Origin: an uncultured delta proteobacterium | GTDB taxonomy: Bacteria > Desulfobacterota > Binatia > UBA9968 | Direction of reading: 5' to 3' | Length of the DNA: 64,000 bases | NCBI GenBank assembly: GCA_963771465.1 | Contig: CAVYTU010000014.1 | Coordinates: 928,001-992,000, forward strand | Shown: positions 1 to 64,000 of the stretch, in pieces | Layout of the letters: each line of letters begins with the position of its first letter | Position numbering within the stretch: the first letter of the stretch is position 1 | The notes under the pieces: model-generated | The model's database searches: none | Told to the model about the DNA's origin: nothing | What the model saw: only the letters and a program-made list of their open reading frames with translations | Translations under genes and position numbers: made by a program

Positions 1-1100
1 TCCCTTCGCTTGATGGTGAGAAATAGGCATACTCGGCATAACCATCGGCTTTGCGCGGTCCGCACCGACGCAGATGAGCTGATAACGATCAGCGCTCTCG
101 CGCACCGGAACCCATAGTTTGTCCAGTTGCTCGTCTGTTAAGTCTAGTAAGTAGCTCCATTCCGCGGTTAATCTATTACGCCAACTGGGTCTGTATGCAG
201 CCATACGAGCTTGCGAGAAACATGCATGTTCGTGGATGAATTTTTTGGCCATTTGTTTAGTGAATCCACCCTCCGCCACCGGACGAACTACGTCCGGCGG
301 CATAAAGATGATCGTTTCCCAGATGCTGTCTGACCGCCATTGACTGAAAATGCTGTTGTAACCGAGCATGCGAAGCAAGCCTTCCGCCGTCGTATTGCCC
401 TGATCAGCTACATCGACTTCTCCCTTGGTCCCAAAGACGGTCACAACACTATCGTTGCGCGGGTAGCCTTTCTCCTGGTGAAACGGTTCCCACGGCTTGG
501 CTTCTTCGTTCTCACCCACACACGCGGTGAACTTATGGCGTACTGCCGATTGTATCCATGTCCATGGATCCCGGATACCAGTGGCCGATGTTTTTCAAAC
601 AAAGCGTATATGCACGACCTATGGTTAGATCGACACGGTTCTGCCGGCCTGGGCCGATGGCAGCTTGTGCATTGATTCCGAGTTCCATGCGGATAGGCCC
701 ATTTACCAACAACAAAGACGCGTGAGAGCTAGTTGACAGGAGGAAATTGCGGGCGGCTTTGGGGTCCACGTTGGAGAGCGCCTTGAGGGCTGCGAGAATC
801 ACGGGCATATGCTCCGGCTCCGCCCCCGCCATTGCGGCATTAATTGCAACTTTTTCCACAGTAGCCAGGCCGAATCCAGGAGGAAGATCACATAGAACAT
901 GATCTGGTCGTAGGCAAGTTCCGGTCAGCAACCGCTCCACCACTTCGACGGTTGGAGGCCGAAGGGGAAAGCCATCGCCCCAGTCCCGCTGAAAAACTCC
1001 CGGTTCGTTGCCTCAGCCGCTTCGAACGATGCTCCGGGAATGTTCTGTATCAGCAGTCGCTCAGGCTGCCTGGCTCCATGCCGTATGTGTCAGCTCTCGT
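1..1100 (-). pseudogene. Conserved uncharacterised protein (WGDGFP..PPT / ATVEKVAINAAMAG family), frameshifted, runs off the window edge
   Basis: ORF 533-943 has ATVEKVAINAAMAGAEPEHMPVILAA. Upstream frames give DWGDGFPLRPPTVEVVE. Reading frame breaks near 530 and 990; the 5' limit is approximate. Confidence 0.6.
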
Positions 1101-1704
1101 CAAGCGGGTGCGATGGCGTTGTTCGTTTGTTCCTTAACGCGCTGCAGATCAAGATTTCGATAGATCCAGGGTACTACTACAAACTGCAACTCAGGCATCC
1201 CAAAGACACGTGCGCTGCCGATTGCATCATCTTCGAACCGACACCGAGACGATCGTCACGGCGGGCCGTCCCAATTTTTCCAACTCTACTGCGCCGTGGA
1301 TACTCCACGAGCAACACGAACCTCAAGCGGCGTTAGCGAGCATGACGGCATCGCATGACTCAGCGACCTCGCGGATCAGTCTTCCGAGAACGGGTGCTTA
1401 CCGGGAAAAAATCGTGTTCGCGAAGCTGGACTTCGCTCACATAGCAGCGCTGCAACGCAGCAATGCCAGGTCGCCATTTGCGTCCGGACCACAATAAACC
1501 CAAGGTTATTCCGTCTAAGCTCGCCGGGCGGGGGCTCACTGTTTGTGCTCTGAGATCGCTTGAAGTTCTGCGACTGAATTGAGGACCGAAGTAACGTCAC
1601 TTCAGGTTCTCCTTCATACGGGATTGGCGGAGGCTTACACTTAGCAACGCTAGCATTTAGAGTGTCAATCATCATAGACGGACAGTCATCCGGAAGATAT
1701 TTCG

Positions 1705-2829
1705 TCATTTGCTATCAGAAGCGGTCGGAAATCCGTAGGCTTCTACGATCTTTGGAATCCACTGTTCCATGCTGACGTTTTCTTCCCAGCTGACCACTGA
1801 CAGTTTTTTACCTCTGAGTTCCTGCTCCACGGCCGAGCCCTGAACATACAGGGAAGATGCCAATGGTTCATGTTGGTCGATGAGAGCTTGTGCCTCTCGC
1901 GACGCCACCCATTCCAGCCAAAGAAGAGCCGCGTGGGGATTGCGTGACGTGGAAGAATCGCGTGCTCGCCGCTTATCCGCACGGGCACCGTTTCCAAAAT
2001 GACGTATTGTATAATTCCCAGGGGATCACGGCACTGAAATCTTTGACGCTGTGGTAATTGGGGCCAAGGAAAAGTGGAACTCGCCGGATCAGCCGCAGGG
2101 GCGTGGTCGTGTTCCGCAGCTCTTCTGGTCCGCTGTGCAGCAGCTCACCACTGCTCGCGAATGGTAGACAATTGGGTGCCGATGCCGGCGACGGTGCAGC
2201 AATCTCTTGTGGATGGATATCTACTGCGAATTTTCTGTCTTTAAATACTGGTTTCAGAATATCCTCCCAGGTCTTTGGCACCTGGTCCGGCAAGGAACAA
2301 GAGTCTTATTGTAAGCAGTGACTTGAACACGACTTAGGATCGCCAGAATGTTTCGATGCCGCGGGTCGATCATTTTCGACGGGATGTTGAGTATGCCGGC
2401 CTCGGACATGCCTACCAGATGAAATCTTCTCAAGTGAGCTAAATATTCGCTGTATAAGACGGGATCCACGCGTGCGATGTCCCAGCCTGTCGCCACGCCG
2501 GATTTGATCTCCAATAAGGCGCGCTGATTCTGGTCAATCGTCCTAGTTGTGACCATCTCCTGGACGTCTATAAACGGATACTTCTTCTTGAAAGCTTCGG
2601 TCGTTGGTTTTATGGCCCCCACTAATGCCGTCATGATCCGAAGTTTACCCTCTTCTTTTGCCTTGCTCAGAATTTCATCCCGAGACTTGAGTACAGTGTA
2701 CCCGGTCGCCTCTGCTTGCACCGGCTCTCTTGGGCGAGACTCCGCGGATGCGCCGTATGCCTGAGAAAAAAGACAGCCGGCAAGCCAGAAAAGCCCGGAG
2801 CCAAGAAACAACCGGTTACGCTTCATCAT
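1705..2829 (-). pseudogene. ABC-type extracellular solute-binding protein (Fe3+/polyamine-like family), split over several frames
   Basis: ORFs 2254-2919, 1973-2293, 1743-1997 and 1705-1908 each match consecutive parts of the intact paralogs at 20005 and 31611 (AKEEGKLR, VPKTWED, FKDRKFAVDI, AYGFP). Confidence 0.8.
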
Positions 2830-2964
2830 TCCGCTATTCTCGCTCTTAAATGAGTGCCATTTATGATCAACCCATCCTTCATAATCCAAAAGTGCTGCTA
2901 AACCACAATACCGCAACAAGCAAATCGAACGAGCCAGCTTCTATGGAGCCTTCAGGGGTCAAAT

Positions 2965-3300
2965 TGAGCTGCCCCGGGTTTCACGGACAGTTAATTAGGC
3001 GACACTCCATCGGGCTTGTAACTGCATTGGTGTTTGATAATTCAATGACTGATGCAGTCGTTTGCGATTGTAAAACATTCCAATGTATCTGAAAGATTTC
3101 TGCTCGTGCCTCGTCGCGAGTGTGATTGCCCCGGGTGGTGAATGATCTCGTTTTTCAGCGAACTGAAGAAGCTCTCCGCCGCATTGTCATAACAGTTTCC
3201 CTTGCCGCTCATAATACGCAGATTGCCGTACTGTTCGAGTGGATAACGTGCGCCGCGACCGCCGCCAGCAATTACCGCGGGATCGGGACTGGCTCGGCGG
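2965..3300 (-). mobile_element. IS3-family remnant: orfB C-terminus plus terminal inverted repeat
   Basis: Translates to MSGKGNCYDNAAESFFSSLKNE and RLHQSLNYQTP (DDE integrase C-terminal motifs). IR TGAGCTGCCCCGGGTTTCACGGACAG starts at 2965. Confidence 0.85.
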
Positions 3301-3468
3301 GCGCGGCTTCGGCATAGTATAGGCATAGGATTCTGAACAAGCGGGCAGCGCATTCAGAAGCAACCGAATCTTACATTCACCTGATGGACGGTGGTTTCAT
3401 CATATGAACGGCCAATTCAAGATGGTTGTGAATATGGACACCATGACGTGATCGATTAGGGGGAATCC

Positions 3469-3984
3469 ATGGCCAAAAAAACTAGTGCTGGACTTTTGTT
3501 GTATCGTCGTTGTCCGGAGCTTGAGGTTTTTCTTGTCCATCCCGGTGGACCGTTTTGGACAAGGAAGGATGCTGGGGCATGGTCAATACCGAAGGGCGAA
3601 GTCGAGGATGGCGAGGACCCGCTTCAGGCCGCCAAGCGTGAGTTTACGGAAGAGACCGGTTTTACTATTTCTGGAGAGTTTCGTTCTCTCGATTCGCTAA
3701 AACAACCTAGCGGAAAAATAATCTATGCATGGGCGATTGAAGCTGACTACGACCCTGGGCAGATTCGCAGCAATTTATTCTCGCTGGAGTGGCCGCCCAA
3801 GTCCGGTAAAATGCAACAGTACCCAGAGGTCGATCGCGCGGCATGGTTCAACATCTCTGAAGCCAGGAATAAGATTTTGGCTGGTCAGGTCGGGTTCATC
3901 GAGCAACTCATCGCGGTTCTCGGGATAAATAGGTCGGAGTCGCAACTCTCGAAAACTGCAAGTTCTCAGGGGTCGCTCTTTTAG
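3469..3984 (+). CDS. NUDIX hydrolase, copy 1
   Basis: Nudix box PKGEVEDGEDPLQAAKREFTEETG; HPGGPFW motif. Confidence 0.9.
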   Translation: MAKKTSAGLLLYRRCPELEVFLVHPGGPFWTRKDAGAWSIPKGEVEDGEDPLQAAKREFTEETGFTISGEFRSLDSLKQPSGKIIYAWAIEADYDPGQIRSNLFSLEWPPKSGKMQQYPEVDRAAWFNISEARNKILAGQVGFIEQLIAVLGINRSESQLSKTASSQGSLF

Positions 3985-4083
3985 ATCGTCCTAAGGCCAA
4001 ACGGGGCAAAGGTGGAAACCACTGGGCTCAGACTTCTATGACCCGACTACCTCGTCATTCGTGGTAAGACCGACGAAATCCAA

Positions 4084-4210
4084 AATGTCAAAATCAAGAC
4101 CTGACCCCGACTGCGTGTTTGCAAAAATGTCAGAAGTAAAACTTTGACGTTTGATTTCTATCGATGATGTCAAGATTCAAGATTTGGCCCCGATCTTTTT
4201 GACCCGATCG
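4084..4210. repeat. Cluster of REP-like GTCA-N11/12-TGAC(CCC) motifs
   Basis: aatgtcaaaatcaagacctgacccc (4084-4108), aatgtcagaagtaaaactttgac, gatgtcaagattcaagatttggcccc and ttgacccgatc. Confidence 0.8.
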
Positions 4211-4346
4211 TTTCTGCTCTGCCTTGACACAAAGTTAAACGCGATGTTAGAGCTCAGCGGCAAAGGACGCTTCCATGCCGAACTATTTTCATTCTAACTT
4301 TGGCGGGTGAGCTCGAACGCCGTGGGAGAGTAAGATTAATCACTCT

Positions 4347-5357
4347 ATGCTGCCCGTACTCCTAGCCGTGATTGTAAGTGTGAGCGTGTCGCTCCACGGC
4401 CTTGACCGGGCATGGTCGCAGCCAACTGATGCGGCGGCGATTATCGAAGGCGCAAAGAAGGAAGGCGAGCTGGTCATCTACGGCACCACCGACCTGAGAC
4501 AGGCGACCATCCTCAACGATAAATTCCGTCAGAAATATCCCTTTATCGACGTCAAACTGAACCGTCTGACGACCGACAGTCTCTATCCCAGGTTGATCGC
4601 TGAGACGCGTTCCGGGAAATTCCTGAGCGACGTGTTACAGAACAACACTCTGGTCATGTATTTCCTCAAGCGAGGGAAGTTTTTGGCTCACTACCTTTCA
4701 ACCGAGGATCGCTATTATCCAAACGATTTCAAAGACCAAGGATATTGGATCACCAGCGGCACGAACATTCACGTCGTCGGCTACAACACCCGAGCCGTTA
4801 GCCGCGACAAGCTGCCAAAGCGATGGGAAGATCTGCTAACCCCTGCGTGGAAGGGGAAAATGCTGCTCAGCCCCCGAGAACAATGGTTCGCCTGGATATT
4901 ACAGATCATGGGTAAAGAAAATGGCCTCAATTATATGCGCGCACTGGCGAAACAAAGCCTGACGATACGTCGCGAGTCCAACGCGATGAGAGCTCAACTC
5001 ATTACCGCCGGTGAGGCCGACTTAGAGATTGACTCGACTTTAAGTGTCATAACTCCGTTGATGAAAAACAGCGCGCCGGTCAGCTGGACGACGCTGGGTC
5101 CTACCCTCGTGGTGCCGGTCGCGCACGCGCTGGCCGTGCGCGCGCCGCATCCCAACGCGGCAAAGCTCTTCATCGACTTCGTCCTCTCTAGAGAGGGACA
5201 ACGGATCGTTTTGGCGTCTGAACGAAACTCCGCCCGCGCCGATCTCGCCCAGGAGCAGGGCGCGTTGAAAGATGCCAAGTTGATCCCGCTCGATCCCTCT
5301 CAAGGCGATAACTTGGAATTCTACGCGCGCCAGGCTCACGAGATCTTTGGCAAGTAA
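4347..5357 (+). CDS. ABC transporter extracellular solute-binding protein (Fe3+/thiamine-like)
   Basis: Signal peptide; AKKEGELVIY, GYNT, LPKRWEDLLTPAWKGK, APHPNAAKLFIDF. Confidence 0.88.
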   Translation: MLPVLLAVIVSVSVSLHGLDRAWSQPTDAAAIIEGAKKEGELVIYGTTDLRQATILNDKFRQKYPFIDVKLNRLTTDSLYPRLIAETRSGKFLSDVLQNNTLVMYFLKRGKFLAHYLSTEDRYYPNDFKDQGYWITSGTNIHVVGYNTRAVSRDKLPKRWEDLLTPAWKGKMLLSPREQWFAWILQIMGKENGLNYMRALAKQSLTIRRESNAMRAQLITAGEADLEIDSTLSVITPLMKNSAPVSWTTLGPTLVVPVAHALAVRAPHPNAAKLFIDFVLSREGQRIVLASERNSARADLAQEQGALKDAKLIPLDPSQGDNLEFYARQAHEIFGK

Positions 5358-5586
5358 GACGAAAGCCATCCGAGCCAAAGCCAATTTTCAAAGCCTAAAA
5401 TCGCCGCCGCATCCGCGCTCCGTTTCCAGCGGCGCGTCGCGGGGCACGATTCGATGTCGTGAGATCAGCGGCAGCAGCCGATCTAAGTGCTTCAATACTG
5501 ATCGTGCCGGCGTAGCCAATCCATCGAGAATTTGAAGCCGTCCTCATCGCGACCTTTGGGCACAAGGTCGAGGAATGGATAGGCAC

Positions 5587-5964
5587 TTATTTCTTGATGG
5601 CGAAGTCCGCCTGGTCGAAAATCTGTCGGATCTCAATCACGTCGCCTTCGTCGGCGGGGCACCGCTGCGCCCATTTCACCAGCTCTTCTTTTGAGTCGGC
5701 TTCCACCAGCCAATAACCGCCCAGCACTTCTTTCGACTCGATGTACGGCCCATCGGTCACCGTCGGTTTCCCTTTGCCGAACGAAACACGCGCGCCGGTG
5801 TTGAGTGGATGCAGGCCGTTCAGCGAGAGGATTTTGACGGCCTTGCCCAACTCCCCATTATAGCGGGCCATCTCTTCAAGTTTCTTTGGGTCGGGCACAA
5901 AGCCGGGGTCCATCTTCTTATTGCCTCTGTAAACATCGGGGATCATCAGCATCATGAATTGCAT
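5587..5964 (-). CDS. YciI family (DGPF-domain) protein
   Basis: GLHP...VTDGPYIESKEVLGGYWLVEADSKEE motif. Confidence 0.88.
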   Translation of the reverse strand: MQFMMLMIPDVYRGNKKMDPGFVPDPKKLEEMARYNGELGKAVKILSLNGLHPLNTGARVSFGKGKPTVTDGPYIESKEVLGGYWLVEADSKEELVKWAQRCPADEGDVIEIRQIFDQADFAIKK

Positions 5965-6188
5965 AGGTCATCTCCTTGGTTTTTAATTTTGGTCCTGCAC
6001 CTTAGTCGTTTGGCAGCCCCCAAATTCGACACACATCCAAACATATTTTTTTGATCTCCTGGAGCCGCCGTTCCAAGTACCGCCGCTCAGGAGCGTAGCC
6101 AAGACAAAGGGTGTCGACCGCGAAGAAGATCTGCATGGTACATTGGTTTCATCATATGAACGGCTAGCGTAATCGATTAGGGGAATCT

Positions 6189-6653
6189 ATGGCCAAAAAA
6201 ACTAGTGCTGGACTTTTGTTGTATCGTCGTTGTCCGGAGCTTGAGGTTTTTCTTGTCCATCCCGGTGGACCGTTTTGGACAAGGAAGGATGCTGGGGCAT
6301 GGTCAATACCGAAGGGCGAAATCGAGGATGGCGAGGACCCGCTTCAGGCCGCCAAGCGTGAGTTTACGGAAGAGACCGGTTTTACTATTTCTGGAGAGTT
6401 TCGTTCTCTCGATTCGCTAAAACAACCTAGCGGAAAAATAATCTATGCATGGGCGATTGAAGCTGACTACGACCCTGGGCAGATTCGCAGCAATTTATTC
6501 TCGCTGGAGTGGCCGCCCAAGTCCGGTAAAATGCAACAGTACCCAGAGGTCGATCGCGCCGCATGGTTCAACATCTCTGAAGCCAGGAATAAGATTTTGG
6601 CTGGTCAGGTGCGGTTCATTGAGCAACTCATCGCGGTTCTCGGGATGAAATAG
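6189..6653 (+). CDS. NUDIX hydrolase, copy 2 (near-identical to 3469-3984)
   Basis: Same sequence apart from a few substitutions and a 1-nt indel near the 3' end (ataaatagg vs atgaaatagg). Confidence 0.9.
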   Translation: MAKKTSAGLLLYRRCPELEVFLVHPGGPFWTRKDAGAWSIPKGEIEDGEDPLQAAKREFTEETGFTISGEFRSLDSLKQPSGKIIYAWAIEADYDPGQIRSNLFSLEWPPKSGKMQQYPEVDRAAWFNISEARNKILAGQVRFIEQLIAVLGMK

Positions 6654-6866
6654 GTCGGAGTCGCAACCCGCCAAAACTGCAAGTTTTCAAACGTTCCTCT
6701 TTTAGATCGTCCTAAGCCAACCGTGACAAAGTTGGAAACCACTCGGCCCAGACTTAATGATCCGACTACGTCGACAATTAGATTTGCGGCGGCAGGATGT
6801 TGACGGTGCATTGCCGGCTTGATACTCATCGGTGGATTTAAACTTTAGAAATTTGGAGGCTATTTC

Positions 6867-7910
6867 ATGCTTGACGGAAAACTTCGGATCGCTCCCATGT
6901 GTTATCACGTGCTGCATATGTTCCCTGTCATATCGGCGCACGAGATGAATTATTTTTACGATGAAGGTCTAAAGACCGCGGACGGCTCGCTCGCTTATGA
7001 GATTATTCGCGATCCCATGGTGCCGTTTGGCCTGGAGAAGTTGGGAATCTCGCAAGCCATGAAAGAGAAGTCGGTCGATATCGCTCTTGACGTCCAGTCT
7101 CGGACTATTTTCTTTCAACGGTCGCGCGGCGCGGACATCTACATCATCGCCGGCTGGCGCAACCAGCATACGTCGACCTGGGTTGGTCCGCCCCACATTA
7201 AGTCGCTCCAGGATCTAAAGGGAAAACGAGTCGGTATCAGCGATTTCAACAGCATCCGCCACTGGGGGATCCAGGTCCAGCTGCGCAAGGCCGGCCTCGA
7301 TATCGAGAAAGATGTCGAATGGGTGCGCTGCGGCGTATCGACGCGCGTCCTGGTAGAGGCGCTGCGCCAAGGCAGAGTTGAATGCGCTCCGGTATCCAGC
7401 GTGATAGCGGAAAACCTGAAGAAAGAAGGCTGCAATATCTTGGTTGTGCCGCAGGAGACATACCCGAACGGACGGCCGGAGCGTGTTATCGCCGCCACCG
7501 GACGCATACTTGAAGAGCGCCCCGATCTGGTCAAGAACTTTCTCAAAGGGCTCATTCGATCTTACTGGTTCGTGCGCGATATGCCGAAGAATTTCGAGTA
7601 CATTCACCAGCTCGATAAAAGGCTGCGGATACAAACTGCCGATCCGGAAGAGCGTATCCATGATCCCAATCGCTACACGACGGACGATTTGGAGTCGATG
7701 CCTTTCCCACTCGACGGCCTGGCCACGGGATTCGAAGATATGCTGCGCGAAGAGAAACTTATCGACGGCCTCGAGTATGACGTCCCGCCAATCAAGGACG
7801 TTTGCGCCCAGGACTTGGCGGAAGACGCCTACAAGGAATTGAGAGGCCGCAAGGAATTGGACGCTGAGTATCAGCGCGTGCAGGCCGTGGCGAAGCGTTG
7901 GGGCTACTGA
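6867..7910 (+). CDS. NMT1/SsuA-like substrate-binding protein
   Basis: IKSLQDLKGKRVGIS, LRKAGLDIEKDVEWV, ERPDLVKNFLKGL. No obvious signal peptide. Confidence 0.8.
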   Translation: MLDGKLRIAPMCYHVLHMFPVISAHEMNYFYDEGLKTADGSLAYEIIRDPMVPFGLEKLGISQAMKEKSVDIALDVQSRTIFFQRSRGADIYIIAGWRNQHTSTWVGPPHIKSLQDLKGKRVGISDFNSIRHWGIQVQLRKAGLDIEKDVEWVRCGVSTRVLVEALRQGRVECAPVSSVIAENLKKEGCNILVVPQETYPNGRPERVIAATGRILEERPDLVKNFLKGLIRSYWFVRDMPKNFEYIHQLDKRLRIQTADPEERIHDPNRYTTDDLESMPFPLDGLATGFEDMLREEKLIDGLEYDVPPIKDVCAQDLAEDAYKELRGRKELDAEYQRVQAVAKRWGY

Positions 7911-7935
7911 AACGGTTCGAAATGGCTGGAAATCA

Positions 7936-7974
7936 GGGGTCAGACTTTTACTTCTAGAGTCAAAGTCTGACCCC
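7936..7974. repeat. Perfect 13-bp REP-like hairpin between convergent genes, possible bidirectional terminator
   Basis: GGGGTCAGACTTT-tacttctagagtc-AAAGTCTGACCCC. Confidence 0.85.
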
Positions 7975-7998
7975 GAGTACTGTTCCGATTCGGTATTT

Positions 7999-9117
7999 TC
8001 ACTTGTCCGCCCTGGGAAAACCGAAAGCCTTCACGATCTCCTCCTCATACTTTCCCATTTGGGAATAATGTTCCCAGCCCAACAAGGAAAGCTTCCTGCC
8101 CCTCGTCGCCTTTTCATGAAACGAGCCCGCAGTTAAATGCGAGGCCGCGCGGTCCACTTTGTCGAGAATGGCTTGAGCTTCCGGGCCTGACTGGAACTCC
8201 AACCATAAAAGTCCCGCGTAGGGGTTTCGCGCCATGGCCGAGACACCCTCCGCCTCCGTCAACCGCACCGGGATGGGCTCCAGAATTTTTATGGCGAGGA
8301 CATCTTGAACGTCTTTTTCCTTGAATCTCAGGTAGCCTTTGTAATTCAAGCCAAGATTCATAAGGATTTCTCCCCCCGTCATAAGAGGCAGGGTGCGGGT
8401 GTCCCCCCGAGTCCAGATGGGCTCTTGGGCCGCCAGTCGTTTGGCATAAGCCACCACTTTCTCCAACCCCCAAGCCGGCACGAGCGCGGCAACAGCTCTC
8501 GGCCGGACGTCCGTGGCAAATTTTTTTCCCTTGAATTCGGGCTTCAGCATGTCCTCGTAGGTGTCGGGCGTCTTATTCTCCGGCACTAATTTTTTGTTGT
8601 ATGCGAACCCTGCGATATTGGTCTGCAGAGCGAGGATGTGGCGGTTGACCGGATCGACCATTTCCGGCGGTATCCGCAGCACTCCGTGCTTGGTCATGCC
8701 GAGCAGGTCGAACTTTTTCTGGTGCGGAAGATACTCGGCATAATAGTCAAAGGCCACATAATTGACATCCCAGGCCGTGGTCTTGCCGAGCTTCAACTCT
8801 TGGACCATCCGGGTGTAATTATCCGTGCCGCCAATCTCGGTCGCCTTTACATCAATGAACGGGTATTTTTTCCGGAAAGCGTCCGCCGCGGCCCGGAGGG
8901 GCTCCGCATCCTGGGAGCTGAAAACTACGAGCTTACCTTCCTTCTTCGCCTTTGCCACGATTGCGTCGTGGTTAGTCTCAAAGATATAGCCTTTCGTCTC
9001 CGCCTCAGTTTTTGCCTTTGACAGCATCGCACTGCTCTGCGCGGCTGCAGTCGTGGCAAAAGCCCACGCGCCTAGGAAAAAAAAGACTACGGCTGTGCTA
9101 AGAATTTCAGTTTTCGT
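7999..9117 (-). CDS. ABC extracellular solute-binding protein (KGY..AKKEG paralog family)
   Basis: ORF 7999-9027 extends in frame through a signal peptide to an ACG codon at 9117, just after GGAGGT. Confidence 0.85.
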   Translation of the reverse strand, partial: TKTEILSTAVVFFFLGAWAFATTAAAQSSAMLSKAKTEAETKGYIFETNHDAIVAKAKKEGKLVVFSSQDAEPLRAAADAFRKKYPFIDVKATEIGGTDNYTRMVQELKLGKTTAWDVNYVAFDYYAEYLPHQKKFDLLGMTKHGVLRIPPEMVDPVNRHILALQTNIAGFAYNKKLVPENKTPDTYEDMLKPEFKGKKFATDVRPRAVAALVPAWGLEKVVAYAKRLAAQEPIWTRGDTRTLPLMTGGEILMNLGLNYKGYLRFKEKDVQDVLAIKILEPIPVRLTEAEGVSAMARNPYAGLLWLEFQSGPEAQAILDKVDRAASHLTAGSFHEKATRGRKLSLLGWEHYSQMGKYEEEIVKAFGFPRADK

Positions 9118-9370
9118 GGTTCACCTCCAATCTTTTCTTTTGCTGGGCTTCCCTGGTATCCAATATTCCCTTCAGTTCGCACGTTTCCTTTTTGACATTG
9201 GCTAATCTCTCCTCGGGAAAAAATCCGGACTCGCGGAGCAATTCCAACCTGTTTATCCCTTATCATAATATTTCATCCTTTATATAGTTCTAATCCACTT
9301 TCGCTCGCGCCGGCGGTGCAAGCTTGGATTGCTGTTTTCTTGATTCAACATCGGCTATTTCATCGACGTC

Positions 9371-9470
9371 GAGCCAGGAATAAGATTCGGGCTGGTCAGG
9401 TCGGGTTCATTGAGCAACTCATTGCGGTTCTAGGGATAAATAGGTCGGAGTCGCAACCCTCGAAAACCAC
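9371..9470 (+). pseudogene. Third, partial copy of the NUDIX 3' end
   Basis: gccaggaataagatt..ctggtcaggtcgggttcattgagcaactc..gataaataggtcggagtcgcaac matches about 3862-3957. Confidence 0.85.
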
Positions 9471-9544
9471 GGCGGGCGGTGCGGGCTAACCGCTAACGTT
9501 TTTTAACTCCTGAACGGACCACTCTGAAAAAGCTTGATGATTAT

Positions 9545-9757
9545 CTAACGCGCTTTCTCCAACTCCGCCAAACGAGTCTTCGCCTGATTCGCGTACGGCG
9601 AGTCGGGATATTTTTCTACGATCTGCCGATAAAGTTTCGTAGCGTGCGGCTTGTTGAACTGCTTCTCTTCGAGCTGCGCCGTATCGTATAAATCCTTCGC
9701 TTTATCACCGCAGCCCGTGAGCAGTAGAAGCAGGCAGGCGGCAAGAAATCTTCGCAT
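9545..9757 (-). CDS. Small TPR-like lipoprotein
   Basis: Lipobox LLLTGC; YRQIVEKYPDSPYANQAKTRL. Confidence 0.8.
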   Translation of the reverse strand: MRRFLAACLLLLLTGCGDKAKDLYDTAQLEEKQFNKPHATKLYRQIVEKYPDSPYANQAKTRLAELEKAR

Positions 9758-9853
9758 GAAAATTCTCCTTGTCGAATAGCCGTGAGACGTGAGGCCTGAG
9801 GCGATTCGGTTGATCGTGCAAAGCTCAGACTCACGCTTAACACCGATCCGGAC

Positions 9854-10955
9854 TTACACTCTGAACTGAGCAATCAGGTCATCTTCCGGATCCGCGCCGA
9901 GACCTGGGCCCTGCGGAACTTCAACTCCGCCGTTGATCACCGGCACGGTCTTGGAGAACGGAGTCGCGCCAAAGTCGGCAAACATCCGCTCGAGCGGAGA
10001 ATCTTTCTCTTTCGCCGCGAGGCAATGCAACACCGCTAGAAAAGCCGGTCCCAAATAAAAGGCGTTCGGCACGCAGAGGGCGCCCGCTTGCTCGACCTCG
10101 GCCGCTACTCTTGCCAAGGCGGTGATGCCCAGCTTGACCATGGCGGGCTGAACGTAATCAGCCTTGCCGATAGTGACCATGCGGCGGAACTCGCGCAGAC
10201 TGGTTGAGTTCTCGCCAATCCCCATGGGTACGCCGGTGACCGTGCGCAGCTTGGCAAGTGCTTCGAAGTCCTCCGGAGGATAGATCGGCTCCTCGACCCA
10301 GAACGGCTTGTACGGCGCCATCGCCGAGACCGCCGCCTCGGCTTCGACCGGCGTCCAAGCGCAGTTTGTATCCACCATGAGCGGAATGTCCGGCCCCGTC
10401 ACCTCGCGCGCGGCAGCGACCGCCTCAGGGAGTGCGCTCATGCAGCTTAATCAGGCGATAACCGCGTTCGAGAGCGCGAGCGGTGTTGCGCTTGATGTAT
10501 TCTGAGTTGCCGGAATATTGCAGCAACGAAGCATAGCATTGGACGTGCGTTCGCTTGGCGCCGCCAAGGAGCGTCGACACCGGAACACCCGCAAGCTTCC
10601 CCCGAATGTCCCACAGCGCAATGTCGAGTCCCGCGAGAGCGTGGGCCAGCGGACCGGAGCGGCTCATTGAGAGCAGCATCCGTTCTATGCGTGGGACGAG
10701 TTGCTCATCCGAGGCGCTCTGTCCAACGGCGAGACGCCTGATCCAGTTGTCGAACGCTGCGACGACCATGGGACGGGCTGTGCCGAATGACTCACCCCAA
10801 CCCACCAGGCCGCCACTGGTCGTCACGCGTACATAAAGGCTTTCAACATGCGTGCGTGGTATACCTTGAGCCATCGGCGCCGGAGCCCAGATGTCCAACG
10901 GAATGCGCAACGTGATCGTTTCGATCGCGGAGATTGTCTCGTCCATGGCCGTCAT
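9854..10955 (-). pseudogene. Mandelate racemase/muconate lactonizing enzyme family, single frameshift near 10430
   Basis: N-half has GWGES, LDIALWDIRGK and KLH; C-half has LMVDTN, WVEEP, GEN and PGLG. Confidence 0.85.
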
Positions 10956-11169
10956 TCAAAGCAAGAATTCGTGAAAATGTCGAGCCGCATTCCTCCGACG
11001 AAAGTGCGGGATATGGGCTTGCCCTAGTGCTCTTAAAGAATTAACGCGACCGATCTCTCGTTACTCGTCAGGCTTTCTCGCAGCCTCGGCGGGGAATCCC
11101 GCATAGTTCGTCGAAACCGAAACAATCGGAACGCACCCCGACGAAGACCACGTGGAGAAACCGACGAAA

Positions 11170-11243
11170 CCCGAAACATCAAGATTCAAGACTTGACCCC
11201 GAATCTCTGAATCTGACCCCGAATCTCGTTGACCCCGAATCTC
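11170..11243. repeat. REP-like end followed by three TGACCCCGAATCTC reiterations
   Basis: ccgaaacatcaagattcaagacttgacccc; TGACCCC at 11194, 11214 and 11230. Confidence 0.85.
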
Positions 11244-11708
11244 CGTTCCGGGTCGGTCTCGCCGTTAGCACCATTGATGCACTCCTGCATCTCGGCGCTG
11301 GGCCCAGGGACAATCACCCGTTCTTGTTCACACCCGCCACGCCGGGAGAACGGCTCATTGACCCGAAATGTCTGTAGCACCGGCAGCGGTCCACAATCCC
11401 AGCCGAGTTTGGCGGTGCGTTGTGTGCGGTAATGTCAACTTTGGACCGGAGCGAATTCGGCGCAGCGAGTGCCGCGGGACAGTTGGCTGCAGCTGAGGAG
11501 GAATAAACCTATGGCATTCGCTGATTCACGGCTGGATATTTCGGGACTGGGTCAGCTAGCGGCTGCAATTGGGGCAATCCCTGCTTCAGAGGGGAAGAGA
11601 TCGATCTTACGCCTGCAGACAGTGGCCCGACCGCGAGTTACTAGCCGCAATGAGACTCAGACAGTTCCGACGTGCTGTGATATTCGTCCGGCCCGAACTC
11701 TACTCACC

Positions 11709-11897
11709 CTAAATTGGCAATTTATCGACGACCACGGCGGCCTCGTCTATCGCCTCATGTGCCGCATCGCCCGCGACAGGCACGATGGAAGTCACTGCGC
11801 CAACCACGCGCATCGGCACGGTGACTAATTTGGTGAGCACACAACCGGATAGCAGGATCGTCCCGATCAGCAAACATAACGCTCTGATGAATCGCAT
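11709..11897 (-). CDS. Small lipoprotein (DUF6726-like)
   Basis: LLSGC lipobox; TKLVTVPMRVVGAV..IVPVAG; GGAGG RBS. Confidence 0.7.
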   Translation of the reverse strand: MRFIRALCLLIGTILLSGCVLTKLVTVPMRVVGAVTSIVPVAGDAAHEAIDEAAVVVDKLPI

Positions 11898-12640
11898 AAT
11901 AGCCTCCTGAGTAAAACGCATATAGCTCAGTCAACGCTAGCACTGCAAACAAATCCACGACGACACGAGGATTGCAGATTCTCGTAGCACGTGTAAGTAG
12001 ACGAAATTACACTGCGCTGCAATATACAAAACGAATCCATCAGTATACGGAACCAGACGCTGAGGATTATTTTTTCCGCCTCCTCCGTATGCCAGCCGCT
12101 TTATTTTGACCCCGTTGATGCTTTGCTCGGATCGGAATCACTCGGCACTGAGCTGTGAGTGAAGCCAATTCTCTGAGAGCCCTCACCAGCTAACCATTCC
12201 AACCCCGGGTCATAGGTGTCATATCTCCTTGAATTCTTCATAAAGTATTACGCGCGTGACCCATGTGTCAGATTTAACAGCGTGAAGGCCGACAATGAGA
12301 AACCCGTCGTGGACAGGCGACTGGACCGACCCGACACGAGAATTGATGATGCTCTGCCCAGGGAAATCAGAATCACGGATGTGCACTTGATTTCGAGTGT
12401 CGTGAAGACTAGCAAGACGGACAACCACCAGCAAAAACCAACAGAAAATCCACGCCTCTCTCCCCTCTTCTCCGTCTGTGAGTGCTCCTTGTTGCTGAAG
12501 GAACGAGCACAAAACTAGCACAGCAGGGATCGCAGAGTCGCCCCTCGCCTTGCACGCGGTCTTTGCCGATACTAATATCGGCTGGGCGGTATACTCCAGT
12601 TAGGCGCACCGACGAACGTGAGTCGGAGATAACGGAAATG

Positions 12641-13436
12641 AATAAATCTGTCCCCATTTTCTGCTCACGGTAGATGACCGTGAATCTCCGCGCCATGACC
12701 TACAACATCCACAGTGGCTTTGGACGGCACGGCCACGACCTTCACACCATCCTTCGGGTAATCGAGGCCGAGCGGGTGGACCTCGTGGCGCTGCAGGAAG
12801 TCGATTTTGCGTTGCGTCGAAGCGGGTACGTCAACCAGGCCCAATGGCTCGCCGATCGTCTCAGTATGCACGCGATCATCGGCGGTACGCGTCGTCAAGG
12901 CCGTTACGGCAACGCGCTGCTCACGCGCTGGGCGACCACCTTCGTGATGAACCACAGTCTCACCGTGCGGCCGCATCCCGGACGGGCCTGCCTGGAGGCG
13001 CACCTTACCACCCCGAAGGGCACGCTTCGCTGTTACGTGACGCACCTGGGGCTGGTGCCTCAGGAGCGCATGGCCCAGGTGAAGCGGTTGACCCGGGAGA
13101 TCATCGTGGCGGATGGAGGCCATGAGCCGGCTCTCTTGATGGGTGATTTCAACACGGTGTCGCGAAGCCGCGTCTCACGCCTTCTACGGAGGCGCTTCAC
13201 CGACGCGTTCAAAGTCGCGGGGAACGGTCGGGCTGCGACCTTCCACGCACGGCTGCGAGGGATGCGGTTCGACTATATCTATGCCGCCGGTCTGACGCCG
13301 ATCGCCGCTCACGTGCTCGTGACACGCTGGTCCGTCAGGGCATCCGACCACCTTCCGCTCGTCGCGGTGTTGCGGGCCGATTTCGGCGGAAAGCACACCC
13401 CTGATCCTAACTTGAATTAATGGAGACAGATCTATT
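12641..13436. repeat. 18-bp imperfect inverted repeats bracketing the EEP gene
   Basis: aataaatctgtccccatt (12641-12658) and aatggagacagatctatt (13419-13436); 16/18 match in inverted orientation. Confidence 0.75.
12674..13420 (+). CDS. Endonuclease/exonuclease/phosphatase (EEP) family protein
   Basis: MTYNIH, ALQEVD, GNALL, THL, MGDFN, FDYI and SDHLP motifs. Confidence 0.92.
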   Translation: MTVNLRAMTYNIHSGFGRHGHDLHTILRVIEAERVDLVALQEVDFALRRSGYVNQAQWLADRLSMHAIIGGTRRQGRYGNALLTRWATTFVMNHSLTVRPHPGRACLEAHLTTPKGTLRCYVTHLGLVPQERMAQVKRLTREIIVADGGHEPALLMGDFNTVSRSRVSRLLRRRFTDAFKVAGNGRAATFHARLRGMRFDYIYAAGLTPIAAHVLVTRWSVRASDHLPLVAVLRADFGGKHTPDPNLN

Positions 13437-13543
13437 TTTCACAGACGCATCACAGTTTCGTTTTCACAACGATCCAAAGACTGTACATGGGGTTTTGAAA
13501 AAACTTCCGTAAGGGACAAAGATTGCGGTCGCACAAAGATTTT

Positions 13544-13630
13544 GGGGTCAAGTCTTAATCTTGATGTTTCTGGTTTTGTCCTCAAAAAAGATTTGGGGTC
13601 AAGTTGAACTAGCCCAGATTTGACGGACAC
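13544..13630. repeat. Two REP-like GGGGTCAAG motifs followed by an IS3-type terminal IR
   Basis: GGGGTCAAGTCTTAATCTTGATG at 13544; GGGGTCA at 13595 followed by AGT and then TGAACTAGCCCAGATTTGACGGACACC at 13605. Confidence 0.8.
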
Positions 13631-14015
13631 CGAGAAAGGGGTCGCCACCTAACGCTTGCGCTTTCGATGCCGGCGAATGAAATCGAGAACGATATCGTTA
13701 AAAATCTTTGGATGCTCCCAATAGATCGAATGACCGCATTCGGCGAGGGTAACGAGTTCACTCCGGTGGATGCACTTCGCAACTATCTGGTCATGATCGC
13801 AACAGAAGAGTTGAGATCTATGCTAGCTAGCCCCGATTTGACGGACACCGAGAAAGGGGTCGCCACCTAACGCTTGCGCTTTCGATGCCGGCGAATGAAA
13901 TCGAGAACGATATCGTTAAAGAGCTTTGGATGCTCCCAATAAATCGAATGGCCGCATTCGGCGACGGTAACGAGTTCGCTCCGGCGGATGCACTTCGCCA
14001 CCATCCGCATGATCG
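13610..14015. repeat. Tandem duplication of about 185 bp (IS3-like IR plus hydrolase 3' end)
   Basis: About 13610-13798 vs 13828-14015, with scattered substitutions. Confidence 0.9.
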
Positions 14016-14729
14016 ACGGCGGCGTTGAAGAATCCGCATCGCCGGTAACCAGCAGCGTCGGGACTTTCATCTTGTTCAGGACTTGCGGCGTAATAAAGTT
14101 GTTGTGCGCTTGTTGGACGCCCTGGTGCTTGGTGGCGTCGTCGGCCAGCTTGTCCCAGGCTTTAAGGCCTCTCGGGTTGGCCGCAATATACGAGCAACTG
14201 AATTCCCGATACCAGCGCGGCATCTCGTTCCACTGTTTAACCCGGACGACTCGGCCATCTTCAAAATATTACCCTTGCGGATACCGGCATAGTTGCTGGT
14301 GATCGCCAAGCTTAAAGTCCTTTTGGGATAGGAAAGCGCAAAGTCCGCAGCAATGCTGCCGCCGGCGGCGCTGCTGACGATATGAGCCTTTTCGATGGAC
14401 AACGCGTCGAGCAGGCCGTTGAGGTCATCGGCGGCCGAGTGCTTGTCGCCTTTGCGCAATTTGTCGGACTTGTAGTAGCCGCGCCGGGCATAACTGATCA
14501 CCCGATAGCCGGCCTTGGCAAAGACCGGTTGCTGGTAAGCCCAAACCTTGGGATCACCTGTCGCGGCCGGATGCAGAAAGACCACAGCCTCGCCCTCGCC
14601 GCCGGTGTCGGCGTAGAAAATCTTCCTGCCCGGCAGCTTGGCCAGGGCACGTTTGGCCGGCACCTGCTTGGGCAGGGGTATGGGATTCATTGGATTGGCG
14701 GCGTTATTGCGGACAAAGCGTTCGCTCAT
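13867..14729 (-). pseudogene. Alpha/beta hydrolase, frameshift near 14240
   Basis: VVFLHP, GYRVISYARRGY, nucleophile elbow VSSAAGG, PTLLVTGDAD, ECGHSIYWEHP. Confidence 0.85.
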
Positions 14730-14952
14730 CGGATACTCCTTAGTTTCATTGCGGGATTCATGTTCTGTGGTAGGGGTGCGGGCGGCGTCACGTACCGTTG
14801 CAGTTTCGTTGAATCGCCCTATTTGACTGGCCGGTAGCCGCTGCACTTTTTGGGCTAGAAATTGCACAGATCGCGATTTGAGGTCAAGTCTTCAAGATAC
14901 GACCCCGCTGGTAACTCGCGAACCGCTACCATCTTTGTTTGTGTAGCTCCGG

Positions 14953-15264
14953 CTAGCGGCTATCGCGGCGCCGGTTGAGCTTTGCGTCCGCACGTTGACG
15001 GCTAATCTCTTCACTTCCCAACGGATCGTAATCGCAGGGCCCGTAGAGGAATATTATATCGCCATCGGTCGAATCTTTGAGCCGGGGCTGCGACGAAAAC
15101 AATGTGTCCTCGCGAATCGCTGGAAACCATAAGCGGCAGTAGTTGGTGTCCGCGACCGGAACCCTGCGAACAACCTCGTCCGCGTCGACGGCGGGTGCAC
15201 TAAAGCACCCGGCAATGCTTGCAGCCATGACGAAGCCGCCTATTTTCATCTTTTTTGTAGCCAT
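14953..15264 (-). CDS. Secreted hypothetical protein
   Basis: Signal-like N-terminus; NYCRLWFPAIREDTL..GDIIFLYGPCDYDPLG. Confidence 0.65.
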   Translation of the reverse strand: MATKKMKIGGFVMAASIAGCFSAPAVDADEVVRRVPVADTNYCRLWFPAIREDTLFSSQPRLKDSTDGDIIFLYGPCDYDPLGSEEISRQRADAKLNRRRDSR

Positions 15265-15668
15265 GTTTTTCCGAGAACGCGGCGTAATCTTCGGGCTTGT
15301 CGAAAAGTCGGCTGCGCCCATGACGGAGATGGATGTATGCGTTGCTCTATGCCTAGACAAGCACGCATTGCTCCCGGTGAAATAATTTATCACGCTCTTT
15401 ACCGCGCCTCTGCAATCACACATTCCCGCTTCGCTCCTTCATCCGTTTGCGGCGTCGTCTCACGTCGGATGATCCCCGCGCTGACCCTGCGGATTATAAT
15501 CGACTATTGCTATTATATCGAGACAGGACCTGTTATCCCGACCGGGCTGCGGGTCGGACCTGGGCAACTTCTCGCACGCGTGAAGGAGCTTGGCGATATG
15601 AGATCTTATAGGAGCATACATTTGAAACCCTAGAAACTCGATGCGACAACAAAACAAAGCGTTTTCAT

Positions 15669-16934
15669 TCAACGACGCGCTTGGAAGTATTTGAGTACGT
15701 ATTCTTTATTTTCCGGATACCATAGGTTGCCGAGATGTCCGCCGCGTGGATAAAGCATCACTTGGTCGCCCAGGGCTTCTTTGAGCGCTTCAATGGACGA
15801 TTTCTCGGCGAAGAAATCATCGGCGTTGTGAATGATGTGCACTTTAGGATTATCACGCAACCGATCGTAGATGCTCGCCAATGACCCATGTTGAACGAAC
15901 CTTTGCGGTTCCGCCTGCAAATCTCCTTTTTGCCTTCGCCATAGGGGGAGAGCGATTTTTCGGTCATAGTCATTGAACGTAAAGCTCTTAGCTTCCTCCA
16001 GCCGTTTTCTCTTGTCATTTTTCGCGGCGGTAAGCACTCTCTGGTCGTTAATGACCTGGGTGACGTAGATCAGCTCGGCGAGCTGGCTCTGTAGGTTTTC
16101 GGCGAATAGGAATTGCATGTCTTCTCTCTTGAAAGCAGCGAATTTTTTCGCTAATTGCTCGAAGACCTCGGGATCGTCCCGCTTTGCCTTGGCAAACGAA
16201 TCGATGATGGCAAGCGCATTCGATACGATTTGCAGAGACTTCTCCTTGCCTAATTTTCTGTCCAACGCTTTCCATTCATCGATTTTACTGACGGCGTAAG
16301 CGAGATCGACGGGTGGGTTTACGAGCAGATATTTGGCGATGCCGATCTTGCCTTCGTCGGCGTCGATGACGCTCAAATGCGCGCCTTCAAGGGCGCCTAA
16401 ACTGACCCCCATGAAATTGATCGCCGTGGTTTTGACGTTGTGTCGATCGCGCAAGAGCTTAAGGGTTTTTTGCATCACTTCGTAGAGATCGCGAGCGTCG
16501 TCCGGCGCGTAACCAGGTGCGCCGCTGCGACTCGCCGATAACGCGAAGTTCCAGCTCATCGGCGAGGGTAAAACCACCACGTGGGAACCCTCTCGATGGA
16601 ACAGGTTCGCCAAATACGGCGCGATCCCGAAGTAGGGACTCGAGCCAAGGCCGGGAAGAATGAAAAGCAGCGGCGCCGCGCGGTTTTGGCGATAAAGCGC
16701 CAGACTCACGTCGCCGCGTCCTTGGAGAGAAGGCAGATTATTTCTGCCGCGAAGTCCCGGCACACGGACGATGGTCGATTGGGCGGCCGACGTCGCGCCG
16801 TCGTCGCTCAAGATCGCGAGAGTGGCGGTTGCCAAGTAGGGATCGGGATAAGGGTACCTATAGTCTGCCGGTTCGATTGCTCGGGCCGACGTCGCCCACA
16901 GGGCGACAAGAATGAGAGCGAGATAAAAGCGCAT
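15669..16934 (-). CDS. Secreted alpha/beta-fold hydrolase
   Basis: Signal peptide; GVSLG nucleophile motif, HNADDF, GGHLGN. Confidence 0.82.
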   Translation of the reverse strand: MRFYLALILVALWATSARAIEPADYRYPYPDPYLATATLAILSDDGATSAAQSTIVRVPGLRGRNNLPSLQGRGDVSLALYRQNRAAPLLFILPGLGSSPYFGIAPYLANLFHREGSHVVVLPSPMSWNFALSASRSGAPGYAPDDARDLYEVMQKTLKLLRDRHNVKTTAINFMGVSLGALEGAHLSVIDADEGKIGIAKYLLVNPPVDLAYAVSKIDEWKALDRKLGKEKSLQIVSNALAIIDSFAKAKRDDPEVFEQLAKKFAAFKREDMQFLFAENLQSQLAELIYVTQVINDQRVLTAAKNDKRKRLEEAKSFTFNDYDRKIALPLWRRQKGDLQAEPQRFVQHGSLASIYDRLRDNPKVHIIHNADDFFAEKSSIEALKEALGDQVMLYPRGGHLGNLWYPENKEYVLKYFQARR

Positions 16935-17556
16935 ACTAAAACTCCTGTTGACTCGATGGATGCAGGCAATCCAGACGTTAAAGTTATTTTCATGGTATTG
17001 TCGGATCTATTCAAAAAGGAGACGGTCGGATTTCCTTCTTGCTCTGTATGCTAAAACTTTTACCTCGGCGCTGCTAGCCATTTTTTTGGGAAGTTTTCCC
17101 TGGGGTCAGGACTGGAATGCCGCCAGGGACTTGCAAATCCCAATTAGAGCTCGCATCTGATGGCAGCGGTAATGAAGCGGTGACGTTAAACCGTCGGTTC
17201 AACAAGAGCGATATGAGGTCAGCTCATCGTGACCCTCCTTTGCTCCTCTCTGGAAATCGGAGCAAGTCTAGAGTTCTATAGATTTTCACCTTCGAACAAA
17301 TCGTGACACAGACAAAATACCGGAATCAACGATTCAACTCCGGACCCGACCCCTTTCTTCTGACTCGGATTCTTATCTCCGGTCTTTTCTCGGAGCGCAA
17401 ACACGGCAACCGGTTAAACGGAATGGAAGTCGGTTTTCTGCGCGCGATGGGTTAGAGGAAAGCCTCACAACTGTCAACAAAAGACTTGAACCGATTCCTT
17501 CACACTTGCTCCGGTGGGGGATCAAGGATTGACAATTGTGCTTGCCCGGCGACGCT

Positions 17557-18813
17557 TTATTTTTCCATCGCCGCCAGCATCGCGTCTTTTTCAGCGCGTA
17601 TTCTGGGGTGATAACAGTCGACCGGCTGTGTGCCGATGAGTCCGACACAGGCGTTGCAATCCACGCACCGCGGTCCCGAGGTTCCATCGTGCAAGTGGCG
17701 ATACAGCAGCGGATCGGCGATAAACCCGCGGCCGACGGAAACCGCGTCGCACAGACTTTGTTCGATGGCGGACTGCATTGCTTCCCGGCTAAGAAACCCG
17801 CCGACGCATATGACCGGAATGGATAGGGCTTGTTTGAATTGGCGCGCGTAATGAAGGTTGAAGCCTTCACGACCTTTAAAGAGAAGATTGAACACAAGCG
17901 CCATCAACGGCCAGAACAAATTGAAGGCCATCCTGCGCCACAACGACAGATGGCGCACACCGCCCGACAGCGTATTGCGCAAACAGCGGCCGAAGGTGCC
18001 ACGCACCATTGGAAAGCCGGACTCGTACTGGCCGACGGATACCTCGACGGCATCGATGCCTTCCTGCTCCATCGCCTTGGCGATCTTAACCAGCTCGGGC
18101 GTTTTCAAACCGGGCCGCAGCGGCAGGTAATCGGAACCGTTGAGCTTAATGATCACCGGGTAGTCCTTGCCGACACGCCCGCGCATCGCGCGATATAAAT
18201 CGCGCAGGAATCGCAAGCGCTTCTCGAACGAGCCCCCGTAGTCGTCGGTGCGTTTGTTGGTGTACGGCGTGAGGAACTGATTGACCAGATAGCCGTGTCC
18301 GGCGTGAATCTGCACGCCGTCGAAGCCGGCCTCCTTGCAGCGGGCAGCGGCGTCAGCGAACTGTTGCACGATGCGTTCGATTTCCGCCACGGTCAACGCA
18401 CGCGGTCGCGTGCCGGTTGACAAGTCTTTGACGCTCGACGCGGACAATGCCTCGGGTAATCCGGCGAAGCCAGGAATAACCTGGCGTCCACTATGATTCA
18501 GCTGCGCGAAGATCTTGGTGCCGTGCACATGCATTGACTCGACCAGCTGCTTGAGCGCCGGAATTTTACTGTCGTCATCTACGCCCATTTGCAATGGCGT
18601 GGATCTGCCGTCAAGACTGGGATAGACATTCCCGGTAATGATGAGTGGCACGCCGCCTTTGGCCATCGGCAGGTAGAAGTCAATATGCTGCTGCGTGGCA
18701 AAGCCATCCGCCGTGGCGCGGGTTTCCGAGGTCGCGGTCTTAATGATCCGTCCATTAATCGAGAGCTTGCCGATGGCGAGGGGTGTAAAAAGAATGCTTT
18801 CGTTCGGTGACAT
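17557..18813 (-). CDS. NADH:flavin oxidoreductase (Old Yellow Enzyme family)
   Basis: AQLNHSG, AGFDGVQIHAGHGYLVNQFLTP, NKRTDDYGGS; C-terminal CVDCNAC. Confidence 0.92.
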   Translation of the reverse strand: MSPNESILFTPLAIGKLSINGRIIKTATSETRATADGFATQQHIDFYLPMAKGGVPLIITGNVYPSLDGRSTPLQMGVDDDSKIPALKQLVESMHVHGTKIFAQLNHSGRQVIPGFAGLPEALSASSVKDLSTGTRPRALTVAEIERIVQQFADAAARCKEAGFDGVQIHAGHGYLVNQFLTPYTNKRTDDYGGSFEKRLRFLRDLYRAMRGRVGKDYPVIIKLNGSDYLPLRPGLKTPELVKIAKAMEQEGIDAVEVSVGQYESGFPMVRGTFGRCLRNTLSGGVRHLSLWRRMAFNLFWPLMALVFNLLFKGREGFNLHYARQFKQALSIPVICVGGFLSREAMQSAIEQSLCDAVSVGRGFIADPLLYRHLHDGTSGPRCVDCNACVGLIGTQPVDCYHPRIRAEKDAMLAAMEK

Positions 18814-18904
18814 AACGGACCTCCGTAGTATCGCACGCCAGCGATTAAGCTTACATCAGCCCGGGCTGTACGCGCCATACAGGAAAAGGCGGCAGGGTCC
18901 TTCT

Positions 18905-18988
18905 GGCCTTTCTTGCTTTTTGTTTCGTTCATCCTCCACAGGCACTTTTGAATTCAACTCCAAGACTCCTTGCTCGCGATCGCCGCGT
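18905..18988. repeat. MetE-like 3'-end repeat, short copy
   Basis: ctttcttgctttttgtttcgttcatc..cacttttgaattcaactcc..gcgatcgccgcg. Confidence 0.85.
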
Positions 18989-19020
18989 CCTAAGTCGATC
19001 CAAAAGCAAAACTAAAGATG

Positions 19021-19420
19021 TGAGTAGCCGGGATTTGACGGACACCAAACAAGGGCTTAACAGTTCGGGTGAGGCGTTCGATAGAAAAGCAGAAGCAATT
19101 TAGCGCTGAGTTTAAACGAGTAGCCGTACGACTAGTGGAAAGTTTATCGGTGGGGTGAAAATGGAAGAGGGTGTCACAATTGCCAAGGTGCCGGATTGAA
19201 TGAAACTCAAGCCGAGATGATGCGGCATCTGATCAGGGAGCACGAGAAGCTTGGGCGCACCCTGACCGAAGAAGAGACAGTCACGTTGCTACGCAGCTTG
19301 GGATTCGAAATCAGTGAGCCGAAGTGATGAGGAACAAAGTCGGCTCTGGGGTCAGGTCTGCAATCACACATTCCCGCTTCGCTCCTTCATCCGTTCACCG
19401 TCGGATGCGCCGCGATCTCG
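19021..19420 (+). mobile_element. Composite remnant: IS3 left end and orfA stub, short ORF, REP-like motif (copy A)
   Basis: IR TGAGTAGCCGGGATTTGACGGACACC; KQKQFSAEFKRVAVRLVE; GGGGTCAGGTCTGCAATCACACATT at 19348. Duplicated at 33878-34290. Confidence 0.8.
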
Positions 19421-19472
19421 TGGAGCCGTTAGCCTGAAACCGATAGCGGCTGTCGGTGTCCGGCCTTATTTA

Positions 19473-19952
19473 TCACAACTTAGCCGCCGCCTCTTTCTCC
19501 TCCTCCGTAGCCTCACGCCCGGGCCTCGGTCCGCGACCATTTTGCGCGTCGGTGTACGGAGCGAAGTTCACACGGTGAACATCCTTGATCGAAGAGTCTC
19601 GGCTGGTGATGTGGTAAATCTCCAGGGGCTCTTCCTCTGTGTTATCGAACCAGTAAGGAACTCCTTTGGGTATGGCGACACCTTCGCCGGGCCCAAGCTC
19701 AGCGACCAGGACATCGTTCATACCGTAAAATCTCGCCCTTCCCTTCAGCACAATCCAGATCGACTCTACATCGGGATGCGCGTGGAGATTGTTCTCGCCG
19801 CCGTCCTTGTTGACTCTCATTAGGCCAACGGCGAGGTTTCCAGAACGCAAACGGAACGGGCTGCTCCACTTGCCTCTGCTCGGGTCTGACGCCACGTCTA
19901 TTGGTTGCTGCCGTGCTACGGTAATACCTGCTACCTTGTTCGGCTGTGTCAT
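19473..19952 (-). CDS. Cupin domain protein
   Basis: GGENNLHAHPDVESIWIVLKG..IPKGVPYWF. Confidence 0.85.
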   Translation of the reverse strand: MTQPNKVAGITVARQQPIDVASDPSRGKWSSPFRLRSGNLAVGLMRVNKDGGENNLHAHPDVESIWIVLKGRARFYGMNDVLVAELGPGEGVAIPKGVPYWFDNTEEEPLEIYHITSRDSSIKDVHRVNFAPYTDAQNGRGPRPGREATEEEKEAAAKL

Positions 19953-20004
19953 TTCCGTTTACGCCTCCTTGATACCATGCTATCGGACGCTCGTGACTCC
20001 CGAC

Positions 20005-21126
20005 TTAATGCTTTTCGGCTTTTGGAAAGCCGTAAGCCCCCGCAACCTTCGAGGTGTATTCGTCGAGCTTTGTATAGTGGTTCCAATCGACCAGGGAGAG
20101 TGTCTTTCCTTTGGTCTCTTGCGCTTGAACCGAATTGGGCAACAGTACGGACGCGCCATAAGGCCAGTGTTCATCCAGTAACTTTTGTCCTTCGGGCGAT
20201 GCCTGAAACTCCAGCCATAAAAGGGCGGCATAAGGATTTCTGGCCGCGGCCAGGACGCCGTCGGTAAGATGCAGCCTGCCCACAACCGGCTCCAAAAACT
20301 TATATCCGAGCACCTTGAGGCGGTCTTTTGCCTGCGCTCTCTTCACCGCTCCGAAGTTGGTCCCGATAAACATGGGAATCTCTCCGGCCTGAACGGAAGC
20401 AATCACGATGGAATGGCCTCTTGCCCAGGCAGGCTCCTGTGCTGCGATCTTCTTGGCAAAGTCGAGAGTCTTCTCAAGGCCCCATGCAGGGACCAGCGCC
20501 GCAACCCCTACGGGCCGAATATCCGAGGCGAACTTCTTCCCTTTGAACTCGGGCCGCAAAAGATCCTCCCACTTCACGGGGACCTTTTCGGGAGGGATCA
20601 ACTTGTTGTTGTAGGCCAGCACATGGAGATTGCTGCTAAGCGCCACGACGTGGCGGTAAATGGGATCGACCATCGGCGGAGGGATACTCAGCACCTTGTG
20701 CTGGGCCATGCCCAGAATGTCGAACTTCTTCTGGTGCGGCAGGTACTCATCGTATAACTCGGTCCAGAGGCGATTGGCATCCCAGTCCTTTACGATGCCG
20801 GCCTTGATCTCCAGGAGAAAGCGTTGCGCCGCTTCAACCGATCCTCCTTGCTCCTCCACATGGACGTCGAGAAAGGGGTACTTCGCCTTGAAGGCGCGAG
20901 CCATCGCGTCAAGCATCTTCCCGGACAGGAAGCTTATAGCTCGCATCCTGCCCTCTTTTTTGGCTGCGGCCACGATCTGGTCGTGGCTCGTCGCGAAAAC
21001 ATATCCCTTGGTTTCGGCCTCCTGTTTGGCTTTAAGCAACTCCGGACTCGCAGCGTCGCCATATCCAGCAAAAGCCGTGAGCCACAGCCCCAGGGCCAAA
21101 GCGAAATTTCTCGAAATCGCTTTCAT
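20005..21126 (-). CDS. ABC extracellular solute-binding protein (KGY..AKKEG paralog family)
   Basis: Signal peptide after GGAGG RBS; motifs shared with the 7999 and 31611 paralogs. Confidence 0.88.
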   Translation of the reverse strand: MKAISRNFALALGLWLTAFAGYGDAASPELLKAKQEAETKGYVFATSHDQIVAAAKKEGRMRAISFLSGKMLDAMARAFKAKYPFLDVHVEEQGGSVEAAQRFLLEIKAGIVKDWDANRLWTELYDEYLPHQKKFDILGMAQHKVLSIPPPMVDPIYRHVVALSSNLHVLAYNNKLIPPEKVPVKWEDLLRPEFKGKKFASDIRPVGVAALVPAWGLEKTLDFAKKIAAQEPAWARGHSIVIASVQAGEIPMFIGTNFGAVKRAQAKDRLKVLGYKFLEPVVGRLHLTDGVLAAARNPYAALLWLEFQASPEGQKLLDEHWPYGASVLLPNSVQAQETKGKTLSLVDWNHYTKLDEYTSKVAGAYGFPKAEKH

Positions 21127-21423
21127 ACGCCCGTTACCTCCCAAAAAGTGTTCAAACCTGCGGTATGCAAAATCTTTAACACAATAATTCCGGCAAGGAC
21201 AAACGAGTTCAGTTCTAAGCAACGGCAAACCAAGGGTTCAGGCGTCAGGCTTGCCTAAGTCTACTAACTTTCTAGCAGTGCCGGTATTCTCGCTAGGCAA
21301 AAATCTTCTGGCGCGTGACGATGCCGCGCGCCGATGCGGCCGACTCCTTCGGTCACGCGACTACTAACACCAGGAGGGATGAATGAATAGGCGTTCTTGC
21401 AAAGAAATCACCGGGAAGCCGGT

Positions 21424-22329
21424 CTAGCGGTGAACCGCTTGTTCGAAGCAAACACCCGCTTCCGACGCAACGTCGAAAAGCTCCCGCGCGTGCATCCAGG
21501 CCTGTGTCTTTTCGAACATCTCTCGTGTGTAAGGCTGCGGCACGACCCGTTCGCCGATCCCGAATCGCCGAACATCGACTTGGTCGCGAAACCGCTCGGG
21601 AATCTCGTTGATGAAGTGGCGCTTGTAGCGCTCCGGTTCGACGTCGATATCCGCTTGCGCTCTGATGAGGGCGCGCATGTAGCGTTCGACGTCTAGCGAA
21701 TCCACATCGCGATGAAACATGAAGGCCATCATGAACGTCGTCGAGACGATTCTCCGAAAGCTGTGCTGTTCCAAAAGATAGAGTTGCGGTCCCCAGACGT
21801 TTACCGCCGGTGTCTTCCGCGCTAAAGCTGCATCGACGCGCGACCAGGAAGTGCCGACAAATTTGAGCGCGATGTCTGCGCGCGTCAGAAACACCTCCAT
21901 CGCCTGCAGCGCGGAGTAGTGACTGCCCGAGTGGTATCCGACCGCGATGTCCGTCCGAGCGAGGTCAGCGGGCTCGAAAACACTCGAATCACCCGGCACG
22001 ACGATGGCCGCCTCACAGACGCTATAAGCCTTGCCCCACATAATCCCTTCTTCCACTTTCGCCGACTGGTTTACCGTCCAATGACAGGCACAACTTACGT
22101 CGCCCGCGCCTTCTCCTTTACGTCCGTGCCCCTCCGCGTACCGTTCGAACGCACCAAAGCGGTTATCCTCGAGCGCGGCCGGCGAATCGCCGGTCGCGAG
22201 CCGGGGCGTGTTCTTGCGGCTTCCTTCCACATTGAGTTCGTAGTCGAGACCTTCCGCAGCAAAATAACCTTTTTCTTCGGCAACCCAATCGTTGAGCCTG
22301 CCGTGCGGCTGAATGATGAATTTCGCCAT
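21424..22329 (-). CDS. NMT1/TauA-like substrate-binding protein, no signal peptide
   Basis: WVAEEKGYFAAEGLDY, DVSCACHW, VGYHSGSHYS. Confidence 0.75.
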   Translation of the reverse strand: MAKFIIQPHGRLNDWVAEEKGYFAAEGLDYELNVEGSRKNTPRLATGDSPAALEDNRFGAFERYAEGHGRKGEGAGDVSCACHWTVNQSAKVEEGIMWGKAYSVCEAAIVVPGDSSVFEPADLARTDIAVGYHSGSHYSALQAMEVFLTRADIALKFVGTSWSRVDAALARKTPAVNVWGPQLYLLEQHSFRRIVSTTFMMAFMFHRDVDSLDVERYMRALIRAQADIDVEPERYKRHFINEIPERFRDQVDVRRFGIGERVVPQPYTREMFEKTQAWMHARELFDVASEAGVCFEQAVHR

Positions 22330-22773
22330 ATCTTTCTCCCCGTCAGTTTATGACAGCCCGCATTTTGAATTTTCTAGTCGGCGCTTTGGATCACCTTGTA
22401 AAGCTGTTTGCGGGCTGTCTGTCAGACTGGCCTAAGTTTACTAACTTCCTGGCAGTGTTTGTATAGCGCTGCGCAAAATCCCCTCGCGCGCGCCGGTGCC
22501 GCCGCCGGCAATTTCAGCGAAGTTGGAAAATTTCGTTCCAGTGCTTCTCGTACTTGGGATAATTTTTTGTATCATCCGCTGAAAGCTTATAGGTTTTCGC
22601 CGGGAGAATTTTCTCGACCTTCTTTTGTGATGCCTGTTCGATAAAGTCCAGGGCCCGATCTTGGCGGACTGGTCCGTATGCTATCTCAGCCCCATGGTCA
22701 CAGCAAAAGGCCTTGTAATCGCGGCGTTGTTCGGCCTATTTTTTGGTTGTCGGTCTAAAACTTCTCTGGAGGT

Positions 22774-23616
22774 GTGAATATGCCACGCTATCTCGTTTTG
22801 GCCAATCAAACCGCCGCGAGCCCGGAGCTGACCAGCGCAGTTCGGGAGATCGTGGCAAACGACGCAGATACGGAATTTGTCTTGCTGGTTCCCGCCACAC
22901 CGGTAGAAGATCTCCTCGATTGGCAGGACGGCGATAGTGAAACGATCGCGCAGCGCACCGCTCAAGCGGCAAAAGGTCATCTAGCGGGAGTGGGTGCGAA
23001 AGTCGCGCGCACGGAAGTGGGTGACGCTTCGCCTGTAAAAGCAATCGAGAACGAGTTGGAACAGCACCAAGAAAAATATGACGGCATCATCATCTCCACT
23101 CTACCGCTGCAAAGGTCACGCTGGGTGGCTCTCGACCAGCCCCGGCGCATCGAGCGCCGCTTCAAAGTGCCGGTCCGACACGTGGTAGGCCATTCGGTTA
23201 CTATGACCAGGGAGGATCTCATAAACGGTCTGAATGAAGATCTCAACCTTGAGCTCGAGGCGCTCCTGAGGAGCGTGTATCACGCCGCCGCCGGTCGCGG
23301 CATGCTCGGCCACGAGCTTCGCGAGTTACTGAAAAAGGAGCTCCCGGGCGAGCTTGACCACGCTACGTTTCTCGCCGATAAGATCGTGGCGCTCGGCGGC
23401 GAAGTGCGTATCCGGCCGGCCATGCCCGCAGAATTTGGCGCTGCCCGGGAGCTTTTGCAGCAGAATATTGCCGCCGAACGGAAGATCATAAACAATTACA
23501 CGAGACGGATCGATCAGGCGGCGGAGTTTGGCGACAAAGGTCTGGCGATACGCTTGGAGAATATGCTGGCATCGGAAACTGATCACCTCGAGCAACTCGA
23601 ACGTCTGGGACGCTAG
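22774..23616 (+). CDS. USP-like domain fused to a ferritin/bacterioferritin-like domain
   Basis: N-part RYLVLANQT..FVLLVPATP..IIISTLP..SRW; C-part LNEDLNLE..ELDHA..LGG..ERKI..ETDH. Confidence 0.75.
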   Translation: MNMPRYLVLANQTAASPELTSAVREIVANDADTEFVLLVPATPVEDLLDWQDGDSETIAQRTAQAAKGHLAGVGAKVARTEVGDASPVKAIENELEQHQEKYDGIIISTLPLQRSRWVALDQPRRIERRFKVPVRHVVGHSVTMTREDLINGLNEDLNLELEALLRSVYHAAAGRGMLGHELRELLKKELPGELDHATFLADKIVALGGEVRIRPAMPAEFGAARELLQQNIAAERKIINNYTRRIDQAAEFGDKGLAIRLENMLASETDHLEQLERLGR

Positions 23617-23767
23617 TGCGCCGGACCGCTCACGTCGAACTTTGAGGACTGAACGCAGCGGAGGGCGCGGTCCGCGTGGCAGGCGTGCGGGCTGCTTGTC
23701 AGACGGGCCTAAGGTTACTAACTTCCTGGGAGTGTGTTCCGCGGAGAAAACAAGCCCGTTTTTCGGC

Positions 23768-24796
23768 TTAGTCTCGCAGCACCGCATTCATCCGCGCGAT
23801 GACCTCCGGCGGCTGGGTAACCACCTCGCGCGCCAGGGCTTGAAGCTTCTCGCCGCTCACAGGGTCCGGTTCCCAGCGACGCTTTTCCGCCTCGGCCAAA
23901 AGCTCGGGATCTTTCATCACCTTCAAAAAACTGTCGCGCAGAATTTTGACCCGATCAGCGGGGATCGTCGGACCGCCTACGATCGGCCGGCCGAACGGAC
24001 CGGGCGAGAGCAGAACGGTCGCGAGCCGTTTACCGGCCTCGGGTGTTTTATGTTTTTCCATCGCTTCCCAGATCGTTGGCACGTCCGCTGCCCGCGGATC
24101 GCGCTTTGACCCGCCGATGACAAGTATTCGGACGAATCCGTTTTTCGCCCAGGTGCGGCCCGGTTCCCTGCCGAAAAATGCGCTGGTCGTGCCGGCGCGG
24201 CATTGGACTTCGCCTTTCTCGATGGCGAGGTCGATGTCGTTCGCTCCGGGGTAACCTGCCACCAGGTTGAACTTCAGCGCGAGAACTTCTTCCAGGAGCC
24301 GCGGAAAATAGTGGCCGGGCGTGCCGGTGCCGGTGGTGCCGCACTTGGGCGGCGTCGATGCCTGGCGAATATCATCGAAAGTTTTGAAAGGCGTGTCGGA
24401 ACGCATGGAAAGCATTTCGCTGGTTTCCTCGGGCGTGCCGATCCAGGCGAACTTTGCCCAGTCGAACTTGGCTTCTTTTTGACCGCCGAGTTGGTTGAAA
24501 AACAGCGCGGGGGCGATCAAGCCCAGGGTGAGCCCATCGCCTTTTTCGACTCCATAGATGTAATTAGCCGCGACCATGGTGGCGGCGCCGGGCATATTTT
24601 GCACGATGAAATTCGGATTGCCTGGAATGTACTTGCCCCAAAACCGCGCGATCGCCCGCGCCCAAAGATCGTTGGTGCCGCCGGCGGAGTAGCCGATCAA
24701 CAGTCTGACCGTTTTACCCTTGTAAAAATCAGCTTGAGCGCCGGCGCTCGTGCTGCCGATGGACAAAAGCAATAGAGCGAAAAGAAATGTTCTCAT
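23768..24796 (-). CDS. Bug/TctC tripartite tricarboxylate transporter substrate-binding protein
   Basis: FYKGKTV..GYSAGGTND..IPGNP..VQNMPGA..DGLT. Confidence 0.9.
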   Translation of the reverse strand: MRTFLFALLLLSIGSTSAGAQADFYKGKTVRLLIGYSAGGTNDLWARAIARFWGKYIPGNPNFIVQNMPGAATMVAANYIYGVEKGDGLTLGLIAPALFFNQLGGQKEAKFDWAKFAWIGTPEETSEMLSMRSDTPFKTFDDIRQASTPPKCGTTGTGTPGHYFPRLLEEVLALKFNLVAGYPGANDIDLAIEKGEVQCRAGTTSAFFGREPGRTWAKNGFVRILVIGGSKRDPRAADVPTIWEAMEKHKTPEAGKRLATVLLSPGPFGRPIVGGPTIPADRVKILRDSFLKVMKDPELLAEAEKRRWEPDPVSGEKLQALAREVVTQPPEVIARMNAVLRD

Positions 24797-24912
24797 TGTC
24801 TGAGTTCCTTTCGTTACGTGGATTGCGGCCATTGACCCAAACCCAGGTCCCCTGCCCAAGGGCACGTATAATTCATGCCGGCAGGAAGTCAACACCGCCA
24901 ACGAAAAATTGA

Positions 24913-25150
24913 GAGTCAGACTTTTACTTCTAGACTTTCTTGCTTTTTGTTTCGTTCATCCCGCACAGACACTTTTGAATTCAACTCCACAACTTCTTGC
25001 TGCGATCGCCGCGCCGTCGCGCAGCTTGGCCCAGGCGATTTACGGATGAACGCGGCAGCGGTCGGTGCCGGCGATGACGTTTTCTCGGTCGACGATTTCA
25101 GCAAACGTAATGATACGATCGGCTACCAGTTCCAGGATGCTCGACGAGTT
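24913..25150 (-). pseudogene. Longest copy of the cobalamin-independent methionine synthase II-like (MetE-like) 3' end, plus REP-like motif
   Basis: Minus strand reads LVEHP/ELVADRIITFAEIVDRENVIAGTD..RVHP.IAWAKL..DGAAIA..KKLWS*. Confidence 0.8.
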
Positions 25151-25289
25151 TCGCGGTGAGTTTGCCTAGATCACGGTAAGTCAACGACCGGCAGAGCATC
25201 GTCGTTGACTTGGCCACCCCTTCAAAGCTATTGGAGGCGGTGACGCTTTTCGCAATATCTGTTCTTGAAACTTCAAGGAGGTAGCAGAA

Positions 25290-26594
25290 ATGAACTCATG
25301 GCGAGTTTTACCCGCGGTGTATTTACTGTGTCTTGCATCTAGCGTTGCCGTCGCCTTTGGGCAGAGCAACCCAACCTATATTCAATTTTCCCCCGCTGAA
25401 GTGAAGGGAGCGCTCTACAAACCCGACTCCGGGCCGGCGCCGCATGTTGGGATACTCGTGACGCATCGTACCTCGAATGTCATGGGAAGCTTGACCTGCA
25501 CCGAGCTAGCAAAGAGAGGATTCGCGGTTCTCTGCTTGAACCCAAGATCCGATAACAACGAAGCTCTGGTCAGATGGGAGAGCATCGCTCTAGACGTGCG
25601 GTCGGGAGTGAATTTCCTGAGAAAACAACCGGGCATCACGAAAGTTTTGCTTCTGGGAGGGAGCGGTGGAGGGCCGACAATGAGCTTCTATCAGGCGGTG
25701 GCGGAGCGCGGTCCTTCGTACTGCCAGGGTCCCAACAAACTTGTTCAATGTAGCGGCGAGCTTGCCAATCTCCCGCGGGCCGACGGGATCATCTTCAGAG
25801 ATGCGCATCCAGGAAATCCGGTGAACGGCATCAGGAGTCTGAACCCCGCAATCGTGAACGAGGGGCAACCTGGTCAAAAAAATCCTGAGTTGGATCCGTT
25901 CAACCCCGAGAACGGCTACAACCCCAAGGGACCATCGAAATATTCCGAGGCATTCAAGAAAAAATACTTCAAGGCGCAAGCAGACCGGATGAACAAACTG
26001 ATCGACGACGCTTTGCGCAAGGTGGCGCTGATGAAAGAAGGCAAATACCATTATCCCGATGACGATGTCTTTGTTGTCGTCGGAGGGGGCGGAGCGCGAC
26101 TCATGGAGCTCGACTTGAGTATTCATCACGGCACGATACAGCCGCAGAAATTGCTGAAGAACGACGGCGGCATCGTAACCGAGGTCGTGCACAGCGTTCG
26201 GCGCGCCAATCCAGCGCTCGCGAAAGAAAGCGCGACTTTCGAGAATGGGGCGCGGTTATTGACGGTACGATCTTTTCTCAGCGCCAATGCGACAAGAGCC
26301 GCGGATTCCATGGACGGAATCGATGATTGCTCCACCAACAACTCGACGCCATGCGCCCTGCGCAATATTTCTGTTCCGGTGCTCATTGCCGCCATGGGGG
26401 CGCACTATTTTATACGGGACAACGAGATCCATTACGAAGTAGCCGCCAGCTCGGACAAAGATTTCATCGTGATAGAAGGCGCAACGCACGGAATCACGCC
26501 GTGCGTCCGGTGCGAACAATCGCCGGGGCAATATTCGAACAGCGTGAAGAACTTTTTTGATTACGTGGCGAAATGGATTAACGCCCGGTTTTGA
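25290..26594 (+). CDS. Secreted alpha/beta-hydrolase-fold protein
   Basis: Signal peptide; LGGSGGG elbow, VPVLIAAMG, IEGATHG; GGAGG RBS. Confidence 0.8.
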   Translation: MNSWRVLPAVYLLCLASSVAVAFGQSNPTYIQFSPAEVKGALYKPDSGPAPHVGILVTHRTSNVMGSLTCTELAKRGFAVLCLNPRSDNNEALVRWESIALDVRSGVNFLRKQPGITKVLLLGGSGGGPTMSFYQAVAERGPSYCQGPNKLVQCSGELANLPRADGIIFRDAHPGNPVNGIRSLNPAIVNEGQPGQKNPELDPFNPENGYNPKGPSKYSEAFKKKYFKAQADRMNKLIDDALRKVALMKEGKYHYPDDDVFVVVGGGGARLMELDLSIHHGTIQPQKLLKNDGGIVTEVVHSVRRANPALAKESATFENGARLLTVRSFLSANATRAADSMDGIDDCSTNNSTPCALRNISVPVLIAAMGAHYFIRDNEIHYEVAASSDKDFIVIEGATHGITPCVRCEQSPGQYSNSVKNFFDYVAKWINARF

Positions 26595-26679
26595 TAGCAT
26601 GGGAAGAACAGCGTCGTGGCGAGGTTTGCATGTACGCCAACGGCATCAATTTGCGAAAGGATGAGTGCGAGGTTCTAGG

Positions 26680-26856
26680 TTTCGGGGTCACACGAGTTTC
26701 GCACAGTTTCGGGGTCACGCACAGTTTCGGGGTCAGGTCTTTACTTTTGACATTCGTGGTTACTTAAAATCTGCAATAGAAAATCTCGCGGAGCCCACGC
26801 ATCTACACCCTCGGTGCCGGCGTTACGATTTCGGTCAAGAGTAAAAATACGACCCT
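26680..26856. repeat. Three TTTCGGGGTCA reiterations plus an inverted REP-like pair (REPIN-like)
   Basis: GGGGTCA at 26684, 26711 and 26729 (last: GGGGTCAGGTCTTTACTTTTGACATT); inverted partner ggtcaagagtaaaaatacgaccct at 26833-26856. Confidence 0.85.
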
Positions 26857-26879
26857 TAACGTGTCCATCATGACGATTA

Positions 26880-27566
26880 TTACTTTGCTTGAACGAGCGC
26901 AAAAGCTTCATGCGCTTCCGACAGGAACTTTTTGACTTTCTCACGGCTCTTGCGGCCGATGGCGTCTTCGACGCCGGTGTGGGAGTCGACTCCGGCCGGG
27001 CGTACTTCCAGAATCGCTCGCCTGACGTTCTCCGCGGTCAGGCCGCCAGCGAGAATGATCGGGCGAGGGGAAAGTTCCACCAGGCGCCGGCTCACGCGCC
27101 AGTCGTGAGTCTTGCCGGTGGCGCCCGATGCGCCGGTTTTTGGATCGAAGGTGTCGGTGATAAACGCATCGACGAAAGGCGATAACTCTCTCAGCATCGC
27201 TTCGAGAGCCTGGTCGTCGCGCATGCCGACGACCAGACTTTTGATCACGGTCAAGTTCGGATCGAGAGTTTTCAAGTGCGTCAGCTCATCTTGGTCGATG
27301 TCGCCGTGAAGCTGCACGATCCGGGCACCGAGTGCATGACAGAAGGCGGCGATCTTGCTCGCCTCGGAGAGATACGTGATCAGCACGCCGAATACCGGCG
27401 GCGCCAGGTTCTTGATGATCGCCGCCGCCTCTTCCTCGGTGAGATCTTCGCGGTGAACCGGCAGCCGCAGGGGAAATCCCAAATAGCGAACGCCGCATTG
27501 CTGAAGCATTTGCGCTTCGGCGGCGTCGATCACCCCGGCAATCTGGACTAAATTCTCTTCGAGCAT
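26880..27566 (-). CDS. trpF: Phosphoribosylanthranilate isomerase, orphan
   Basis: VQIAG, VQLHG, DT..GATGKTHDW, ILAGGLTAENV, GVDSHTGVE. Confidence 0.85.
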   Translation of the reverse strand: MLEENLVQIAGVIDAAEAQMLQQCGVRYLGFPLRLPVHREDLTEEEAAAIIKNLAPPVFGVLITYLSEASKIAAFCHALGARIVQLHGDIDQDELTHLKTLDPNLTVIKSLVVGMRDDQALEAMLRELSPFVDAFITDTFDPKTGASGATGKTHDWRVSRRLVELSPRPIILAGGLTAENVRRAILEVRPAGVDSHTGVEDAIGRKSREKVKKFLSEAHEAFALVQAK

Positions 27567-27586
27567 GAATCTATTGAGGAAACCAA

Positions 27587-27762
27587 GGGTCATACTTTTT
27601 GCTTCTAGACTTTTCTCGCTTTTTTGTTTCGTTCATACCTCACAGACACTTTTCAATTCAACGCCGCAACTCCTTGCTCGCGATCGCCGCGCCGTCGCGC
27701 AAAGCGCGCAGCTTGACCTATGCGATTTGCGGATGGACGCGGTCGCTTAGGCCGCAGTCGGT
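27587..27762. repeat. REP-like motif plus MetE-like 3'-end repeat
   Basis: gggtcatacttttt..ctagac..tcaacgccgcaactccttgctcgcgatcgccgcgccgtcgcgc..gcagtcggt. Confidence 0.85.
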
Positions 27763-28010
27763 TGGATCAAATCTTTACCATATAAACTGGTCCTACTCGC
27801 AACTGATTGACTGCACAAATTTACTCGAGGCTGCTCCAAGATAAGGATAAGAGACCGACGAAAATCCGAAACATCAAATTACCAGACTTGACCCTGATGG
27901 TTTCACTGCCGTATACGAGAGCGAGGAAGGTGGCAAAAGTAACAAACATTCTGACGTGCGTATTAATTGAATCTTTAAAAGGCCGAGAAAATGACTGAGG
28001 AGTTTATTTT

Positions 28011-29135
28011 ATGAAGGTTAAGTTCGTGACGGCCGGGTTTGTGTTTTGCGCGTTAGCCCTAGGAGTGTTGGCCGACAGCGCGGGTGCGGCGACGGCGTCA
28101 AGCGCAGAACTGGCTAAAGCGAAGAAAGAAGCCGAGTCCAGAGGGTACGTTTTCTATGCTAACCGGGACGAGATCGTTGCCAAGGCGAAAGCGGAAGGTC
28201 GCGTGCGGGTGTTGAGTAATATGGACCCGGACAATATCGATGCGCTGCGCAAAGCTTTCATGAAGCAGTACCCGTTCATTGACGCGCGCGCGGAGAGGAT
28301 TGCCGGGGTTGACGGCGGGCAACGCTTTGCGCTCGAACTGCAGGCCGGGAGAAGCAACTGGGACGTGTTTGAAGTCGCGCAAGAATTGTATCAGGACTTC
28401 CTGCCGCACCTTAAGAAATTCGATATCCTGGGGATGGCAAAGCAGGGAGTGCTCCAGATCCCCGGCGAAATTATTGATCCGACAAACCGTAACGTCATCA
28501 GTCTTGCCAGCACGATTTACAGCCTCTCGTATAACAAGAACCTGATCGCCCCGGACAGGGTGCCCAACCGGTGGGAAGATTTCCTCAGGCCCGAATTCAA
28601 GGGCCGAAAATTCATGGCCGAAATTCGCCCGACAGGGATGGCAACCCTGGCGGCCGGGCTCGGCGAAGAATGGATGTTGGATTATGCGCGCAAGCTCAAA
28701 GATCAGGACCCGGTCTGGGCGCGCGGCATCAGCCGTGCAATTGTCGCGATCACGACCGGCGAACAGTCCATGCTGCATTTGTCTTACTATCACTCGTGTA
28801 TACGGGCAAAACGAAAAGACATCTCCAAGTCGCTGGAGTGTAAGCTGATCGAGCCGGTGCCGGTGCGCACCCAGGAAATGACCACGATTGCGCAGGTCTC
28901 GCCCTATGCGCACGCAGCGCTACTGTGGCTCGAGTTCCAAATCTCGCCGGCGGCGCAGACGATTATCGAGAGCCTCGAGCCTAAAACATCGGTCTTTGTG
29001 GCCGGCTCCGAAGCGGCTAGAGTGACGCAGGGAAAGAAACTGGCGGTGAATAGCTGGGACACTCTGCCGAACAGCAACAAGTGGGAGAAGAATGCGCTCA
29101 ACGCTTTCGGTCTTCCCCAGGCGATTTTGAAATAA
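28011..29135 (+). CDS. ABC extracellular solute-binding protein (KGY..AKKEG paralog family)
   Basis: Signal peptide; KKFDILGMAKQGVL, PEFKGRKF, ALLWLEF. Confidence 0.88.
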   Translation: MKVKFVTAGFVFCALALGVLADSAGAATASSAELAKAKKEAESRGYVFYANRDEIVAKAKAEGRVRVLSNMDPDNIDALRKAFMKQYPFIDARAERIAGVDGGQRFALELQAGRSNWDVFEVAQELYQDFLPHLKKFDILGMAKQGVLQIPGEIIDPTNRNVISLASTIYSLSYNKNLIAPDRVPNRWEDFLRPEFKGRKFMAEIRPTGMATLAAGLGEEWMLDYARKLKDQDPVWARGISRAIVAITTGEQSMLHLSYYHSCIRAKRKDISKSLECKLIEPVPVRTQEMTTIAQVSPYAHAALLWLEFQISPAAQTIIESLEPKTSVFVAGSEAARVTQGKKLAVNSWDTLPNSNKWEKNALNAFGLPQAILK

Positions 29136-29261
29136 CGCGGGTTTCTGGCTGCTGACACCGGTGTATGGACTTCAAAGTACGTTACGAGCACACGGGTGCC
29201 AGAGCAATGAAAAGAAATAGGGCTTACCCGAGATAGTTGCGCAATGAAAGGAGACCAGCCT

Positions 29262-30323
29262 ATGAAAAAGCCCCAATGCATCGCTGCGCTCGCAGTGATT
29301 ATTTTGGCTGGACTGATACTGATGCCCGCCCTTGCTGATGCTCAGGCGAATTTCTACGAAGGCAAAACCATCACACTGATTCAATCGAGCGAGGGAGGTG
29401 GAACCGGCGACCTGCGAGTTAAGGCGGTGATCCCCTTCCTGCGCAAGTACATTGCCGGCAACCCCCACATTTTGTCGGAGTACATGCCCGGGGGAGGAGG
29501 GCGCAAAGCGGGCAACTACATGTTCGCCTCGGCTCGCCCGGATGGGCTGACCGTAGGTCACGTGGGAGGCGTTGTGGCCAACGCCATTCAGGGCCAGGCA
29601 GGGGTGCAGTACGACGTGGACAAGTTTATTTACTTGGGCGCCCCGAACACCGCGAGCCACTACGTCTTCGTGAGCCGCGGCGAACTCGGCCTCAACTCGC
29701 TTGAGAAACTGCGCGCCCACGCCGGCCTCCGCGTCGGCGCCCATGCCGTAGGCCATTTCGTTTACATAACCGGCCGATTGTTTACTTGGCTCATCGGACT
29801 CAGAGAGCCGCGCTTTGTGACCGGCTACTCGGGAACAGAGCTGGACCTAAACCTGCTTCGGGGAGAGATCGACTCGCGCGCCAACATCGCCGATACCGTG
29901 CTGCAACGCGGCGCCGATTCACTGACCAAAGGCTTGGTCAACGTCCACGCCATCTTGGAAATTCCCAAGGGGGATAAGCACCCCCATTCCCGTTTCGCAT
30001 CCCTGCCGGAGATCGAGAGCTTCGCCCGGAGTGACAAGGAGAGCAAGGTCCTGAGCATGTTCCGCGCATTTCGCCTCGTCGGCTCTCCCTACCTTCTCCC
30101 TCCCGGCACGCCCCAGGAGCGGGCGGAGATTCTGAGAGAGGCATTCCGCAAAACGTTTCGAGATCCGGAGTTCCACAAGGAGTACAGAAAGCTCACAGGC
30201 GACGACGCCACGCCGCTGCTGCCTGAGGGGATGCAAAAGGCCGTCAGGGAGTTGCCCAGGGAGCGCGAGATCGTGGATATTTTCCAGAAGATTGCAGGCG
30301 CTGACGCTCTTCCGCCGCGGTGA
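29262..30323 (+). CDS. Bug/TctC family substrate-binding protein
   Basis: FYEGKTI..GGTGD..GNP..MPGGGG..PDGLT. Confidence 0.88.
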   Translation: MKKPQCIAALAVIILAGLILMPALADAQANFYEGKTITLIQSSEGGGTGDLRVKAVIPFLRKYIAGNPHILSEYMPGGGGRKAGNYMFASARPDGLTVGHVGGVVANAIQGQAGVQYDVDKFIYLGAPNTASHYVFVSRGELGLNSLEKLRAHAGLRVGAHAVGHFVYITGRLFTWLIGLREPRFVTGYSGTELDLNLLRGEIDSRANIADTVLQRGADSLTKGLVNVHAILEIPKGDKHPHSRFASLPEIESFARSDKESKVLSMFRAFRLVGSPYLLPPGTPQERAEILREAFRKTFRDPEFHKEYRKLTGDDATPLLPEGMQKAVRELPREREIVDIFQKIAGADALPPR

Positions 30324-30330
30324 AAAAATC

Positions 30331-30410
30331 GGGTCGGACTTTTACTTCTAGACTTCTTGCTTTTTGTTTCGTTCGGCCCGCACAAGCACTTTTCAATTTA
30401 ACGCTCGCCA
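30331..30410. repeat. REP-like motif plus shortest copy of the MetE-like downstream repeat
   Basis: gggtcggacttttacttctagacttcttgctttttgtttcgttc..cacttttcaatt. Confidence 0.8.
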
Positions 30411-30434
30411 ACAACAACTGGTGTGGAGGTATTT

Positions 30435-31586
30435 ATGATTGGCTACGGATTGATTTCGGCCGATTCTCACGCAAATGAAGTTGCTGCAACCTGGGAGCGA
30501 GTCCGCCGCAAATACGGCGACCGGGCTCCGCAAATACTGTGGAATCCGAGCGCAGAGGAACCCGGTCCTTACCTGTCAATTCCGGAGTGGGATACGAGCC
30601 TGGAAGGCCATAACCGCGAATCCTGCGCGATGGAGTTCGTCGGCATGGTGATCGGCGGGCTCGGCATAGGCAGCGTTGTCGGTCGTACTTCGGGGAAAGC
30701 CGCCGAATTTCGCAAAAAATTCCGCTTCGAAGACTGGCCAGGGCCGTGGGAGCCCAACTCCCGGCTCAAAGACATGGACCGCGACGGAATCGATGCGGAT
30801 ATTATTTACGCCAGTCATCTGCGCCACATTTACGGGCTAAGCGTCAAGGACGAGCCTTTCTTTCGCGCCATCGCGCAGTCGTACAATGATTGGTTGATGG
30901 AGTACTGTAGCGTTGACCCTAAACGGCTCATCGGCCTGCCGGTGCTTTCCATTCTCGACGTTCAAGGCGCAGTGCAAGATTTAACCGACTACAGCAAGCG
31001 GGGGGCTAAGGGATTCATGATTGCATCGTCGACACCGCTCGGCAGTAGCTACGGCGACAGAAAGTTCGACCCCCTATGGGCGGCGGCGCAGGACGCCGAC
31101 ACCCCGCTCTCCCTGCATACGACGACCGGCGCATGGAAAAAAGCCAAGTTCCATCATCCGCGGGTTCGCACTTCGATCCGCGGCGAGGGTGAAATTCAAA
31201 CGTCACTTCTCGAGATGATTTACGGCGGTGTTTTCGATCGCTTTCCTCGGTTAAAGATTGTTGCCGCGGAGTGGGACATCGGCTGGGTCGCCCATATGGT
31301 AGGTAAATTCAAAGACCATGATCCGAAAACCGGACTCCAATTGGCTCCCGCCGAGTATTTCCGCCGTAACATTTGGTTCACATTCGAGAACGACCGCGCT
31401 GGAGTGTTGACCACCCCGCTGTACGGTGCGGAGCGCTTTTTATGGGCGAGCGACTATCCACATGGCAATACCACATGGCCGGATTCCAAACAGATTGTCG
31501 AACAGCAGTTTGAAGGGATCTCGGACGAAATCAAACGTAAACTCACGCGCCAGAATGCCATCGATCTGTACAAGCTGGAATTCTGA
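30435..31586 (+). CDS. Amidohydrolase family protein (amidohydro_2)
   Basis: ISADSH, DMDRDGID, SLH, FDRFPRLK, WASDYPH. Confidence 0.9.
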   Translation: MIGYGLISADSHANEVAATWERVRRKYGDRAPQILWNPSAEEPGPYLSIPEWDTSLEGHNRESCAMEFVGMVIGGLGIGSVVGRTSGKAAEFRKKFRFEDWPGPWEPNSRLKDMDRDGIDADIIYASHLRHIYGLSVKDEPFFRAIAQSYNDWLMEYCSVDPKRLIGLPVLSILDVQGAVQDLTDYSKRGAKGFMIASSTPLGSSYGDRKFDPLWAAAQDADTPLSLHTTTGAWKKAKFHHPRVRTSIRGEGEIQTSLLEMIYGGVFDRFPRLKIVAAEWDIGWVAHMVGKFKDHDPKTGLQLAPAEYFRRNIWFTFENDRAGVLTTPLYGAERFLWASDYPHGNTTWPDSKQIVEQQFEGISDEIKRKLTRQNAIDLYKLEF

Positions 31587-31610
31587 TCGTAGTATTGGCG
31601 AGCTTAGGTC

Positions 31611-32726
31611 ATGGCAGATCCAATGGAGTCATTTATGAAACTGTTATGCCGGTATGCGGCTTTCTCCTGGTTAGTGTTCGGTGCTCTTGGCTTGCCGCTT
31701 TTCGCAGCGACGGCACAGACGAAACCAACCTATCATGTTAGTTCGAGCCGTGAAGAAATCGTCTCAGCAGCTAAGAAAGAAGGAAGACTGCGCATTCTCA
31801 CGACCATGGATGACGCCGACACCAAAGCGAATACGGCGGCATTCAAAAAGAAATACCCGTTTATCGATGTCCACGCACAGCAAAGCCGCGGCACTGATTC
31901 GGCGCAGCGCTTGTTGCTGGAAATCAAAAGCGGCATGGCTAAGGAATGGGACGTAGTCCTGGTTTCCGCGGACTTCTACAGCGAATATCACCCGTACCTC
32001 TGGAAAGCGGATATTCTGGAGATGGCGAAAAAGGGAATCCTCCAAATACCGCCGCCGATGATCGACCCGCGCAATAAAAATGTGCTCGCGTCTTTCAGCT
32101 ACTTTCAAGCGACCGCCTATAATTCCAAGCTGATTCCGGCCAATTTGGTTCCCAAAACACTGAACGACCTCCTGCGACCGGAACTCAAGGGGCGAAAATT
32201 TGCCGTCGATATTCGACCCAAGGATGTCGCCGGACTTGTTCCTGCATGGGGCATGGAGAAAACTTTGGATTTCGCCCGTAAGATTGCCGCCCAGCAACCG
32301 ATCTGGGTGCGCGGCGGATCGCGAATCATGATGTCCATTATTTCGGGCGATATCCCGATGATGATGGGCAATAACTATGGCAGCGTTCGGGAAGCGCAGC
32401 GCAAAGATCCCGCTGGTGTGCTCCAGTATGCGATCCTTGAGCCCGTGCCCGTCAGGTTCGGCAACGCTCAGGCGATTTTAATGAGTGCGCGGCATCCTTA
32501 CGCCGGTTTATTGTGGCTGGAATGGCTCGCATCCGCCGAAGCACAGAAAATCATCGACGACACTGAGCCCTATAGTTCTTCCGTTTACGTGCGCGGTGGT
32601 GTGGTGGAACAAGAACTGAGGGGCAAGAGCTTGTCTGTTGTTGATTGGGAACACTATCCGCAAATGGAAGACTGGCAGGCAAAAATCGTGGCGGCGTATG
32701 GTTTGCCTAAAGCCGAGACAAAATGA
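31611..32726 (+). CDS. ABC extracellular solute-binding protein (AKKEG paralog family)
   Basis: Motifs shared with the 20005 paralog; probable start at 31635. Confidence 0.88.
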   Translation: MADPMESFMKLLCRYAAFSWLVFGALGLPLFAATAQTKPTYHVSSSREEIVSAAKKEGRLRILTTMDDADTKANTAAFKKKYPFIDVHAQQSRGTDSAQRLLLEIKSGMAKEWDVVLVSADFYSEYHPYLWKADILEMAKKGILQIPPPMIDPRNKNVLASFSYFQATAYNSKLIPANLVPKTLNDLLRPELKGRKFAVDIRPKDVAGLVPAWGMEKTLDFARKIAAQQPIWVRGGSRIMMSIISGDIPMMMGNNYGSVREAQRKDPAGVLQYAILEPVPVRFGNAQAILMSARHPYAGLLWLEWLASAEAQKIIDDTEPYSSSVYVRGGVVEQELRGKSLSVVDWEHYPQMEDWQAKIVAAYGLPKAETK

Positions 32727-32774
32727 TCGCGCAGTTTTACCAGGAGCGGCAGGTCGAGAGGAGCTTACATTCAC

Positions 32775-33728
32775 ATGTCTGAAGAAAAACCGACTACGCG
32801 GCTCAGAAAGCTGCTCAGCAGGAAAGATCGAGTGCTCGTCATGCTTCACCCTCCCACTGCCGCGCATGCGCGGATCATGGCAGCCGGCGGCGTCGAAGCA
32901 TTGTTCGTCGGGACCGGCGCCGTGGTCGGGCCATACACTGGTCTAGCGGATGTGGGAGTGGCGAGCATGACCGAATGTGTAACCATCGCCGGGTGGATCG
33001 CGCGTAGTGTTGCGATCCCCGTCATGCTCGATGGCGATACGGGTCATGGTGGAATCATGGCCGTGCGGCGCCTGGTGGCCGAGTGCATCAGGGCCGGGAT
33101 TGCCGGACTGCGTCTTGACGACCAACCGGGTGAAACCAAGCGGGGAACACAAACTGCCGGAATCGAAGTAGCACCGCTTGAAGTTGTCCTAGCCCGTTAT
33201 CGGGCGGCAGTGGACATGAGGGACGAACTTGATCCTGATTTTGTGATCATGGCGCAGAGCTACGCGCGCGATGCGGCGAATGGCGGATTCGAAGAATTTT
33301 TGCGGCGCAGCAAAGCTTACAAAGAAGTGGCCAAAGTGGATTGGGTTCAATTCGAATCGCCCCACTCGATCGAGGAGATTCGCCAGGCGCGCGCGGCCGT
33401 GGCGGGAACTTTTTCGGCCCAGAAAGGAAAGCTCCCGCGCATTCTATCTCTCAAAGAGCATCTCGAATTGGGGCTCAATGTAGCCTGGTATTCCGGTCTT
33501 GCAACCGCGGTCACGTATGTGGCGCTGTGGGATTTTCTGCAAGATTTTCAAAAACGCGAGCTCGCAGCCTGGGAAGATTTCTGCGTGGCACACAAAGATA
33601 ATCCGTATCTGCGTGGTGGTGGCCGAGCGCCAATTCCGGAAGGGCGCGAAAAACAACGCGAGCTAGAGGAACGCTATTACCCGAACGAGATGCTTCAGAA
33701 ATACCGCGGCCCTTCCGAGAAAGGCTAA
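32775..33728 (+). CDS. Isocitrate lyase/PEP mutase family protein
   Basis: GLADVG, MLDGDTGHGG, LDDQ..KRG. The canonical K-K/R-C-G-H cysteine is absent. Confidence 0.85.
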   Translation: MSEEKPTTRLRKLLSRKDRVLVMLHPPTAAHARIMAAGGVEALFVGTGAVVGPYTGLADVGVASMTECVTIAGWIARSVAIPVMLDGDTGHGGIMAVRRLVAECIRAGIAGLRLDDQPGETKRGTQTAGIEVAPLEVVLARYRAAVDMRDELDPDFVIMAQSYARDAANGGFEEFLRRSKAYKEVAKVDWVQFESPHSIEEIRQARAAVAGTFSAQKGKLPRILSLKEHLELGLNVAWYSGLATAVTYVALWDFLQDFQKRELAAWEDFCVAHKDNPYLRGGGRAPIPEGREKQRELEERYYPNEMLQKYRGPSEKG

Positions 33729-33877
33729 TCTGCTGCAAGGTTTGAACGGACACTGGACCCGATCCGGTGGATTGAACCGCTTGAACAGTTCAGTATTGTT
33801 GTCTGTCTACTCTCGACTAGGCAAGCGGAAGCAGACGATGTTCCAGGGCTAAGAGCGTGTTCGCGTTTGGCAGTTCG

Positions 33878-34290
33878 CCCGGGATTTGACGGACACCAAA
33901 CAAGGGCTTAAAAAGTTCGGGAGATGCGTTCGACAAGAAAGCAGAAGCAATTTAGCGCTGAGTTTAAACGAGTAGCCGTGCGACTTGCGGAAAGTTTCTC
34001 GGAGGGGTGAAAATGGAAGAGGGTGTCACGATTGCCAAGGTGCCGGATTGGATGAAGCTCAAGCCCGAGATGATGCCGCATCTGATCAGGGAGCACGAGA
34101 AACTTGGGCGCACCCTGACCGAGGAAGAGACAGTCACGTTGCTCCGCAGCTTGGGATTCGAAATCAGTGAGCCGAAGTGATGAGGAACAACAAGTCGGCT
34201 CTGGGGTCAGGTCTGCAATCACACATTCCCGCTTCGCTCCTCCATCCGTTCGAGGCGTCGTCTCACCGTCGGATGCGCCGCGATCTCCGC
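33878..34290 (+). mobile_element. Composite IS3-end/REP remnant (copy B)
   Basis: Aligns with 19029-19420; GGGGTCA at 34203. Confidence 0.8.
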
Positions 34291-34955
34291 TATGAGTCAA
34301 AGTCCAGTCCGCTGAACTTCCCGTCCGCGTATTCGCACGACCAGTAGACGTCTACATCCGGTCCATCGAAGTCAACCAGGACAGGTTGCCGTGATCGCAG
34401 CTTGATCGAAGCGAGGCGCAGTGCGCTGACGTCGGCGCCCAATTCGGGATCCTCGGACGCCCACTCCTTCGCCGTCAGCGCGAGATAGTCGTTTAACCGG
34501 CGCTCGAAGGTATCGAAATCCGCCACTAGCTCGCGAGCACGGGCGACGAGTGCCGGATTGGGCTCCTGCTTTCCGTCGATGAGGATTTCCACCGTCCGGT
34601 CCCGCACCCTGAAGTCGCCCTCCCAAGCCTCCGCCTCGACGTTGCGAATCAGCGTGCCGAGCTGCGGATCCCTCCGCACGTGACCGCGCGCTCTGCTCAT
34701 GATCAGGTGAGCGCGGGGGGACACTTTCGTCCAGATGACCGAGATCACAAACGCACTCATGACACCGACAAACATCAGGCCGACGCCGATGACGAGCCAC
34801 CTCAGGATCCAGTATGAAATGCGCGTGCCGGCGTAAATCAGGAGCAGCCCAATGGCCGCGCCGATGAGCGCGTCGCGGACTGTGGGTTGAACCTCGTCGT
34901 GATCGTCCGTCGGAGGCGGATCGGCAGCCAAGCGGCTTGAATCTTCGATAGACAT
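34290..34955 (-). CDS. Membrane-anchored hypothetical protein
   Basis: Two predicted TM helices followed by a soluble domain; GGGTCA-N12-TGAC lies 15 bp upstream (34971). Confidence 0.7.
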   Translation of the reverse strand: MSIEDSSRLAADPPPTDDHDEVQPTVRDALIGAAIGLLLIYAGTRISYWILRWLVIGVGLMFVGVMSAFVISVIWTKVSPRAHLIMSRARGHVRRDPQLGTLIRNVEAEAWEGDFRVRDRTVEILIDGKQEPNPALVARARELVADFDTFERRLNDYLALTAKEWASEDPELGADVSALRLASIKLRSRQPVLVDFDGPDVDVYWSCEYADGKFSGLDFDS

Positions 34956-35032
34956 GTAGAGAGACTGCGAGGGTCAGGCATGAGTAATTGACTTATTTTC
35001 TTCGAAGCAGAGCTAGGAAAAACAGTTGCGCG

Positions 35033-35260
35033 CTACTGCCGATTCTTGGGTTGGGAAGAAGCGGAACTCTCGGCTTCCATCTTGGCGAGCACGCGGTTCA
35101 GGGCGGCGATCTGAGGGATGATCTTTTTGTCTTTGGTGCCTTGAAACCGAAGCGCCAACTCATCCACGCGCCATTCGATCTGGGCGCGGGTAAACTTCTT
35201 CGGCAGTATGAACTGGATCGGCATCGGCGCTGTATATCGCAGCATCGAGCCGAAGGTCAA
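35033..35260 (-). CDS. Small hypothetical protein
   Basis: Open frame with plausible helical content (IEWRVDELA..IAALNRVL). Confidence 0.4.
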   Translation of the reverse strand: MTFGSMLRYTAPMPIQFILPKKFTRAQIEWRVDELALRFQGTKDKKIIPQIAALNRVLAKMEAESSASSQPKNRQ

Positions 35261-35279
35261 GCACGATCGACGCGGCCGC

Positions 35280-35375
35280 CTAGGCCAAGCAGTGCGCGGC
35301 GCGGGGATCGCGAGTAAGAAGTTGTGGAGTCGAATCCAGAAGTGTCTGTCCGGAATGAACGAAAATAAACAAGCC
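35280..35375. repeat. MetE-like 3'-end repeat in opposite orientation
   Basis: gatcgcgagtaagaagttgtggagtcgaatccagaagtgtctg..atgaacgaaa is the reverse complement of the 24913 family. Confidence 0.75.
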
Positions 35376-35484
35376 GCTTTGGGTGGCTGCGAACGCCGAC
35401 GTTCACCCGGCGACGCAACGGCGCTGGATCACCGACGAGCCTATGGGTGCGCCGCGTCCGGCGCAATTGCAAGTCGGCAGCGAT

Positions 35485-35985
35485 TCAGGGCAATCGGGTC
35501 TTTGCTTCGGCAAAGAATGCCGACAACGTAGGCGCGATTTCGACCATCCCATCTGCAAGAATGAGATCTGCGTTTATCCCGATGTCATGATAGATCTGGA
35601 TGAGCGGCGGATCGTCGCTCGCCCTTGTGTTGAGGAAGTACTGGTCACCCGATCCGTGTGCGCAACCGCCAACGCAGAGGTAGCCGTGCCGCAGCACCGC
35701 AGTTCCCGGATACAGCTCGAGTGATTCCGTATGGATCGAGTCAGGCCCCAGCCATAAGAGCCAACTGATTTCGTCGCCTTCGGACGACTCCGGCACGACG
35801 ATGCCGAGTTCGAGGCCAATCAGAGGTACCGTGGCAAGAAGGTCACGGTACCAATCTGGCAGATGGGCGCCAAGGTCACGGCCAAGTCGATCAAGGTCGT
35901 CTGCAGCCGCGAGTCTGCCGGCCTGGCCGTCCCGTTCGGCGCGCTCTACAAGTTCCCGTGCTGCAGCGAGGACTTTCAGATTCAT
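35485..35985 (-). CDS. SMI1/KNR4 family protein (putative toxin immunity)
   Basis: LG..LPDWYRDLL; YLCVG..GSGDQYFL; IAPTLSAFF. Confidence 0.75.
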   Translation of the reverse strand: MNLKVLAAARELVERAERDGQAGRLAAADDLDRLGRDLGAHLPDWYRDLLATVPLIGLELGIVVPESSEGDEISWLLWLGPDSIHTESLELYPGTAVLRHGYLCVGGCAHGSGDQYFLNTRASDDPPLIQIYHDIGINADLILADGMVEIAPTLSAFFAEAKTRLP

Positions 35986-36226
35986 CGAGTTCGAGCCTTC
36001 AACGTGCTGTTGTCCACGAAGCTACGTCGCGGGCACCAGGGTCAAATATACAATCAATACAATTTGCACTGCTTGCATGTAGTTTGGCCAGTAGCAGTAG
36101 TTCCAATAGCGAAAGCATCGGCACTTCGCTTCACGCTCTCTAATCCTCGACGTACTTTGTGACTCCTCACCGTCCTGCCGTGAAGAGATTGCCGGCGCTA
36201 TCGATGGCAACGTCGCAGAAGCGTGA

Positions 36227-36301
36227 GGGTCAAACTTTTGATGTTCGGAGAAGGATCGATTGAGGCGAAGCCGTAGATGTCAAAACTTAAGTTTCAACCC
36301 C
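36227..36301. repeat. Inverted REP-like pair
   Basis: gggtcaaacttttgatg ... gatgtcaaaacttaagtttcaacccc. Confidence 0.7.
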
Positions 36302-36331
36302 GTGCTCCGCCGTTCTCCGCCCGTGCGAGGA

Positions 36332-37357
36332 TTACGCGGCGACTGTTTCGCGCGGCGCGACCTTTGCGCGCCGCGATATCATCGCTGCGGCATTGTCGTG
36401 CAAGATCTTTGCGCGCGCGTCCTCGCCGATCTGCGCTTCCGCGAGCGCCTTGCTGGTCCACTCGCAGCCGAATTCGGTTCCGTCGGTGCCGCACACGATG
36501 CGCTCGGCGCCGTACAACCGTACCGCGGCCTCGATCGCACCCGGGCCGAACGAGTTGCAATCCACGTACACCTTGGCGCGGCGGAAGCGCGACGAAGGCA
36601 GTTCCTCTTTCGCTGAATCCAGCAGGCTGCGGTGATCCATGCGCTCGATCTCGTACGGAATATTGCCGCCGAGATTGTGAACCAGGACCATCGCATCGGG
36701 GTACGGCGCGAGGTAGTCGGTGAGACACAGCGTCACCATCACCGAGGACAGGCTCGCCTGCATGTCGAGCGTGCCGTTGCGGCGGCGCGCGTTGTCGGTG
36801 TCGCCGGCAACCTTGGGAAACGCGTCGCCAGGCCGCGGACCGTGGTGAATGAAGACGATCGCACGGTGCCGGTTCGCCACCTCCAACAGCGGGCGCATGT
36901 TCTCGGCGTCCTTCTTCGTGAGAAACCCGTTTCCCGGCACTTGCGCGCCGATCACGCCCGGCAGCGCCAGCGCGCGCTCAAACTCGGCGGCGGCAGCAGA
37001 CATATCCACCAGCGGCAGCGCGGCAAACACACTGAAGCGCCCCTCGTATTGCTGGCACATCCGTGACAGTGCATCGTTGACCATCCTGCACAGCGGCAGC
37101 GAAACCTCGACCGGCTGCGACTCAATCCAGCAGAACGCACCGAGCAGCGACAACACACTGGTGCTCACGCCCTGACGATCCATCCTGGCGAGATGGAATT
37201 CCACGTCATCAAACGCCGCGGACAGCGGCTCCTCGCCGATCCGGCTCTTCAGCATTTCTACGCCGTCCTGATTGCGCACGATGCGCGGTTCCTTGGTGCG
37301 GGCGCGCAGGGCGTCGATCAGCTCGGCGGGCCGCCAATGGGCATGCATGTCGATCAT
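36332..37357 (-). CDS. Amidohydrolase family protein (ACMSD-like)
   Basis: MIDMHAH, MDRQGV, FIHH, HNLGG, GTDG. Confidence 0.88.
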   Translation of the reverse strand: MIDMHAHWRPAELIDALRARTKEPRIVRNQDGVEMLKSRIGEEPLSAAFDDVEFHLARMDRQGVSTSVLSLLGAFCWIESQPVEVSLPLCRMVNDALSRMCQQYEGRFSVFAALPLVDMSAAAAEFERALALPGVIGAQVPGNGFLTKKDAENMRPLLEVANRHRAIVFIHHGPRPGDAFPKVAGDTDNARRRNGTLDMQASLSSVMVTLCLTDYLAPYPDAMVLVHNLGGNIPYEIERMDHRSLLDSAKEELPSSRFRRAKVYVDCNSFGPGAIEAAVRLYGAERIVCGTDGTEFGCEWTSKALAEAQIGEDARAKILHDNAAAMISRRAKVAPRETVAA

Positions 37358-37636
37358 GTCTGTCTCCTTGGTTTATCGTCCAACAGATTAACCCCGAAAG
37401 TCCCAGTGTGCGCGAGATTGTTTGCCAACTATCCCGCAATTTATTTCAACCGCCACAGCGAAGCAAGCGCTTTGCCGCACCCCTGCTGCTACTTCAACGG
37501 CCCTTTCGTTAACACCTACGCCGAAATTCACCAGGCGTTGGAAAATTTCCGCGCTGGTCGGTTCTGGATTCCGGTTTCTATGAGTGCGTGAGAAGGACGG
37601 TTGCCACCAGCGGAACAACCGCCCCTTCCGTGTCAT

Positions 37637-39322
37637 CTATGTAGTCATCACGTCGATGATCGCCGGCTTGCCGCTTTGGTTGGCTTCGAGGCCGCGCTTG
37701 AGCGCATCCTGAAGCTTTTCCGGATCCGTCACCGTCTCGCCGTAACCGCCCACGGATTCAGCGACCTTCACGAAGTCGGGCGCATTGATGTGGGTGCCGT
37801 GGTAGAGATCGATTTCCGCCGCGATCCCGTCCGGGTACATCTTCTGGTGCATGCCCTGCATCGCGGCGTATTTTTTGTTGTTGAAGATGACCGCCATGAT
37901 CGGCAGCGTGTAATCGCGCGCCGCGCCGAGGCTGCCGAGCGACGGATTGTAGAGGAACGCGCCGTCGCCGATCAGCGTTACCACCTGCCGTTCCGGCTTC
38001 GCCAGCTTGATCCCGAGCGAAAGACCCAACCCCTGTCCGAGCCCGCCTTGGCGGGTGAACAGGCACTGCGGGTCGTTCCATACGAGGTGTTGGCGCAGCG
38101 TGGCGGTGTGCGTAGTAACTTCGTCGATATAGATCGTATCTTTGGGCATCACGGCGTTCAGCGACGCGCACAGCCATACCGGATCGATCGGTGACGTCTT
38201 GCGCGCCGCCGCCTGCGCCGCATTTCTTTTCTCGACGAGCGCATCGTGCGCCGCGGCGAGTTCCTTGCGTCTCGTTTCCACGGCAGCCTTATCGATTGTC
38301 GCGGTATCCGCCAGATCGCGCAGCGTCTGCGCCGCATTGCCTTCCAGGTACATGTCGGCCTGATGGCTTTGATAGACCATGGCCGAGTTGTGCGGCGCCT
38401 CGTCCACCATGGCGATCACGGCCTTGGGCGGACGGTTGCTCGGCGGATACCAGGGGACGCGCGTGCGGACGACGATCGCAAGGTCCATGTCGTTCCAGAA
38501 CGGTTTGATGTCGGTTCCCTGATAAAGCGGATGATCCTTGGGGAAGTTGGCGAACAGAGCGCCGGGCTTCTCAACCACCGGCAGAGCGAACTTCTCGCAC
38601 AGCGCCATCAGAGCCTCGTAGGTCGCGACCTCCTGGCCGGCGCCCTCGGTGAGCACGACCGGGTGCTTCGCCTTGGAGATCTGCGCGGCGAGCTTTTCAA
38701 TGTCTTCCGGCGCAGTCAGCATGCGCGGTGCGGGCGGAACCGTGCGTGGATTGGCCGGGGGTGTCCAGCCATCCATCAGCGTTTCCGTCGAAACGGACAG
38801 ATAAGTGGGTCCGGTCGGTTGCCGCTGCGCCAGCTCGCCGGCGCGGATGACGCTTTCATAAAGCGTGTAGGCGCTGCCAGCGACGGAGGCGTACTTGACG
38901 ATCGAATCGACCAGGTGGGTCGTGCCGCCGACGATGCTGAGGTTGTTAATCCACTGGGCGCCCGGATCGAACTCCGGTTGCTCGCCGTAGGTCATCGACT
39001 CGCCGGAGATCACCACCATCGGCACGCCGGAAACAAAGGCGCCGTGAATACCCATGGCACCTTGCAGCAGCCCGGAACCCGCATGCAGCAATACGCCCTG
39101 CATCCGACCAGTGGCTAGTGTGTAGCCCGCGGCCATGTCGACGGCCAGCGTTTCGTGCCACACATCCAGGAGCTTGGGACCGCTCTTGCGCCGGTGGATC
39201 TGGTCGGCCATGGCTTCCCAGACGGGCGCCCATTCGGTGCCCGGCGAGGACAAGATGTACTCAACTCCAAGCTTGTGAAACGCTTCGACTATAGCGTTGC
39301 CGCCGTCGAACTGTTTTTTCAT
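37637..39322 (-). CDS. Thiamine pyrophosphate-binding enzyme (acetolactate synthase/benzoylformate decarboxylase-like)
   Basis: SPGTE, WHE; TPP motif GDGAFLYN..IFNN. Confidence 0.9.
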   Translation of the reverse strand: MKKQFDGGNAIVEAFHKLGVEYILSSPGTEWAPVWEAMADQIHRRKSGPKLLDVWHETLAVDMAAGYTLATGRMQGVLLHAGSGLLQGAMGIHGAFVSGVPMVVISGESMTYGEQPEFDPGAQWINNLSIVGGTTHLVDSIVKYASVAGSAYTLYESVIRAGELAQRQPTGPTYLSVSTETLMDGWTPPANPRTVPPAPRMLTAPEDIEKLAAQISKAKHPVVLTEGAGQEVATYEALMALCEKFALPVVEKPGALFANFPKDHPLYQGTDIKPFWNDMDLAIVVRTRVPWYPPSNRPPKAVIAMVDEAPHNSAMVYQSHQADMYLEGNAAQTLRDLADTATIDKAAVETRRKELAAAHDALVEKRNAAQAAARKTSPIDPVWLCASLNAVMPKDTIYIDEVTTHTATLRQHLVWNDPQCLFTRQGGLGQGLGLSLGIKLAKPERQVVTLIGDGAFLYNPSLGSLGAARDYTLPIMAVIFNNKKYAAMQGMHQKMYPDGIAAEIDLYHGTHINAPDFVKVAESVGGYGETVTDPEKLQDALKRGLEANQSGKPAIIDVMTT

Positions 39323-39492
39323 GTTGCTCCCCCCAACGGTTATATTGTCGTGTGTATTATCTCACGCCTGAACGCGCAAGCCCCCAAGGCGGGCTATCGA
39401 TATCTCTGGAATACCGCGATCGCGCCATCCTGCAGCGGCGAATCTTTACCTTTCAGATTGCTACAAGTGCTGGATCCAGGAGAAAAATAGCA

Positions 39493-39672
39493 GTCAGACT
39501 TTTACTCTTGGACTTTTTTGTTATTTATTTCGCTCAGCCGGCACGGGCACTTTTTAATTCAACTCCACAACTTCTTCCGCGCGATCGCCGCGCCGTCGCG
39601 CAGCGCGCGCAGCTTGGCCCGCGAGATTTGCGGATGGACACGCCGCCTAGGCCGCTGTCGGTGCCGGCGATA
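39493..39672. repeat. REP-like motif plus MetE-like 3'-end repeat
   Basis: gtcagacttttactcttggac..tcaactccacaacttctt..gtcggtgccggcgat; minus strand reads IAGTDSGLGG..HPQI..AKLRALRDGAAIARKKLWS*. Confidence 0.85.
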
Positions 39673-39730
39673 TGTTCCATGAACTCTCATGCGTGTTGAC
39701 CCGTGCCTGGGATTACGTTTCAATTTAGCC

Positions 39731-40744
39731 ATGAAGAAAAAGATTGCGCTGGTTTTGATCCTGCTATTCGCTGGATTGAACAGCTTTGCTCAGACGAACT
39801 CTACACCCGGCGCGCCGACTGCAGGTATCATCGCTGCCGCCAAAAAATTCCTCGCTACACTTGATGATGCCCAGCGCGGTAAAGTCGTCTTTGCTTTCAA
39901 AGACGAGACGCAGCGCAAGCGCTGGTCGAATCTTCCGACAGGAATCTTCAAACGCCAGGGCTTGCGCATGGGCGACCTCACAAAATCCCAGCGCGAGGCC
40001 GTGCTGGCGGTGCTGGCAGCAGCGTTGAGTCCGCAGGGCTACACTAAAATTCTACAGATCGTCGAGGCCGACGAGTTGTTGAGAAAATCGAGCGGCCAGA
40101 CAATGTTTGGCCGCGAGGAATATTATGTCTCTTTCCTCGGCCAGCCTTCCACCGCCGAGCCGTGGATGATTCAGTTTGGCGGGCATCATCTCGGCCTCAA
40201 CATCACGCTTGCCGGCGCGCAGCGCACGCTCGCCCCGAGCCATACCGGGGCGCAGCCGGCGATTTACGAACTCGAAGGCAAAACGATGAGCCCTCTCGGT
40301 CGCGAGACTGACAAGGCGTTTGCCCTGCTTAGTTCGCTGAACGAAGCGCAGCGCAAGCAGGCCATCCTTGATTTCCAGATGCGCGACCTTGTGCTCGGGC
40401 CCGGCCGCGACGGGCAGACGATTCAGCCGGAAGGAATCAAAGGCTCGGCCTTGAGCGAGAAGCAGCGTGAGATGCTGCTCGATCTCGCCGGCGAATGGAC
40501 CGGCATCCTGCACGAAGCTGTCGCGAAATCGAAAATGGACGAGATGAGAAAAAATATCGCCGAAACCTGGTTCGCGTGGAGCGGCCCCACTGAAAAAGGC
40601 AGCGCCGCTTACTTCCGCATCCAAGGGCCGACGGTAATCATCGAATACGCGCCGCAGCGCTTGGGCGGCGACGCGACAAAGCACATCCACACGATTTACC
40701 GCGATCCAACCAACGATTACGGAAAGAGATGGTGGACGCCGTGA
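39731..40744 (+). CDS. DUF3500 domain secreted protein
   Basis: WSNLP, FGGHHL, YFRIQGP, HIHTIYRDPTNDYG. Confidence 0.88.
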   Translation: MKKKIALVLILLFAGLNSFAQTNSTPGAPTAGIIAAAKKFLATLDDAQRGKVVFAFKDETQRKRWSNLPTGIFKRQGLRMGDLTKSQREAVLAVLAAALSPQGYTKILQIVEADELLRKSSGQTMFGREEYYVSFLGQPSTAEPWMIQFGGHHLGLNITLAGAQRTLAPSHTGAQPAIYELEGKTMSPLGRETDKAFALLSSLNEAQRKQAILDFQMRDLVLGPGRDGQTIQPEGIKGSALSEKQREMLLDLAGEWTGILHEAVAKSKMDEMRKNIAETWFAWSGPTEKGSAAYFRIQGPTVIIEYAPQRLGGDATKHIHTIYRDPTNDYGKRWWTP

Positions 40745-41265
40745 TCAGGAGACTTTGTCGTCTGCCGCTGCTGCTCGCATTACTGGCGTTTCCGTGCGCC
40801 GTTTTCGCGCATCGGGATGATCAGTATCTGCAAGCGACCCTGGTGACCATCGAACCGAGCGGCGTCCGGCTGCAAATCAACTTGACGCCGGGCGTGGCTA
40901 TCGCCGAACAGGTGCTCGCCGAGATCGACCACGACCGTGACGGCGCGATTTCCAAGAACGAAGCGGCAGCCTATGTCGAGTTGCTGAAGCGCGCTCTCAC
41001 GCTGCGCATGGACGGGCGAAAGTTAGCATTGAAACTCACTGCGTCTGAATTCGTCGAACCTGCAGAACTGCGCACCGGTTCGGGAACAATTCAGATGAAA
41101 TTATCCGCAATCCTCAGCCCGCTCGCGGCCGGTGCCCACAAGCTCACTCTCGAGAACCGGCATTTAACCGCGATCAGTGTGTATCTCATCAACGCTACTC
41201 AGCCCAGGTTTACCACGGTCCAGATCACCAGGCAGAAACGCAACGATGAACCAGAGCGCAGGTGA
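40729..41265 (+). CDS. Secreted protein resembling the HupE/UreJ-associated N-terminal domain, possibly truncated
   Basis: AHRDDQYLQATL..LTPGV..IDHDRDGAIS; ends shortly before the REP-like motif at 41355. Confidence 0.65.
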   Translation: MVDAVIRRLCRLPLLLALLAFPCAVFAHRDDQYLQATLVTIEPSGVRLQINLTPGVAIAEQVLAEIDHDRDGAISKNEAAAYVELLKRALTLRMDGRKLALKLTASEFVEPAELRTGSGTIQMKLSAILSPLAAGAHKLTLENRHLTAISVYLINATQPRFTTVQITRQKRNDEPERR

Positions 41266-41575
41266 AATCGAATTTACCTTTCATCCGTTTCGCCCAAAGA
41301 CTGCTGTATCCGGTGCGCCGACTTGAATTCGGTTGGGGCGAAAACATTAGATTCAGGTCAAGTTTAAATCTTGACGTTTCTGTTTTGGGTTTTGCTCTCA
41401 ATAATCGCTTGAAAAGATCTGCTGGCAGTCTTGAAATGGAAATGGGCCAGCAGGATTTGGCTCTCCCCACGACGCGTTTTCTCGTTCCCAAAAGGCACCG
41501 CGAGATACTTCGGCTTCTCAGAGCGGAACACGGACCCTCAATGGGTCCAAAGTCATAAAGTGTGAGACATGCGGG

Positions 41576-43423
41576 CTAGCAAAGTTGTTCAGCCAGTTGG
41601 GCTATTGTGGGGGCATCGAAAAAAGTTTTTATCGGCAAATCTGCTCCGAAAACCTCCATCAGGGACGCAATGACCTGCGTTGCGCGCAAGGAGTCGCCCC
41701 CCAGTTCGAAAAAATTGTCATGAATTCCCATTTCATCGATACCCAATACGCCGGACCAGATTGCCGATAGCTCGATCTCCAGCGGCGTATGTGGTGATAC
41801 GAATGGGTTATCTAGCGCGGGTCGGTTTCGAGACGGAGGTGGCAAACGAAGCCGATCCGTTTTCCCGTTCGGAGTCTGTGGAAACGCATCCATGACAACA
41901 AACGATGACGGAATCATATAGTCAGGTAATGTTCGAGCGAGACTTTGACGAAGCTGCGTAATTGTCACAGCCGGATCGGTCGCTGGTACGAAATAGGCAA
42001 CCAGCAATTGCGCGCCAGCCCCGTCTTGCCGTCCAACCACGACCGCATCAGCGACCGCTTCAATGGCGCGAAGGGCGAGTTCAACTTCCCCAACGTCAAT
42101 TCGAAAACCACGGATCTTTACCAGGAAGTCCTTGCGACCAACGTGGACCAGGGGACCGTCCGCTCTCCTCAACCCGAGGTCGCCAGTTAGGTAAATTCGC
42201 GCGCTGGTGCCGGCGGGGTCAGGCAAGAATACGCGTTGAGTTCGTTCAGGATCGCGCCAGTAGCCCGGCGAGATATACCGGCTCTTGACCGCAAGCTCGC
42301 CGACTTCGCCGACGCCGAGTTCTCTAAGATCCTCGTCGAGCACGAGCACTTCTTTATCCTTAAGAGCATAACCTATCGGCAGTTTAGTGTCCGCTATGTG
42401 CGTGCCATGTGGGATTAGCGCCCAACAAACGGTCAAGCACTCGGTCGGTCCGAGGGAATGGGCTAAGACGCAATGACCCAGAAAGTGGCGATTAAAATAA
42501 TCAAGATCATCGCGCAGCATCGGCTCTCCGCCCACCGATAACACTCGAACCGATGGAAACTTCTGTTCGCTTTCCAACGTGGTCATAAAGTTGCGAAAGG
42601 TCGTTGGCACGGTGCGGATAATGGTAATCTTGTGTGTCAGCAGCAGGTTCGACAACTCACCAAAGCCGGAAGCTTTAATGTCATAGGGGTAGATGGACGC
42701 GCCGTTTAGGAGAGAGCTGAAAATCGCGCGCACTGAGTTCGCGAAACCAACCGAGGTATGCAGCAACCAACGATCTGCCGCACTAACACCCCATCCATTT
42801 GTAAGGTTGCGCGCGTCGACGAGCACATTGCGATGCGTGTGCATCACTCCCTTCGGCTGTCCGGTAGAACCCGAAGTGTAAAGCAGCACCGCTAGGCTGT
42901 CCGGTTTCGGCAAAGCCGCCAGATCGTGATCGGGAAGACTGACATCCGGATTCGTAAAATCGATAACATCGATAGAGCCGCCACAGAGCTCTCGTACCAG
43001 AGCGATGTTGTTTGGGTCAGCGACGATGAGTTTGGCACCGCAATCTCGCAGTATGTAATCTAAGCGATCTCGCGGATAGCTGGCATCCAGGGCGACATAG
43101 AATTTTCCGGCTTTTAACACCGCCATGATCGCCACTAAAACCGCCGCACCATGATCGAAAAACAAGGCGATCGGCTCCTCAGCGCTGCCGCGCCGCGCCA
43201 ATATCTCTCGAGCTAACCGGTTGGCGGTCCGATTTAGCGAGTCAAAAGTGTAGAGCTCCCGGCCTGACCTTATCGCGACACGACTGCCGCCCGCACGGAC
43301 CTGCTTCGCGAGGCGCTCCGGAATCGACTGTTCAATCTCGTCATCACCAAACGCGATGAAACCGCTCGCTGGCTGCACGGTGACGGGTGAAATCGCGTCC
43401 TGTTGTGTCTCTTCAGAGTTCAT
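41576..43423 (-). CDS. Stand-alone NRPS-like A-T didomain
   Basis: [26 protein letters not shown]; carrier motif FFELGGDSL. Confidence 0.9.
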   Translation of the reverse strand: MNSEETQQDAISPVTVQPASGFIAFGDDEIEQSIPERLAKQVRAGGSRVAIRSGRELYTFDSLNRTANRLAREILARRGSAEEPIALFFDHGAAVLVAIMAVLKAGKFYVALDASYPRDRLDYILRDCGAKLIVADPNNIALVRELCGGSIDVIDFTNPDVSLPDHDLAALPKPDSLAVLLYTSGSTGQPKGVMHTHRNVLVDARNLTNGWGVSAADRWLLHTSVGFANSVRAIFSSLLNGASIYPYDIKASGFGELSNLLLTHKITIIRTVPTTFRNFMTTLESEQKFPSVRVLSVGGEPMLRDDLDYFNRHFLGHCVLAHSLGPTECLTVCWALIPHGTHIADTKLPIGYALKDKEVLVLDEDLRELGVGEVGELAVKSRYISPGYWRDPERTQRVFLPDPAGTSARIYLTGDLGLRRADGPLVHVGRKDFLVKIRGFRIDVGEVELALRAIEAVADAVVVGRQDGAGAQLLVAYFVPATDPAVTITQLRQSLARTLPDYMIPSSFVVMDAFPQTPNGKTDRLRLPPPSRNRPALDNPFVSPHTPLEIELSAIWSGVLGIDEMGIHDNFFELGGDSLRATQVIASLMEVFGADLPIKTFFDAPTIAQLAEQLC

Positions 43424-43450
43424 GTCTTCTCCAGAAAATTGGCGATATTT

Positions 43451-46400
43451 TCAATTAACACCCGTTTGCAGTATTCGAGCAACCTCCGCCAATTCCTCGA
43501 TGGTCGGAAAATCGAACATATCTCGTAGTACTATTTTGCTCCCGAACGTCCTTTGCAGCCGCGAGACGACCTGCGTTGCTTTGAGCGAGTGGCCGCCCAA
43601 GTCGAAAAAATTGTCGTGCACGCCAATCCGCTCGAGGTTGAGCACTTCGCGCCAGACCTTAGCGATTGACTCTTCAAGCGAGTTGCGCGGAGGAACGAAC
43701 GTGTCATTGGCCTGTTCATGACCATACTGCGGCGCTGGCAATGCTCGGCGGTCGATCTTGCCATTGGTGGTGCGGGGCAGGAAATCTAAATGCACAAACG
43801 TCCGTGGGACCATGTAATCCGGGAGCTTCTTCCTAAGATGGTTTTTCAGATCGTCGTTCGCCGGAGTTAAGTGCTCGACCGGCAAGATGTAAGCAATTAA
43901 AAATTTATCCTCGGAGTCGTCTTTCTGAACCAGCACCACCGCTTCTTGAATTGCCGGATGCTGGCGTAGAACGGTTTCGATTTCTCCCAACTCAATTCGA
44001 TGGCCGCGGATTTTGACCTGATCGTCCATCCGACCCAGAAACTCGATATTGCCATCAGGCAAGTAGCGAGCCAGGTCTCCGGTCTTGTACAAGCGCTTGG
44101 CCGGTTCATCATCAAAAGAGTGGATGATGAACTTCTCTGCCGTAAGCTCGGGCTGGTTGAGATAGCCCCGCGACACTCCGTCGCCGCCGATGTAGATCTC
44201 TCCAACTGCCCCGATGGGAACAGGATTGCGATGAGCATCGAGTATATAGACCTGGCTATTCGGGATCGGCCGCCCAATCGTTTGTGGGCCATCAGCGCCC
44301 CGACACGTCCACGTTGAGTAAGTCGTGGATTCGCTGGGCCCGTACAAATCGTGAACTTTGTGCACCGATGTTGACTCATAAAGTCGCTTAACTAACTCGA
44401 TCGACAATGACTCCCCAGCAAGATTAATCACGCGCACGGAAGGTAGGATTGCATCTAGTCGCAGCAGTTCATCAATCGCTGATGGCACGGTATTGACGAG
44501 GGTCACCTTGGATCTATTTGGGATTGCGGTCAGAGCAAGCGTATTTTCTGCCACAATGATCGTGCCGCCGCAGGTCAAGGGAGCAAATATCTCGAAGGCC
44601 GAGAGGTCAAAACAGATTGACGTGGAGGCTAAAACCCCGGATAGCTCTTCTTTACTGAAACTAGAATGCGCCCAGGACAAGAATGCCACTGCGTTGCGGT
44701 GTTCAATGGCAACTCCATGGGGTTGGCCCGTAGAGCCTGAGGTGTAAATGACATAGGCGAGACTCTCTGCGGTCATGCGGGCCGTAGGATTCTCGTCGCT
44801 CTCTTTTGAAACCACTGCCCAGTCGGTGTCCAGATAAATTACCCGAGCAGTATCTTGGGAGAGAACCTCAAACAGTCCCTTCTGGGTTAAAAGGACACCC
44901 ACCTTAGAGTCTTGCAGCATAAACTCCAGCCGTTCTTTTGGATAACTCGGATCGAGCGGCACATAAGCGCCGCCCGCCTTGAGGATCCCGAGCAGTCCAA
45001 TGATCATCTCCAATGACCGCTCCACACAGATCCCCACAAGCGTCTCGGGACCTACTCCAAATTTCCATAAGTAATGCGCCAGCTGATTCGCCCGCTGATT
45101 CAGTTCGCGATAGGTAAGCTGCTGATTTTCGAAAAGGACGGCGACGGCATCCGGAGTCCTCTCGGCCTGATTCCCAAATAACTCATGGACGCATTTGTCC
45201 CTCGGATACTCTGTCTTCGTGTCGTTCCATTCCACCAAAAGCTGGTGCTTCTCCGCTTCGGTGAGAACTGGCAAATCCGAAATCCGTCGATCGGGATCTG
45301 TGACGATCCCTTCAAGCAAAACCTGAAAATGACTAAGCATCCGAGCGACCGTAGCGGCCTCGAAAAGATCGGTAGCGTACTCCAGGGTTCCCGCCAGCCC
45401 ACGTTCGCTTTCCCACAACGATAGAAGTAGATCGAACTTGGAGGTCTCGCTGTTGACAGAAACCGACCGTGCCGAAAGCCCTTTCAGCTCAAAATTTTCT
45501 CGCGGGTCATTCTGCAGTACGAACATCACTTGAAACAGAGGCGAAATATTGAGATCGCGTCGCGGGCTCAATTCCTCCACCAGTTTTTCAAACGGCACAT
45601 CTTGATGCGCATAGGCTTCCAGAGCAACATCGCGCATCCGGCGCAAGAACTCTCGAAACGTGGGATTGTTTGAAAGATCTCCACGCAGCACCAAAGTATT
45701 GACGAAAAACCCTATCAGTCCCTCTAGCTCGCGGGTGGACCGCCCTGCGGTGGGCGAGCCGACGGCAATATCCTCCTGCCCACTATAGCGACTAAGCAAT
45801 AGTTGAAATGCAGCCAACAGAGTAATGTACAGCGTGGCGTTCTCATCACGGCTCAAAGCGCATAGCTTCTTTGTTAATGCGGCATCTAATGTGACGCGCT
45901 CTCTCGCGCCCCGGTAACGCTGTACCGTAGGTCGCCGCCGATCCTTGGGTAATTGCAACACTGTCACATTCTCCAGTTGTCTGCGCCAATATGCGAGCTG
46001 TGATTCGAGAACATCGCCTTGCAGCCAGCCGCGCTGCCAAACCGCATAATCGGCATATTGGATCGGGAGGTCGTCCAATGGAGATGGATTGCCGCGCGCA
46101 AAAGCCCCGTAGAGTCGTGAGAGTTCTCGAAACAGCACTCCCGTAGACCAGCCGTCTGAGACGATGTGATGCATGGTGAGCAGCAGAACATGATCATCAT
46201 CCGAGAGCTTTAAGAGTTTCGCTCGGAGAAGTGGCCCTCGGGCAAGATCGAAGGGCTTTTGAATTTCTTCCTTAACCTGTAGCTCAACCGTTGATTCTCT
46301 TTCGTTGTCACTAAGCCCAGCTAGATTAATGAGGTCTAGGGACAGCGTCATGAACGGCTGTAATTGCTGAATGGGCTGCCCATCGACGATGACAAAGCTG

Positions 46401-49400
46401 GTTCGCAGCACTTCATGTCGCCGAACGATTTCATTGACGCTCCGCTGCAGCGCGGTAAAATCAAGAGGTCCACTCAGTCGCCACGCGGCGGGAACATTGT
46501 AAACCGAACTTTCCGGTTCAAGCTGATCGATAAACCACAACCGTTGCTGGGCGAAGGACAAGGGAAGATCGCCACCTCGGTTTGCCGGGCGGATCGGCGG
46601 GAGATGACGTGTCTGGCCAGATTGACGTTCTGCCGCAATAATCGTGGCCAATCCACGAATCGTCGGGCCTCGGAAAAGCCGCCGCAATGGCAACTCAACA
46701 TTAAGAGCCTCGCGAATCCGTGCTACGACCTGGGTGGCCATCAGGGAGTGGCCCCCCAGTTCGAAAAAGTTATCGTAGATGCCGACTTTGTCGAGCTTGA
46801 GAACCTCCGCCCAGATATTTGCCAGCAACTCCTCAGTGGGTGTGCGCGGTACGGAAAACCCTTCGTCCAGCTCAGGTCTACTTCGTTCCGGTGCCGGCAG
46901 CGCCTGTCGGTTCAGCTTTCCGCTGGCAGTGAGTGGTAGCGACTCCAAGAACATCCAAATCGAAGGGACCATGTACTCAGGCAGCTTCTGTCGCAGAAAG
47001 CTGCGCAGTTCATTCGTCGAAGGGATGCACCCGGGAATAGCCACAATATAGGCCACCAGCCGCTTGTCGCCTGGACTATCTTCTCGCGCGAGCACGACAC
47101 CCTCTCGTATCGCCGGATGTTGACCGAGCACGGCCTCGATCTCTCCCAACTCGATTCGATAACCACGAATCTTGACCTGTTCGTCCATTCGCCCGAGGAA
47201 CTCGATATTCCCGTCCGGCAAGTAGCGCGCCAAGTCGCCTGTCTTGTACAAACGTTTGCCGGTTCCACCATCGAAAGAGTGCGTGATGAACTTCTCTGCC
47301 GTAAGCTCAGGCTTATTAAGATATCCCCGCGCCACCCCGTCGCCGCCAATGTAAATCTCTCCGGCGACGCCAACAGGCACGGGATTGAGATGTCGATCCA
47401 ATAGATAGATCTCGGTGTTCGCGATCGGGCGCCCGATTGGCGGCAGATTGGACCAATCGGACGGCCTGCTTGCCAAGGGGAAAGATGTTACGACGTGGCT
47501 TTCAGTCGGACCATATTGGTTATGAAGACGACAGTTGGGTAATCGATTGAACAGCTCCATTATTGGCCGTGTTATTTGCAGCTGTTCCCCAGCCGCAATG
47601 ACCTCTCTAAGGCTTTCCACGGCCGCACAATCATCTAGCGCCCCTTCCGCCAGCTGCTGCAAAGCGACAAACGGCAAGAAAATTCTTTCTATCGATTTTT
47701 CTTTAAGCAGTCCTAACAGTTCCTTCGGGTCACGACGCTCAAGCTCGTCGATCATGACCAAAGTTCCACCGAAGCAAAGCGTAGAAAAAATCTCTTGGAA
47801 TGAAACATCGAAACTCAGGGGCGCAAACTGCAGAGTTCTTACACCCGCTTGACAGCCAAAGTTTTCCGCTTGCCATGACAAAAGATTGACGAGCGGGCGG
47901 TGTTCCATAAGAACGCCTTTTGGCACACCCGTGGATCCAGACGTAAACAGGACGTAGGCAGCGTTGGCGGGAGAAGACACGTTGTTCAACCCTTCCGGAC
48001 TTTCTTGGAGAAGAAGTTGATCAAGGATATCCAAGCAATAACACGCCGATGTTACTGGAATCCGAGAGACCAGGCTGTCTTGGGTTAGTACAGATGACGT
48101 TTCGGCCTGCTCCAATATCAAGCTTAACCGTTCGGGCGGGTAAGATGGATCCAACGGAAGGTATCCGCCGCCAGCTTTTAAGATCGCAAGTAAAGCCACA
48201 ATCATTTCGGGAGAGCGTTCGAAACATACACCTACCAATGATTCCGGTTTGACTCCTTTTATTCTCAAGTAGTGCGCCAACTGGTTGGAGCGGGTGTTCA
48301 ACTCTTGATAAGTCAACTGCTGATCTTCAAAGATGACCGCCACCGAATCGGGCGTTCGCTTTACCTGCTCCTCAAATAATTGGTGTAGACACTTCTCCTT
48401 GGGGTAATCTCTTTTCGTCTCGTTCCACTCCACCAAAAGCTTGTGATTCTCGGCGTCGGTGAGGATGGGTAGATCAGAAATACGCCGATCCGCATCTGCC
48501 ACTATCCCTTTCAGCAAAATCTGAAAGTGCCCAATCATCCTCGTAATGGTAGCGTCATGAAATAAATCCGTGTTGTACTGTAGCGCACCGCTCAGGCCGG
48601 GTGCTGTTTCGTGTATAGATAGAGTCAGATCAAACCTTGCCGTCTCCGTGTCAAGCCGTACAGGACTTACGCTCAAACTCTGAAATTCCAGTCCCGCGTT
48701 TGGAGCATTCTGCAGAACAAACATCACCTGAAACAACGGCGAGTAACTGGGACTACGTTCTCGGCTGAAGCTCTTCCACCAGTTTCTCAAACGGTAAATC
48801 CTGATGCTCATAGGCACCCAAGGCCGTCTTTCTCACCCGACCCAGCAGCTCCCGAAAGGACTGGGATTACCAGAAACATCCGTCCGTAGAACTAAGGTGT
48901 TGACGAAAAACCCGATCAATCCTTCAATTTCGGTGCCGGTTGCGATCTGCAATCGGAGAGCCCACCACAATGTCTTCCTGGCTGCGTATACCGATAAAGC
49001 AAGGTCTGAAACGCCGCTAAAAGAGTCATGAACAGCGTAACTCCTTCTTTGCGGCTCAGCGCTTTAAGTCCCTCGGTCAGTTCCTTGGTGAGCTCTAAAT
49101 ATTGTGCCTTCCCTCTGTAGACCCTGCACCGCCGGCCGGGGCCGATCGGTAGGAACATTGCTGACGCAGGAATCCCCGAAGCTGGATCTTCCAATAGGCG
49201 ATAACCGTCTTTCAAGGACCTTCCCTTGCAACCACTTCCGCTGCCATTTGGCAAAGTCCCCATACTGAATGAAAACTCCGAGAGCGGTGAGGGATGGCCA
49301 GCTGAAAAGGCCGCATAAAGGCCTGTGAGTTCGCTGGAGAGGATTCCCATCGACCAGCCATCCGAAACAATATGATGCATGCTCAGGATCAAAACATGCT

Positions 49401-49905
49401 CCGCCTCCCCTAACTGCAGGAGCGTAGGCCGAAAGAGTGGACCTTTAACCAGATCGAACGGTTTGCTTTGTTCATCCTTAACCAACCGTCGGGCTTCGGC
49501 CTCCCGCTCGTTCTCAGGGAAATGCTGGAGACTCCTCACGGGGAGGGCGAATGCTTTAGGCGAAGCAACGACTTGAACCGGTTGTCTATCTACAATTGCA
49601 AATGTAGTCCGCAGTGCTTCGTGACGTCGAAGGATTTCGTTAATGCTTCGTTCAAACGCAGCAAAGTTGAGCAGACCAGTCAGGCGTACGGCCGTGGTGA
49701 GATTGTAAGTTGAGCTGCCAGGCTCCCACTGGTCGAGGAACCATAGTCTCTGCTGAGCAAAAGAGAGTTGCAGAGGTTCTTTAGATTGCCGCCGCGGAAT
49801 TTCTTCGGCAGAAGCTTCTCCTAGTTCCTCCTCTTGGAAGAGCAAATCAAGCAACGCTTGCCTGTCTGCGCTAGGGTCGGACCTGTTGTCGGGAGAATGG
49901 CTCAT
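43451..49905 (-). CDS. NRPS C-A-T-C-A-T, frameshifted at about 48.8-49.3 kb
   Basis: ORFs 48916-49968 and 43451-48817 together give two HHIVSDGWS, two A domains and two GGHSL carriers. Confidence 0.9.
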
Positions 49906-49906
49906 A

Positions 49907-52900
49907 TTATGTGATCCGTTGTGAATATGCCGATCTCTTTTGGTCAAGCATTTTCGCCACCTGATCATCGGAAAGTTGATCTACCTTTAGAAACAGTTGT
50001 GCCCTCCGTTCGGCCCTTGCTCGCAGGTCCGAGTCTTGGTCCATCGTCATCACCCATCCAGCTATAGTAGGTCTTTCGAAAAGGGTGCGCAGAGGCGATT
50101 CGACTCGCAATGCTCGATTAATCCGCGATATGACCTGCATTGCCAGCAGGGAGTGTCCTCCTAACTCGAAGAAATTATCGTAAATGCCCACTCGCTCAAC
50201 TTTCAGAATATCGCCCCAGACATTTGCCAAGACTTTTTCGACCGCCGTCCGAGCAGCCACAAACGCATTCTCCAAGTCAGGCCTGGACTGATTGGGCGCG
50301 GGAAGCACCTGGCGGTCTACCTTGCCGTTCGGTGTTAGAGGCAGAGCGTCCAGGAACACAAACGCCGAGGGCACCATGTAATCGGGAAGCTTCTGCTTTA
50401 GAAAGTCGCGAAGCGCGTTTATCTCTACTTGGTTACCACCGGTCAAGACATAAGCCACTAACCGCTTGTCGCCGGGACTATCTTCTCGGGCGAGCACAAC
50501 TGTTTCTCGAACCGTGGGATGCTGACCAAGCACCGCCTCGATCTCTCGGAGCTCGATGCGATGACCGCGGATCTTCACCAGATCGTCAATTCGGCCGAAG
50601 AACTCGATATTGCCATCGGGCAAATAGCGCGCCAGATCCCCCGTACGATACAACCGTTCGTTGGAACACCCGGGGAAGGATTGTTCAATAAACTTTGCGT
50701 CAGTCTCCTGCGGCCGGTTGACATATCCTGCGGCTACACCAACTCCCCCAATATGAATCTCTCCGACGATACCAACCGGCACCGGCGCGCCATGTCGATC
50801 AAGAATGAACACCTGAGTTCCGGAAATCGGCCGGCCGATGGGAATGGTCCGGTCCCCTCTGCGGACGCCTTTCACGGGATAGAACGTTGTAAACGTCGTC
50901 GCCTCGGCCGGACCGTAGACGTGAATCAACTTTTCTGGCGCGCCTGCCTCCATCACTGCCTGACACGCTCCGGATCGCAGGCTTCACCGCCGAACAGCAG
51001 TTGCCTGACCCCGCGAAATGCTTCCGGCATTGCAAGACTGACGGGGTTAAAGAGCGCAGTTGTCAGGAACAAACAGGTAATCCGCTGCCGGTCGAGCGCA
51101 GCGACGAAAGCTTCCGGGGTGAGCACTGTATCCTGTTCGATAATCGCCAGGCTGCCGCCATTGAGCAGCGCTCCCCAAATCTCGAATGTCGCCGCGTCAA
51201 AAGCGACGTTTGAAACCTGCCCGATAGTCTCCTCCGGTGACAGCACGACATAATTGGGTTTGCACACCAGCCGGATCACCCCACATTGGCGTACGGCAAC
51301 CCCCTTGGGTGTGCCGGTGGATCCGGATGTATAGATGACGTAGGCGAGGTTTTCGGCTGTCGCGCGGCAGGGAGGATCGGTGTGCGGAAGCGCTGAGATC
51401 ACTCTCCCAGTCGCTATCCAGACACACGATGCGTGCCGTCATAGGGCGGCAACTGCCCGAGCAGCGCCTGCTGGGTGAGCAGCACCGGGGCTTGCGTATC
51501 CGTCAGCATGAACGCCAGGCGCTCCTTCGGATAGCCCGGGTCGAGCGGCACATAAGCACCGCCGGCCTTGAGGATGCCCAGCAAGCCGACGATCAGCTCC
51601 AGCGAACGCTCCAGGCAGATGCCCACCAGCACTTCGGGCCCCACCCCCAGAGCGATCAGGTGGTGGGCCAGTTGGTTGGCGCGTGCGTTGAGCTCGGCGT
51701 AGGTGAGTTGCTTATCCTCGAACACCACCGCCACGCCTCGGGCGTGCGCGCGGCCTGTTCCTCGAAGAGCTGGTGGATGCAGCGATCTTCGGGATAGTCG
51801 GCTGCGGTATCGTTCCATTCCACCAGCAACTGGTTGCGTTCCAGCCTCAGTGAGCAGCGGCAGCTCACCGATGCGGCTGCTCCGGATCGGCCACGATGGC
51901 TTCGAGCAGACGCTTAAAGTGCCGCGCCATGCGCTTGATAGTGGCGGCATCGAACAGATCGCTCGCATACTCCCAGGTCGTCTCCAAACCTTGCGCCGAC
52001 TCACGCACCGACAAGGCCAGATCAAACTTGGCGCTGTAGCTTTCGAGCGGCAGGCTGCTTACTTTCAGACCCTCCATGCGCGAGCGCGGCGTCCGGGACG
52101 TTCTGCAGCACGAACAGCACCTGAAACAAGGGATTGCGGCTCATGTCGCGGTCTGGGGCGAGCTCCTCGACGAGCTTTTCGAACGGCACATCCTGATGAG
52201 TGTAGGCGCCAAGCGCTGTTTTTCGCACCCGAGCCAGCAGCTCGCGAAAGCTCGGATTGCCCGAGAGGTCGGTGCGCAGCACCAGGGTGTTGGCGAAGAA
52301 GCCGATCAGCCCCTCCAGCTCGGTGCGCCTGCGTCCGGCAATGGGCATGCCCACCGCAATGTCCTCCTGCCCGCTGTAGCGATAGAGCAGCACCTGAAAG
52401 GCCGCGACAAGCGTCATGAACAGCGTCGCGCCTTCGCGCCGGCTAAGCGCCTTGAGTGCCGCAGCCAACGGCGCAGGCAGATCCAACAATGAGATGCGCC
52501 CCGTGATGACTGGCTACCGACGGGCGTGGCCGGTCGGTGGGGAGTTCCAGCTTGCTAAGCCCCGCGAGCTGGGTTCTCCAGTAGCTCAGCTGGGTTTCCA
52601 GCACCTTCCCCTGCAGCCACTCGCGCTGCCACGCTCCATAATCAGCATACTGAACCGGCAACACCGGCAACCGCGGTTCCCGTCCCTGCACGAAGGCGCT
52701 GTAGACCGCGGAAAGCTCACGTTCGAAGATGCCGCAGGTCCAGCCGTCGGAAACGATATGATGAGCAACGCGCAAGAGCACGTGCTCTTGCTTACTCAGG
52801 TGCACCAGCAGCATGCGCCATGGGGGGCCGGATTCCAGGTCAAAAGGTTTCTGCATCTCGCTCAACAGCAGAGCTCGCAGCGCCTCATTCTGCTGACTCG

Positions 52901-53477
52901 ATGGAACCTCGCGAAGGTCAGCACGTTTGATTTCGACAGCAACGTCTTCGTTTATGATCGGCTCCGGCTCGTCATCGACCAGCGAGTAGCTTGTGCGGAG
53001 AATCTCATGGCGCCCGGCTATATAGCCTACGCTCTGATCGAGCACATCCACGTCGATTTCACCCGCCAGCCGGTAGGCACGACTTTGGTTATAGCTGGGG
53101 TCGTCCAGATACAGCTGTGCGAGAAACCACATCCGTCTCTGGGTATCCGAGAGGTGTGGGGCTTCGCCTTCTTGCCGGCGTGGAATCACTGTCGGACGCG
53201 TCGCGCTTTGTTTATCTGCGGCAGCACGTAAACGAATTTCAACTATCGCCCGCGCCATTCCGGCTACGGTCATCGCATCTTGCGGTAGCGATTCAATGTT
53301 GAGATCGACGCCAAACAGGGAGTTAACGCTCGCAATTAACGAATCCAAACCAGGACGATCACCACCGAGCAACAGAAAATCGTCGTTCCTGCCTATGTCG
53401 TTTACCCGGAGGATCCTCGACCACAACCTGGCTAGCGCCGCTTCCAAAGGTGAGGTGATCACGACAGAATCCTTCAC
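49907..53477 (-). CDS. NRPS T*-C-A-T with several frameshifts
   Basis: Consecutive ORFs 52443-53477, 52022-52489, 51865-52077, 51656-51868, 51414-52025, 50953-51402 and 49907-50956 give a carrier-like domain, [10 protein letters not shown]-domain motifs and GGHSL. Confidence 0.85.
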
Positions 53478-53834
53478 GCTGTCCTGGCAGGGGTATCCAC
53501 TGGCTTGTCCAATCCCAGTAACCTTGAGTTGCGTGCGATAGTTTCGAGGACCAGTGTGATTACCGTTTCCGTGTTGTCCCTCCTCGACGGTGGCGATGGC
53601 TGAATTCTGTATTTCAATTAACGGCGCGCATAGGAAAATTAAGCGACCCTTTTTCTCCGACGGGAGCTATATCGCCGCACCTGTGAGGAGTCAATCGCAC
53701 GACTGTTTGGTGAAATCGCTTTTTGCGTCCGGTTCGGGCGATGCAGAAAGCTTGGGGTCAAATTTTAGCTATGATATTCGAAAATGTAGGCACGTCTCGC
53801 CAACTGCGTGTGTCTGCGAAAACTCGATAGTTGC

Positions 53835-54479
53835 CTAGGTCGTCTTAGCAAACCGTTCATTCAATTCTTTCTCGTAGGCGAGCAGCTTCTTGACGCTCGC
53901 GCGCTCCTGCATGCGGTTGAAATGTGCGACGACGTTCGGGAAGGCTGAAAGGTCTACCTCCAACTGTGTGGCGCGGCGGCAACACCAAAAAAAATGCGCG
54001 TCCGGGGCGGTGAAGTGGTCGAAGAAGTACTCTCGCCCGGCCAGCAAATCGTCGGCGATCCGAAAGTTCTCGAACAAAAATTCCGTGGCAATCTTGATGA
54101 CGCTGTCGGACACGCCCGCTGCGTCGCAGACTTTGGCCGGGTTGTTGATCCGGCTCAGATAGGGATGGATGCCGCTGGCACACCAGGCATGCAGCGAGAT
54201 CGCCTGCAACTCGTCCCACGGATCGGCGGGCAGGATCTTCGCGTTGGGGAAAGTTCGATGGACCCAATTATGAATGGCGACGTTCTCGGTCAATATCTTG
54301 CCGTCGACGACGAGCGCAGGCACTTTGTGCTTCGGGTTTATTTTTAGATATTCGGGCGAGAAATTCTGCCGCTTGCGGAAATTGAGCGGCCGGACCGCGA
54401 AATCTGCGCCCGCCTCGGTCAGCGTGACATAGGGCGCGAGCGCGCAGGTGTTGGGGGCATAGTAAAGAGCGATTTCCAT
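53835..54479 (-). CDS. Glutathione S-transferase (beta-class-like)
   Basis: YYAPNTC..LTE; INPKHKVP; LTENVAI. Confidence 0.9.
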   Translation of the reverse strand: MEIALYYAPNTCALAPYVTLTEAGADFAVRPLNFRKRQNFSPEYLKINPKHKVPALVVDGKILTENVAIHNWVHRTFPNAKILPADPWDELQAISLHAWCASGIHPYLSRINNPAKVCDAAGVSDSVIKIATEFLFENFRIADDLLAGREYFFDHFTAPDAHFFWCCRRATQLEVDLSAFPNVVAHFNRMQERASVKKLLAYEKELNERFAKTT

Positions 54480-54508
54480 TTACGTCTCCTGATTAGTTTG
54501 CTTGATCC

Positions 54509-54694
54509 TTGGCAAATCTAGTACCAGCGTATGGTAAGCGCAACGTGACCAGCATCTTCTCCGCCTGCGGTCCGCCGTTCTTCGGCCTGCTCTTCGATTA
54601 CACCCGAAGCTACTACCTGTCCTTCAGCATCTTCATCGCCATGCTGTTCATCTCCGCCGTGCTCAGTTTGTGCCTGCGGCCGCCGACAAAATGA
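54509..54694 (+). pseudogene. MFS transporter C-terminal fragment
   Basis: GPPFFGLLFDYTRSYYLSF resembles the last TM helices; no upstream gene body. Confidence 0.65.
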
Positions 54695-54923
54695 CCTGAC
54701 CTGCGCGCGAAAGTTGAAGTAGCGGAAATAGGAGCGGAGCCGAGCCGAGCCTGGTTCGTTTGCCGACATCGTTAAGTGTCCGCGACGGGCGCTATGGTTT
54801 AGGCGAAAAGTATTGAGGCAATCCCCAAATCGGTTGAGTCAAGAAGCTATCAGTGGTTGAGTGGAAACAATCGTCGAAGCGATGGGCTTTGCCAAAGCCA
54901 AATAAATTGCTGCTGAGCTTAGA

Positions 54924-56030
54924 TTGAAAGGATCAAATCACGTGCACGCCCCTAGTCGTTGGCAAAAGTTGTTCGCCGCTTTGCTGCTGGCTTTTTTGTC
55001 TGCTCAAGTTAACGCTCAGGAGCCGACGTTGAACCGGCTCATTTCAGCCGCCAAGCAGGAAGGCAAGCTTGTCCTCTCAGGTCCTGCCGACCCGCTTCTC
55101 CGCAAAGGTCTGCCGGAGAAATTCAAAGACCGCTTTGGCATCGTCGTCGAGTATATCGGCGCTTCCAGCAATGACGCCATCGGACGACTGCGCCAGGAGC
55201 GCCAGGCCGGCCTTTACACGATCGACATGATGCTTGTGGGACCGACCGCTCTTGTCGGCGTCTATTCGGAAAAAATGCTCGATCCGTTACGCCCGCTCCT
55301 GCTCGATGAGGTTCTCGATGGGCGCCATTGGAAAGGTGGCAAGCCACGCTTCAGCGATCCGGAAGCAAAATATAGTCTCCGACTGGCCGAGCGCGTGACG
55401 GCGCTCTTTATGATCAATAAGTCTGTCGTCAAGCGCGAAGAGTTTCGCTCCATTCATGACTTGACCAACCCGCGCTGGAAGGGAAAAATTGTTGCGGAGG
55501 ATCCGACTCGGGGCAGCGCCGGAACCGGACTTCCCATGGTTCTTTATGCGTCTTTGGGAGAGGAGTTTCTCAAGAAGCTCTACATCGATAATGAAGTGAT
55601 CTTGAGCAGCGACCGGCGTCAAATGGCTGATTGGCTTGCCCGCGGCACCTATCCGATTTCCATGGGAGTGCGCGAAGAAGATTTGCAGCGCCTCCAGGCC
55701 GAGGGTTTTTCCCTTGAGATTATCAACTCACTCGCCGACTTTCCCGGCTACCTAGCGGTAGGCGCAGGTCATCTGGTTGTGGTCAATCGAGCGCCTCATC
55801 CCAATGCCGCGCGATTGTTCGCCAACTGGCTCGCGTCCAAGGAGGGACTGCAGCTTTATTCGCGTCTGATGGGCGAGCCCTCGATGCGCGCCGACGTCGA
55901 TGAGTCTCACATACCGCAATACATGATCCCCAAGCCCGGCGTGAATTATATCGATAGCGCTAGTTGGGAATACGCTCTCAAGCGGCAGGCGGTTTCGCAG
56001 CGATTGCGGGAACTGCTGAAAAGGAAATAA
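54924..56030 (+). CDS. ABC extracellular solute-binding protein
   Basis: AAKQEGKLV, PRWKGKI, APHPNAARLFANW. Confidence 0.87.
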   Translation: MKGSNHVHAPSRWQKLFAALLLAFLSAQVNAQEPTLNRLISAAKQEGKLVLSGPADPLLRKGLPEKFKDRFGIVVEYIGASSNDAIGRLRQERQAGLYTIDMMLVGPTALVGVYSEKMLDPLRPLLLDEVLDGRHWKGGKPRFSDPEAKYSLRLAERVTALFMINKSVVKREEFRSIHDLTNPRWKGKIVAEDPTRGSAGTGLPMVLYASLGEEFLKKLYIDNEVILSSDRRQMADWLARGTYPISMGVREEDLQRLQAEGFSLEIINSLADFPGYLAVGAGHLVVVNRAPHPNAARLFANWLASKEGLQLYSRLMGEPSMRADVDESHIPQYMIPKPGVNYIDSASWEYALKRQAVSQRLRELLKRK

Positions 56031-56111
56031 ACGGGCGAGTCGTAAGCCGAGTTGACTTAGGCAAGTCCAAGGGCGGCCGCTTCGGTAACTCGCAGTGAAA
56101 GGAACTCTAAC

Positions 56112-56996
56112 ATGACAACGATAAAAGAGATCGTGCAGATTGGTGTCGGTATGCCGGAGCGCGAAACATTCGCGCATTTTTCCCACGACATGCTTGGTCT
56201 GCCGACCACCACCTCGCCGGACGGAGCCGTGACGTATATGCGAGTCGATCGCTATGGACACCGCCTGGCCGCGCGTACGGCTGCCGAGCCGGTGCTTAAT
56301 TACATTGGTTTTGATGTCGGCGGGCCTGACGCACTCGCCGAGTGGAAAACCACGCTCGCGGTCAAAGACATCGATTGGCACCCAGGCAGCAAGGAGGAAT
56401 GTCTCGAGCGGCAGGTGGCTGACTTTATCGAGTTCAAGGATCCCGATGGTCATGCTCTGGCGTTATCGTATGGCTTCGAAATCGACAAAGAGCCCGTGCG
56501 TTACACTCGCGAACTCAACGTCGTTGGCTTGGGCCATGTGCTGCTCACGGTCCAAGATACTCAGCGGTCACACGACTTTTACACCGGTGTGTTGGGCTTC
56601 CGCTTGAGCGACTGGGTATGCATCGACGACCATATTCGTTTGTGCTTCCTGCGTTGCAACGCGCGCCATCACAGCATCGCGTTCGCGCCGTGTATGCCGG
56701 GTAAGTCTCCCCGGCTGCAACACGTGATGCTCGAAGTTGAATCACTCGATGACGTCATGCGCTCCTATCACTTCCTACGGACCCACGGAGCGCCCATTGG
56801 CATGGGACCAGGCCGCCACCCCAATTGTCAGACCATACACGTTTACGTGCAAACGCCGGGAGGATTTGCCGTGGAGTTTGGCTGGGGCCACCGACGTCTC
56901 GATGACGCCACTCACCAACCGATCATCTATCCCAGCGGCACTCCCGTCGACGTCTGGGGCGGCGACATCCAAAGTACGGAATTCGAGCTTGGTTAA
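56112..56996 (+). CDS. VOC-family extradiol dioxygenase (BphC/HsaC-like)
   Basis: GLGHVL, FLRCNARHHS, LQHVMLE, GRH, YVQTPGGFAVEFG. Confidence 0.9.
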   Translation: MTTIKEIVQIGVGMPERETFAHFSHDMLGLPTTTSPDGAVTYMRVDRYGHRLAARTAAEPVLNYIGFDVGGPDALAEWKTTLAVKDIDWHPGSKEECLERQVADFIEFKDPDGHALALSYGFEIDKEPVRYTRELNVVGLGHVLLTVQDTQRSHDFYTGVLGFRLSDWVCIDDHIRLCFLRCNARHHSIAFAPCMPGKSPRLQHVMLEVESLDDVMRSYHFLRTHGAPIGMGPGRHPNCQTIHVYVQTPGGFAVEFGWGHRRLDDATHQPIIYPSGTPVDVWGGDIQSTEFELG

Positions 56997-57018
56997 CTTA
57001 AACTCGCAAACTCCGCTC

Positions 57019-57309
57019 CTACGCAAACGCCGATTCGGCCTCGCGCACTTCCATCTTCGCAACGTTGCTTCCAAGTTTGACTCCGGCGGCCGCGACTGCG
57101 GCTTGGAACTCTTTGCTCTTCGCTTCGAGCTCCGCCTTGTCTTTGTAGGTCCTGACCCAAATAAATTCGTTTTGTGGCCGATTCACCCACGTGCCAACGA
57201 TGGGTACGCCGATCTTTTGGTGCAGCACCATGATGTCTTCTTTGAAGTGCTTCAGAAAATTATCCATCTCCCCCTTATTGATGGTGTAAATACGTATCTG
57301 CGATATCAT
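57019..57309 (-). CDS. NIPSNAP family protein
   Basis: QIRIYTINKG..F..F; GTW; FIWVRTY. Confidence 0.8.
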   Translation of the reverse strand: MISQIRIYTINKGEMDNFLKHFKEDIMVLHQKIGVPIVGTWVNRPQNEFIWVRTYKDKAELEAKSKEFQAAVAAAGVKLGSNVAKMEVREAESAFA

Positions 57310-57527
57310 TATATTTCCCCCTCCCATTTGCTAACCTTTTCCATTGCTCGGACGACACACCATGAAAGCTATCCGAGTACGTCGCCAACAGTCAAACAAA
57401 TCGCGCCGTTCGCTAACAGAGTTTTTTTGTATTCGCGCAAAAGGTCCTGCGGGAAAGTGCGGATCGACTGGAGCCGAGGACGCCAATCCGATTTGCACCC
57501 TAGATCGAAACCCGATAGTGAAGCGGA

Positions 57528-57758
57528 ATGACGAATATTCCAAATGGCATGTTGGCCGAGGCAAGACAGATCTGGAAAGCGATCAAGTCGCTGCGTAGAA
57601 AACATGTTATCGATGGCCTGATTCGCCGTGGTATCGCTCCAGATAGAATCGAACAGACGATCAGGGATGCCGAAGTGGCCGCAAACGTGATTAGCACCAA
57701 GGCAAGGTCGCGTATCGCGCACCGAAAACGCGCAAAGCTTAGATTGGTGAAGTCATAA
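57528..57758 (+). CDS. Small basic hypothetical protein
   Basis: Open frame ending in KLRLVKS. Confidence 0.5.
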   Translation: MTNIPNGMLAEARQIWKAIKSLRRKHVIDGLIRRGIAPDRIEQTIRDAEVAANVISTKARSRIAHRKRAKLRLVKS

Positions 57759-57842
57759 TCGTAGACCGCACGAAGTAATTGTCTTTTAGAAATATTTGCC
57801 CGGAGGGATTGCCCTCAGTCGAAGCTGCGGTAAACTTAACTC

Positions 57843-58082
57843 ATGCTAAGACCTCATGGCTATTACTGGGTTAAGTTTCCCACCGATCCACAGCTTCAAA
57901 TCGTCTTGATCCAAGAGGACGGCAACGTGTGGGTGTTCGGCCAGAATGAACCTCAACACGTCGCCGAGGACGAGCCCGGGTCGGTGAAAGGTCAGTCGTT
58001 CGAAGTAGTGGCTGGGCCTCTTGTCCCGCCGGAAATTCCGAAACTGCAAACCCCGGACGCGCATGCATTAGGACGCACTTAA
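57843..58082 (+). CDS. Small hypothetical protein
   Basis: GYYWVK..GPLVPP. Confidence 0.5.
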   Translation: MLRPHGYYWVKFPTDPQLQIVLIQEDGNVWVFGQNEPQHVAEDEPGSVKGQSFEVVAGPLVPPEIPKLQTPDAHALGRT

Positions 58083-58535
58083 ATCTCGCTGACTATTTAC
58101 AAGTTGACCTTCTTGAGAGCTGTCACGTCATCTGACGTTGCGCCTCTGCGGGCAGCGCGTCCATGTCGTCCAAGAAGAGTTACCGTTCCATCGTCAACCT
58201 GCGAGCATTCATCAATCCCTCGCTGCGCCATTCTCCATCGCGTTTAGTCACTACTGTCAGTTGCATTGAATTTCGCGACGATCGAGTGTTTCGATAGCGC
58301 GAGAAGCGTAGGACGTTATTGCATCAGATTTTTGAATCTCCTCATGGTGAAACGCTCATATCGATCTTACTTGTGCCGTCGATTCTTCCGTTGAGATTGT
58401 CAGTGCGATAATGTGACGCGATGGATTGGCGAGTCGCGCAGGTGCCGTGTCGCATCATCGCGCTGTGTACGGCTTTGACGTAGGGAACTTTCGATAGTGA
58501 ATGTACGGAGCGAAGAGCGGCTATCTGCACTGGCC

Positions 58536-59804
58536 ATGACCTTGTATCGCGGCTCGGCGGTTTTCTTGGCCATCTATGGTTTCGGCTCCACTATCAGCTT
58601 TGGCGTTCATCTGCTTATGGCTCGGCTGCTGGGTGCCAAAAGCTACGGCTATTTCGTCTACGCGACTAGCTGGATGGCCATCCTACTGCTCGGTTGCAAC
58701 ATCGGTCTCAAACCCACGGTCGTCAGATTCGTCGCGGCGTACAACGCGCGCGGCGAGTGGGGTTCGCTTCGGGGTCTGCTGCGCTGCTCGACAGCATGGA
58801 CAATCGCCGCCTCCGCTGTGGTCACAACTTTGTCGGCAATCGCGCTTTGGCTTTTGCGACCCCGTTTTGACGAACTCGGCACGACGCTCGCACTGATGGC
58901 GTTGGCGATGCCGTTCATGGCGCTCGCGGACGTCTGGAGTTCGGCTGTGCGCGGGCTGGGAGCGGTCGCACGTTCCCAGTATCCGGCTTCGATTGTCCAG
59001 CACGTTTTGGTCGGCACTACACTGGTCGTCATTGTCTTTGTCGTTGGCGAAAATGGCGGGGCTGTCTCTGCGGCCGCAGCGTTTCTTTTCGCAACCATCG
59101 GCGCGATGACGGTGGCGCAGATTTTTCTGCGGCTCGAACTGCCCCGGCAAGTGCGGACATCGCCGCCCAGTTACTTTCGCGCCGAGTGGCTCCACGTCGC
59201 CGGCAGCAATTTGTTGATCTCGTTATTCCAAGCCGTTCGCGCCCCGCTCATTGTCGTCATTTCCGGCGCGTACCTCGACGTGCAACAGATTGCTTACTAT
59301 GTCGCCGCGCATCGGCTCGCCAATGTGATGTCCTTGGGGCTGCTTGGAATTTCGGGATTCGTCTCGCCGCAGATTTCGCAATACTTCGCGCTGGCCGATT
59401 TCTCCAAGCTGCAACGCCTCGCCCATCTGGCGGCGCGCGGCGCGTTTGCCGGGGCGTTGGCAACGGCGCTGGTCCTGGTCGGTTTCGGGTACGAACTTCT
59501 CGAACTCTTCGGCTCAGGGTTCACGACGGCTTACACGCCGCTCCTGGTTCTGCTTTGCGGTGAATTGTTCGCCGCGGCGGCAGGGCCGGTGGGCTTTTTC
59601 ATGACCATGACGAATCGACAGATGAGCGCCACCCGAATCGAGGCCGCCACCAGCGCGATTGCGCTCGGCCTCGCGCTTGTTCTCATTCCTCGTTATGGAA
59701 TTCTCGGCGCCGCCATCGTCGTCGCCGCGGGCAGCGCGGTGCGAAATATTTCCATGTTCGTCGCCGTTTGGCGGCAATTGGGACTGCGTTCGACAATCTT
59801 TTAA
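58536..59804 (+). CDS. Wzx-like oligosaccharide flippase
   Basis: ARLLGAKSYGYF; many TM segments; LIPRYGILGAA. Confidence 0.88.
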   Translation: MTLYRGSAVFLAIYGFGSTISFGVHLLMARLLGAKSYGYFVYATSWMAILLLGCNIGLKPTVVRFVAAYNARGEWGSLRGLLRCSTAWTIAASAVVTTLSAIALWLLRPRFDELGTTLALMALAMPFMALADVWSSAVRGLGAVARSQYPASIVQHVLVGTTLVVIVFVVGENGGAVSAAAAFLFATIGAMTVAQIFLRLELPRQVRTSPPSYFRAEWLHVAGSNLLISLFQAVRAPLIVVISGAYLDVQQIAYYVAAHRLANVMSLGLLGISGFVSPQISQYFALADFSKLQRLAHLAARGAFAGALATALVLVGFGYELLELFGSGFTTAYTPLLVLLCGELFAAAAGPVGFFMTMTNRQMSATRIEAATSAIALGLALVLIPRYGILGAAIVVAAGSAVRNISMFVAVWRQLGLRSTIF

Positions 59805-59818
59805 CAGCGCGCTGGCAC

Positions 59819-62060
59819 ATGCGGATCAAACACTTTCTCGAAATCGGGTTTCTTAGCCGCGCTGCCGGCGGCTGTGCGGGTGGCGCGCCGGCAAGCCGGC
59901 TCAGTCTTTGGTTCGGCCTTGTGCTGGTTATTTTGTGCGCCGTCTATGCGAGCCACTCGCGCTTGGCCCAACTTTCCGCTTGGCACAGCGACCCCGAGCA
60001 GTATATCGCCGCCGGCGTGCCGATGATGACGACTCTGGACGCCTATTACTCCTTGAGGCTTGCGCGTTTGCACGCCGCGGGAAAATTTATTCCTTGGGGT
60101 CCGGTGCCGGCGCGCCACTATTCCCGGCCGGAGCTGGGAGATTCGAGCGAATGGTACGACCAACGCGAGCCCAAAGTTCTGCCGCTGCTCAGCCGCGTGC
60201 TGGCGCACGCGGCAACTTTCTTTGACGGCGATATCGATAAGACCGCCTTGGTGCTCTCGCCGCTGCTTGCGAGCCTCTTCATGGTGCCGCTCTTCTGGTA
60301 CTGCTGGCGTATCGGCGTCCCCGCTGCCGGACTGATGGGCGGGCTGGTCGCAACTTTTTGCCTTGAGTATTACCGGCGCACGGGCGTCGGCTGGATCGAC
60401 ACCGATTGCCTGAATTTGTTTTTTCCTTGGACGGTTTCATGCCTCATTCTAGCGATGCGCGGCGAGCTGCGCCGGCAAACTTTGTTGCTGTTGTCAGCCG
60501 CGGCCGGAGCCGTGCTCTACATATTTTTTTTGTGGTACGGCAAACCGGGTCTTACCCTCGCTTACCTCGGCGCTCTGGTCATCCATCTCAGCCTCGCCGG
60601 CGTATCATGGCGCCGCATCTTGCTCTGCGCGCTGACGTTGATCGTCTTCGCCAACCCCATGCAGCTGGGCAGCGCCCTGGGCAATCTGCAAGACTTCGCC
60701 CATCACTACCTCTGGCCATCGGCGGCAACCACAACGGACACGGCCTCGGCCGTCCGCTTCCCGCAAGTCTGGTCAACCATCAGTGAAGCGAGATCGCTGC
60801 CCTGGTCCGATACGCTGAAGCTCATTGCGCCGCGCGCCGACGTGGCCGTAATCGGGTTGAGCGCATTCGCACTTTTCGCACTGTGGCGCTGGCGCGCGAT
60901 ACCAGCGCTGAGCCCCATCCTGATGTTAGGGGCGCTGGCCTTGCTGTCGTCGCGCCGCTTCATTCCATATCTCGCGCCGTTCGTCGGAATCGGCTGGGGC
61001 GTCATCATTTCTTTGGTCACGAGGGCGCTGTTCGACCGGCTTGGCGGAAGTTCGGACGAACCAGCCACGGCGCCGCAGACTCCTCGGTCTGCGGCTTGGC
61101 TCCGCGCGGCACGTTCCTTATCGAGCACGCCAATGTTTCAAACCGGCGTCGCGTATGTTGCGGTCATCGCTGTCTTCTTTGTCTGGTTCGCGCCGACGTC
61201 AGACAAACAAACCGCGCCGCGTCCGGCGATCCCGGCGCAAGTTTTTCGCAATCTGCAAATCCTCGCAAAGCAGTTGCCCGCTGATTCTCGAATGTGGACT
61301 TGGTGGGACAACGGTTTCGCCATTCTCGACGCGACCGGCTTCGGGGTTTATCACGACGGCTCAGCGCAGTACACGCCGCAGACCAATCTGATTGCGGCAA
61401 GCTTCGTGGATTCCAATCCCCGCGTGATGCACGAAATGATCGTTTTCGTCGACCGCCAAGGCAATCAAGGCATTCGCCGATTGGCGGCATCGGCCAGCAA
61501 TTTTAACGACCTGCTCCTGCGCGCGCGCAGCGTTTCGCCGCCGCCGCTGGATGTGCCGGTTTACGTTTTATACACGCCCGACATGCTGCTCAAATATTCG
61601 GCCATGCGATTTCTCGGCGGCGCGGATCAAACCTGCCGGATCGCAGCGCGGGTCGGTTGGGATTCGCTGGTTGTCATGTGAACAGCTCGTTGACGACAAG
61701 GTGTATTGCGCCGGAGAAATTTTCGATCTTCGCACCGGATTGATCGAACGACAGCGCGGACCTTCGGGACTAACGGCGAAACCGGTAAGCTTGCGCCGGT
61801 CAGTGATGGTCGAAGGCGGACGCAGCGTGCGCCAGCGTGACTACCCCTATAACCTGGACAACGCGCAACTGACGATAGAAATTATTTCGGTTTCGGGGAA
61901 AGTGGCAGGCATCTATCTGCTCGATGAGCCGGCATTCGAATCAAACCTCAACCAGATGTTCATGCTGGGTCGATTCGACGGCGAGCTTTTCGAGGAGGTT
62001 TATAACGATTTCCCTTACGCGCGCGCTTTCCGCGTGCGCGCCGGCCCGCAACCCCAATGA
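59819..62060 (+). CDS. STT3/PglB-like oligosaccharyltransferase, frameshift near 61630
   Basis: TTLDAYY, GWIDTD, TISE, WWDNG, HDG; continues in ORF 61551-62060. Confidence 0.82.
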
Positions 62061-62113
62061 GTCGGTCGAGATTCCGAGCGAACGAGTGAGCGAGATCAGA
62101 TCACTAGCTTAGT

Positions 62114-62938
62114 TTATGGGCGACGTCGCCGCGATAGCGCAATACCGCCGAGACCGGCGGCGAGAAGATAGAGGCTCAACGGCTCGGGAACCGGTGTCGT
62201 GAAGGGATCGTAAGTATATTCCACTTTGACATTGCCGGCCCAGTTGTGGGTAAGGGTGCCGTCGAAGGTCGAGTTATCGGCAAACCCATTAGGGTTGGTC
62301 TCGTTATCCGGGTCAACTCGCGGAGCCAGAGCGCTCGAAAGTGTAGCGGTCAGGTTGAATGTGCCGGAGCCGCTAAAAGAAGCCAGCATCGCGCGCCAGA
62401 CTAGCAGTGCCATTGAAGACGTTGTTATTGCTCTATTTGGGAACCACTATCACACATGTCATCATCGTCGGGTGGGGCGTTGACGACGCAGTGGCACTGA
62501 ATGGCTGCGATGGCAGCGTCGACAGCAGAGCCGAAATTAAACGCTGCCAGTCAGCTTATGACCAAAGGGGCTTGTCGTCTCGGCGAAAAAAGTGACGTTC
62601 ATCTCGGACTAGTGGTCTCGTGCGCTCACAGTGACAGTGACATCGTAGTCTGACGTGAGCGTGATGGTTACTCCGGTAAGGGTTCCCAGCGCGGTATTGA
62701 AATGATTGAATCTAAGTGTCGTCGAGAATAGTCGTTGAATTCATGACGCGGTGGATCGTTGGTGGTGCGTGACATTGGCCATTCCTCACCAGTAGTGACT
62801 TGGAATGTGACTTGCGCGGTAGTCAGAGATTGAACGATTCAGTTTCGTGTAATGGTGAGCCGCATTCGCCACGGCCCATTGCACTAAAATCGCAAACACG
62901 CCCGCCAACAAACCTAAGCAAAAAAATCTTGCTTTCAT
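62114..62938 (-). pseudogene. PEP-CTERM sorting-domain surface protein, frameshifted
   Basis: C-terminus VPEPLSLYLLAAGLGGIALSRRRRP; internal FNTALGTLTGVTITL; signal peptide from ATG at 62938. Confidence 0.8.
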
Positions 62939-63209
62939 GCTATGTTCCTTTTTCTCACCGCTATTTTCCAAGTCACCGAAGCCTCTGCCTTTATCATGAC
63001 TACTATTGATGAGCAACACTACACAGTTGATTTAGTTGCCGGTGGCGACCGGGCAGATTTATTCGACTCAAGATTTAACCGAAGCGAAACCTAGTTTTCA
63101 CTTAACACTCGTGCTCTTGACGAATCTCCGGTTCGTGAATATAGCTCCGGTCAGCGAAACAGCAGTGTTTAGATTTTCCCTACAGATACATGCCGCTAGG
63201 GAGGTTGTC

Positions 63210-63968
63210 ATGAAGTTCTGGGCGCGAACCATTACAGTCATGATCGCCAGCATAGCGGGGGGTGCCATGTCGCACGCGGCTGATCTCATTGTCTTGGCCA
63301 GCCAGGGCAATCTGCCCGGAGTGAACGAGCTCGCCGCCGCCTTCGCGCGCGCGAGCGGGCACAAGGTGACGGTCCTTCAGGATGAGGGCAAGGCGCTGGA
63401 GCAGAGACTTAGCAACGGTGCTGCGGATTTGATCACGGGCAACCCGCCGATGATGGAGGAGTTGCTCAAGAAAGGTCAACTCGTGGCGGGCACCGCTACG
63501 CCCTTCATGCTCGCCGATCTCGGCGTCTCGGTGCGCGCCGGCGCGCCCAAGCCCGACATCAGCACGGTCGAGGCATACACGAAGACATTGTTAGCGGCGA
63601 AGTCGATCGGCTATTCGCGCGGCTGCAGCGGCCGCCATGTCGCGCAGGGAATCGCGCAGCTCGGCCTGACCGAGCAGCTGAAGCCAAAGATCGTTCTCAC
63701 CGGCGGCGGCACCGGCCCGGTCACTTTCTTCCTGGCGCGCGGCGATTTCGAGCTCGGCATTCAGCAGAGCAACATCATGGTGGGTGCGCCGGGGACCGAT
63801 TTTGTCGGGCCCGTGCCCGGATCCGTGAACATACCTTGTCCAGGCAGCGTCGGTGTGCTGACTGTTTCTAAGGAGCGGGAAGCTGCACAGGCGCTGATCA
63901 AGTTCATGATTTCGCCGGCGGCCGCGCCGCTCCTGCGCAGGGTGCATGAGGCGCCGGCCAAAGGCTAA
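63210..63968 (+). CDS. ModA-like substrate-binding protein
   Basis: SGHKV, GAPKPDIST, LLAAKSIGYS, SG.H, ELGIQQ. Confidence 0.85.
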   Translation: MKFWARTITVMIASIAGGAMSHAADLIVLASQGNLPGVNELAAAFARASGHKVTVLQDEGKALEQRLSNGAADLITGNPPMMEELLKKGQLVAGTATPFMLADLGVSVRAGAPKPDISTVEAYTKTLLAAKSIGYSRGCSGRHVAQGIAQLGLTEQLKPKIVLTGGGTGPVTFFLARGDFELGIQQSNIMVGAPGTDFVGPVPGSVNIPCPGSVGVLTVSKEREAAQALIKFMISPAAAPLLRRVHEAPAKG

Positions 63969-64000
63969 AACACGGAGATGGCGCGGGTATGCCGTTCATC

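Follow-up and report, generated by a model that had tools for sequence, protein, structure and literature searches.

Probable terminal inverted repeats of a Y1/HUH transposase element in a variable island of an uncultured soil bacterium

The 64-kb stretch of DNA analysed here (“the window”, positions 1..64000 of this stretch, on contig C14) contains a recurring GGGGTCA motif, and the question it raises is whether this motif delimits gene cassettes or has another origin. An initial annotation had favoured the former, describing more than 20 copies of GGGGTCA-N11/12-TGAC or its halves. The cluster is real: the 7-mer GGGGTCA occurs 20 times against 6.5 expected (shuffle maximum 14; at least 20 in none of 100 shuffles), and 17 of the copies, counted from the match list, fall within 2955-42221; three of the 20, at 16403, 42215 and 51006, are within long ORFs. 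The pattern is looser than described, with the full spaced form present only twice (4087-4108, minus strand; 26729-26751, plus strand; 0.04 expected). The genome as a whole has no over-representation (324 copies, where a Markov model predicts 356); the window is enriched about 6.7-fold relative to it, and peaks are found at C19:0-20k (12 copies), C14:940-960k (9) and C14:920-940k (7).

The responsible enzyme had been supposed to lie outside the window, and Y1 genes are indeed encoded there. A PF01797 profile search of the genome matched contigs C17 and C3 only (E 5e-12), in two transposase genes (C17:922937-923785 and C3:15858-16715) that are 99.6% identical; the NCBIfam model REP_Tyr_transpos (NF047646) gives 84.5 bits against a cut-off of 80, and phmmer against PDB chains returned no match for the transposase. 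The alignment of genus homologues keeps the HUH motif in 28 of 28 sequences, and among the 27 that extend to RY..NP, 26 have its Tyr. On C17, one repeat unit headed by the motif (hereafter a “box”) lies ~50 nt 5′ of the ATG and an inverted box follows directly after the stop codon; a Y1 gene flanked by the motif, inverted on its two sides, thus exists, and the assignment of the motif to a repeat family linked to a Y1/HUH tyrosine transposase holds. Homologues of the transposase were found in 26 of 31 genus genomes, with up to 22 matches in one relative. The genus flank comparison comprised 30 listed loci, 29 of them with flank rows: among those listed with upstream sequence the head is upstream in most, TGACCC follows the stop codon in many, and one locus (L060) has no head. 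In a comparison across phyla, 62 of 66 homologous loci have GGGTCA ahead of the start codon at a distance of 42-66 nt (modes 45 and 52), with a head that is strictly GGGGWSAS in 39 of the 66; an inverted TGACCC is found at -30 to +40 nt of the stop codon in 50 of 59 loci, and the median number of positions shared by head and tail is 21 of 24. Conservation of the element end GGGTCAGGTCT extends over the loci examined; their titles name Nitrospirota, delta- and beta-proteobacterial lineages, Candidatus Binatia, Planctomycetota and others.

Given these flanks, a box matrix was trained solely on transposase 5′ flanks from other genomes (24 loci, head 44-64 nt upstream). Scanning the genome with it gave 23 matches of at least 20 bits and none in the shuffle: 8 are in the window at 1-42 kb, C19:0-20 kb has 10 and the C17 transposase gene 2; 21 of the 23 lie away from that gene. 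The motif is clustered and not evenly spread, with 18 of the 23 strong boxes packed into 0.9% of the genome, and simple relic decay does not account for so tight a clustering, a point against the explanation favoured below. There are ~23-31 box copies in this genome, which stand alone, form dimers or tandem heads, or bound short units in inverted orientation; exact GGGGTCARRYCTT occurs 0-3 times per relative. Two other filters were discarded, a regular expression for a 6-bp GTCANN hairpin with a GG tail, which was undiscriminating (56 genome matches, 47 outside clusters), and a GC-based filter for REP-like sites, which was as noisy.

The sequence was inspected at all 26 coordinates given by the initial annotation, which form a heterogeneous set, from good boxes to lone 7-mers. 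Scores of at least 16 bits were obtained at 4083, 4166, 7936/7949, 11175, 13544, 24912, 26729, 27870 and 34970, and degenerate heads (GAGTCA, GCAGTCA, AGGTCA, GGGTCG) are seen at 24913, 39493, 41355, 30331 and 26833. The sites at 2955 and 13595 are heads interrupted by the end of an IS3-family insertion sequence (IS), those at 19348 and 34203 are one pair carried by a 400-bp segmental duplication, and those at 12107 and 17102 are solitary 7-mers within blocks that relatives conserve.

Among the better boxes, 4083..4108 (minus; head GGGGTCAGG; 28.4 bits) is one of the two strict motif matches, and 4166..4191 (minus; 22.3 bits) has the degenerate head GGGGCCA and lies in a region that a composite box pair at C19:5547-5619 matches with 93% identity over 73 nt. 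Single boxes are present at 13544..13569 (plus; 21.3 bits), at 27870..27895 (minus; 25.6 bits), where the box ends a ~310-bp unit that opens with a head at 27587, and at 34970..34995 (plus; 21.9 bits), which is of a different sequence class (GGCATGAG body) similar to the boxes of transposase loci L050 and L054. Tandem heads accompany two boxes: in 11175..11236 (minus; 29.6 bits) the box 11175-11200 is joined by heads at 11214-11220 and 11230-11236, giving three TGACCCC, and in 26684..26754 (plus) GGGGTCA recurs at 26684, 26711 and 26729, the last belonging to the top-scoring box of the window (26729-26754; 36.6 bits); head duplications like those at 11175..11236 also occur upstream of transposase genes in other genomes. 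Two dimers complete the set, a 39-nt pair of inverted, overlapping boxes at 7936..7974 (18.3 and 22.6 bits) and, by sequence inspection, degenerate inverted boxes around a ~30-nt spacer at 36227..36301, of which a copy (80% identity) lies 3′ of the trpF-like gene in metagenome contig L085. Single-stranded DNA folding of six single boxes gave -0.4 to -2.3 kcal/mol (z -2.4 to +0.85), so that the implied hairpin is weak; a stable fold was obtained only for the dimer 7936-7974 (-16.2 kcal/mol, z -7.3, matched by 0 of 200 shuffles), and the dimer 36227..36301 folds no better than shuffles.

Insertions of a putative IS3-family element at one fixed position are an additional and independent indication that the box serves as a target recognised in the DNA. 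At 2965..3353 (minus) a profile match suggests a fragment with a terminal repeat and the C-terminal end of orfB, adjoining the box head 2955-2964; with NCBIfam transpos_IS3 it scores 31 bits, under the cut-off of 160. A fuller copy at C3:16763-17028 (81% identity over 269 nt) has, by reading alone, orfA/orfB-like ORFs. At 13605..14005 (plus; repeat D5) an IS3-family end that is part of a tandem duplication (13588-13787 and 13806-14005) adjoins the head 13595-13604. Of the seven IS ends in the genome, four adjoin a head after its base 10, while another carries the complementary half of the same box; identical IS/box junctions in G018 and G014 are two further cases. The window holds fragments only of this IS.

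Whether the boxes define modules could be addressed by comparison with related genomes. The window covers the right-hand two thirds of an island of ~96 kb that is specific to this species and spans about 896.1-992.0 kb of C14. In four of five relatives its flanks, C14:888.0-896.1 kb and the sequence from 992.0 kb onward, lie next to each other in collinear order at 70-84% identity, and the island is absent where they adjoin (G003, G004, G014 and G015); a control stretch, C14:500-520 kb, is collinear in relatives at 69-84% identity. Within the island there is no collinearity, only scattered gene-sized blocks 84-97% identical to genes in other species, closer than the core genome (69-84%), and C19:1-40 kb shows the same non-syntenic mosaic behaviour. 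The expectation that gene order would not be conserved across the region is borne out: the island is pieced together from gene-sized blocks and is a flexible region of a soil bacterium. No repeat, tRNA gene or integrase was found at its borders, and no tRNA gene in the window.

Such shared blocks, together with the existence of a motif-flanked Y1 enzyme, are what would be expected if the motif were the recombination site of an integron-like gene-capture system, in which single genes or gene pairs bounded by motifs were moved by the Y1 enzyme. We consider this very improbable. Across 56 homology-block ends, a box within 150 nt was found on the window side at 9, on the relative's side at 2 and on both sides at none, and the left third of the island, 32 kb at C14:896-928 kb, is as scrambled as the rest yet has no boxes. 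The trpF-like gene has different neighbours in nearly all of 21 metagenome contigs, but a box within 300 nt in only 3; in the other 18 it changes neighbours without one nearby. The two closest strain comparisons do break beside boxes, homology ending 8 nt past the trpF stop codon next to a box in L085 (99% identity) and between two boxes in L110 (96% identity), so at short evolutionary distance breakpoints may coincide with boxes (two contigs). Also favourable is the gene 36332-37357, of which the same end adjoins a box or an IS-interrupted remnant in G000, G018 and G014; in G004 the spacer of the box pair persists there with degenerate arms. Nevertheless, island genes lie on both strands, and many intergenic regions have no box where others have tandem or paired ones; boxes occur on either strand, following no cassette rule and with no fixed relation of spacing or orientation to gene ends. 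Phage_integrase (PF00589) has 14 matches in the genome and none on contig C14, no recombinase domain other than the IS3 fragment was detected among the 74 + 25 island ORFs scanned, and, as the initial annotation had said, neither IntI nor attC was found. The reading of GGGGTCA as delimiting integron-like gene cassettes is not supported.

The largest repeat of the window, “element A”, bears on two further explanations. At 24905..25132 (plus) it consists of a box head, a ~85-nt spacer and, on the minus strand, a 52-codon 3′ remnant of a Meth_synt_2-family gene, identified by alignments and by tblastn with the intact G018 gene as query (aa 346-397, 77%); copies at 27582..27762 (plus; 32 codons, aa 368-399, 84%) and 39483..39672 (plus; 26 codons, aa 376-401, 88%) also carry remnants. 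The non-coding part stands alone at 18878..18987 (plus; head lost; repeat families D3/D6, BLAST) and, shortened, at 30331..30402 (plus; repeat family D6, alignment), and a further copy without head lies at 35277..35380 (minus; inverted repeats I2/I3, BLAST, alignment). The genome has 14 copies at three places, 76-94% identical over 50-190 nt, with a common box-side end and different inner ends. From its sequence, element A appears to be a box together with the 3′ end of the Meth_synt_2-family gene that adjoins the box in relatives; a structured RNA or MITE had been considered and was dropped when the gene remnant was recognised.

These copies, with their shared and differing ends, would fit boxes and element A that drive local shuffling passively and without specificity, through homologous recombination between dispersed repeats or one-ended mobilisation; we give this some chance, though a small one. 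Segmental duplications point the same way, namely a NUDIX gene segment (3447..4057, plus; second copy 6168-6776, 95%; partial third 9372-9467) and the segment 19028..19419 (plus; other copy 33879-34287, 91%) with the heads 19348 and 34203. Logan contigs from four soil metagenomes cover 20 kb in short pieces, and their joints connect element A copies mutually and to boxes, 25001 to 39642 in three of the four runs and 25001 to 27851 in one; a joint from 26610 to 34964 (side 37, one run) would remove 8.35 kb. Most joints, however, are repeat-to-repeat with sides of 30 nt or less and could be artefacts that arise in the assembly graph where sequences repeat. The part of the island that lacks boxes is scrambled to the same degree, and conservation of element A runs ~12 nt past the head, which is thus not a clean end. 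A regulatory role of the boxes, as an operator or promoter common to the island genes, seems improbable. They do contain a TTGACA-like hexamer, followed at transposase loci, by reading, after ~17 nt by a TAnnnT/TGATA-like hexamer just 5′ of the start codon, and every element A copy is oriented towards a downstream gene. That orientation was rejected as evidence, since four of the six copies lie between divergent genes, where either orientation faces a gene; moreover, the boxes at 4083, 4166 and 13544 point into gene 3′ ends, element A is a gene remnant, Rfam at gathering thresholds gave no family in the window and no regulator was identified.

The explanation we favour, and regard as probable on the sequence evidence, is that GGGGTCA makes up the outer tip of the terminal inverted repeats (TIRs, ~25 bp) of a Y1/HUH IS-like element, relics of which have accumulated in the variable island. 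The TIRs would bracket a ~1-kb element encoding the predicted Y1/HUH tyrosine transposase, of the TIRYT/TIRtron class that has kinship with REP-associated transposases, and about two dozen gene-less boxes would be its relics, beside the two transposase genes, most of them within two flexible, non-syntenic stretches (window 1-42 kb and C19:1-31 kb). Boxes may have come in with DNA passed between species of the genus, or may have transposed locally into DNA that tolerates insertions, and would then have decayed; they are best seen as passengers and occasional substrates of rearrangement, probably not as module-defining sites, and the IS3-family IS appears to take the box as target, always at the tenth base. 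One-ended mobilisation is known from rolling-circle HUH elements, and there is an outside chance that the Y1 enzyme needs only one box to mobilise, from time to time, variable lengths of neighbouring DNA, seeding a genus-wide pool of single-gene modules. This would produce the Meth_synt_2 3′ remnants with common box-side and differing inner ends and, if true, would also explain the tandem head duplications and the box-side breakpoints of the two closest strain comparisons.

Chromosomal integrons hold runs of accessory genes that are unrelated to one another and are arranged differently from one relative to the next, and the island resembles them in both respects. It differs in having no IntI and no attC, genes on both strands, repeats that are not one per gene, and block borders away from the repeats; a false lead is thereby removed, the array not being a new integron-like system. 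The island is nonetheless a clean example of a flexible region, useful for studies of gene exchange in uncultured soil bacteria.

REP/REPIN-RAYT systems are said to have been described by Nunvar in 2010 and by Bertels and Rainey in 2011. As these systems appear in the parts of Bertels 2017 (PMC5581495) drawn on here, the likeness lies in a transposase that passes the NCBIfam model of REP-associated tyrosine transposases, in a gene flanked by inverted repeat copies, and in dimers of inverted units, here 7936-7974 and 36227-36301. Against the classical elements, as far as that portion of the literature describes them, the single boxes are not stable palindromes (-0.4 to -2.3 kcal/mol) and have no GTAG or CGTC tag, the head being GGGG(T)CA in all boxes inspected; copies number tens and not hundreds and are clustered, not dispersed; and the transposase is multi-copy and IS-like (2 copies; up to 22 in one relative), not single-copy. 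IS1397, ISKpn1 and ISPsy8 are REP-targeting IS of the IS3 family (Tobes and Pareja, 2006, PMC1525189, in the part consulted), and share with our case the insertion into a repeat at one fixed position, here by a putative IS3-family element, although the target here is the TIR box of a Y1 element and not a classical REP.

The closest likeness is to TIRtrons. The relevant portion of Di Nocera et al. (2013; PMC3733652) assigns to TIRYT genes TIRs whose head, with the consensus GGGGWSAS, keeps a constant distance to the gene, and describes TIR families as moderately abundant, in dimers or clusters. Our element likewise has a Y1/HUH transposase gene between terminal inverted repeats, a head that fits GGGGWSAS at near-constant distance from the gene, and gene-less TIR copies as singles, dimers and clusters; compared with that portion of the account, the family here is small (about 23-31 copies) and confined mostly to two flexible islands, and many heads end in A (GGGGTCAA) where the consensus has S. 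In predicted protein and repeat sequence, namely a Y1 transposase with HUH and Tyr, bracketing TIRs, head position and gene-less copies, the repeats match the TIRtron/TIRYT class as published there, which connects a conspicuous motif with tyrosine-transposase elements of a class that is widespread but has been studied little.

The initial annotation had placed the enzyme acting on the GGGGTCA motif outside the window, and a gene of the expected kind, flanked by the motif, was found elsewhere in this genome (G000). Pfam Y1_Tnp has two matches there, on contigs C3 and C17, in proteins of 285 and 282 aa that are 99.6% identical across 274 residues; the transposase scores 84.5 bits against the NCBIfam model NF047646 “REP-associated tyrosine transposase” (cut-off 80). 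The C17 gene has GGGTCAGGTCTTGAATCTTGAT ~50 nt ahead of its ATG and an inverted ...AAGACTTGACCC directly past its stop codon; the 5′ box of the C3 copy is the same but interrupted by an IS3-family element. The term box denotes this unit of ~25 bp, and head its outer tip, GGGGTCA.

The transposase has homologues in 26 of the 31 genus genomes, in several paralogue classes and with up to 22 matches per genome; this tally includes the unpublished genome G005, on which no claim here depends by itself. At the 30 genus loci fetched, a GGGGTCA-headed box usually lies upstream, its body varying by class, and many loci have an inverted box at the stop codon; the head is 44-64 nt upstream in the 24 loci qualifying for matrix training, and one locus is headless. 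The HUH motif is present in all 28 aligned homologues and the catalytic tyrosine in 26 of 27. Beyond the genus, 80 loci were fetched from genome contigs, with lineages taken from record titles: the closest are titled Candidatus Binatia (69-75% aa identity), and further ones Nitrospirota, delta- and beta-proteobacterial lineages, Scalindua and more. GGGTCA lies 42-66 nt upstream in 62 of the 66 loci with a start codon where expected (GGGGWSAS fits in 39 of the 66), an inverted TGACCC falls at -30 to +40 nt from the stop in 50 of the 59 loci with a complete ORF and sufficient downstream sequence, and a head and its tail share a median of 21 of 24 positions. The recurrence of upstream heads and inverted tails across phyla argues that GGGGTCA is the tip of the terminal inverted repeats (TIRs) of an IS-like element of ~1 kb.

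In loci L165-L244, a TTGACA-like hexamer within the 5′ box is followed after ~17 nt by a TGATA/TAnnnT-like hexamer ending just 7-9 nt ahead of the start codon, a layout that suggests a promoter inside the TIR and a leaderless transposase mRNA. Homologues with 51-53% aa identity also occur in records assigned by title to Promethearchaeota archaeon and Candidatus Uhrbacteria, which may reflect wide horizontal spread or a binning error.

The motif does form a real cluster in the window, where 20 heads were counted against 6.5 expected (shuffle maximum 14; 0 of 100 shuffles reach 20), three of them inside long ORFs. The more than 20 copies initially reported stand to that extent; the strict form GGGGTCA-N11/12-TGAC has just two matches (0.04 expected), 4087-4108 on the minus strand and 26729-26751 on the plus strand, and the 26 coordinates listed, all of which we inspected, are a heterogeneous set of good boxes, degenerate heads, heads cut by insertion sequences, a duplicated pair (19348/34203) within a 400-bp segmental duplication, and lone 7-mers within blocks kept in relatives. 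Over all 6.9 Mb of the genome the 7-mer is not enriched (324 versus a Markov expectation of 356), its hot 20-kb bins being C19:0-20 kb (n=12) and two bins over the window's left half (n=9 and 7). A genome scan with a 26-nt weight matrix, built from the 5′ boxes of 24 transposase loci in other genomes (G000 and G005 excluded), returned 23 matches of at least 20 bits versus none in the shuffle and confirmed the clustering: 18 of the 23 lie in window 1-42 kb (8) and C19:0-20 kb (10), and two at the C17 gene. The exact sequence GGGGTCARRYCTT has nine copies in G000 and 0-3 per relative (n=5), where controls have 0-2. Tandem duplications of 8-15 nt plus GGGGTCA lie directly outside the box at 26684-26735 and 11194-11236 and in loci L036, L041, L045, L050, L053, L054 and L057; solo boxes have them, and so do the regions ahead of transposase genes in several genomes. 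Cleavage or slippage at the head may have left these tandem heads.

Boxes also appear to be targets of IS3-family elements. Four of the seven IS3-type terminal repeats in G000, among them the window's 2965 and 13605, abut GGGGTC(A/G)NNN past its tenth base. A fifth end carries the other half of the same box, and the same IS3/box junction occurs in the congeneric genomes G018 and G014; IS3 members targeting REPs have been described (PMC1525189). The largest repeat of the window, element A, has six copies there, six in C19 and two in C13, and occurs in 23 of 24 genus genomes (again including G005). In relatives it extends into a Meth_synt_2 gene that is intact (401 aa) and encoded on the opposite strand; G000 has no orthologue of this gene, just C-terminal remnants of 26-52 codons, and its element A consists of such a remnant and a downstream spacer of ~85 nt ending in a box, the copies sharing the box side and having unlike inner ends.

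The window forms the right two thirds of an island of ~96 kb (C14 ~896.1-992.0 kb). Its flanks, C14:888.0-896.1 kb and C14:992.0 kb onward, both align collinearly to the same contigs in G003, G004, G014 and G015, where they lie next to each other, and G000 therefore holds ~96 kb absent from these four relatives at that site. A control region, C14:500-520 kb, is collinear over its full length in four of five relatives (69-84% identity). Comparison of gene order with relatives, proposed in the initial annotation, showed that order is indeed not conserved inside the island: there is no collinearity, only gene-sized blocks of 84-97% identity spread over many contigs. Blocks 11961-13444 and 17520-18882 each match a separate G018 contig at 96%, and 9533-10947 and 37497-39480 match sequence in four genomes at 86-93% and 87-88%. 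Being more similar to relatives than the flanking core is, the blocks probably derive from recent exchange within the genus. The island encodes solute-binding proteins, hydrolases, an NRPS cluster and regulators; no integrase or recombinase domains were found in it besides an IS3 fragment, and no repeats were seen at its borders. The second box cluster, C19:1-40 kb, is non-syntenic to the same degree; it lies at a contig end, which may adjoin another contig, and contains 20 boxes of at least 16 bits in several sequence classes.

Several genes in the window are broken or repeated. In the NRPS cluster (41576-53477, minus), 41576-43423 and 43451-48817 are intact and 48916-53477 comprises six ORFs with Condensation, AMP-binding and PP-binding pieces, which points either to frameshifting (a pseudogene) or to faults in the assembly. 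The gene for a mandelate racemase/muconate lactonising enzyme (9854-10955; block 93% identical to G018:C17) comes as two ORFs, the C-terminal one at 9854-10441 and the N-terminal one at 10425-10955. Of a NUDIX hydrolase gene there are two copies, 95% identical: 3447-4057, which ends 18 nt ahead of a box, and 6168-6776; a C-terminal fragment lies at 9372-9467. Of two multi-copy pieces, that of ~236 bp (9533-9769) is 87-91% identical in four relatives and lies near transposase homologues in G015:C5 and G018:C46, and that of ~120 bp (11293-11415) has three copies in G018, one next to the transposase orthologue at C46:77-78 kb.

If the motif were a recombination site bounding gene cassettes, as initially proposed, boxes should mark the borders of exchanged blocks. 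Around the 56 ends of 28 homology blocks (identity of 84% or more, length of 400 nt or more), boxes of at least 14 bits were sought within 150 nt. They occur on the window side of nine, corresponding to 5 of 34 distinct ends and about what random placement in that stretch would give, on the relative's side of two, and on both sides of none; moreover, the island's left 32 kb (C14:896-928 kb), with no box of at least 20 bits, is equally scrambled. A trpF-like gene (26880-27593) was searched in metagenome contigs, and among the best 21 homology spans the extent of the ORF, neighbours differ in nearly every contig, and boxes within 300 nt are confined to the three closest (91-100% aa). Copies of this PRAI gene on metagenome contigs from soil and rhizosphere are 80-100% identical at the nucleotide level, and conservation extends ~15-20 nt past the stop codon. 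Other cases speak for a link between boxes and borders. At near-strain distance, homology to the 99% identical contig L085 stops 8 nt past the trpF stop and is followed by a box dimer, and that to L110 (96%) breaks between two boxes; gene 36332-37357 has a box or IS-cut head at the same end in G000, G018 and G014, and in G004 a degenerate remnant of the spacer between the paired boxes. Between close relatives, boxes may thus act as hot spots; modules neither need them nor are defined by them. Twenty read runs from 15 studies contain part of 24001-34000, and the four examined gave short contigs throughout, with joints mainly linking repeats.

We thus read the motif cluster as the remains of tyrosine-transposase elements of a known class that built up in a flexible island; an integron-like mechanism is not supported, and boxes may have had a minor role in rearrangement.

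Identity with classical REPs was considered and rejected. Folded as ssDNA, six single boxes reach just -0.4 to -2.3 kcal/mol, the dimer at 7936-7974 being the sole stable structure (-16.2 kcal/mol, z -7.3); the boxes also differ from classical REPs in lacking the GTAG tag and in their low copy number, and the transposase in being multi-copy. The class that the G000 element fits is instead that of RAYT-like genes with flanking TIRs, termed “TIRtrons” and “TIRYT” (Di Nocera et al., 2013; PMC3733652), for which a common head, GGGGWSAS, with constant spacing to the gene is reported, as are TIR families that are moderately abundant and occur as singles, dimers or clusters.

Follow-up and report, generated by a model that had tools for sequence, protein, structure and literature searches.

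Fixed spacing between the ends of an IS3-family insertion sequence and GGGGTCA, the head of a REP-like, RAYT-associated repeat

Repeat-directed IS3 elements and the element in this window

Target duplications of 3-4 bp are usual among members of the IS3 family. REP-specific insertion by such elements is already known from a few proteobacterial cases, namely IS1397, ISKpn1 and ISPsy8, and what follows is a further example. For IS1397 of E. coli and ISKpn1 of Klebsiella, PMC1525189 describes REP/PU specificity established by experiment and attributed to the transposases. According to the same source, every copy of ISPsy8, from Pseudomonas syringae DC3000, interrupts its REP at an identical position and generates a direct repeat of 3 bp; our search of plasmid pDC3000A for an ISPsy8 copy found none. 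The term "type 1 association" (Tobes and Pareja, 2006; PMC1525189) is used there for the case in which each copy lies at the same repeat position and the flanks, when rejoined, rebuild the repeat.

The window, a 64,000-nucleotide stretch of an uncultured bacterium of the Binatia (UBA9968), holds the decayed remnants of a 1.25-kb IS3-family element. This element resembles ISPsy8, as PMC1525189 presents it, in family, in having orfA and orfB, in its fixed break point within a repeat, and in occupying the repeat in either orientation. It differs in host lineage and target sequence, and whereas the ISPsy8 site is placed on the axis of symmetry of a likely hairpin, here we find a one-sided heptamer plus spacer with a weak hairpin. 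IS1397 and ISKpn1, for their part, are reported to insert into the palindromic units of BIMEs, high-copy enterobacterial PUs, while the repeat treated here has a different sequence and ~15-25 copies.

Every copy of the element in the source genome, the window included, is a relic, none being intact; an intact copy was found in a sister genome (G048), and its orfB matches the NCBIfam model NF033516 at 354.2 bits (cutoff 160). Pieces of orfB from the near-full copy C3 match Pfam rve, rve_2 and rve_3, and orfA scores 17.5 bits on HTH_Tnp_1, under the 24.1-bit cutoff. The two frames (orfA, 101 aa; orfB, 318 aa) overlap, orfB lying in the -1 frame, and ctt aaa aaa ggc provides an A AAA AAG slippery site in the orfA frame, at which a -1 frameshift is predicted to join them. 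Copies measure 1236-1252 bp and have tips of the TG..CA type (TGAGCT..AGCTCA). The element is a member of the IS3 family.

Table 1. Features in the window; relics were compared by blastn with the near-full IS copy C3:16763-18014, and repeats were found by nhmmer with a profile built from 8 seed copies.
Coordinates	Strand	Feature	Evidence
2955..2964	+	Target remnant GGGGTCA (2955-2961) and spacer AAT (2962-2964), touching IS tip	Sequence and heptamer list
2965..3230	-	IS3-family relic: IRR and 266 bp of orfB 3' end; transposase reads on minus strand	blastn 81% identity, IS positions 1-266; exact IR-pattern match
4077..4109	-	REP-like repeat	nhmmer E = 4.7e-06
4159..4192	-	REP-like repeat, variant head GGGGCCA	nhmmer E = 6e-05
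11168..11201	-	REP-like repeat after two tandem units each ending GGGGTCA	nhmmer E = 8.1e-08; heptamers 11194, 11214, 11230
13544..13575	+	Uninterrupted REP-like repeat GGGGTCAAGTCTTAATCTTGATGTTTCTGG, 50 bp upstream of interrupted one	nhmmer E = 3.5e-05
13595..13604	+	Target remnant GGGGTCA and spacer AGT	Preceding bases aagattt as in intact copy at 13544
13605..13643	+	Solo IRL relic, 39 bp	90% identity to IS positions 1214-1252
13825..13861	+	Second IRL relic copy, without TGA tip	blastn match; inside 200-bp direct repeat
19006..19020	+	Flank gcaaaactaaagatg, possibly tail half of split REP-like repeat	Compared with C19 paralogous leader regions
19021..19130	+	IRL relic, 110 bp, degenerate orfA start, no adjoining heptamer	75% identity to IS positions 1141-1252
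27863..27896	-	REP-like repeat	nhmmer E = 2.6e-06
33877..33982	+	Paralogue of 19021 relic, tip eroded	77% identity to IS positions 1141-1245
36277..36301	-	Empty site, intact REP-like repeat GGGGTTGAAACTTAAGTTTTGACAT	Counterpart of G051 filled site

Position of the IS ends relative to GGGGTCA

The three junctions that the first-pass annotation had described in the window, at 2965, 13605 and 19021, read as written when taken again from the sequence (Table 1). Writing a slash at the junction, positions 2955-2989 read ggggtca-aat/TGAGCTGCCCCGGGTTTCACGGACA and 13595-13629 read ggggtca-agt/TGAACTAGCCCAGATTTGACGGACA, the IS3-type terminal repeat beginning in each case 3 nt past the heptamer, and 19010-19044 read caaaactaaag-atg/TGAGTAGCCGGGATTTGACGGACA. 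At up to 3 mismatches, the inverted-repeat (IR) pattern of that annotation matches the window at the first two of these positions and has 0 matches in 100 shuffles; the IR copy at 19021 carries a 1-nt deletion and was detected by BLAST rather than by the pattern.

The uninterrupted repeat copy at 13544 reads aagattttGGGGTCAAGT-CTTAATC and the interrupted one at 13595 reads aagatttGGGGTCAAGT/IS. At AAAGGGGTC the IRL relic that follows the latter gives way to sequence native to the 3' side of an alpha/beta hydrolase gene; in the sister genome G052 this hydrolase flank carries AAAGGGGTCGCCACC and no IRL. A search for an orthologous empty site for the 2965 and 13605 junctions found none. The 19021 relic has homologues with the same flank in G051, G046, G047 and G088. 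That flank had been likened to the opposite side of a motif cut at the same position with a 3-bp duplication, and it does resemble the tail half of the repeat; the paralogous leader regions on C19, which read gtcaaaacagaagatt/TAGCCCC, match it only if an 8-nt gap is allowed, and the assignment is only suggestive. Local duplications are abundant in the window: direct repeats D5-D7 tie 19059-19396 to 33911-34251, and a second copy of the 13605 junction lies at 13825, within a 200-bp direct repeat (13588-13787 and 13806-14005, 91% identical).

The first-pass annotation had proposed collecting the flanks of further copies, with enrichment of GGGGTCA-NNN counting in favour of targeting. Such a collection, drawn from the source genome, 90 genomes of the same family and metagenome contigs, shows this enrichment at the junction; it is a sample of the ends, the per-genome searches having scored only a few candidates each. 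Of 85 non-redundant ends from the family genomes, 25 have GGTCA ending at offset 3 and none has it at offsets 0-2 or 4-11; the mismatches to the heptamer are bimodally distributed (0-2 in 43 ends, 5-7 in 32). When the source genome is included, 44 of 91 ends match GGGGTCA at -10 to -4 with no more than 2 mismatches; these comprise 24 IRL, 13 IRR and 7 untyped ends, and their 3-nt spacers take 20 different forms. The metagenomes agree: GGTCA stands at offset 3 in 27 of 109 distinct IRL flanks, the remaining offsets between 0 and 14 together accounting for 4, and 51 of the 109 are within 2 mismatches of the heptamer. The offset-3 spacing is far beyond chance. About half of all IS ends carry the heptamer, the proportion expected if insertion were near-obligate beside an asymmetric site that can be entered in either orientation.

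The target consensus is GGGGTCA-GGY, with spacer frequencies (G 0.68, G 0.51, C or T 0.79) that match the repeat head, and its strongly conserved part is one-sided, consisting of GGGGTCA and the GGY spacer. The tandem-unit architecture typical of the repeat occurs in 14 of 50 heptamer-side metagenome flanks, as opposed to 1 of 53 on the other side, and much of the targeting may be directed to the bare heptamer rather than to the REP-like element as such. In the window GGGGTCA occurs 20 times, against a shuffle mean of 6.5 and with 0 of 100 shuffles reaching 20. Genome-wide there is no enrichment: 324 occurrences on both strands compare with a median of 650 per 7-mer, observed/expected is 0.91 under an order-5 Markov model, and the bases after the heptamer are near background. 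Fifteen of the 324 fall in one 50-kb bin overlapping the window and another 15 in the first 50 kb of C19.

Copies with both ends preserved speak to target duplication. Each of the 10 carries the heptamer, with up to 2 mismatches allowed: 8 on a single side, and 2 (L020 and L023) on both, in inverted orientation. Their 3-bp flanks are identical at all three positions in L012 and L018, at two in C3, L014, L015, L016 and L020, and at none in L009, L013 and L023, so that 7 of 10 match at two or more positions versus ~16% expected for random triplets. These copies fit a 3-bp duplication with later decay or recombination, the duplication being clean in two only.

The REP-like repeat and its filled and empty sites

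The motif that the first-pass annotation had called a REP-like core proves to form the head of a low-copy repeat lying beside RAYT genes. The gene next to it scores 84.4 bits on NF047646 (REP-associated tyrosine transposase), above the cutoff of 80, and matches Pfam Y1_Tnp at 5.7e-12. Inverted repeats at C17:922885(+) and C17:923828(-) bracket a RAYT gene. Across the family, 19 of the 22 loci whose upstream sequence reaches 80 nt have GGGTCAGGT ~45-55 nt before the RAYT start, and 11 of 24 have its inverted counterpart ACCTGACCC downstream; three loci in unpublished genomes are excluded from these counts. The element itself adjoins a RAYT gene in the source genome (C3) and in G062, G026 and G046. 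The heptamer, as the conserved head of the RAYT-flanking repeat, is the part that a RAYT would be expected to recognise.

A Y1 gene bracketed by inverted short repeats, with the repeat also found in intergenic DNA, is the arrangement described for REP/RAYT systems (Nunvar, 2010, PMC2817692; Ton-Hoang, 2012, PMC3333891). As those sources depict them, such systems differ from the present one, in which the repeat has few copies, a short palindrome without significant folding, and the head GGGTCA rather than GTAG or CGTC; further, RAYT is described as usually single copy (PMC5581495), while some family genomes here give up to 22 RAYT-gene matches. Repeat copies found by the profile in the source genome number 11 below E = 0.001 and 22 below E = 10, concentrated on C14 and C19, and the ~15-25 detectable copies stand far from the over 100 per genome that characterize REPs. 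A 5-6 bp stem (TCAAG..CTTGA) is visible, and the DNA folds of four repeat copies are no better than shuffles (z = -0.42, -0.11, -1.92 and -0.84). The label "REP-like" is a fair one, with copy number and hairpin strength below those of classical REPs.

Two filled sites can be compared with uninterrupted counterparts. At C3 the sequence reads ..ttcaagacc/IS/gcctgacccc.., and the C17 RAYT paralogue, 99.6% identical, continues uninterrupted as ..ttcaagacctgaccc... In G051, GGGGTCGaat/IRR occupies a position that in the source genome reads GGGGTTGAAACTTAAGTTTTGACAT without interruption, 192 of 200 nt of the flank aligning at 92.7% identity up to the heptamer. In both pairs the IS has split a continuous motif, GGGTCA-GGT-CTTGAA, that was there before it. 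With respect to a type 1 association, the copies share the same position (offset 3 nt, consensus GGGGTCA-GGY); the full repeat is clearly rebuilt by joining the flanks for C3 only, with empty-site support for C3 and G051, and in the metagenomes the heptamer mostly stands bare in the flank.

Explanation and significance

We consider it probable, at roughly 85%, that this IS3 lineage chooses GGGGTCA by sequence and inserts 3 bp past the heptamer. Targeting of the motif by an IS3 lineage, as first proposed from the window, is supported by the fixed offset in family genomes and metagenomes, by the IS3 family models and by the filled/empty pairs. A different account would make the heptamer a surrogate IS end, at which a circle junction integrates with the 3-bp IRR-IRL spacing, as described for IS911 and IS30 inserting beside their own inverted repeats. 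PMC9333248 describes IR-targeting for IS30 and dual target specificity for IS911, and there too an element, one that transposes through a circle, can be steered to a short sequence at a fixed small distance. GGGGTCA-nnn-TGAGCT.GCCCC does bear a loose likeness to an IRR and an IRL set end to end, IRR-nnn-IRL (..GGGGCAGCTCA-nnn-TGAGCTAGCCCC..), both having a G run and TCA at the tip, and three two-ended copies lack a duplication. The likeness, however, amounts to GGGG plus TCA, the 4 bases between them being absent; the heptamer is abutted by both IRL (24) and IRR (13), whereas the own-IR pathway, in the account of PMC9333248, is an orientation-specific route through an IR-IR junction and produces no duplication. 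Of the 10 two-ended copies here, 7 keep at least two of the three duplicated bases, as in ordinary insertion, and the empty sites are a simple motif split. We regard this account as unlikely.

The direction of targeting might also be reversed, with the REP-like repeat or a REP-RAYT unit inserting beside IS ends. In G062 and G073 the order GGGTCAggt/IRL relic/GGGTCAGGTCTTGAATC..RAYT places a complete head and RAYT directly after an IRL relic, an arrangement that insertion of a REP-RAYT unit into the IS could have produced; the RAYT unit also occurs in duplicate, and the head marks the boundary of the duplicated unit. What makes such a reversal very unlikely is that the IS lies between the head plus 3 nt and the remainder of what is a single continuous repeat, found whole at a paralogous and at an orthologous site, that many heptamer flanks have no repeat body, and that Y1 transposases, as PMC3333891 describes them, produce no 3-bp duplication. 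It is scarcely credible that GGGGTCA-NNN belongs to the element, giving terminal repeats 10 bp longer: both-sided heptamers in 2 of 10 two-ended copies (L020 and L023) would agree with this, yet the other 8 have it on one side, at either end, the spacer varies (20 triplets in 44 ends), and the C17 and G000 empty sites have the heptamer with no IS at all. The chance is close to negligible, finally, that coincidence or shared ancestry accounts for the pattern, segmental duplication having multiplied one ancestral junction into those of the window; local duplications are numerous there, and the 13605 junction recurs at 13825, but the window junctions differ in the IS end facing the heptamer, in spacer and in upstream flank, and the same offset holds in 85 and 109 distinct flanks, duplicates removed, with no collapse into few families.

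Under sequence-directed targeting, integration would place one IS tip 3 bp past 5'-GGGGTCA-3' and duplicate those 3 bp, GGY being favoured, and either IS end could face the heptamer. The GGGTCA-GGT-CTT consensus heads a short repeat, found inverted around RAYT genes and dispersed in intergenic DNA of this bacterial family, and the IS would accumulate inside REP-like repeats because the repeat head carries the target consensus. By analogy with IS1397 and ISKpn1 as treated in PMC1525189, specificity probably resides in the transposase (OrfAB, or the DNA-binding part of OrfA), and insertion presumably follows the usual IS3 copy-out-paste-in route.

New in this case are a widespread soil-metagenome lineage whose roughly 200 distinct junctions give the target at base resolution, GGGGTCA-GGY with insertion after the third base, and one-sided recognition irrespective of which IS end faces the site. 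We advance only tentatively, as a possible but doubtful extension, that this is an IS3 clade with near-obligate one-sided 7-bp specificity for a heptamer that RAYT also recognises, the IS tracking REP-RAYT units in soil bacteria. If so, the specificity would stand out as strict among DDE transposases of the IS3 family, and two unrelated transposases may recognise one word. Targeting would explain the clustering of IS relics with GGGGTCA repeats in the window; the case offers a simple, testable system for target reading by an IS3 transposase, and connects the IS to the little-studied REP-like/RAYT system of an uncultured bacterial family.

Relics of an IS3-family element

The inverted repeats (IRs) in the window belong to an insertion sequence (IS) of the IS3 family, ~1.25 kb long, pieces of which were located in the source genome (6.9 Mb, 19 contigs) by fuzzy search together with whole-genome BLAST; those in the window are all relics. 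Within the copy on contig C3, the orfB pieces match the Pfam families rve, rve_2 and rve_3, and the orfA piece matches HTH_Tnp_1 at 17.5 bits, under the model cutoff of 24.1 bits. An intact, 96% identical copy is found in the sister genome G048 (locus L012), where orfA encodes 101 aa and orfB, in the -1 frame, 318 aa, with A AAA AAG as the slippery site; this orfB scores 354 bits against NCBIfam NF033516, “IS3 family transposase” (cutoff 160). By DNA search the IS is present in 44 of 90 same-family genomes, a tally that includes three unpublished ones.

Solo left-end relics of ~36–40 bp are frequent in many genomes of the family, far commoner than solo right ends, and are 88–100% identical to the IS tip, most of them at least 92% (e.g., L035, L038, L039, L065–L067, L072, L073 and L075). 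Two candidate MITE-like derivatives have lost internal sequence and kept both ends; one of these (L020) is flanked on both sides by words resembling the heptamer GGGGTCA, in inverted orientation. An apparently intact copy with 75% DNA identity lies on a 1512-bp contig titled Pyrinomonadaceae bacterium (L009), assigned to another phylum, with GGGGTCAaat at its right end, which suggests either horizontal spread or a binning artefact.

Coordinates of IS pieces and of other repeated features. Bare numbers are window positions, the window being C14:928001-992000; C3 to C19 are contigs of the source genome; G047 and G050 are other genomes of the family.
Feature	Position	Description
Near-full IS copy	C3:16763-18014	1252 bp, broken by frameshifts; sole near-full copy in the source genome, the others being fragments
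IS right end	2965	266 bp
Solo IS left end	13605	39 bp; duplicate without tip at 13825
IS left end	19021	110 bp; paralogue at 33877
IS right-end piece	229 bp upstream of window start	144 bp
Weak IS pieces	C8, C15, C17	
Candidate MITE-like derivative (L020)	G047:C6:559948-560262	~315 bp
Candidate MITE-like derivative (L051)	G050:C31:238995-239230	~236 bp
Tandem duplication	13588-14005	200-bp unit, 91% identity, spacing 218 bp
GGGGTCAGGTCT sites	19348-19359, 34203-34214	~330 bp downstream of the 19021 and 33877 relics
75-nt leader-like repeat	18900-18974, 24927-25001, 27604-27678, 30344-30418	Inverted at 35313-35369; also on C19:5-14 kb
NUDIX gene with 3' flank	3460-3995, 6180-6716	2720 bp apart, 300 nt at 99% identity
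Partial NUDIX copy (3' end)	9372-9467	Third copy, 2.8 kb further

A heptamer three nucleotides from the IS tip

The three IS junctions described in the first-pass annotation are all read in the window, as ggggtca-aat/TGAGCTGCCCCGGGTTTCACGGACA at 2955-2989, ggggtca-agt/TGAACTAGCCCAGATTTGACGGACA at 13595-13629 and caaaactaaag-atg/TGAGTAGCCGGGATTTGACGGACA at 19010-19044 (the slash marks the tip, the outermost IS base). The IR pattern proposed there, with up to 3 mismatches allowed, has 2 matches in the window and none in 100 shuffles. GGGGTCA itself occurs 20 times in the window (shuffle mean 6.5) and 324 times genome-wide, where the bare word is neither enriched nor avoided; the idea that the genome avoids the heptamer was rejected on an observed/expected ratio of 0.91 (order-5 Markov model). 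When the contexts of all 324 genomic sites were compared, no extended conserved motif around GGGGTCA was found, so the heptamer alone is no repeat family. Its main carrier in this family is a short REP-like repeat, recovered through the pattern GGTCA[AG][AG]TCT and an nhmmer profile. The repeat proper reads GGGTCA[AG]GTCTTGAATCTTGAC.., with a second form GGGTCAGGTCTTTACTCTTGC, and is often preceded by short tandem units, each with GGGGTCA at its end.

It had been predicted that the flanks of further IR matches would be enriched for GGGGTCA-NNN, and this is what the family genomes bear out. Flanks were taken and tips located by a fuzzy IR pattern, with duplicate loci and three loci from unpublished genomes left out, giving 91 ends (nine of them from the source genome), or 85 once similar flanks were merged, two of the merges being probably false. 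Of the 85, 25 have a GGTCA whose end is exactly 3 nt from the tip, and none has one at offsets 0–2 or 4–11. The distribution of mismatches to GGGGTCA at positions -10 to -4 is bimodal, with 16, 18 and 9 ends at 0, 1 and 2 mismatches and 6, 18 and 8 ends at 5, 6 and 7. Counted over all 91, 44 ends have at most 2 mismatches (24 left, 13 right and 7 untyped).

An independent replicate came from metagenome contigs scanned with the exact left-end pattern, which yielded at least 121 loci, from which left-end (IRL) ends with 120 nt of flank were used. Among the metagenome matches listed, GGTCA stands at offset 3 in 27 of 109 distinct flanks, as against 4 in total at all other offsets from 0 to 14, and 51 of the 109 lie within 2 mismatches of the heptamer. 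In family genomes and (among the matches listed) metagenomes alike, the heptamer is therefore on close to half of IS ends, as would be expected of an IS that inserts almost always next to an asymmetric site and can take either orientation. The pooled weight matrix, its metagenome part again drawn from the matches listed, gives GGGGTCA followed by G (0.68), G (0.51) and C or T (0.79), with a weakly A-rich opposite flank. Since the tandem-unit architecture is present at only 14 of 50 heptamer-side metagenome flanks, versus 1 of 53 on the other side (among the matches listed), it is the heptamer with its spacer that is demonstrably selected.

In some copies GGGGTCA also occurs within the IRL, at positions 32–38. 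One reading, since set aside, made this a transposase site with its mirror image in the target; the segment is a hairpin (GGGG-loop-CCCC) that precedes the orfA ribosome-binding site, and the loop, which can be TCA, ACA or GCA, varies independently of the flank.

Filled sites, empty sites and rival explanations

Ten copies retain both ends. None of them lacks the heptamer (≤2 mismatches), which flanks eight on one side only and two on both. Their 3-bp flanks are identical at L012 and L018, agree at two of three positions in the C3 copy, L014, L015, L016 and L020, and agree at none in L009, L013 and L023. A match of at least 2/3 in 7 of 10 copies, versus ~16% expected of random triplets, fits the 3-bp duplication previously suggested, blurred by age or by recombination between copies; the signal is not clean, being perfect in only two copies and absent from three.

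The order of events is settled by two pairs of filled and empty sites. On C3 the filled site, ..gatcaagattcaagacc/IS/gcctgacccc.., immediately precedes a Y1 transposase gene; at the paralogue of that gene on C17 (99.6% identity), ..gatcaagattcaagacctgaccc.. stands without the IS. In sister genome G051 a right-end relic follows ..ggcggagaacGGGGTCGaat/, and its flank aligns over 192 of 200 nt with window 36310-36500 (minus strand, 92.7% identity), where the source genome has an uninterrupted GGGGTTGAAACTTAAGTTTTGACAT. When the flanks of all 82 ends from other genomes were compared by BLAST with the source genome, G051 provided the sole usable orthologous empty site; for G077, G020 and G071, homology was lost 34–50 nt before the junction.

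A search of 31 genomes of the genus gave no orthologous empty site for either the 2965 or the 13605 junction; the left flank of 2965 has no homologue in them, and the two 13605 flanks match different genomes, both diverging before the junction. The bases before the 13605 junction are the same as in an intact repeat 50 bp upstream (aagattttGGGGTCAAGT-CTTAATC in the intact copy vs aagatttGGGGTCAAGT/IS). At AAAGGGGTC the relic is fused to the 3' flank native to a hydrolase gene, a flank that sister genome G052 has without the IS end. The tandemly duplicated unit here takes in the IRL relic as well as the final ~150 bp of this alpha/beta hydrolase gene.

The heptamer is not adjacent to the relic at 19021, the flank of which had been likened to the opposite side of a cut motif. 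That flank, gcaaaactaaag-atg/, does resemble gtcaaaacagaag-att/TAGCCCC in paralogous leader regions on C19, where the counterpart is the repeat's tail half with its cut in the corresponding place; the resemblance depends, however, on an 8-nt gap, which MAFFT alignment with the C19 repeat copies did not place. From sequence comparison, it is plausible that the flank is the tail half of a split motif. The insertion is old, since four further genomes of the family, three from the same genus and one from another, have homologous relics that share this flank. The GGGGTCAGGTCT sites downstream of this relic and its paralogue have no recognisable repeat body (..gcaatcacacattccc..).

Insertion beside the heptamer as a pseudo-end, in the manner described for IS911 and IS30 (PMC9333248), would also place an IS next to such a word; this explanation is weakened by the heptamer's poor resemblance to the IR, by the fact that both IS ends face it, and by the presence of duplications. 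The empty sites, together with the one-sided pattern and its variable spacer, contradict three further possibilities: that the repeat targets the IS rather than the IS the repeat, that GGGGTCA is part of the IS, and that the junctions derive by copying from a single ancestral one. The proposal of an IS3 lineage targeting this motif is supported, with refinements, by the offset-3 heptamer in family genomes and metagenomes and by the filled/empty pairs. Geometry, consensus, split motif and element family are matters of observation. The mechanism would be ordinary IS3 integration with sequence-specific target capture, the staggered cut being placed on the 3 bp after GGGGTCA, and the heptamer would be read by the transposase itself, as is likewise reported for IS1397 and ISKpn1 (PMC1525189).

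The REP-like repeat and its RAYT gene

The gene adjoining the C3 insertion matches NCBIfam NF047646, “REP-associated tyrosine transposase” (RAYT), at 84.4 bits (cutoff 80). The source genome has two copies, that on C17 lying between inverted repeat heads, and 77 of 90 family genomes have a match (a tally with four unpublished genomes). At 24 RAYT loci examined, with three from unpublished genomes left out, GGGTCAGGT precedes the start by 45–55 nt in 19 of the 22 that have at least 80 nt of upstream sequence, and inverted ACCTGACCC lies downstream in 11 of 24. It is by such a gene flanked by inverted repeats that RAYT/REP units are defined (PMC2817692), and the first-pass description of the motif as REP-like holds on this arrangement. 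The profile search of the source genome gave 11 repeat copies at E < 0.001, or 22 if the threshold is relaxed to E < 10. They cluster at C14 927–970 kb and C19 5–35 kb, and their number is far under the classical REP criterion of 100; single-strand DNA folds of four copies were no better than shuffles (z -0.11 to -1.92). With copy number and folding both short of a classical REP, “REP-like” is the right word.

At G062:C2:229284-230361 (L027/L260) and upstream of 23704 on G073:C9 (L261), an IRL relic begins 3 nt past a heptamer, and directly behind it come a complete repeat head and a RAYT gene; a REP-RAYT unit may have landed inside an IS, or a deletion may have ended at the head. IS fragments also lie 0.2–0.8 kb from RAYT genes on G026:C288 and G046:C25. 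Genomes G043, G076 and G081 have up to 22 RAYT-like protein matches each at E ≤ 1e-20, many with only 40–55% identity, which is unusual in that RAYTs are usually single-copy (PMC5581495). The 75-nt leader-like repeat (..CTTGCTTTTTGTTTCGTTCAT..) lies upstream of paralogous genes and, read on the minus strand, gives a ribosome-binding site and ATGAACGAAACAAAAAGCAAG; on C19 it is followed by copies of the REP-like repeat.

REP-targeting by IS3 elements is already known, and the present case offers no new principle. ISPsy8, of the same family, is described in five copies that all break a REP at one point with a 3-bp direct repeat (Tobes and Pareja, PMC1525189), and for IS1397 and ISKpn1, also IS3 members, REP specificity is experimental (PMC1525189); no ISPsy8 is annotated on plasmid pDC3000A. 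Judged by their described behaviour, the present element does the same, though both the lineage and the repeat differ. What makes the case valuable is how large and clean the junction set is, together with the connection to a little-studied REP-like/RAYT system.

What the first reader, a model, noticed from the sequence alone, without database searches (positions are those of the whole stretch)
18905..39672. Six nested copies of a MetE-like 3' end, fixed at the REP side and variable at the other
Seen: one segment recurs at 18905-18988, 24913-25150, 27587-27762, 30331-30410, 39493-39672 and, inverted, at 35280-35375. Four copies begin at the GTCAGACTTTTACTTCTAGAC-type motif and extend about 80-240 bp toward or into a sequence encoding ..ENVIAGTD..HPQIAWAKL..DGAAIA..KLWS*. 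That is the C-terminus typical of cobalamin-independent methionine synthase II-family proteins. No full gene is in the window. Inference: one fixed end with a ragged other end fits single-strand or rolling-circle capture of flanking DNA from a nick site, or repeated insertion at a site downstream of that gene.
Basis: partly seen in the sequence, partly recalled or inferred. Interest (0 to 1): 0.8.

Follow-up and report, generated by a model that had tools for sequence, protein, structure and literature searches.

The report
Scattered relics of one gene's tail
Six decayed copies of the last part of one enzyme gene, each ending at the same short repeat element, lie scattered through this stretch; they are old, non-working relics at places where the genome was rearranged, and are a moderately interesting curiosity.

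Summary
Six segments (18900-18987, 24906-25148, 27576-27762, 30331-30402 and 39493-39671 on the minus strand; 35297-35369 on the plus strand) are 5'-truncated copies of the last 0-61 codons of a 401-aa MetE-like (PF01717) gene plus about 80 nt of downstream spacer. The three longer copies carry stops or frameshifts. No other part of the gene is in the window.

The spacer ends in a REP-like unit. That unit also occurs alone, as a palindromic doublet at 7931-7977. In a related genome the same family flanks a RAYT-like transposase gene as inverted copies.

The family is lineage-wide. A scan of genome contigs found it in 13 loci of Binatia-type soil MAGs. Three of them hold the intact gene with the same spacer. 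The others hold truncated tails, with start points at codons 312-391.

Copies are old and diverged independently. Related copies differ in 5' extent, so at least part of the raggedness is later erosion.

Best reading (confidence about 0.45): these are non-functional relics whose constant end is a REP-dependent junction. The enzymology is unresolved. No transposase, integrase or reverse transcriptase lies in the window. Interest is moderate.

The parts
18900..18987 (-). Tail copy 1: codons ~391-401 of the MetE-like gene, the stop codon and most of the spacer. The terminal REP unit is lost or diverged.
   Evidence: 89.8% to parent L006 over 88 nt
24906..25148 (-). Tail copy 2, the longest in the window: codons ~341-401, spacer and REP unit. 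It has an in-frame TAA, a short internal deletion and a 1-nt frameshift near the end.
   Evidence: The same 5' junction occurs in L002a and in protein P0001.
27576..27762 (-). Tail copy 3: codons 368-401, spacer, REP unit and tail. It has an in-frame stop.
27763..27781 (-). REP-like half-unit that directly abuts the 5' junction of copy 3. It has 1 mismatch to the core AGAYYTGACCC and resembles the REP next to the RAYT-like gene of L013.
30331..30402 (-). Tail copy 4: spacer and REP unit only. It starts 2 nt before the position of the stop codon.
35297..35369 (+). Tail copy 5 (inverted): codons ~390-401 and the first ~40 nt of the spacer. The REP unit is lost.
39493..39671 (-). Tail copy 6: codons ~365-401, spacer and REP unit. 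It has one frameshift. Its 5' junction lies 18 nt from the start of the divergent DUF3500 gene.
7931..7977 (.). Palindromic REP doublet. Its minus-strand half (7931-7962) equals the last ~32 nt of the spacer. It lies between two convergent genes.
   Evidence: DNA fold -16.2 kcal/mol, z -5.3

Best explanation
The six segments are non-functional, vertically inherited relics of the 3' tail of a conserved 401-aa MetE-like gene. Each carries the gene's ~80-nt downstream spacer, whose last ~30 nt is a REP-type unit.

The constant end is that REP unit. I infer that REP-dependent joining repeatedly placed the gene tail next to new DNA, mostly in one orientation. The joining could be nicking or strand transfer by a RAYT-type HUH enzyme, or recombination between REP units at different sites.

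The gene-side end was set by where the second junction fell, in some cases again at a REP unit or at a short match between the REP tail and the gene. It was then shortened further by deletions and rearrangements. The copies have since decayed independently.

Shown: identity, anatomy, age, erosion, the REP nature of the boundary, and lineage-wide distribution.

Inferred: that the REP is the active cause of the fixed boundary, and which enzyme acts.
For: - Anatomy and identity.
- Intact parents: the intact gene with the same spacer occurs in three related loci (L006, L011, L014). L006 and L011 are 95% identical from the start codon to about 60 nt past the stop, with unrelated flanks.
- REP boundary: most copies end within a few nt of the REP unit and its short T-rich tail.
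- REP family: it is over-represented and lies outside ORFs of 150 aa or more (9 hits against 1.1 expected). It forms a strong palindromic doublet at 7931-7977. In L013 it flanks a RAYT-like gene as inverted copies.
- REP at 5' junctions: 3 of 18 junctions have a REP core (2 mismatches or fewer) within 35 nt upstream in the same orientation, against a 1.3% background (binomial p about 0.002).
- Erosion: three related pairs differ in 5' extent.
- Sharp junctions: flanks upstream of all 18 junctions are unrelated to the gene.
- Age and independence: the three longest window copies are closer to the best intact gene (82.5-88.9%) than to the average fragment (78.1-84.7%); the three short ones are about equal. 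Window copies are 64-85% identical to each other, and most substitutions are private.
- Conserved junctions in other genomes: W24913 = L002a = P0001; L001 = P0043/P0028.
- Synteny breaks at the copies: L017 matches the window's TPP-enzyme gene at 90.6% and L002 matches its DUF3500 gene at 89%, but the neighbour on the other side of the tail differs.
Against: - No RAYT or any other transposase is in the window (73 of 73 ORFs). The only RAYT-like gene seen is in another genome and scores below the NCBIfam cut-off (66.9 against 80 bits).
- Single REP units fold no better than shuffles, so 'palindrome' holds only for the doublet.
- Only 3 of 18 5' junctions show a REP core.
- No target-site duplication or common cleavage motif was seen at junctions (inspection).
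- No filled-versus-empty site pair was available.
- Five copies start within 4 nt of each other with unrelated flanks. Random erosion does not predict this. It suggests either a hot spot or a sub-family copied as a unit.
- Why only this gene's tail multiplied is unexplained. Other REP-adjacent genes did not, apart from one weak rhodanese-like tail in L013.
- The REP in the three intact-gene loci is more degenerate than in many fragments.
Confidence: 0.45

Rival explanations
1. One-ended single-strand (HUH/RAYT-type) or rolling-circle copying. A nick at the REP gives a fixed 3' end. Copying or excision of variable length upstream creates tails that are truncated from birth and inserted next to other REP units.
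For: - The boundary is REP-bounded, and a RAYT-like gene flanked by inverted REPs exists in the lineage.
- Some tails sit directly after another REP unit (L001, L008, W27587).
- Five copies share a defined 5' end with unrelated flanks, as a copied unit would.
- Orientation is mostly direct within clusters: 5 of 6 in the window, L002a/L002b/L016 on one contig, and L010a/b.
Against: - No HUH gene is in the window.
- Junctions show no shared cleavage or target motif.
- Related copies differ in 5' extent, so truncation at birth is not needed.
- No IS91/ISCR gene lies next to any copy.
- All copies are old, so no recent event shows the mechanism.
Confidence: 0.2
2. These are att-type duplications. 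Integrative elements or circular DNA carrying a copy of the gene's 3' end integrated at that end, by site-specific or Campbell-type recombination. This left direct repeats of the tail around each cargo segment, and repeated events built an array.
For: - Arrays are in direct orientation with 1-9 kb of unrelated cargo between copies.
- In L010 two direct tail copies flank a toxin-antitoxin-like pair.
- Integration into gene 3' ends with a replacement tail is a well-known pattern (recalled).
Against: - No integrase is in the window (73 of 73 ORFs) or in the 40 of 50 locus ORFs scanned.
- No intact gene sits at either end of the window's array.
- Copies with the same 5' start have unrelated adjoining DNA, which is not the conserved element end expected.
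- The cargo is ordinary lineage genes such as binding proteins and amidohydrolases.
Confidence: 0.13
3. These are independent paralogous MetE-like genes that decayed in place. The 3' end survived because the spacer or REP acts as a terminator or insulator that selection keeps.
For: - The region is rich in broken genes and paralogous binding-protein genes.
- More distant MetE-like paralogues exist in the protein database at 45-53% identity.
- In about half of the copies an upstream gene reads toward the tail (by inspection).
Against: - All tails are close to one gene type (59-98% protein identity to P0016; 78-90% nucleotide identity to the best intact gene), not to distant paralogues.
- In the window, 6 of 6 relics are 3' tails, with no 5' or internal relic.
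- Junctions are sharp.
- The spacer is less structured than shuffles, with no terminator-like fold (z +0.6 to +1.6).
- Neighbours differ at every copy.
Confidence: 0.1
4. These are reverse-transcribed copies of the mRNA 3' end, 5'-truncated like LINE copies.
For: The copies have a fixed 3' end and variable 5' truncation skewed to short lengths. Divergence from a conserved master is star-like.
Against: - No reverse transcriptase is in the window.
- No terminator-like structure sits at the fixed end.
- In L006 a terminator-like hairpin with a T run lies about 150 nt beyond the conserved spacer (inspection).
- Copies cluster locally and in one orientation. Erosion is shown directly.
Confidence: 0.03

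Closest known systems
REP / REPIN elements with RAYT (REP-associated tyrosine transposases)
   Same: - It is a short extragenic repeat family and is over-represented in the window.
- It occurs as an inverted doublet that folds into a hairpin.
- In a related genome, inverted copies flank a Y1 (IS200-like) transposase gene.
Sources. For comparison I read passages of PMC3116915, which also mention tandem REPIN clusters that include flanking sequence. PMC3337134, PMC5581495 and PMC3479197 were seen only as search listings or abstracts.
   Different: - The repeated unit here carries up to 89 codons of a host gene tail plus a 50-nt non-palindromic spacer on one side of a single REP unit.
- Single units are not significantly palindromic.
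- The GTAG or CGTC tags known from other REPs (recalled) were not looked for.
- No RAYT is in the window.
Duplicated gene 3' ends (attL/attR) left by integrative elements that target gene ends (recalled from general knowledge)
   Same: The copies are direct repeats of a gene's 3' end around unrelated cargo, truncated at the 5' side and constant at the gene's end.
   Different: There is no integrase, no intact target gene at the end of the array, and copies with the same start have unrelated neighbours.
IS91 / ISCR one-ended rolling-circle mobilisation (recalled)
   Same: There is one fixed end and one variable end.
   Different: In IS91/ISCR the mobilised DNA stays attached to the IS and its Y2 HUH gene. 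No such gene lies next to any copy.
Mosaic intergenic repeats such as E. coli BIMEs or neisserial NIMEs, and REP-mediated duplication join points (recalled; not read here)
   Same: Intergenic DNA is built of modules that change partners at a short repeat unit. Synteny breaks at these units.
   Different: One module here is recognisably the tail of a protein-coding gene and is shared across genomes of a candidate phylum.

Membership tests
Cobalamin-independent methionine synthase family (Pfam PF01717, Meth_synt_2), as gene fragments | Significant sequence similarity to family members | tested here: met
   The 56-aa read-through hits 44 proteins, 18 of them with PF01717. tblastn of 401-aa relatives gives E 1e-13 to 2e-9 for three copies. 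Intact relatives L006, L011 and L014 score on PF01717 and on NCBIfam methionine-synthase models, all below their cut-offs. The fragments alone give no Pfam or PDB hit.
Cobalamin-independent methionine synthase family (Pfam PF01717, Meth_synt_2), as gene fragments | Complete open reading frame (a working gene) | tested here: not met
   At most 61 of 401 codons are present. The three longer copies have stops or frameshifts.
REP / REPIN-RAYT system | Short repeat, extragenic and over-represented | tested here: met
   The core has 9 hits against 1.1 expected, and all 9 lie outside ORFs of 150 aa or more.
REP / REPIN-RAYT system | Imperfect palindrome or inverted doublet forming a hairpin | tested here: inconclusive
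   The doublet at 7931-7977 folds at -16.2 kcal/mol (z -5.3). Single units fold at -2 to -4.6 kcal/mol (z +0.25 to -1.6).
REP / REPIN-RAYT system | A RAYT gene flanked by inverted REPs of the same family | tested here: inconclusive
   This was seen in L013, another genome. The protein hits Y1_Tnp (Pfam E 3e-12) and NCBIfam REP_Tyr_transpos at 66.9 bits against a cut-off of 80. Inverted repeats lie at 372-400 and 1400-1432. None is in the window, and the rest of this genome was not available.
IS91 / ISCR rolling-circle elements | A Y2 HUH transposase gene adjoining the fixed end | tested here: not met
   No transposase domain was found in 73 of 73 window ORFs.
Integrative element att duplication | A tyrosine or serine recombinase gene and an intact target gene at one end of the array | tested here: not met
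   No recombinase domain was found and no intact gene is in the window. The genome beyond the window could not be seen.
Integron cassette array | IntI and attC sites with a folded structure | tested here: not met
   No integrase was found. The repeats fold no better than shuffles. Genes between copies lie on both strands.
Retrocopies (reverse-transcribed mRNA tails) | A reverse transcriptase source, with the 3' end at the transcript end | tested here: inconclusive
   No RT domain is in the window. No terminator-like fold sits at the fixed end. Transcript ends are not testable here.

The most novel reading that the evidence does not exclude
The tails may be natural by-products of REP/RAYT activity. 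In this reading a RAYT-type enzyme cuts at the REP unit behind the gene, and host DNA upstream of the cut is carried along and pasted beside other REP units, in one orientation.

That would make this family the first natural record that REP/RAYT systems move host gene segments. It would also reveal the polarity of a reaction whose in-vivo mechanism is still unknown: a fixed 3' REP boundary and an open 5' side.
Probability: 0.15. Interest if true: 0.7.

Novelty: new variant of a known kind. Interest (0 to 1): 0.4.

Why it matters
If the REP boundary is causal, these tails are fossils of how REP units and their transposase relatives rearrange bacterial chromosomes. That process has been inferred for decades but never seen directly.

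The tails also give a ready-made test substrate: a defined REP unit with a defined boundary. In addition they mark synteny breakpoints in Binatia, an uncultured soil lineage.

If the tails are only eroded relics, the practical value is for annotation. The short ORFs that databases hold for this family (26 of 44 hits are 102-218 aa without a domain) are then pseudogene read-throughs, not proteins.

Tried and rejected
- RNA element: Rfam found no family in the window. Folding of the six copies gave z +0.6 to +1.6, less structured than shuffles.
- Direct family assignment of the fragments: Pfam on four fragment pieces gave no relevant hit. A PDB sequence search with the 56-aa read-through gave 0 hits.
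- Small ORF in the spacer: a 9-codon frame is present in some copies but lacks its start or is disrupted in others (inspection). Rejected.
- Antisense ORFs over the copies (24875-25159, 27599-27844, 39352-39699): no Pfam hit, and indels between copies break the frames. Rejected.
- Promoter reading of the REP core (it contains a TTGACC-like hexamer): no -10-like hexamer at the right spacing in the copies inspected. Rejected by eye only; the promoter tool was not run.
- Target-site duplications and shared cleavage motifs at junctions: none seen by eye.
- Integron reading: rejected (see the membership test).
Identity to parent L006 is 89.8, 84.7, 86.1, 87.3, 87.7 and 87.2% from left to right.
- Literature: a search for Binatota/Binatia (83 papers, 15 listed, titles and abstracts seen) showed nothing on repeats. 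No search was made for this exact repeat in print beyond.
The single genome-contig scan used an exact degenerate pattern, so diverged copies and the window's own genome were not recovered. Where the window's parent gene lies is unknown.


Full report

A blastn of window 24850-25260 against the window returns five further matches:
- 27586-27742 (82.2% over 157 nt)
- 39482-39671 (77.0% over 191 nt)
- 18900-18987 (89.8% over 88 nt)
- 30333-30402 (88.7% over 71 nt)
- 35364-35277, inverted (86.5% over 89 nt)

It also returns a 20-nt exact match at 7939-7958. The repeat finder gives the same families. A degenerate pattern of the shared non-coding part hits five times, against none in 100 shuffles.

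ANATOMY OF A COPY

Read in the coding direction (minus strand for five copies), each copy has three parts:
- a variable number of final codons of one gene
- the stop codon
- about 80 nt of A-rich spacer that ends with the GTCTGAC-type motif and a short T-rich tail

IDENTITY OF THE GENE

The longest copy, read through its one in-frame stop with X, finds 44 proteins at E<=0.01. Eighteen of them carry PF01717, and proteins of about 401 aa are 71-79% identical to the query.

tblastn with two such proteins places the copies at residues 346-401 (24913 copy), 368-401 (27587) and about 365-401 (39493), with a weak hit (E=0.6) at 391-401 for the inverted copy. It finds no other part of the gene in the 64 kb at E<1.

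A nucleotide alignment to an intact relative puts the starts at codons 391, 341, 368, 401, 390 and 365, from left to right. The 30331 copy therefore holds the spacer only.

The three longer copies each have a stop or a frameshift. The fragments alone hit nothing in Pfam or the PDB.

THE SOURCE ORGANISM AND THE WIDER FAMILY

- Seven are low-GC chance matches with no similarity to the window (L004, L007, L009, L012, L015, L018, L019).
- Thirteen are from soil MAGs labelled Candidatus Binatia, or 'uncultured delta proteobacterium'. Two short contigs are binned as Chloroflexota and Nitrospiraceae.

Flanking genes of the window are 85-91% identical to these loci. Examples are the TPP-enzyme gene to L017, the DUF3500 gene to L002 and the GST gene to L014. 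The window therefore comes from a relative, but its own genome was not among the hits.

Three loci (L006, L011, L014) hold the intact 401-aa gene followed by the same spacer. L006 and L011 are 95% identical from the start codon to about 60 nt past the stop and unrelated outside that span.

The other ten loci hold twelve 5'-truncated tails. Together with the window there are 18 tails. Their starts fall at codons 312, 341, 350, 360, 364, 365, 367, 367, 368, 368, 368, 384, 385, 386, 388, 390, 391 and 401. The L002a start at 385 is an internal deletion edge; its true junction is at about codon 341, as in W24913.

The 90 nt upstream of every junction is unrelated to the gene, so the junctions are sharp.

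The protein database tells the same story. Of the 44 hits:
- 16 are full length.
- 16 start inside the homology and are uninformative.
- 12 join 16 or more unrelated residues to the tail, at parent residues 289-355. Some of these, such as P0014, are probably frameshifted whole genes.

Several of these ORFs read on into the spacer.

THE CONSTANT END IS A REP-TYPE UNIT

The last ~32 nt of the spacer recur without any gene tail at 7931-7962. There they form a palindromic doublet with an inverted partner. The doublet folds at -16.2 kcal/mol with z -5.3.

A related core, AGAYYTGRCC, occurs nine times in the window against 1.1 expected, always outside ORFs of 150 aa or more.

In L013 two inverted copies of this family (372-400 and 1400-1432) flank a Y1 transposase gene. 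That gene resembles REP-associated tyrosine transposases, scoring 66.9 bits against a cut-off of 80.

Single units fold no better than shuffles. 'REP' is therefore supported by distribution, by the doublet and by the RAYT-like neighbour, not by the single unit's structure.

Most tails end within a few nt of this unit's tail. Four sequences end 30-40 nt earlier: copies 18905 and 35280, L017, and the intact-gene locus L014.

HOW THE RAGGED END AROSE

Three pairs of demonstrably related copies differ in 5' extent:
- L001 and L017 share the REP-side neighbours (TctC-type and cupin genes, 94.7%). They start at codon 312 and at about 360, and have different genes on the other side.
- L002b and L016 are 92% identical paralogues 33 kb apart. 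They start at codons 388 and 364.
- The 24913 copy and L002a share the same junction and about 25 nt of flank. L002a lacks about 100 nt internally.

At least part of the raggedness is therefore later deletion or rearrangement.

The starts are not random, however. Five tails (27587, L005, L013, L010a, L010b) begin within 4 nt of each other, at parent nt 1100-1103, with unrelated flanks. This point lies just 5' of a short GC hairpin in the gene and shares five bases with the REP tail (my reading of the sequences).

Three of 18 junctions have a REP core within 35 nt upstream in the same orientation, against a 1.3% background (p about 0.002). The 27587 copy is one of them.

AGE AND RELATIONSHIPS

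Substitutions are mostly private. Window copies are 64-85% identical to each other and 78-89% identical to the best intact gene. There is no trend along the array.

Orthologous junctions in other genomes show that the copies predate the splits between these species.

Copies sit at synteny breaks: either side can be conserved between genomes while the other differs.

They also cluster. There are six in 21 kb here, three in 33 kb on the contig of L002/L016, and two 1 kb apart in L010 around a toxin-antitoxin-like pair. Orientation within clusters is mostly direct.

MECHANISM

No transposase, integrase or reverse transcriptase domain occurs in any of the 73 ORFs of the window.

In the loci, 40 of 50 ORFs of 90 aa or more were scanned. 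An IS110 gene abuts one junction (L003). L013 has the RAYT-like gene and an IS4-type gene. No integrase was seen.

I therefore read the family as non-functional relics whose constant boundary is a REP-dependent junction, made by RAYT-type nicking or by recombination between REP units. The gene-side boundary reflects the second junction plus later erosion. Confidence is about 0.45.

The rivals are:
- att-type duplication by integrating DNA (0.13)
- in-place decay of paralogues with a selected terminator (0.1)
- retrocopies (0.03)

The data do not separate the first two sharply. What is missing is a filled/empty site pair and a genome-wide map.

COMPARISON WITH KNOWN SYSTEMS AND VERDICT

The closest known system is REP/REPIN with RAYT. 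I read passages of PMC3116915; the other papers were seen only as listings or abstracts.

This family differs in two ways. It carries a recognisable host gene tail and a non-palindromic spacer on one side of a single unit, and that composite is shared across an uncultured lineage.

I file it as a new variant of a known kind, of moderate interest. The bolder reading is that it records REP/RAYT systems moving host DNA with a fixed polarity. That reading is not excluded, and I put it at about 0.15.

Noticed in passing
window 7931-7977: A palindromic REP doublet lies between two convergent binding-protein genes. One half equals the end of the MetE-tail spacer. The DNA fold is -16.2 kcal/mol, z -5.3.
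   Followed up: yes
window 4097, 4180, 11189, 13546, 14882, 19350, 26731, 27884, 34205: A REP-like core, AGAYYTGRCC, occurs 9 times against 1.1 expected, always outside ORFs of 150 aa or more. Some sites carry a second TGACCCCGA about 15-20 nt further on.
   Followed up: partly
L013 372-1670: A RAYT-like Y1 transposase gene (with a DnaA-C-like end) is flanked by inverted REPs. A rhodanese-like C-terminal tail with an in-frame stop follows directly (Pfam E=0.0038, weak). This may be a second example of a truncated gene tail next to a REP.
   Followed up: partly
window 3447-4057, 6168-6776, 9358-9474: A NUDIX gene and its downstream ~100 nt are duplicated at 95% identity, 2.7 kb apart. A third piece holds only the last ~39 codons plus about 30 nt. 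This is another gene with a 3'-only relic.
   Followed up: partly
window 19059-19396, 33911-34251, 15389-15448: A 340-nt repeat is 91-98% identical between two copies 14.85 kb apart. A partial third copy begins exactly beside the position of the REP core. No protein family was found for its ORFs.
   Followed up: partly
window 21232-21281, 22409-22458, 23686-23735: This is a 50-nt repeat family containing GTCAGAC, at spacings of 1177 and 1277 nt. Two copies lie just upstream of minus-strand gene starts.
   Followed up: no
window 24913/27587/30331 and 3460/6180/9372: Spacings of about 2.7 kb recur: 2677 and 2740 between MetE tails, and 2720 and 2791 between NUDIX pieces. This may be chance.
   Followed up: no
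window 1717-2919, 9854-10955, 41576-53477: Several genes are broken. A solute-binding-protein gene is frameshifted, a mandelate-racemase-type gene is split in two ORFs, and an NRPS cluster has truncated condensation-domain pieces. Five paralogous binding-protein genes (42-51% identical) are spread through the window.
   Followed up: partly
L010 966-2141: Two direct tail copies with the same 5' start flank a Gp49/HigB-like toxin ORF (Pfam E 2e-11) and a neighbouring small ORF. The arrangement looks like a cassette.
   Followed up: partly
L003 2193-3741: An IS110-family transposase gene lies next to the truncated end of a tail copy. The other part of the gene is not on its far side within the locus.
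   Followed up: partly
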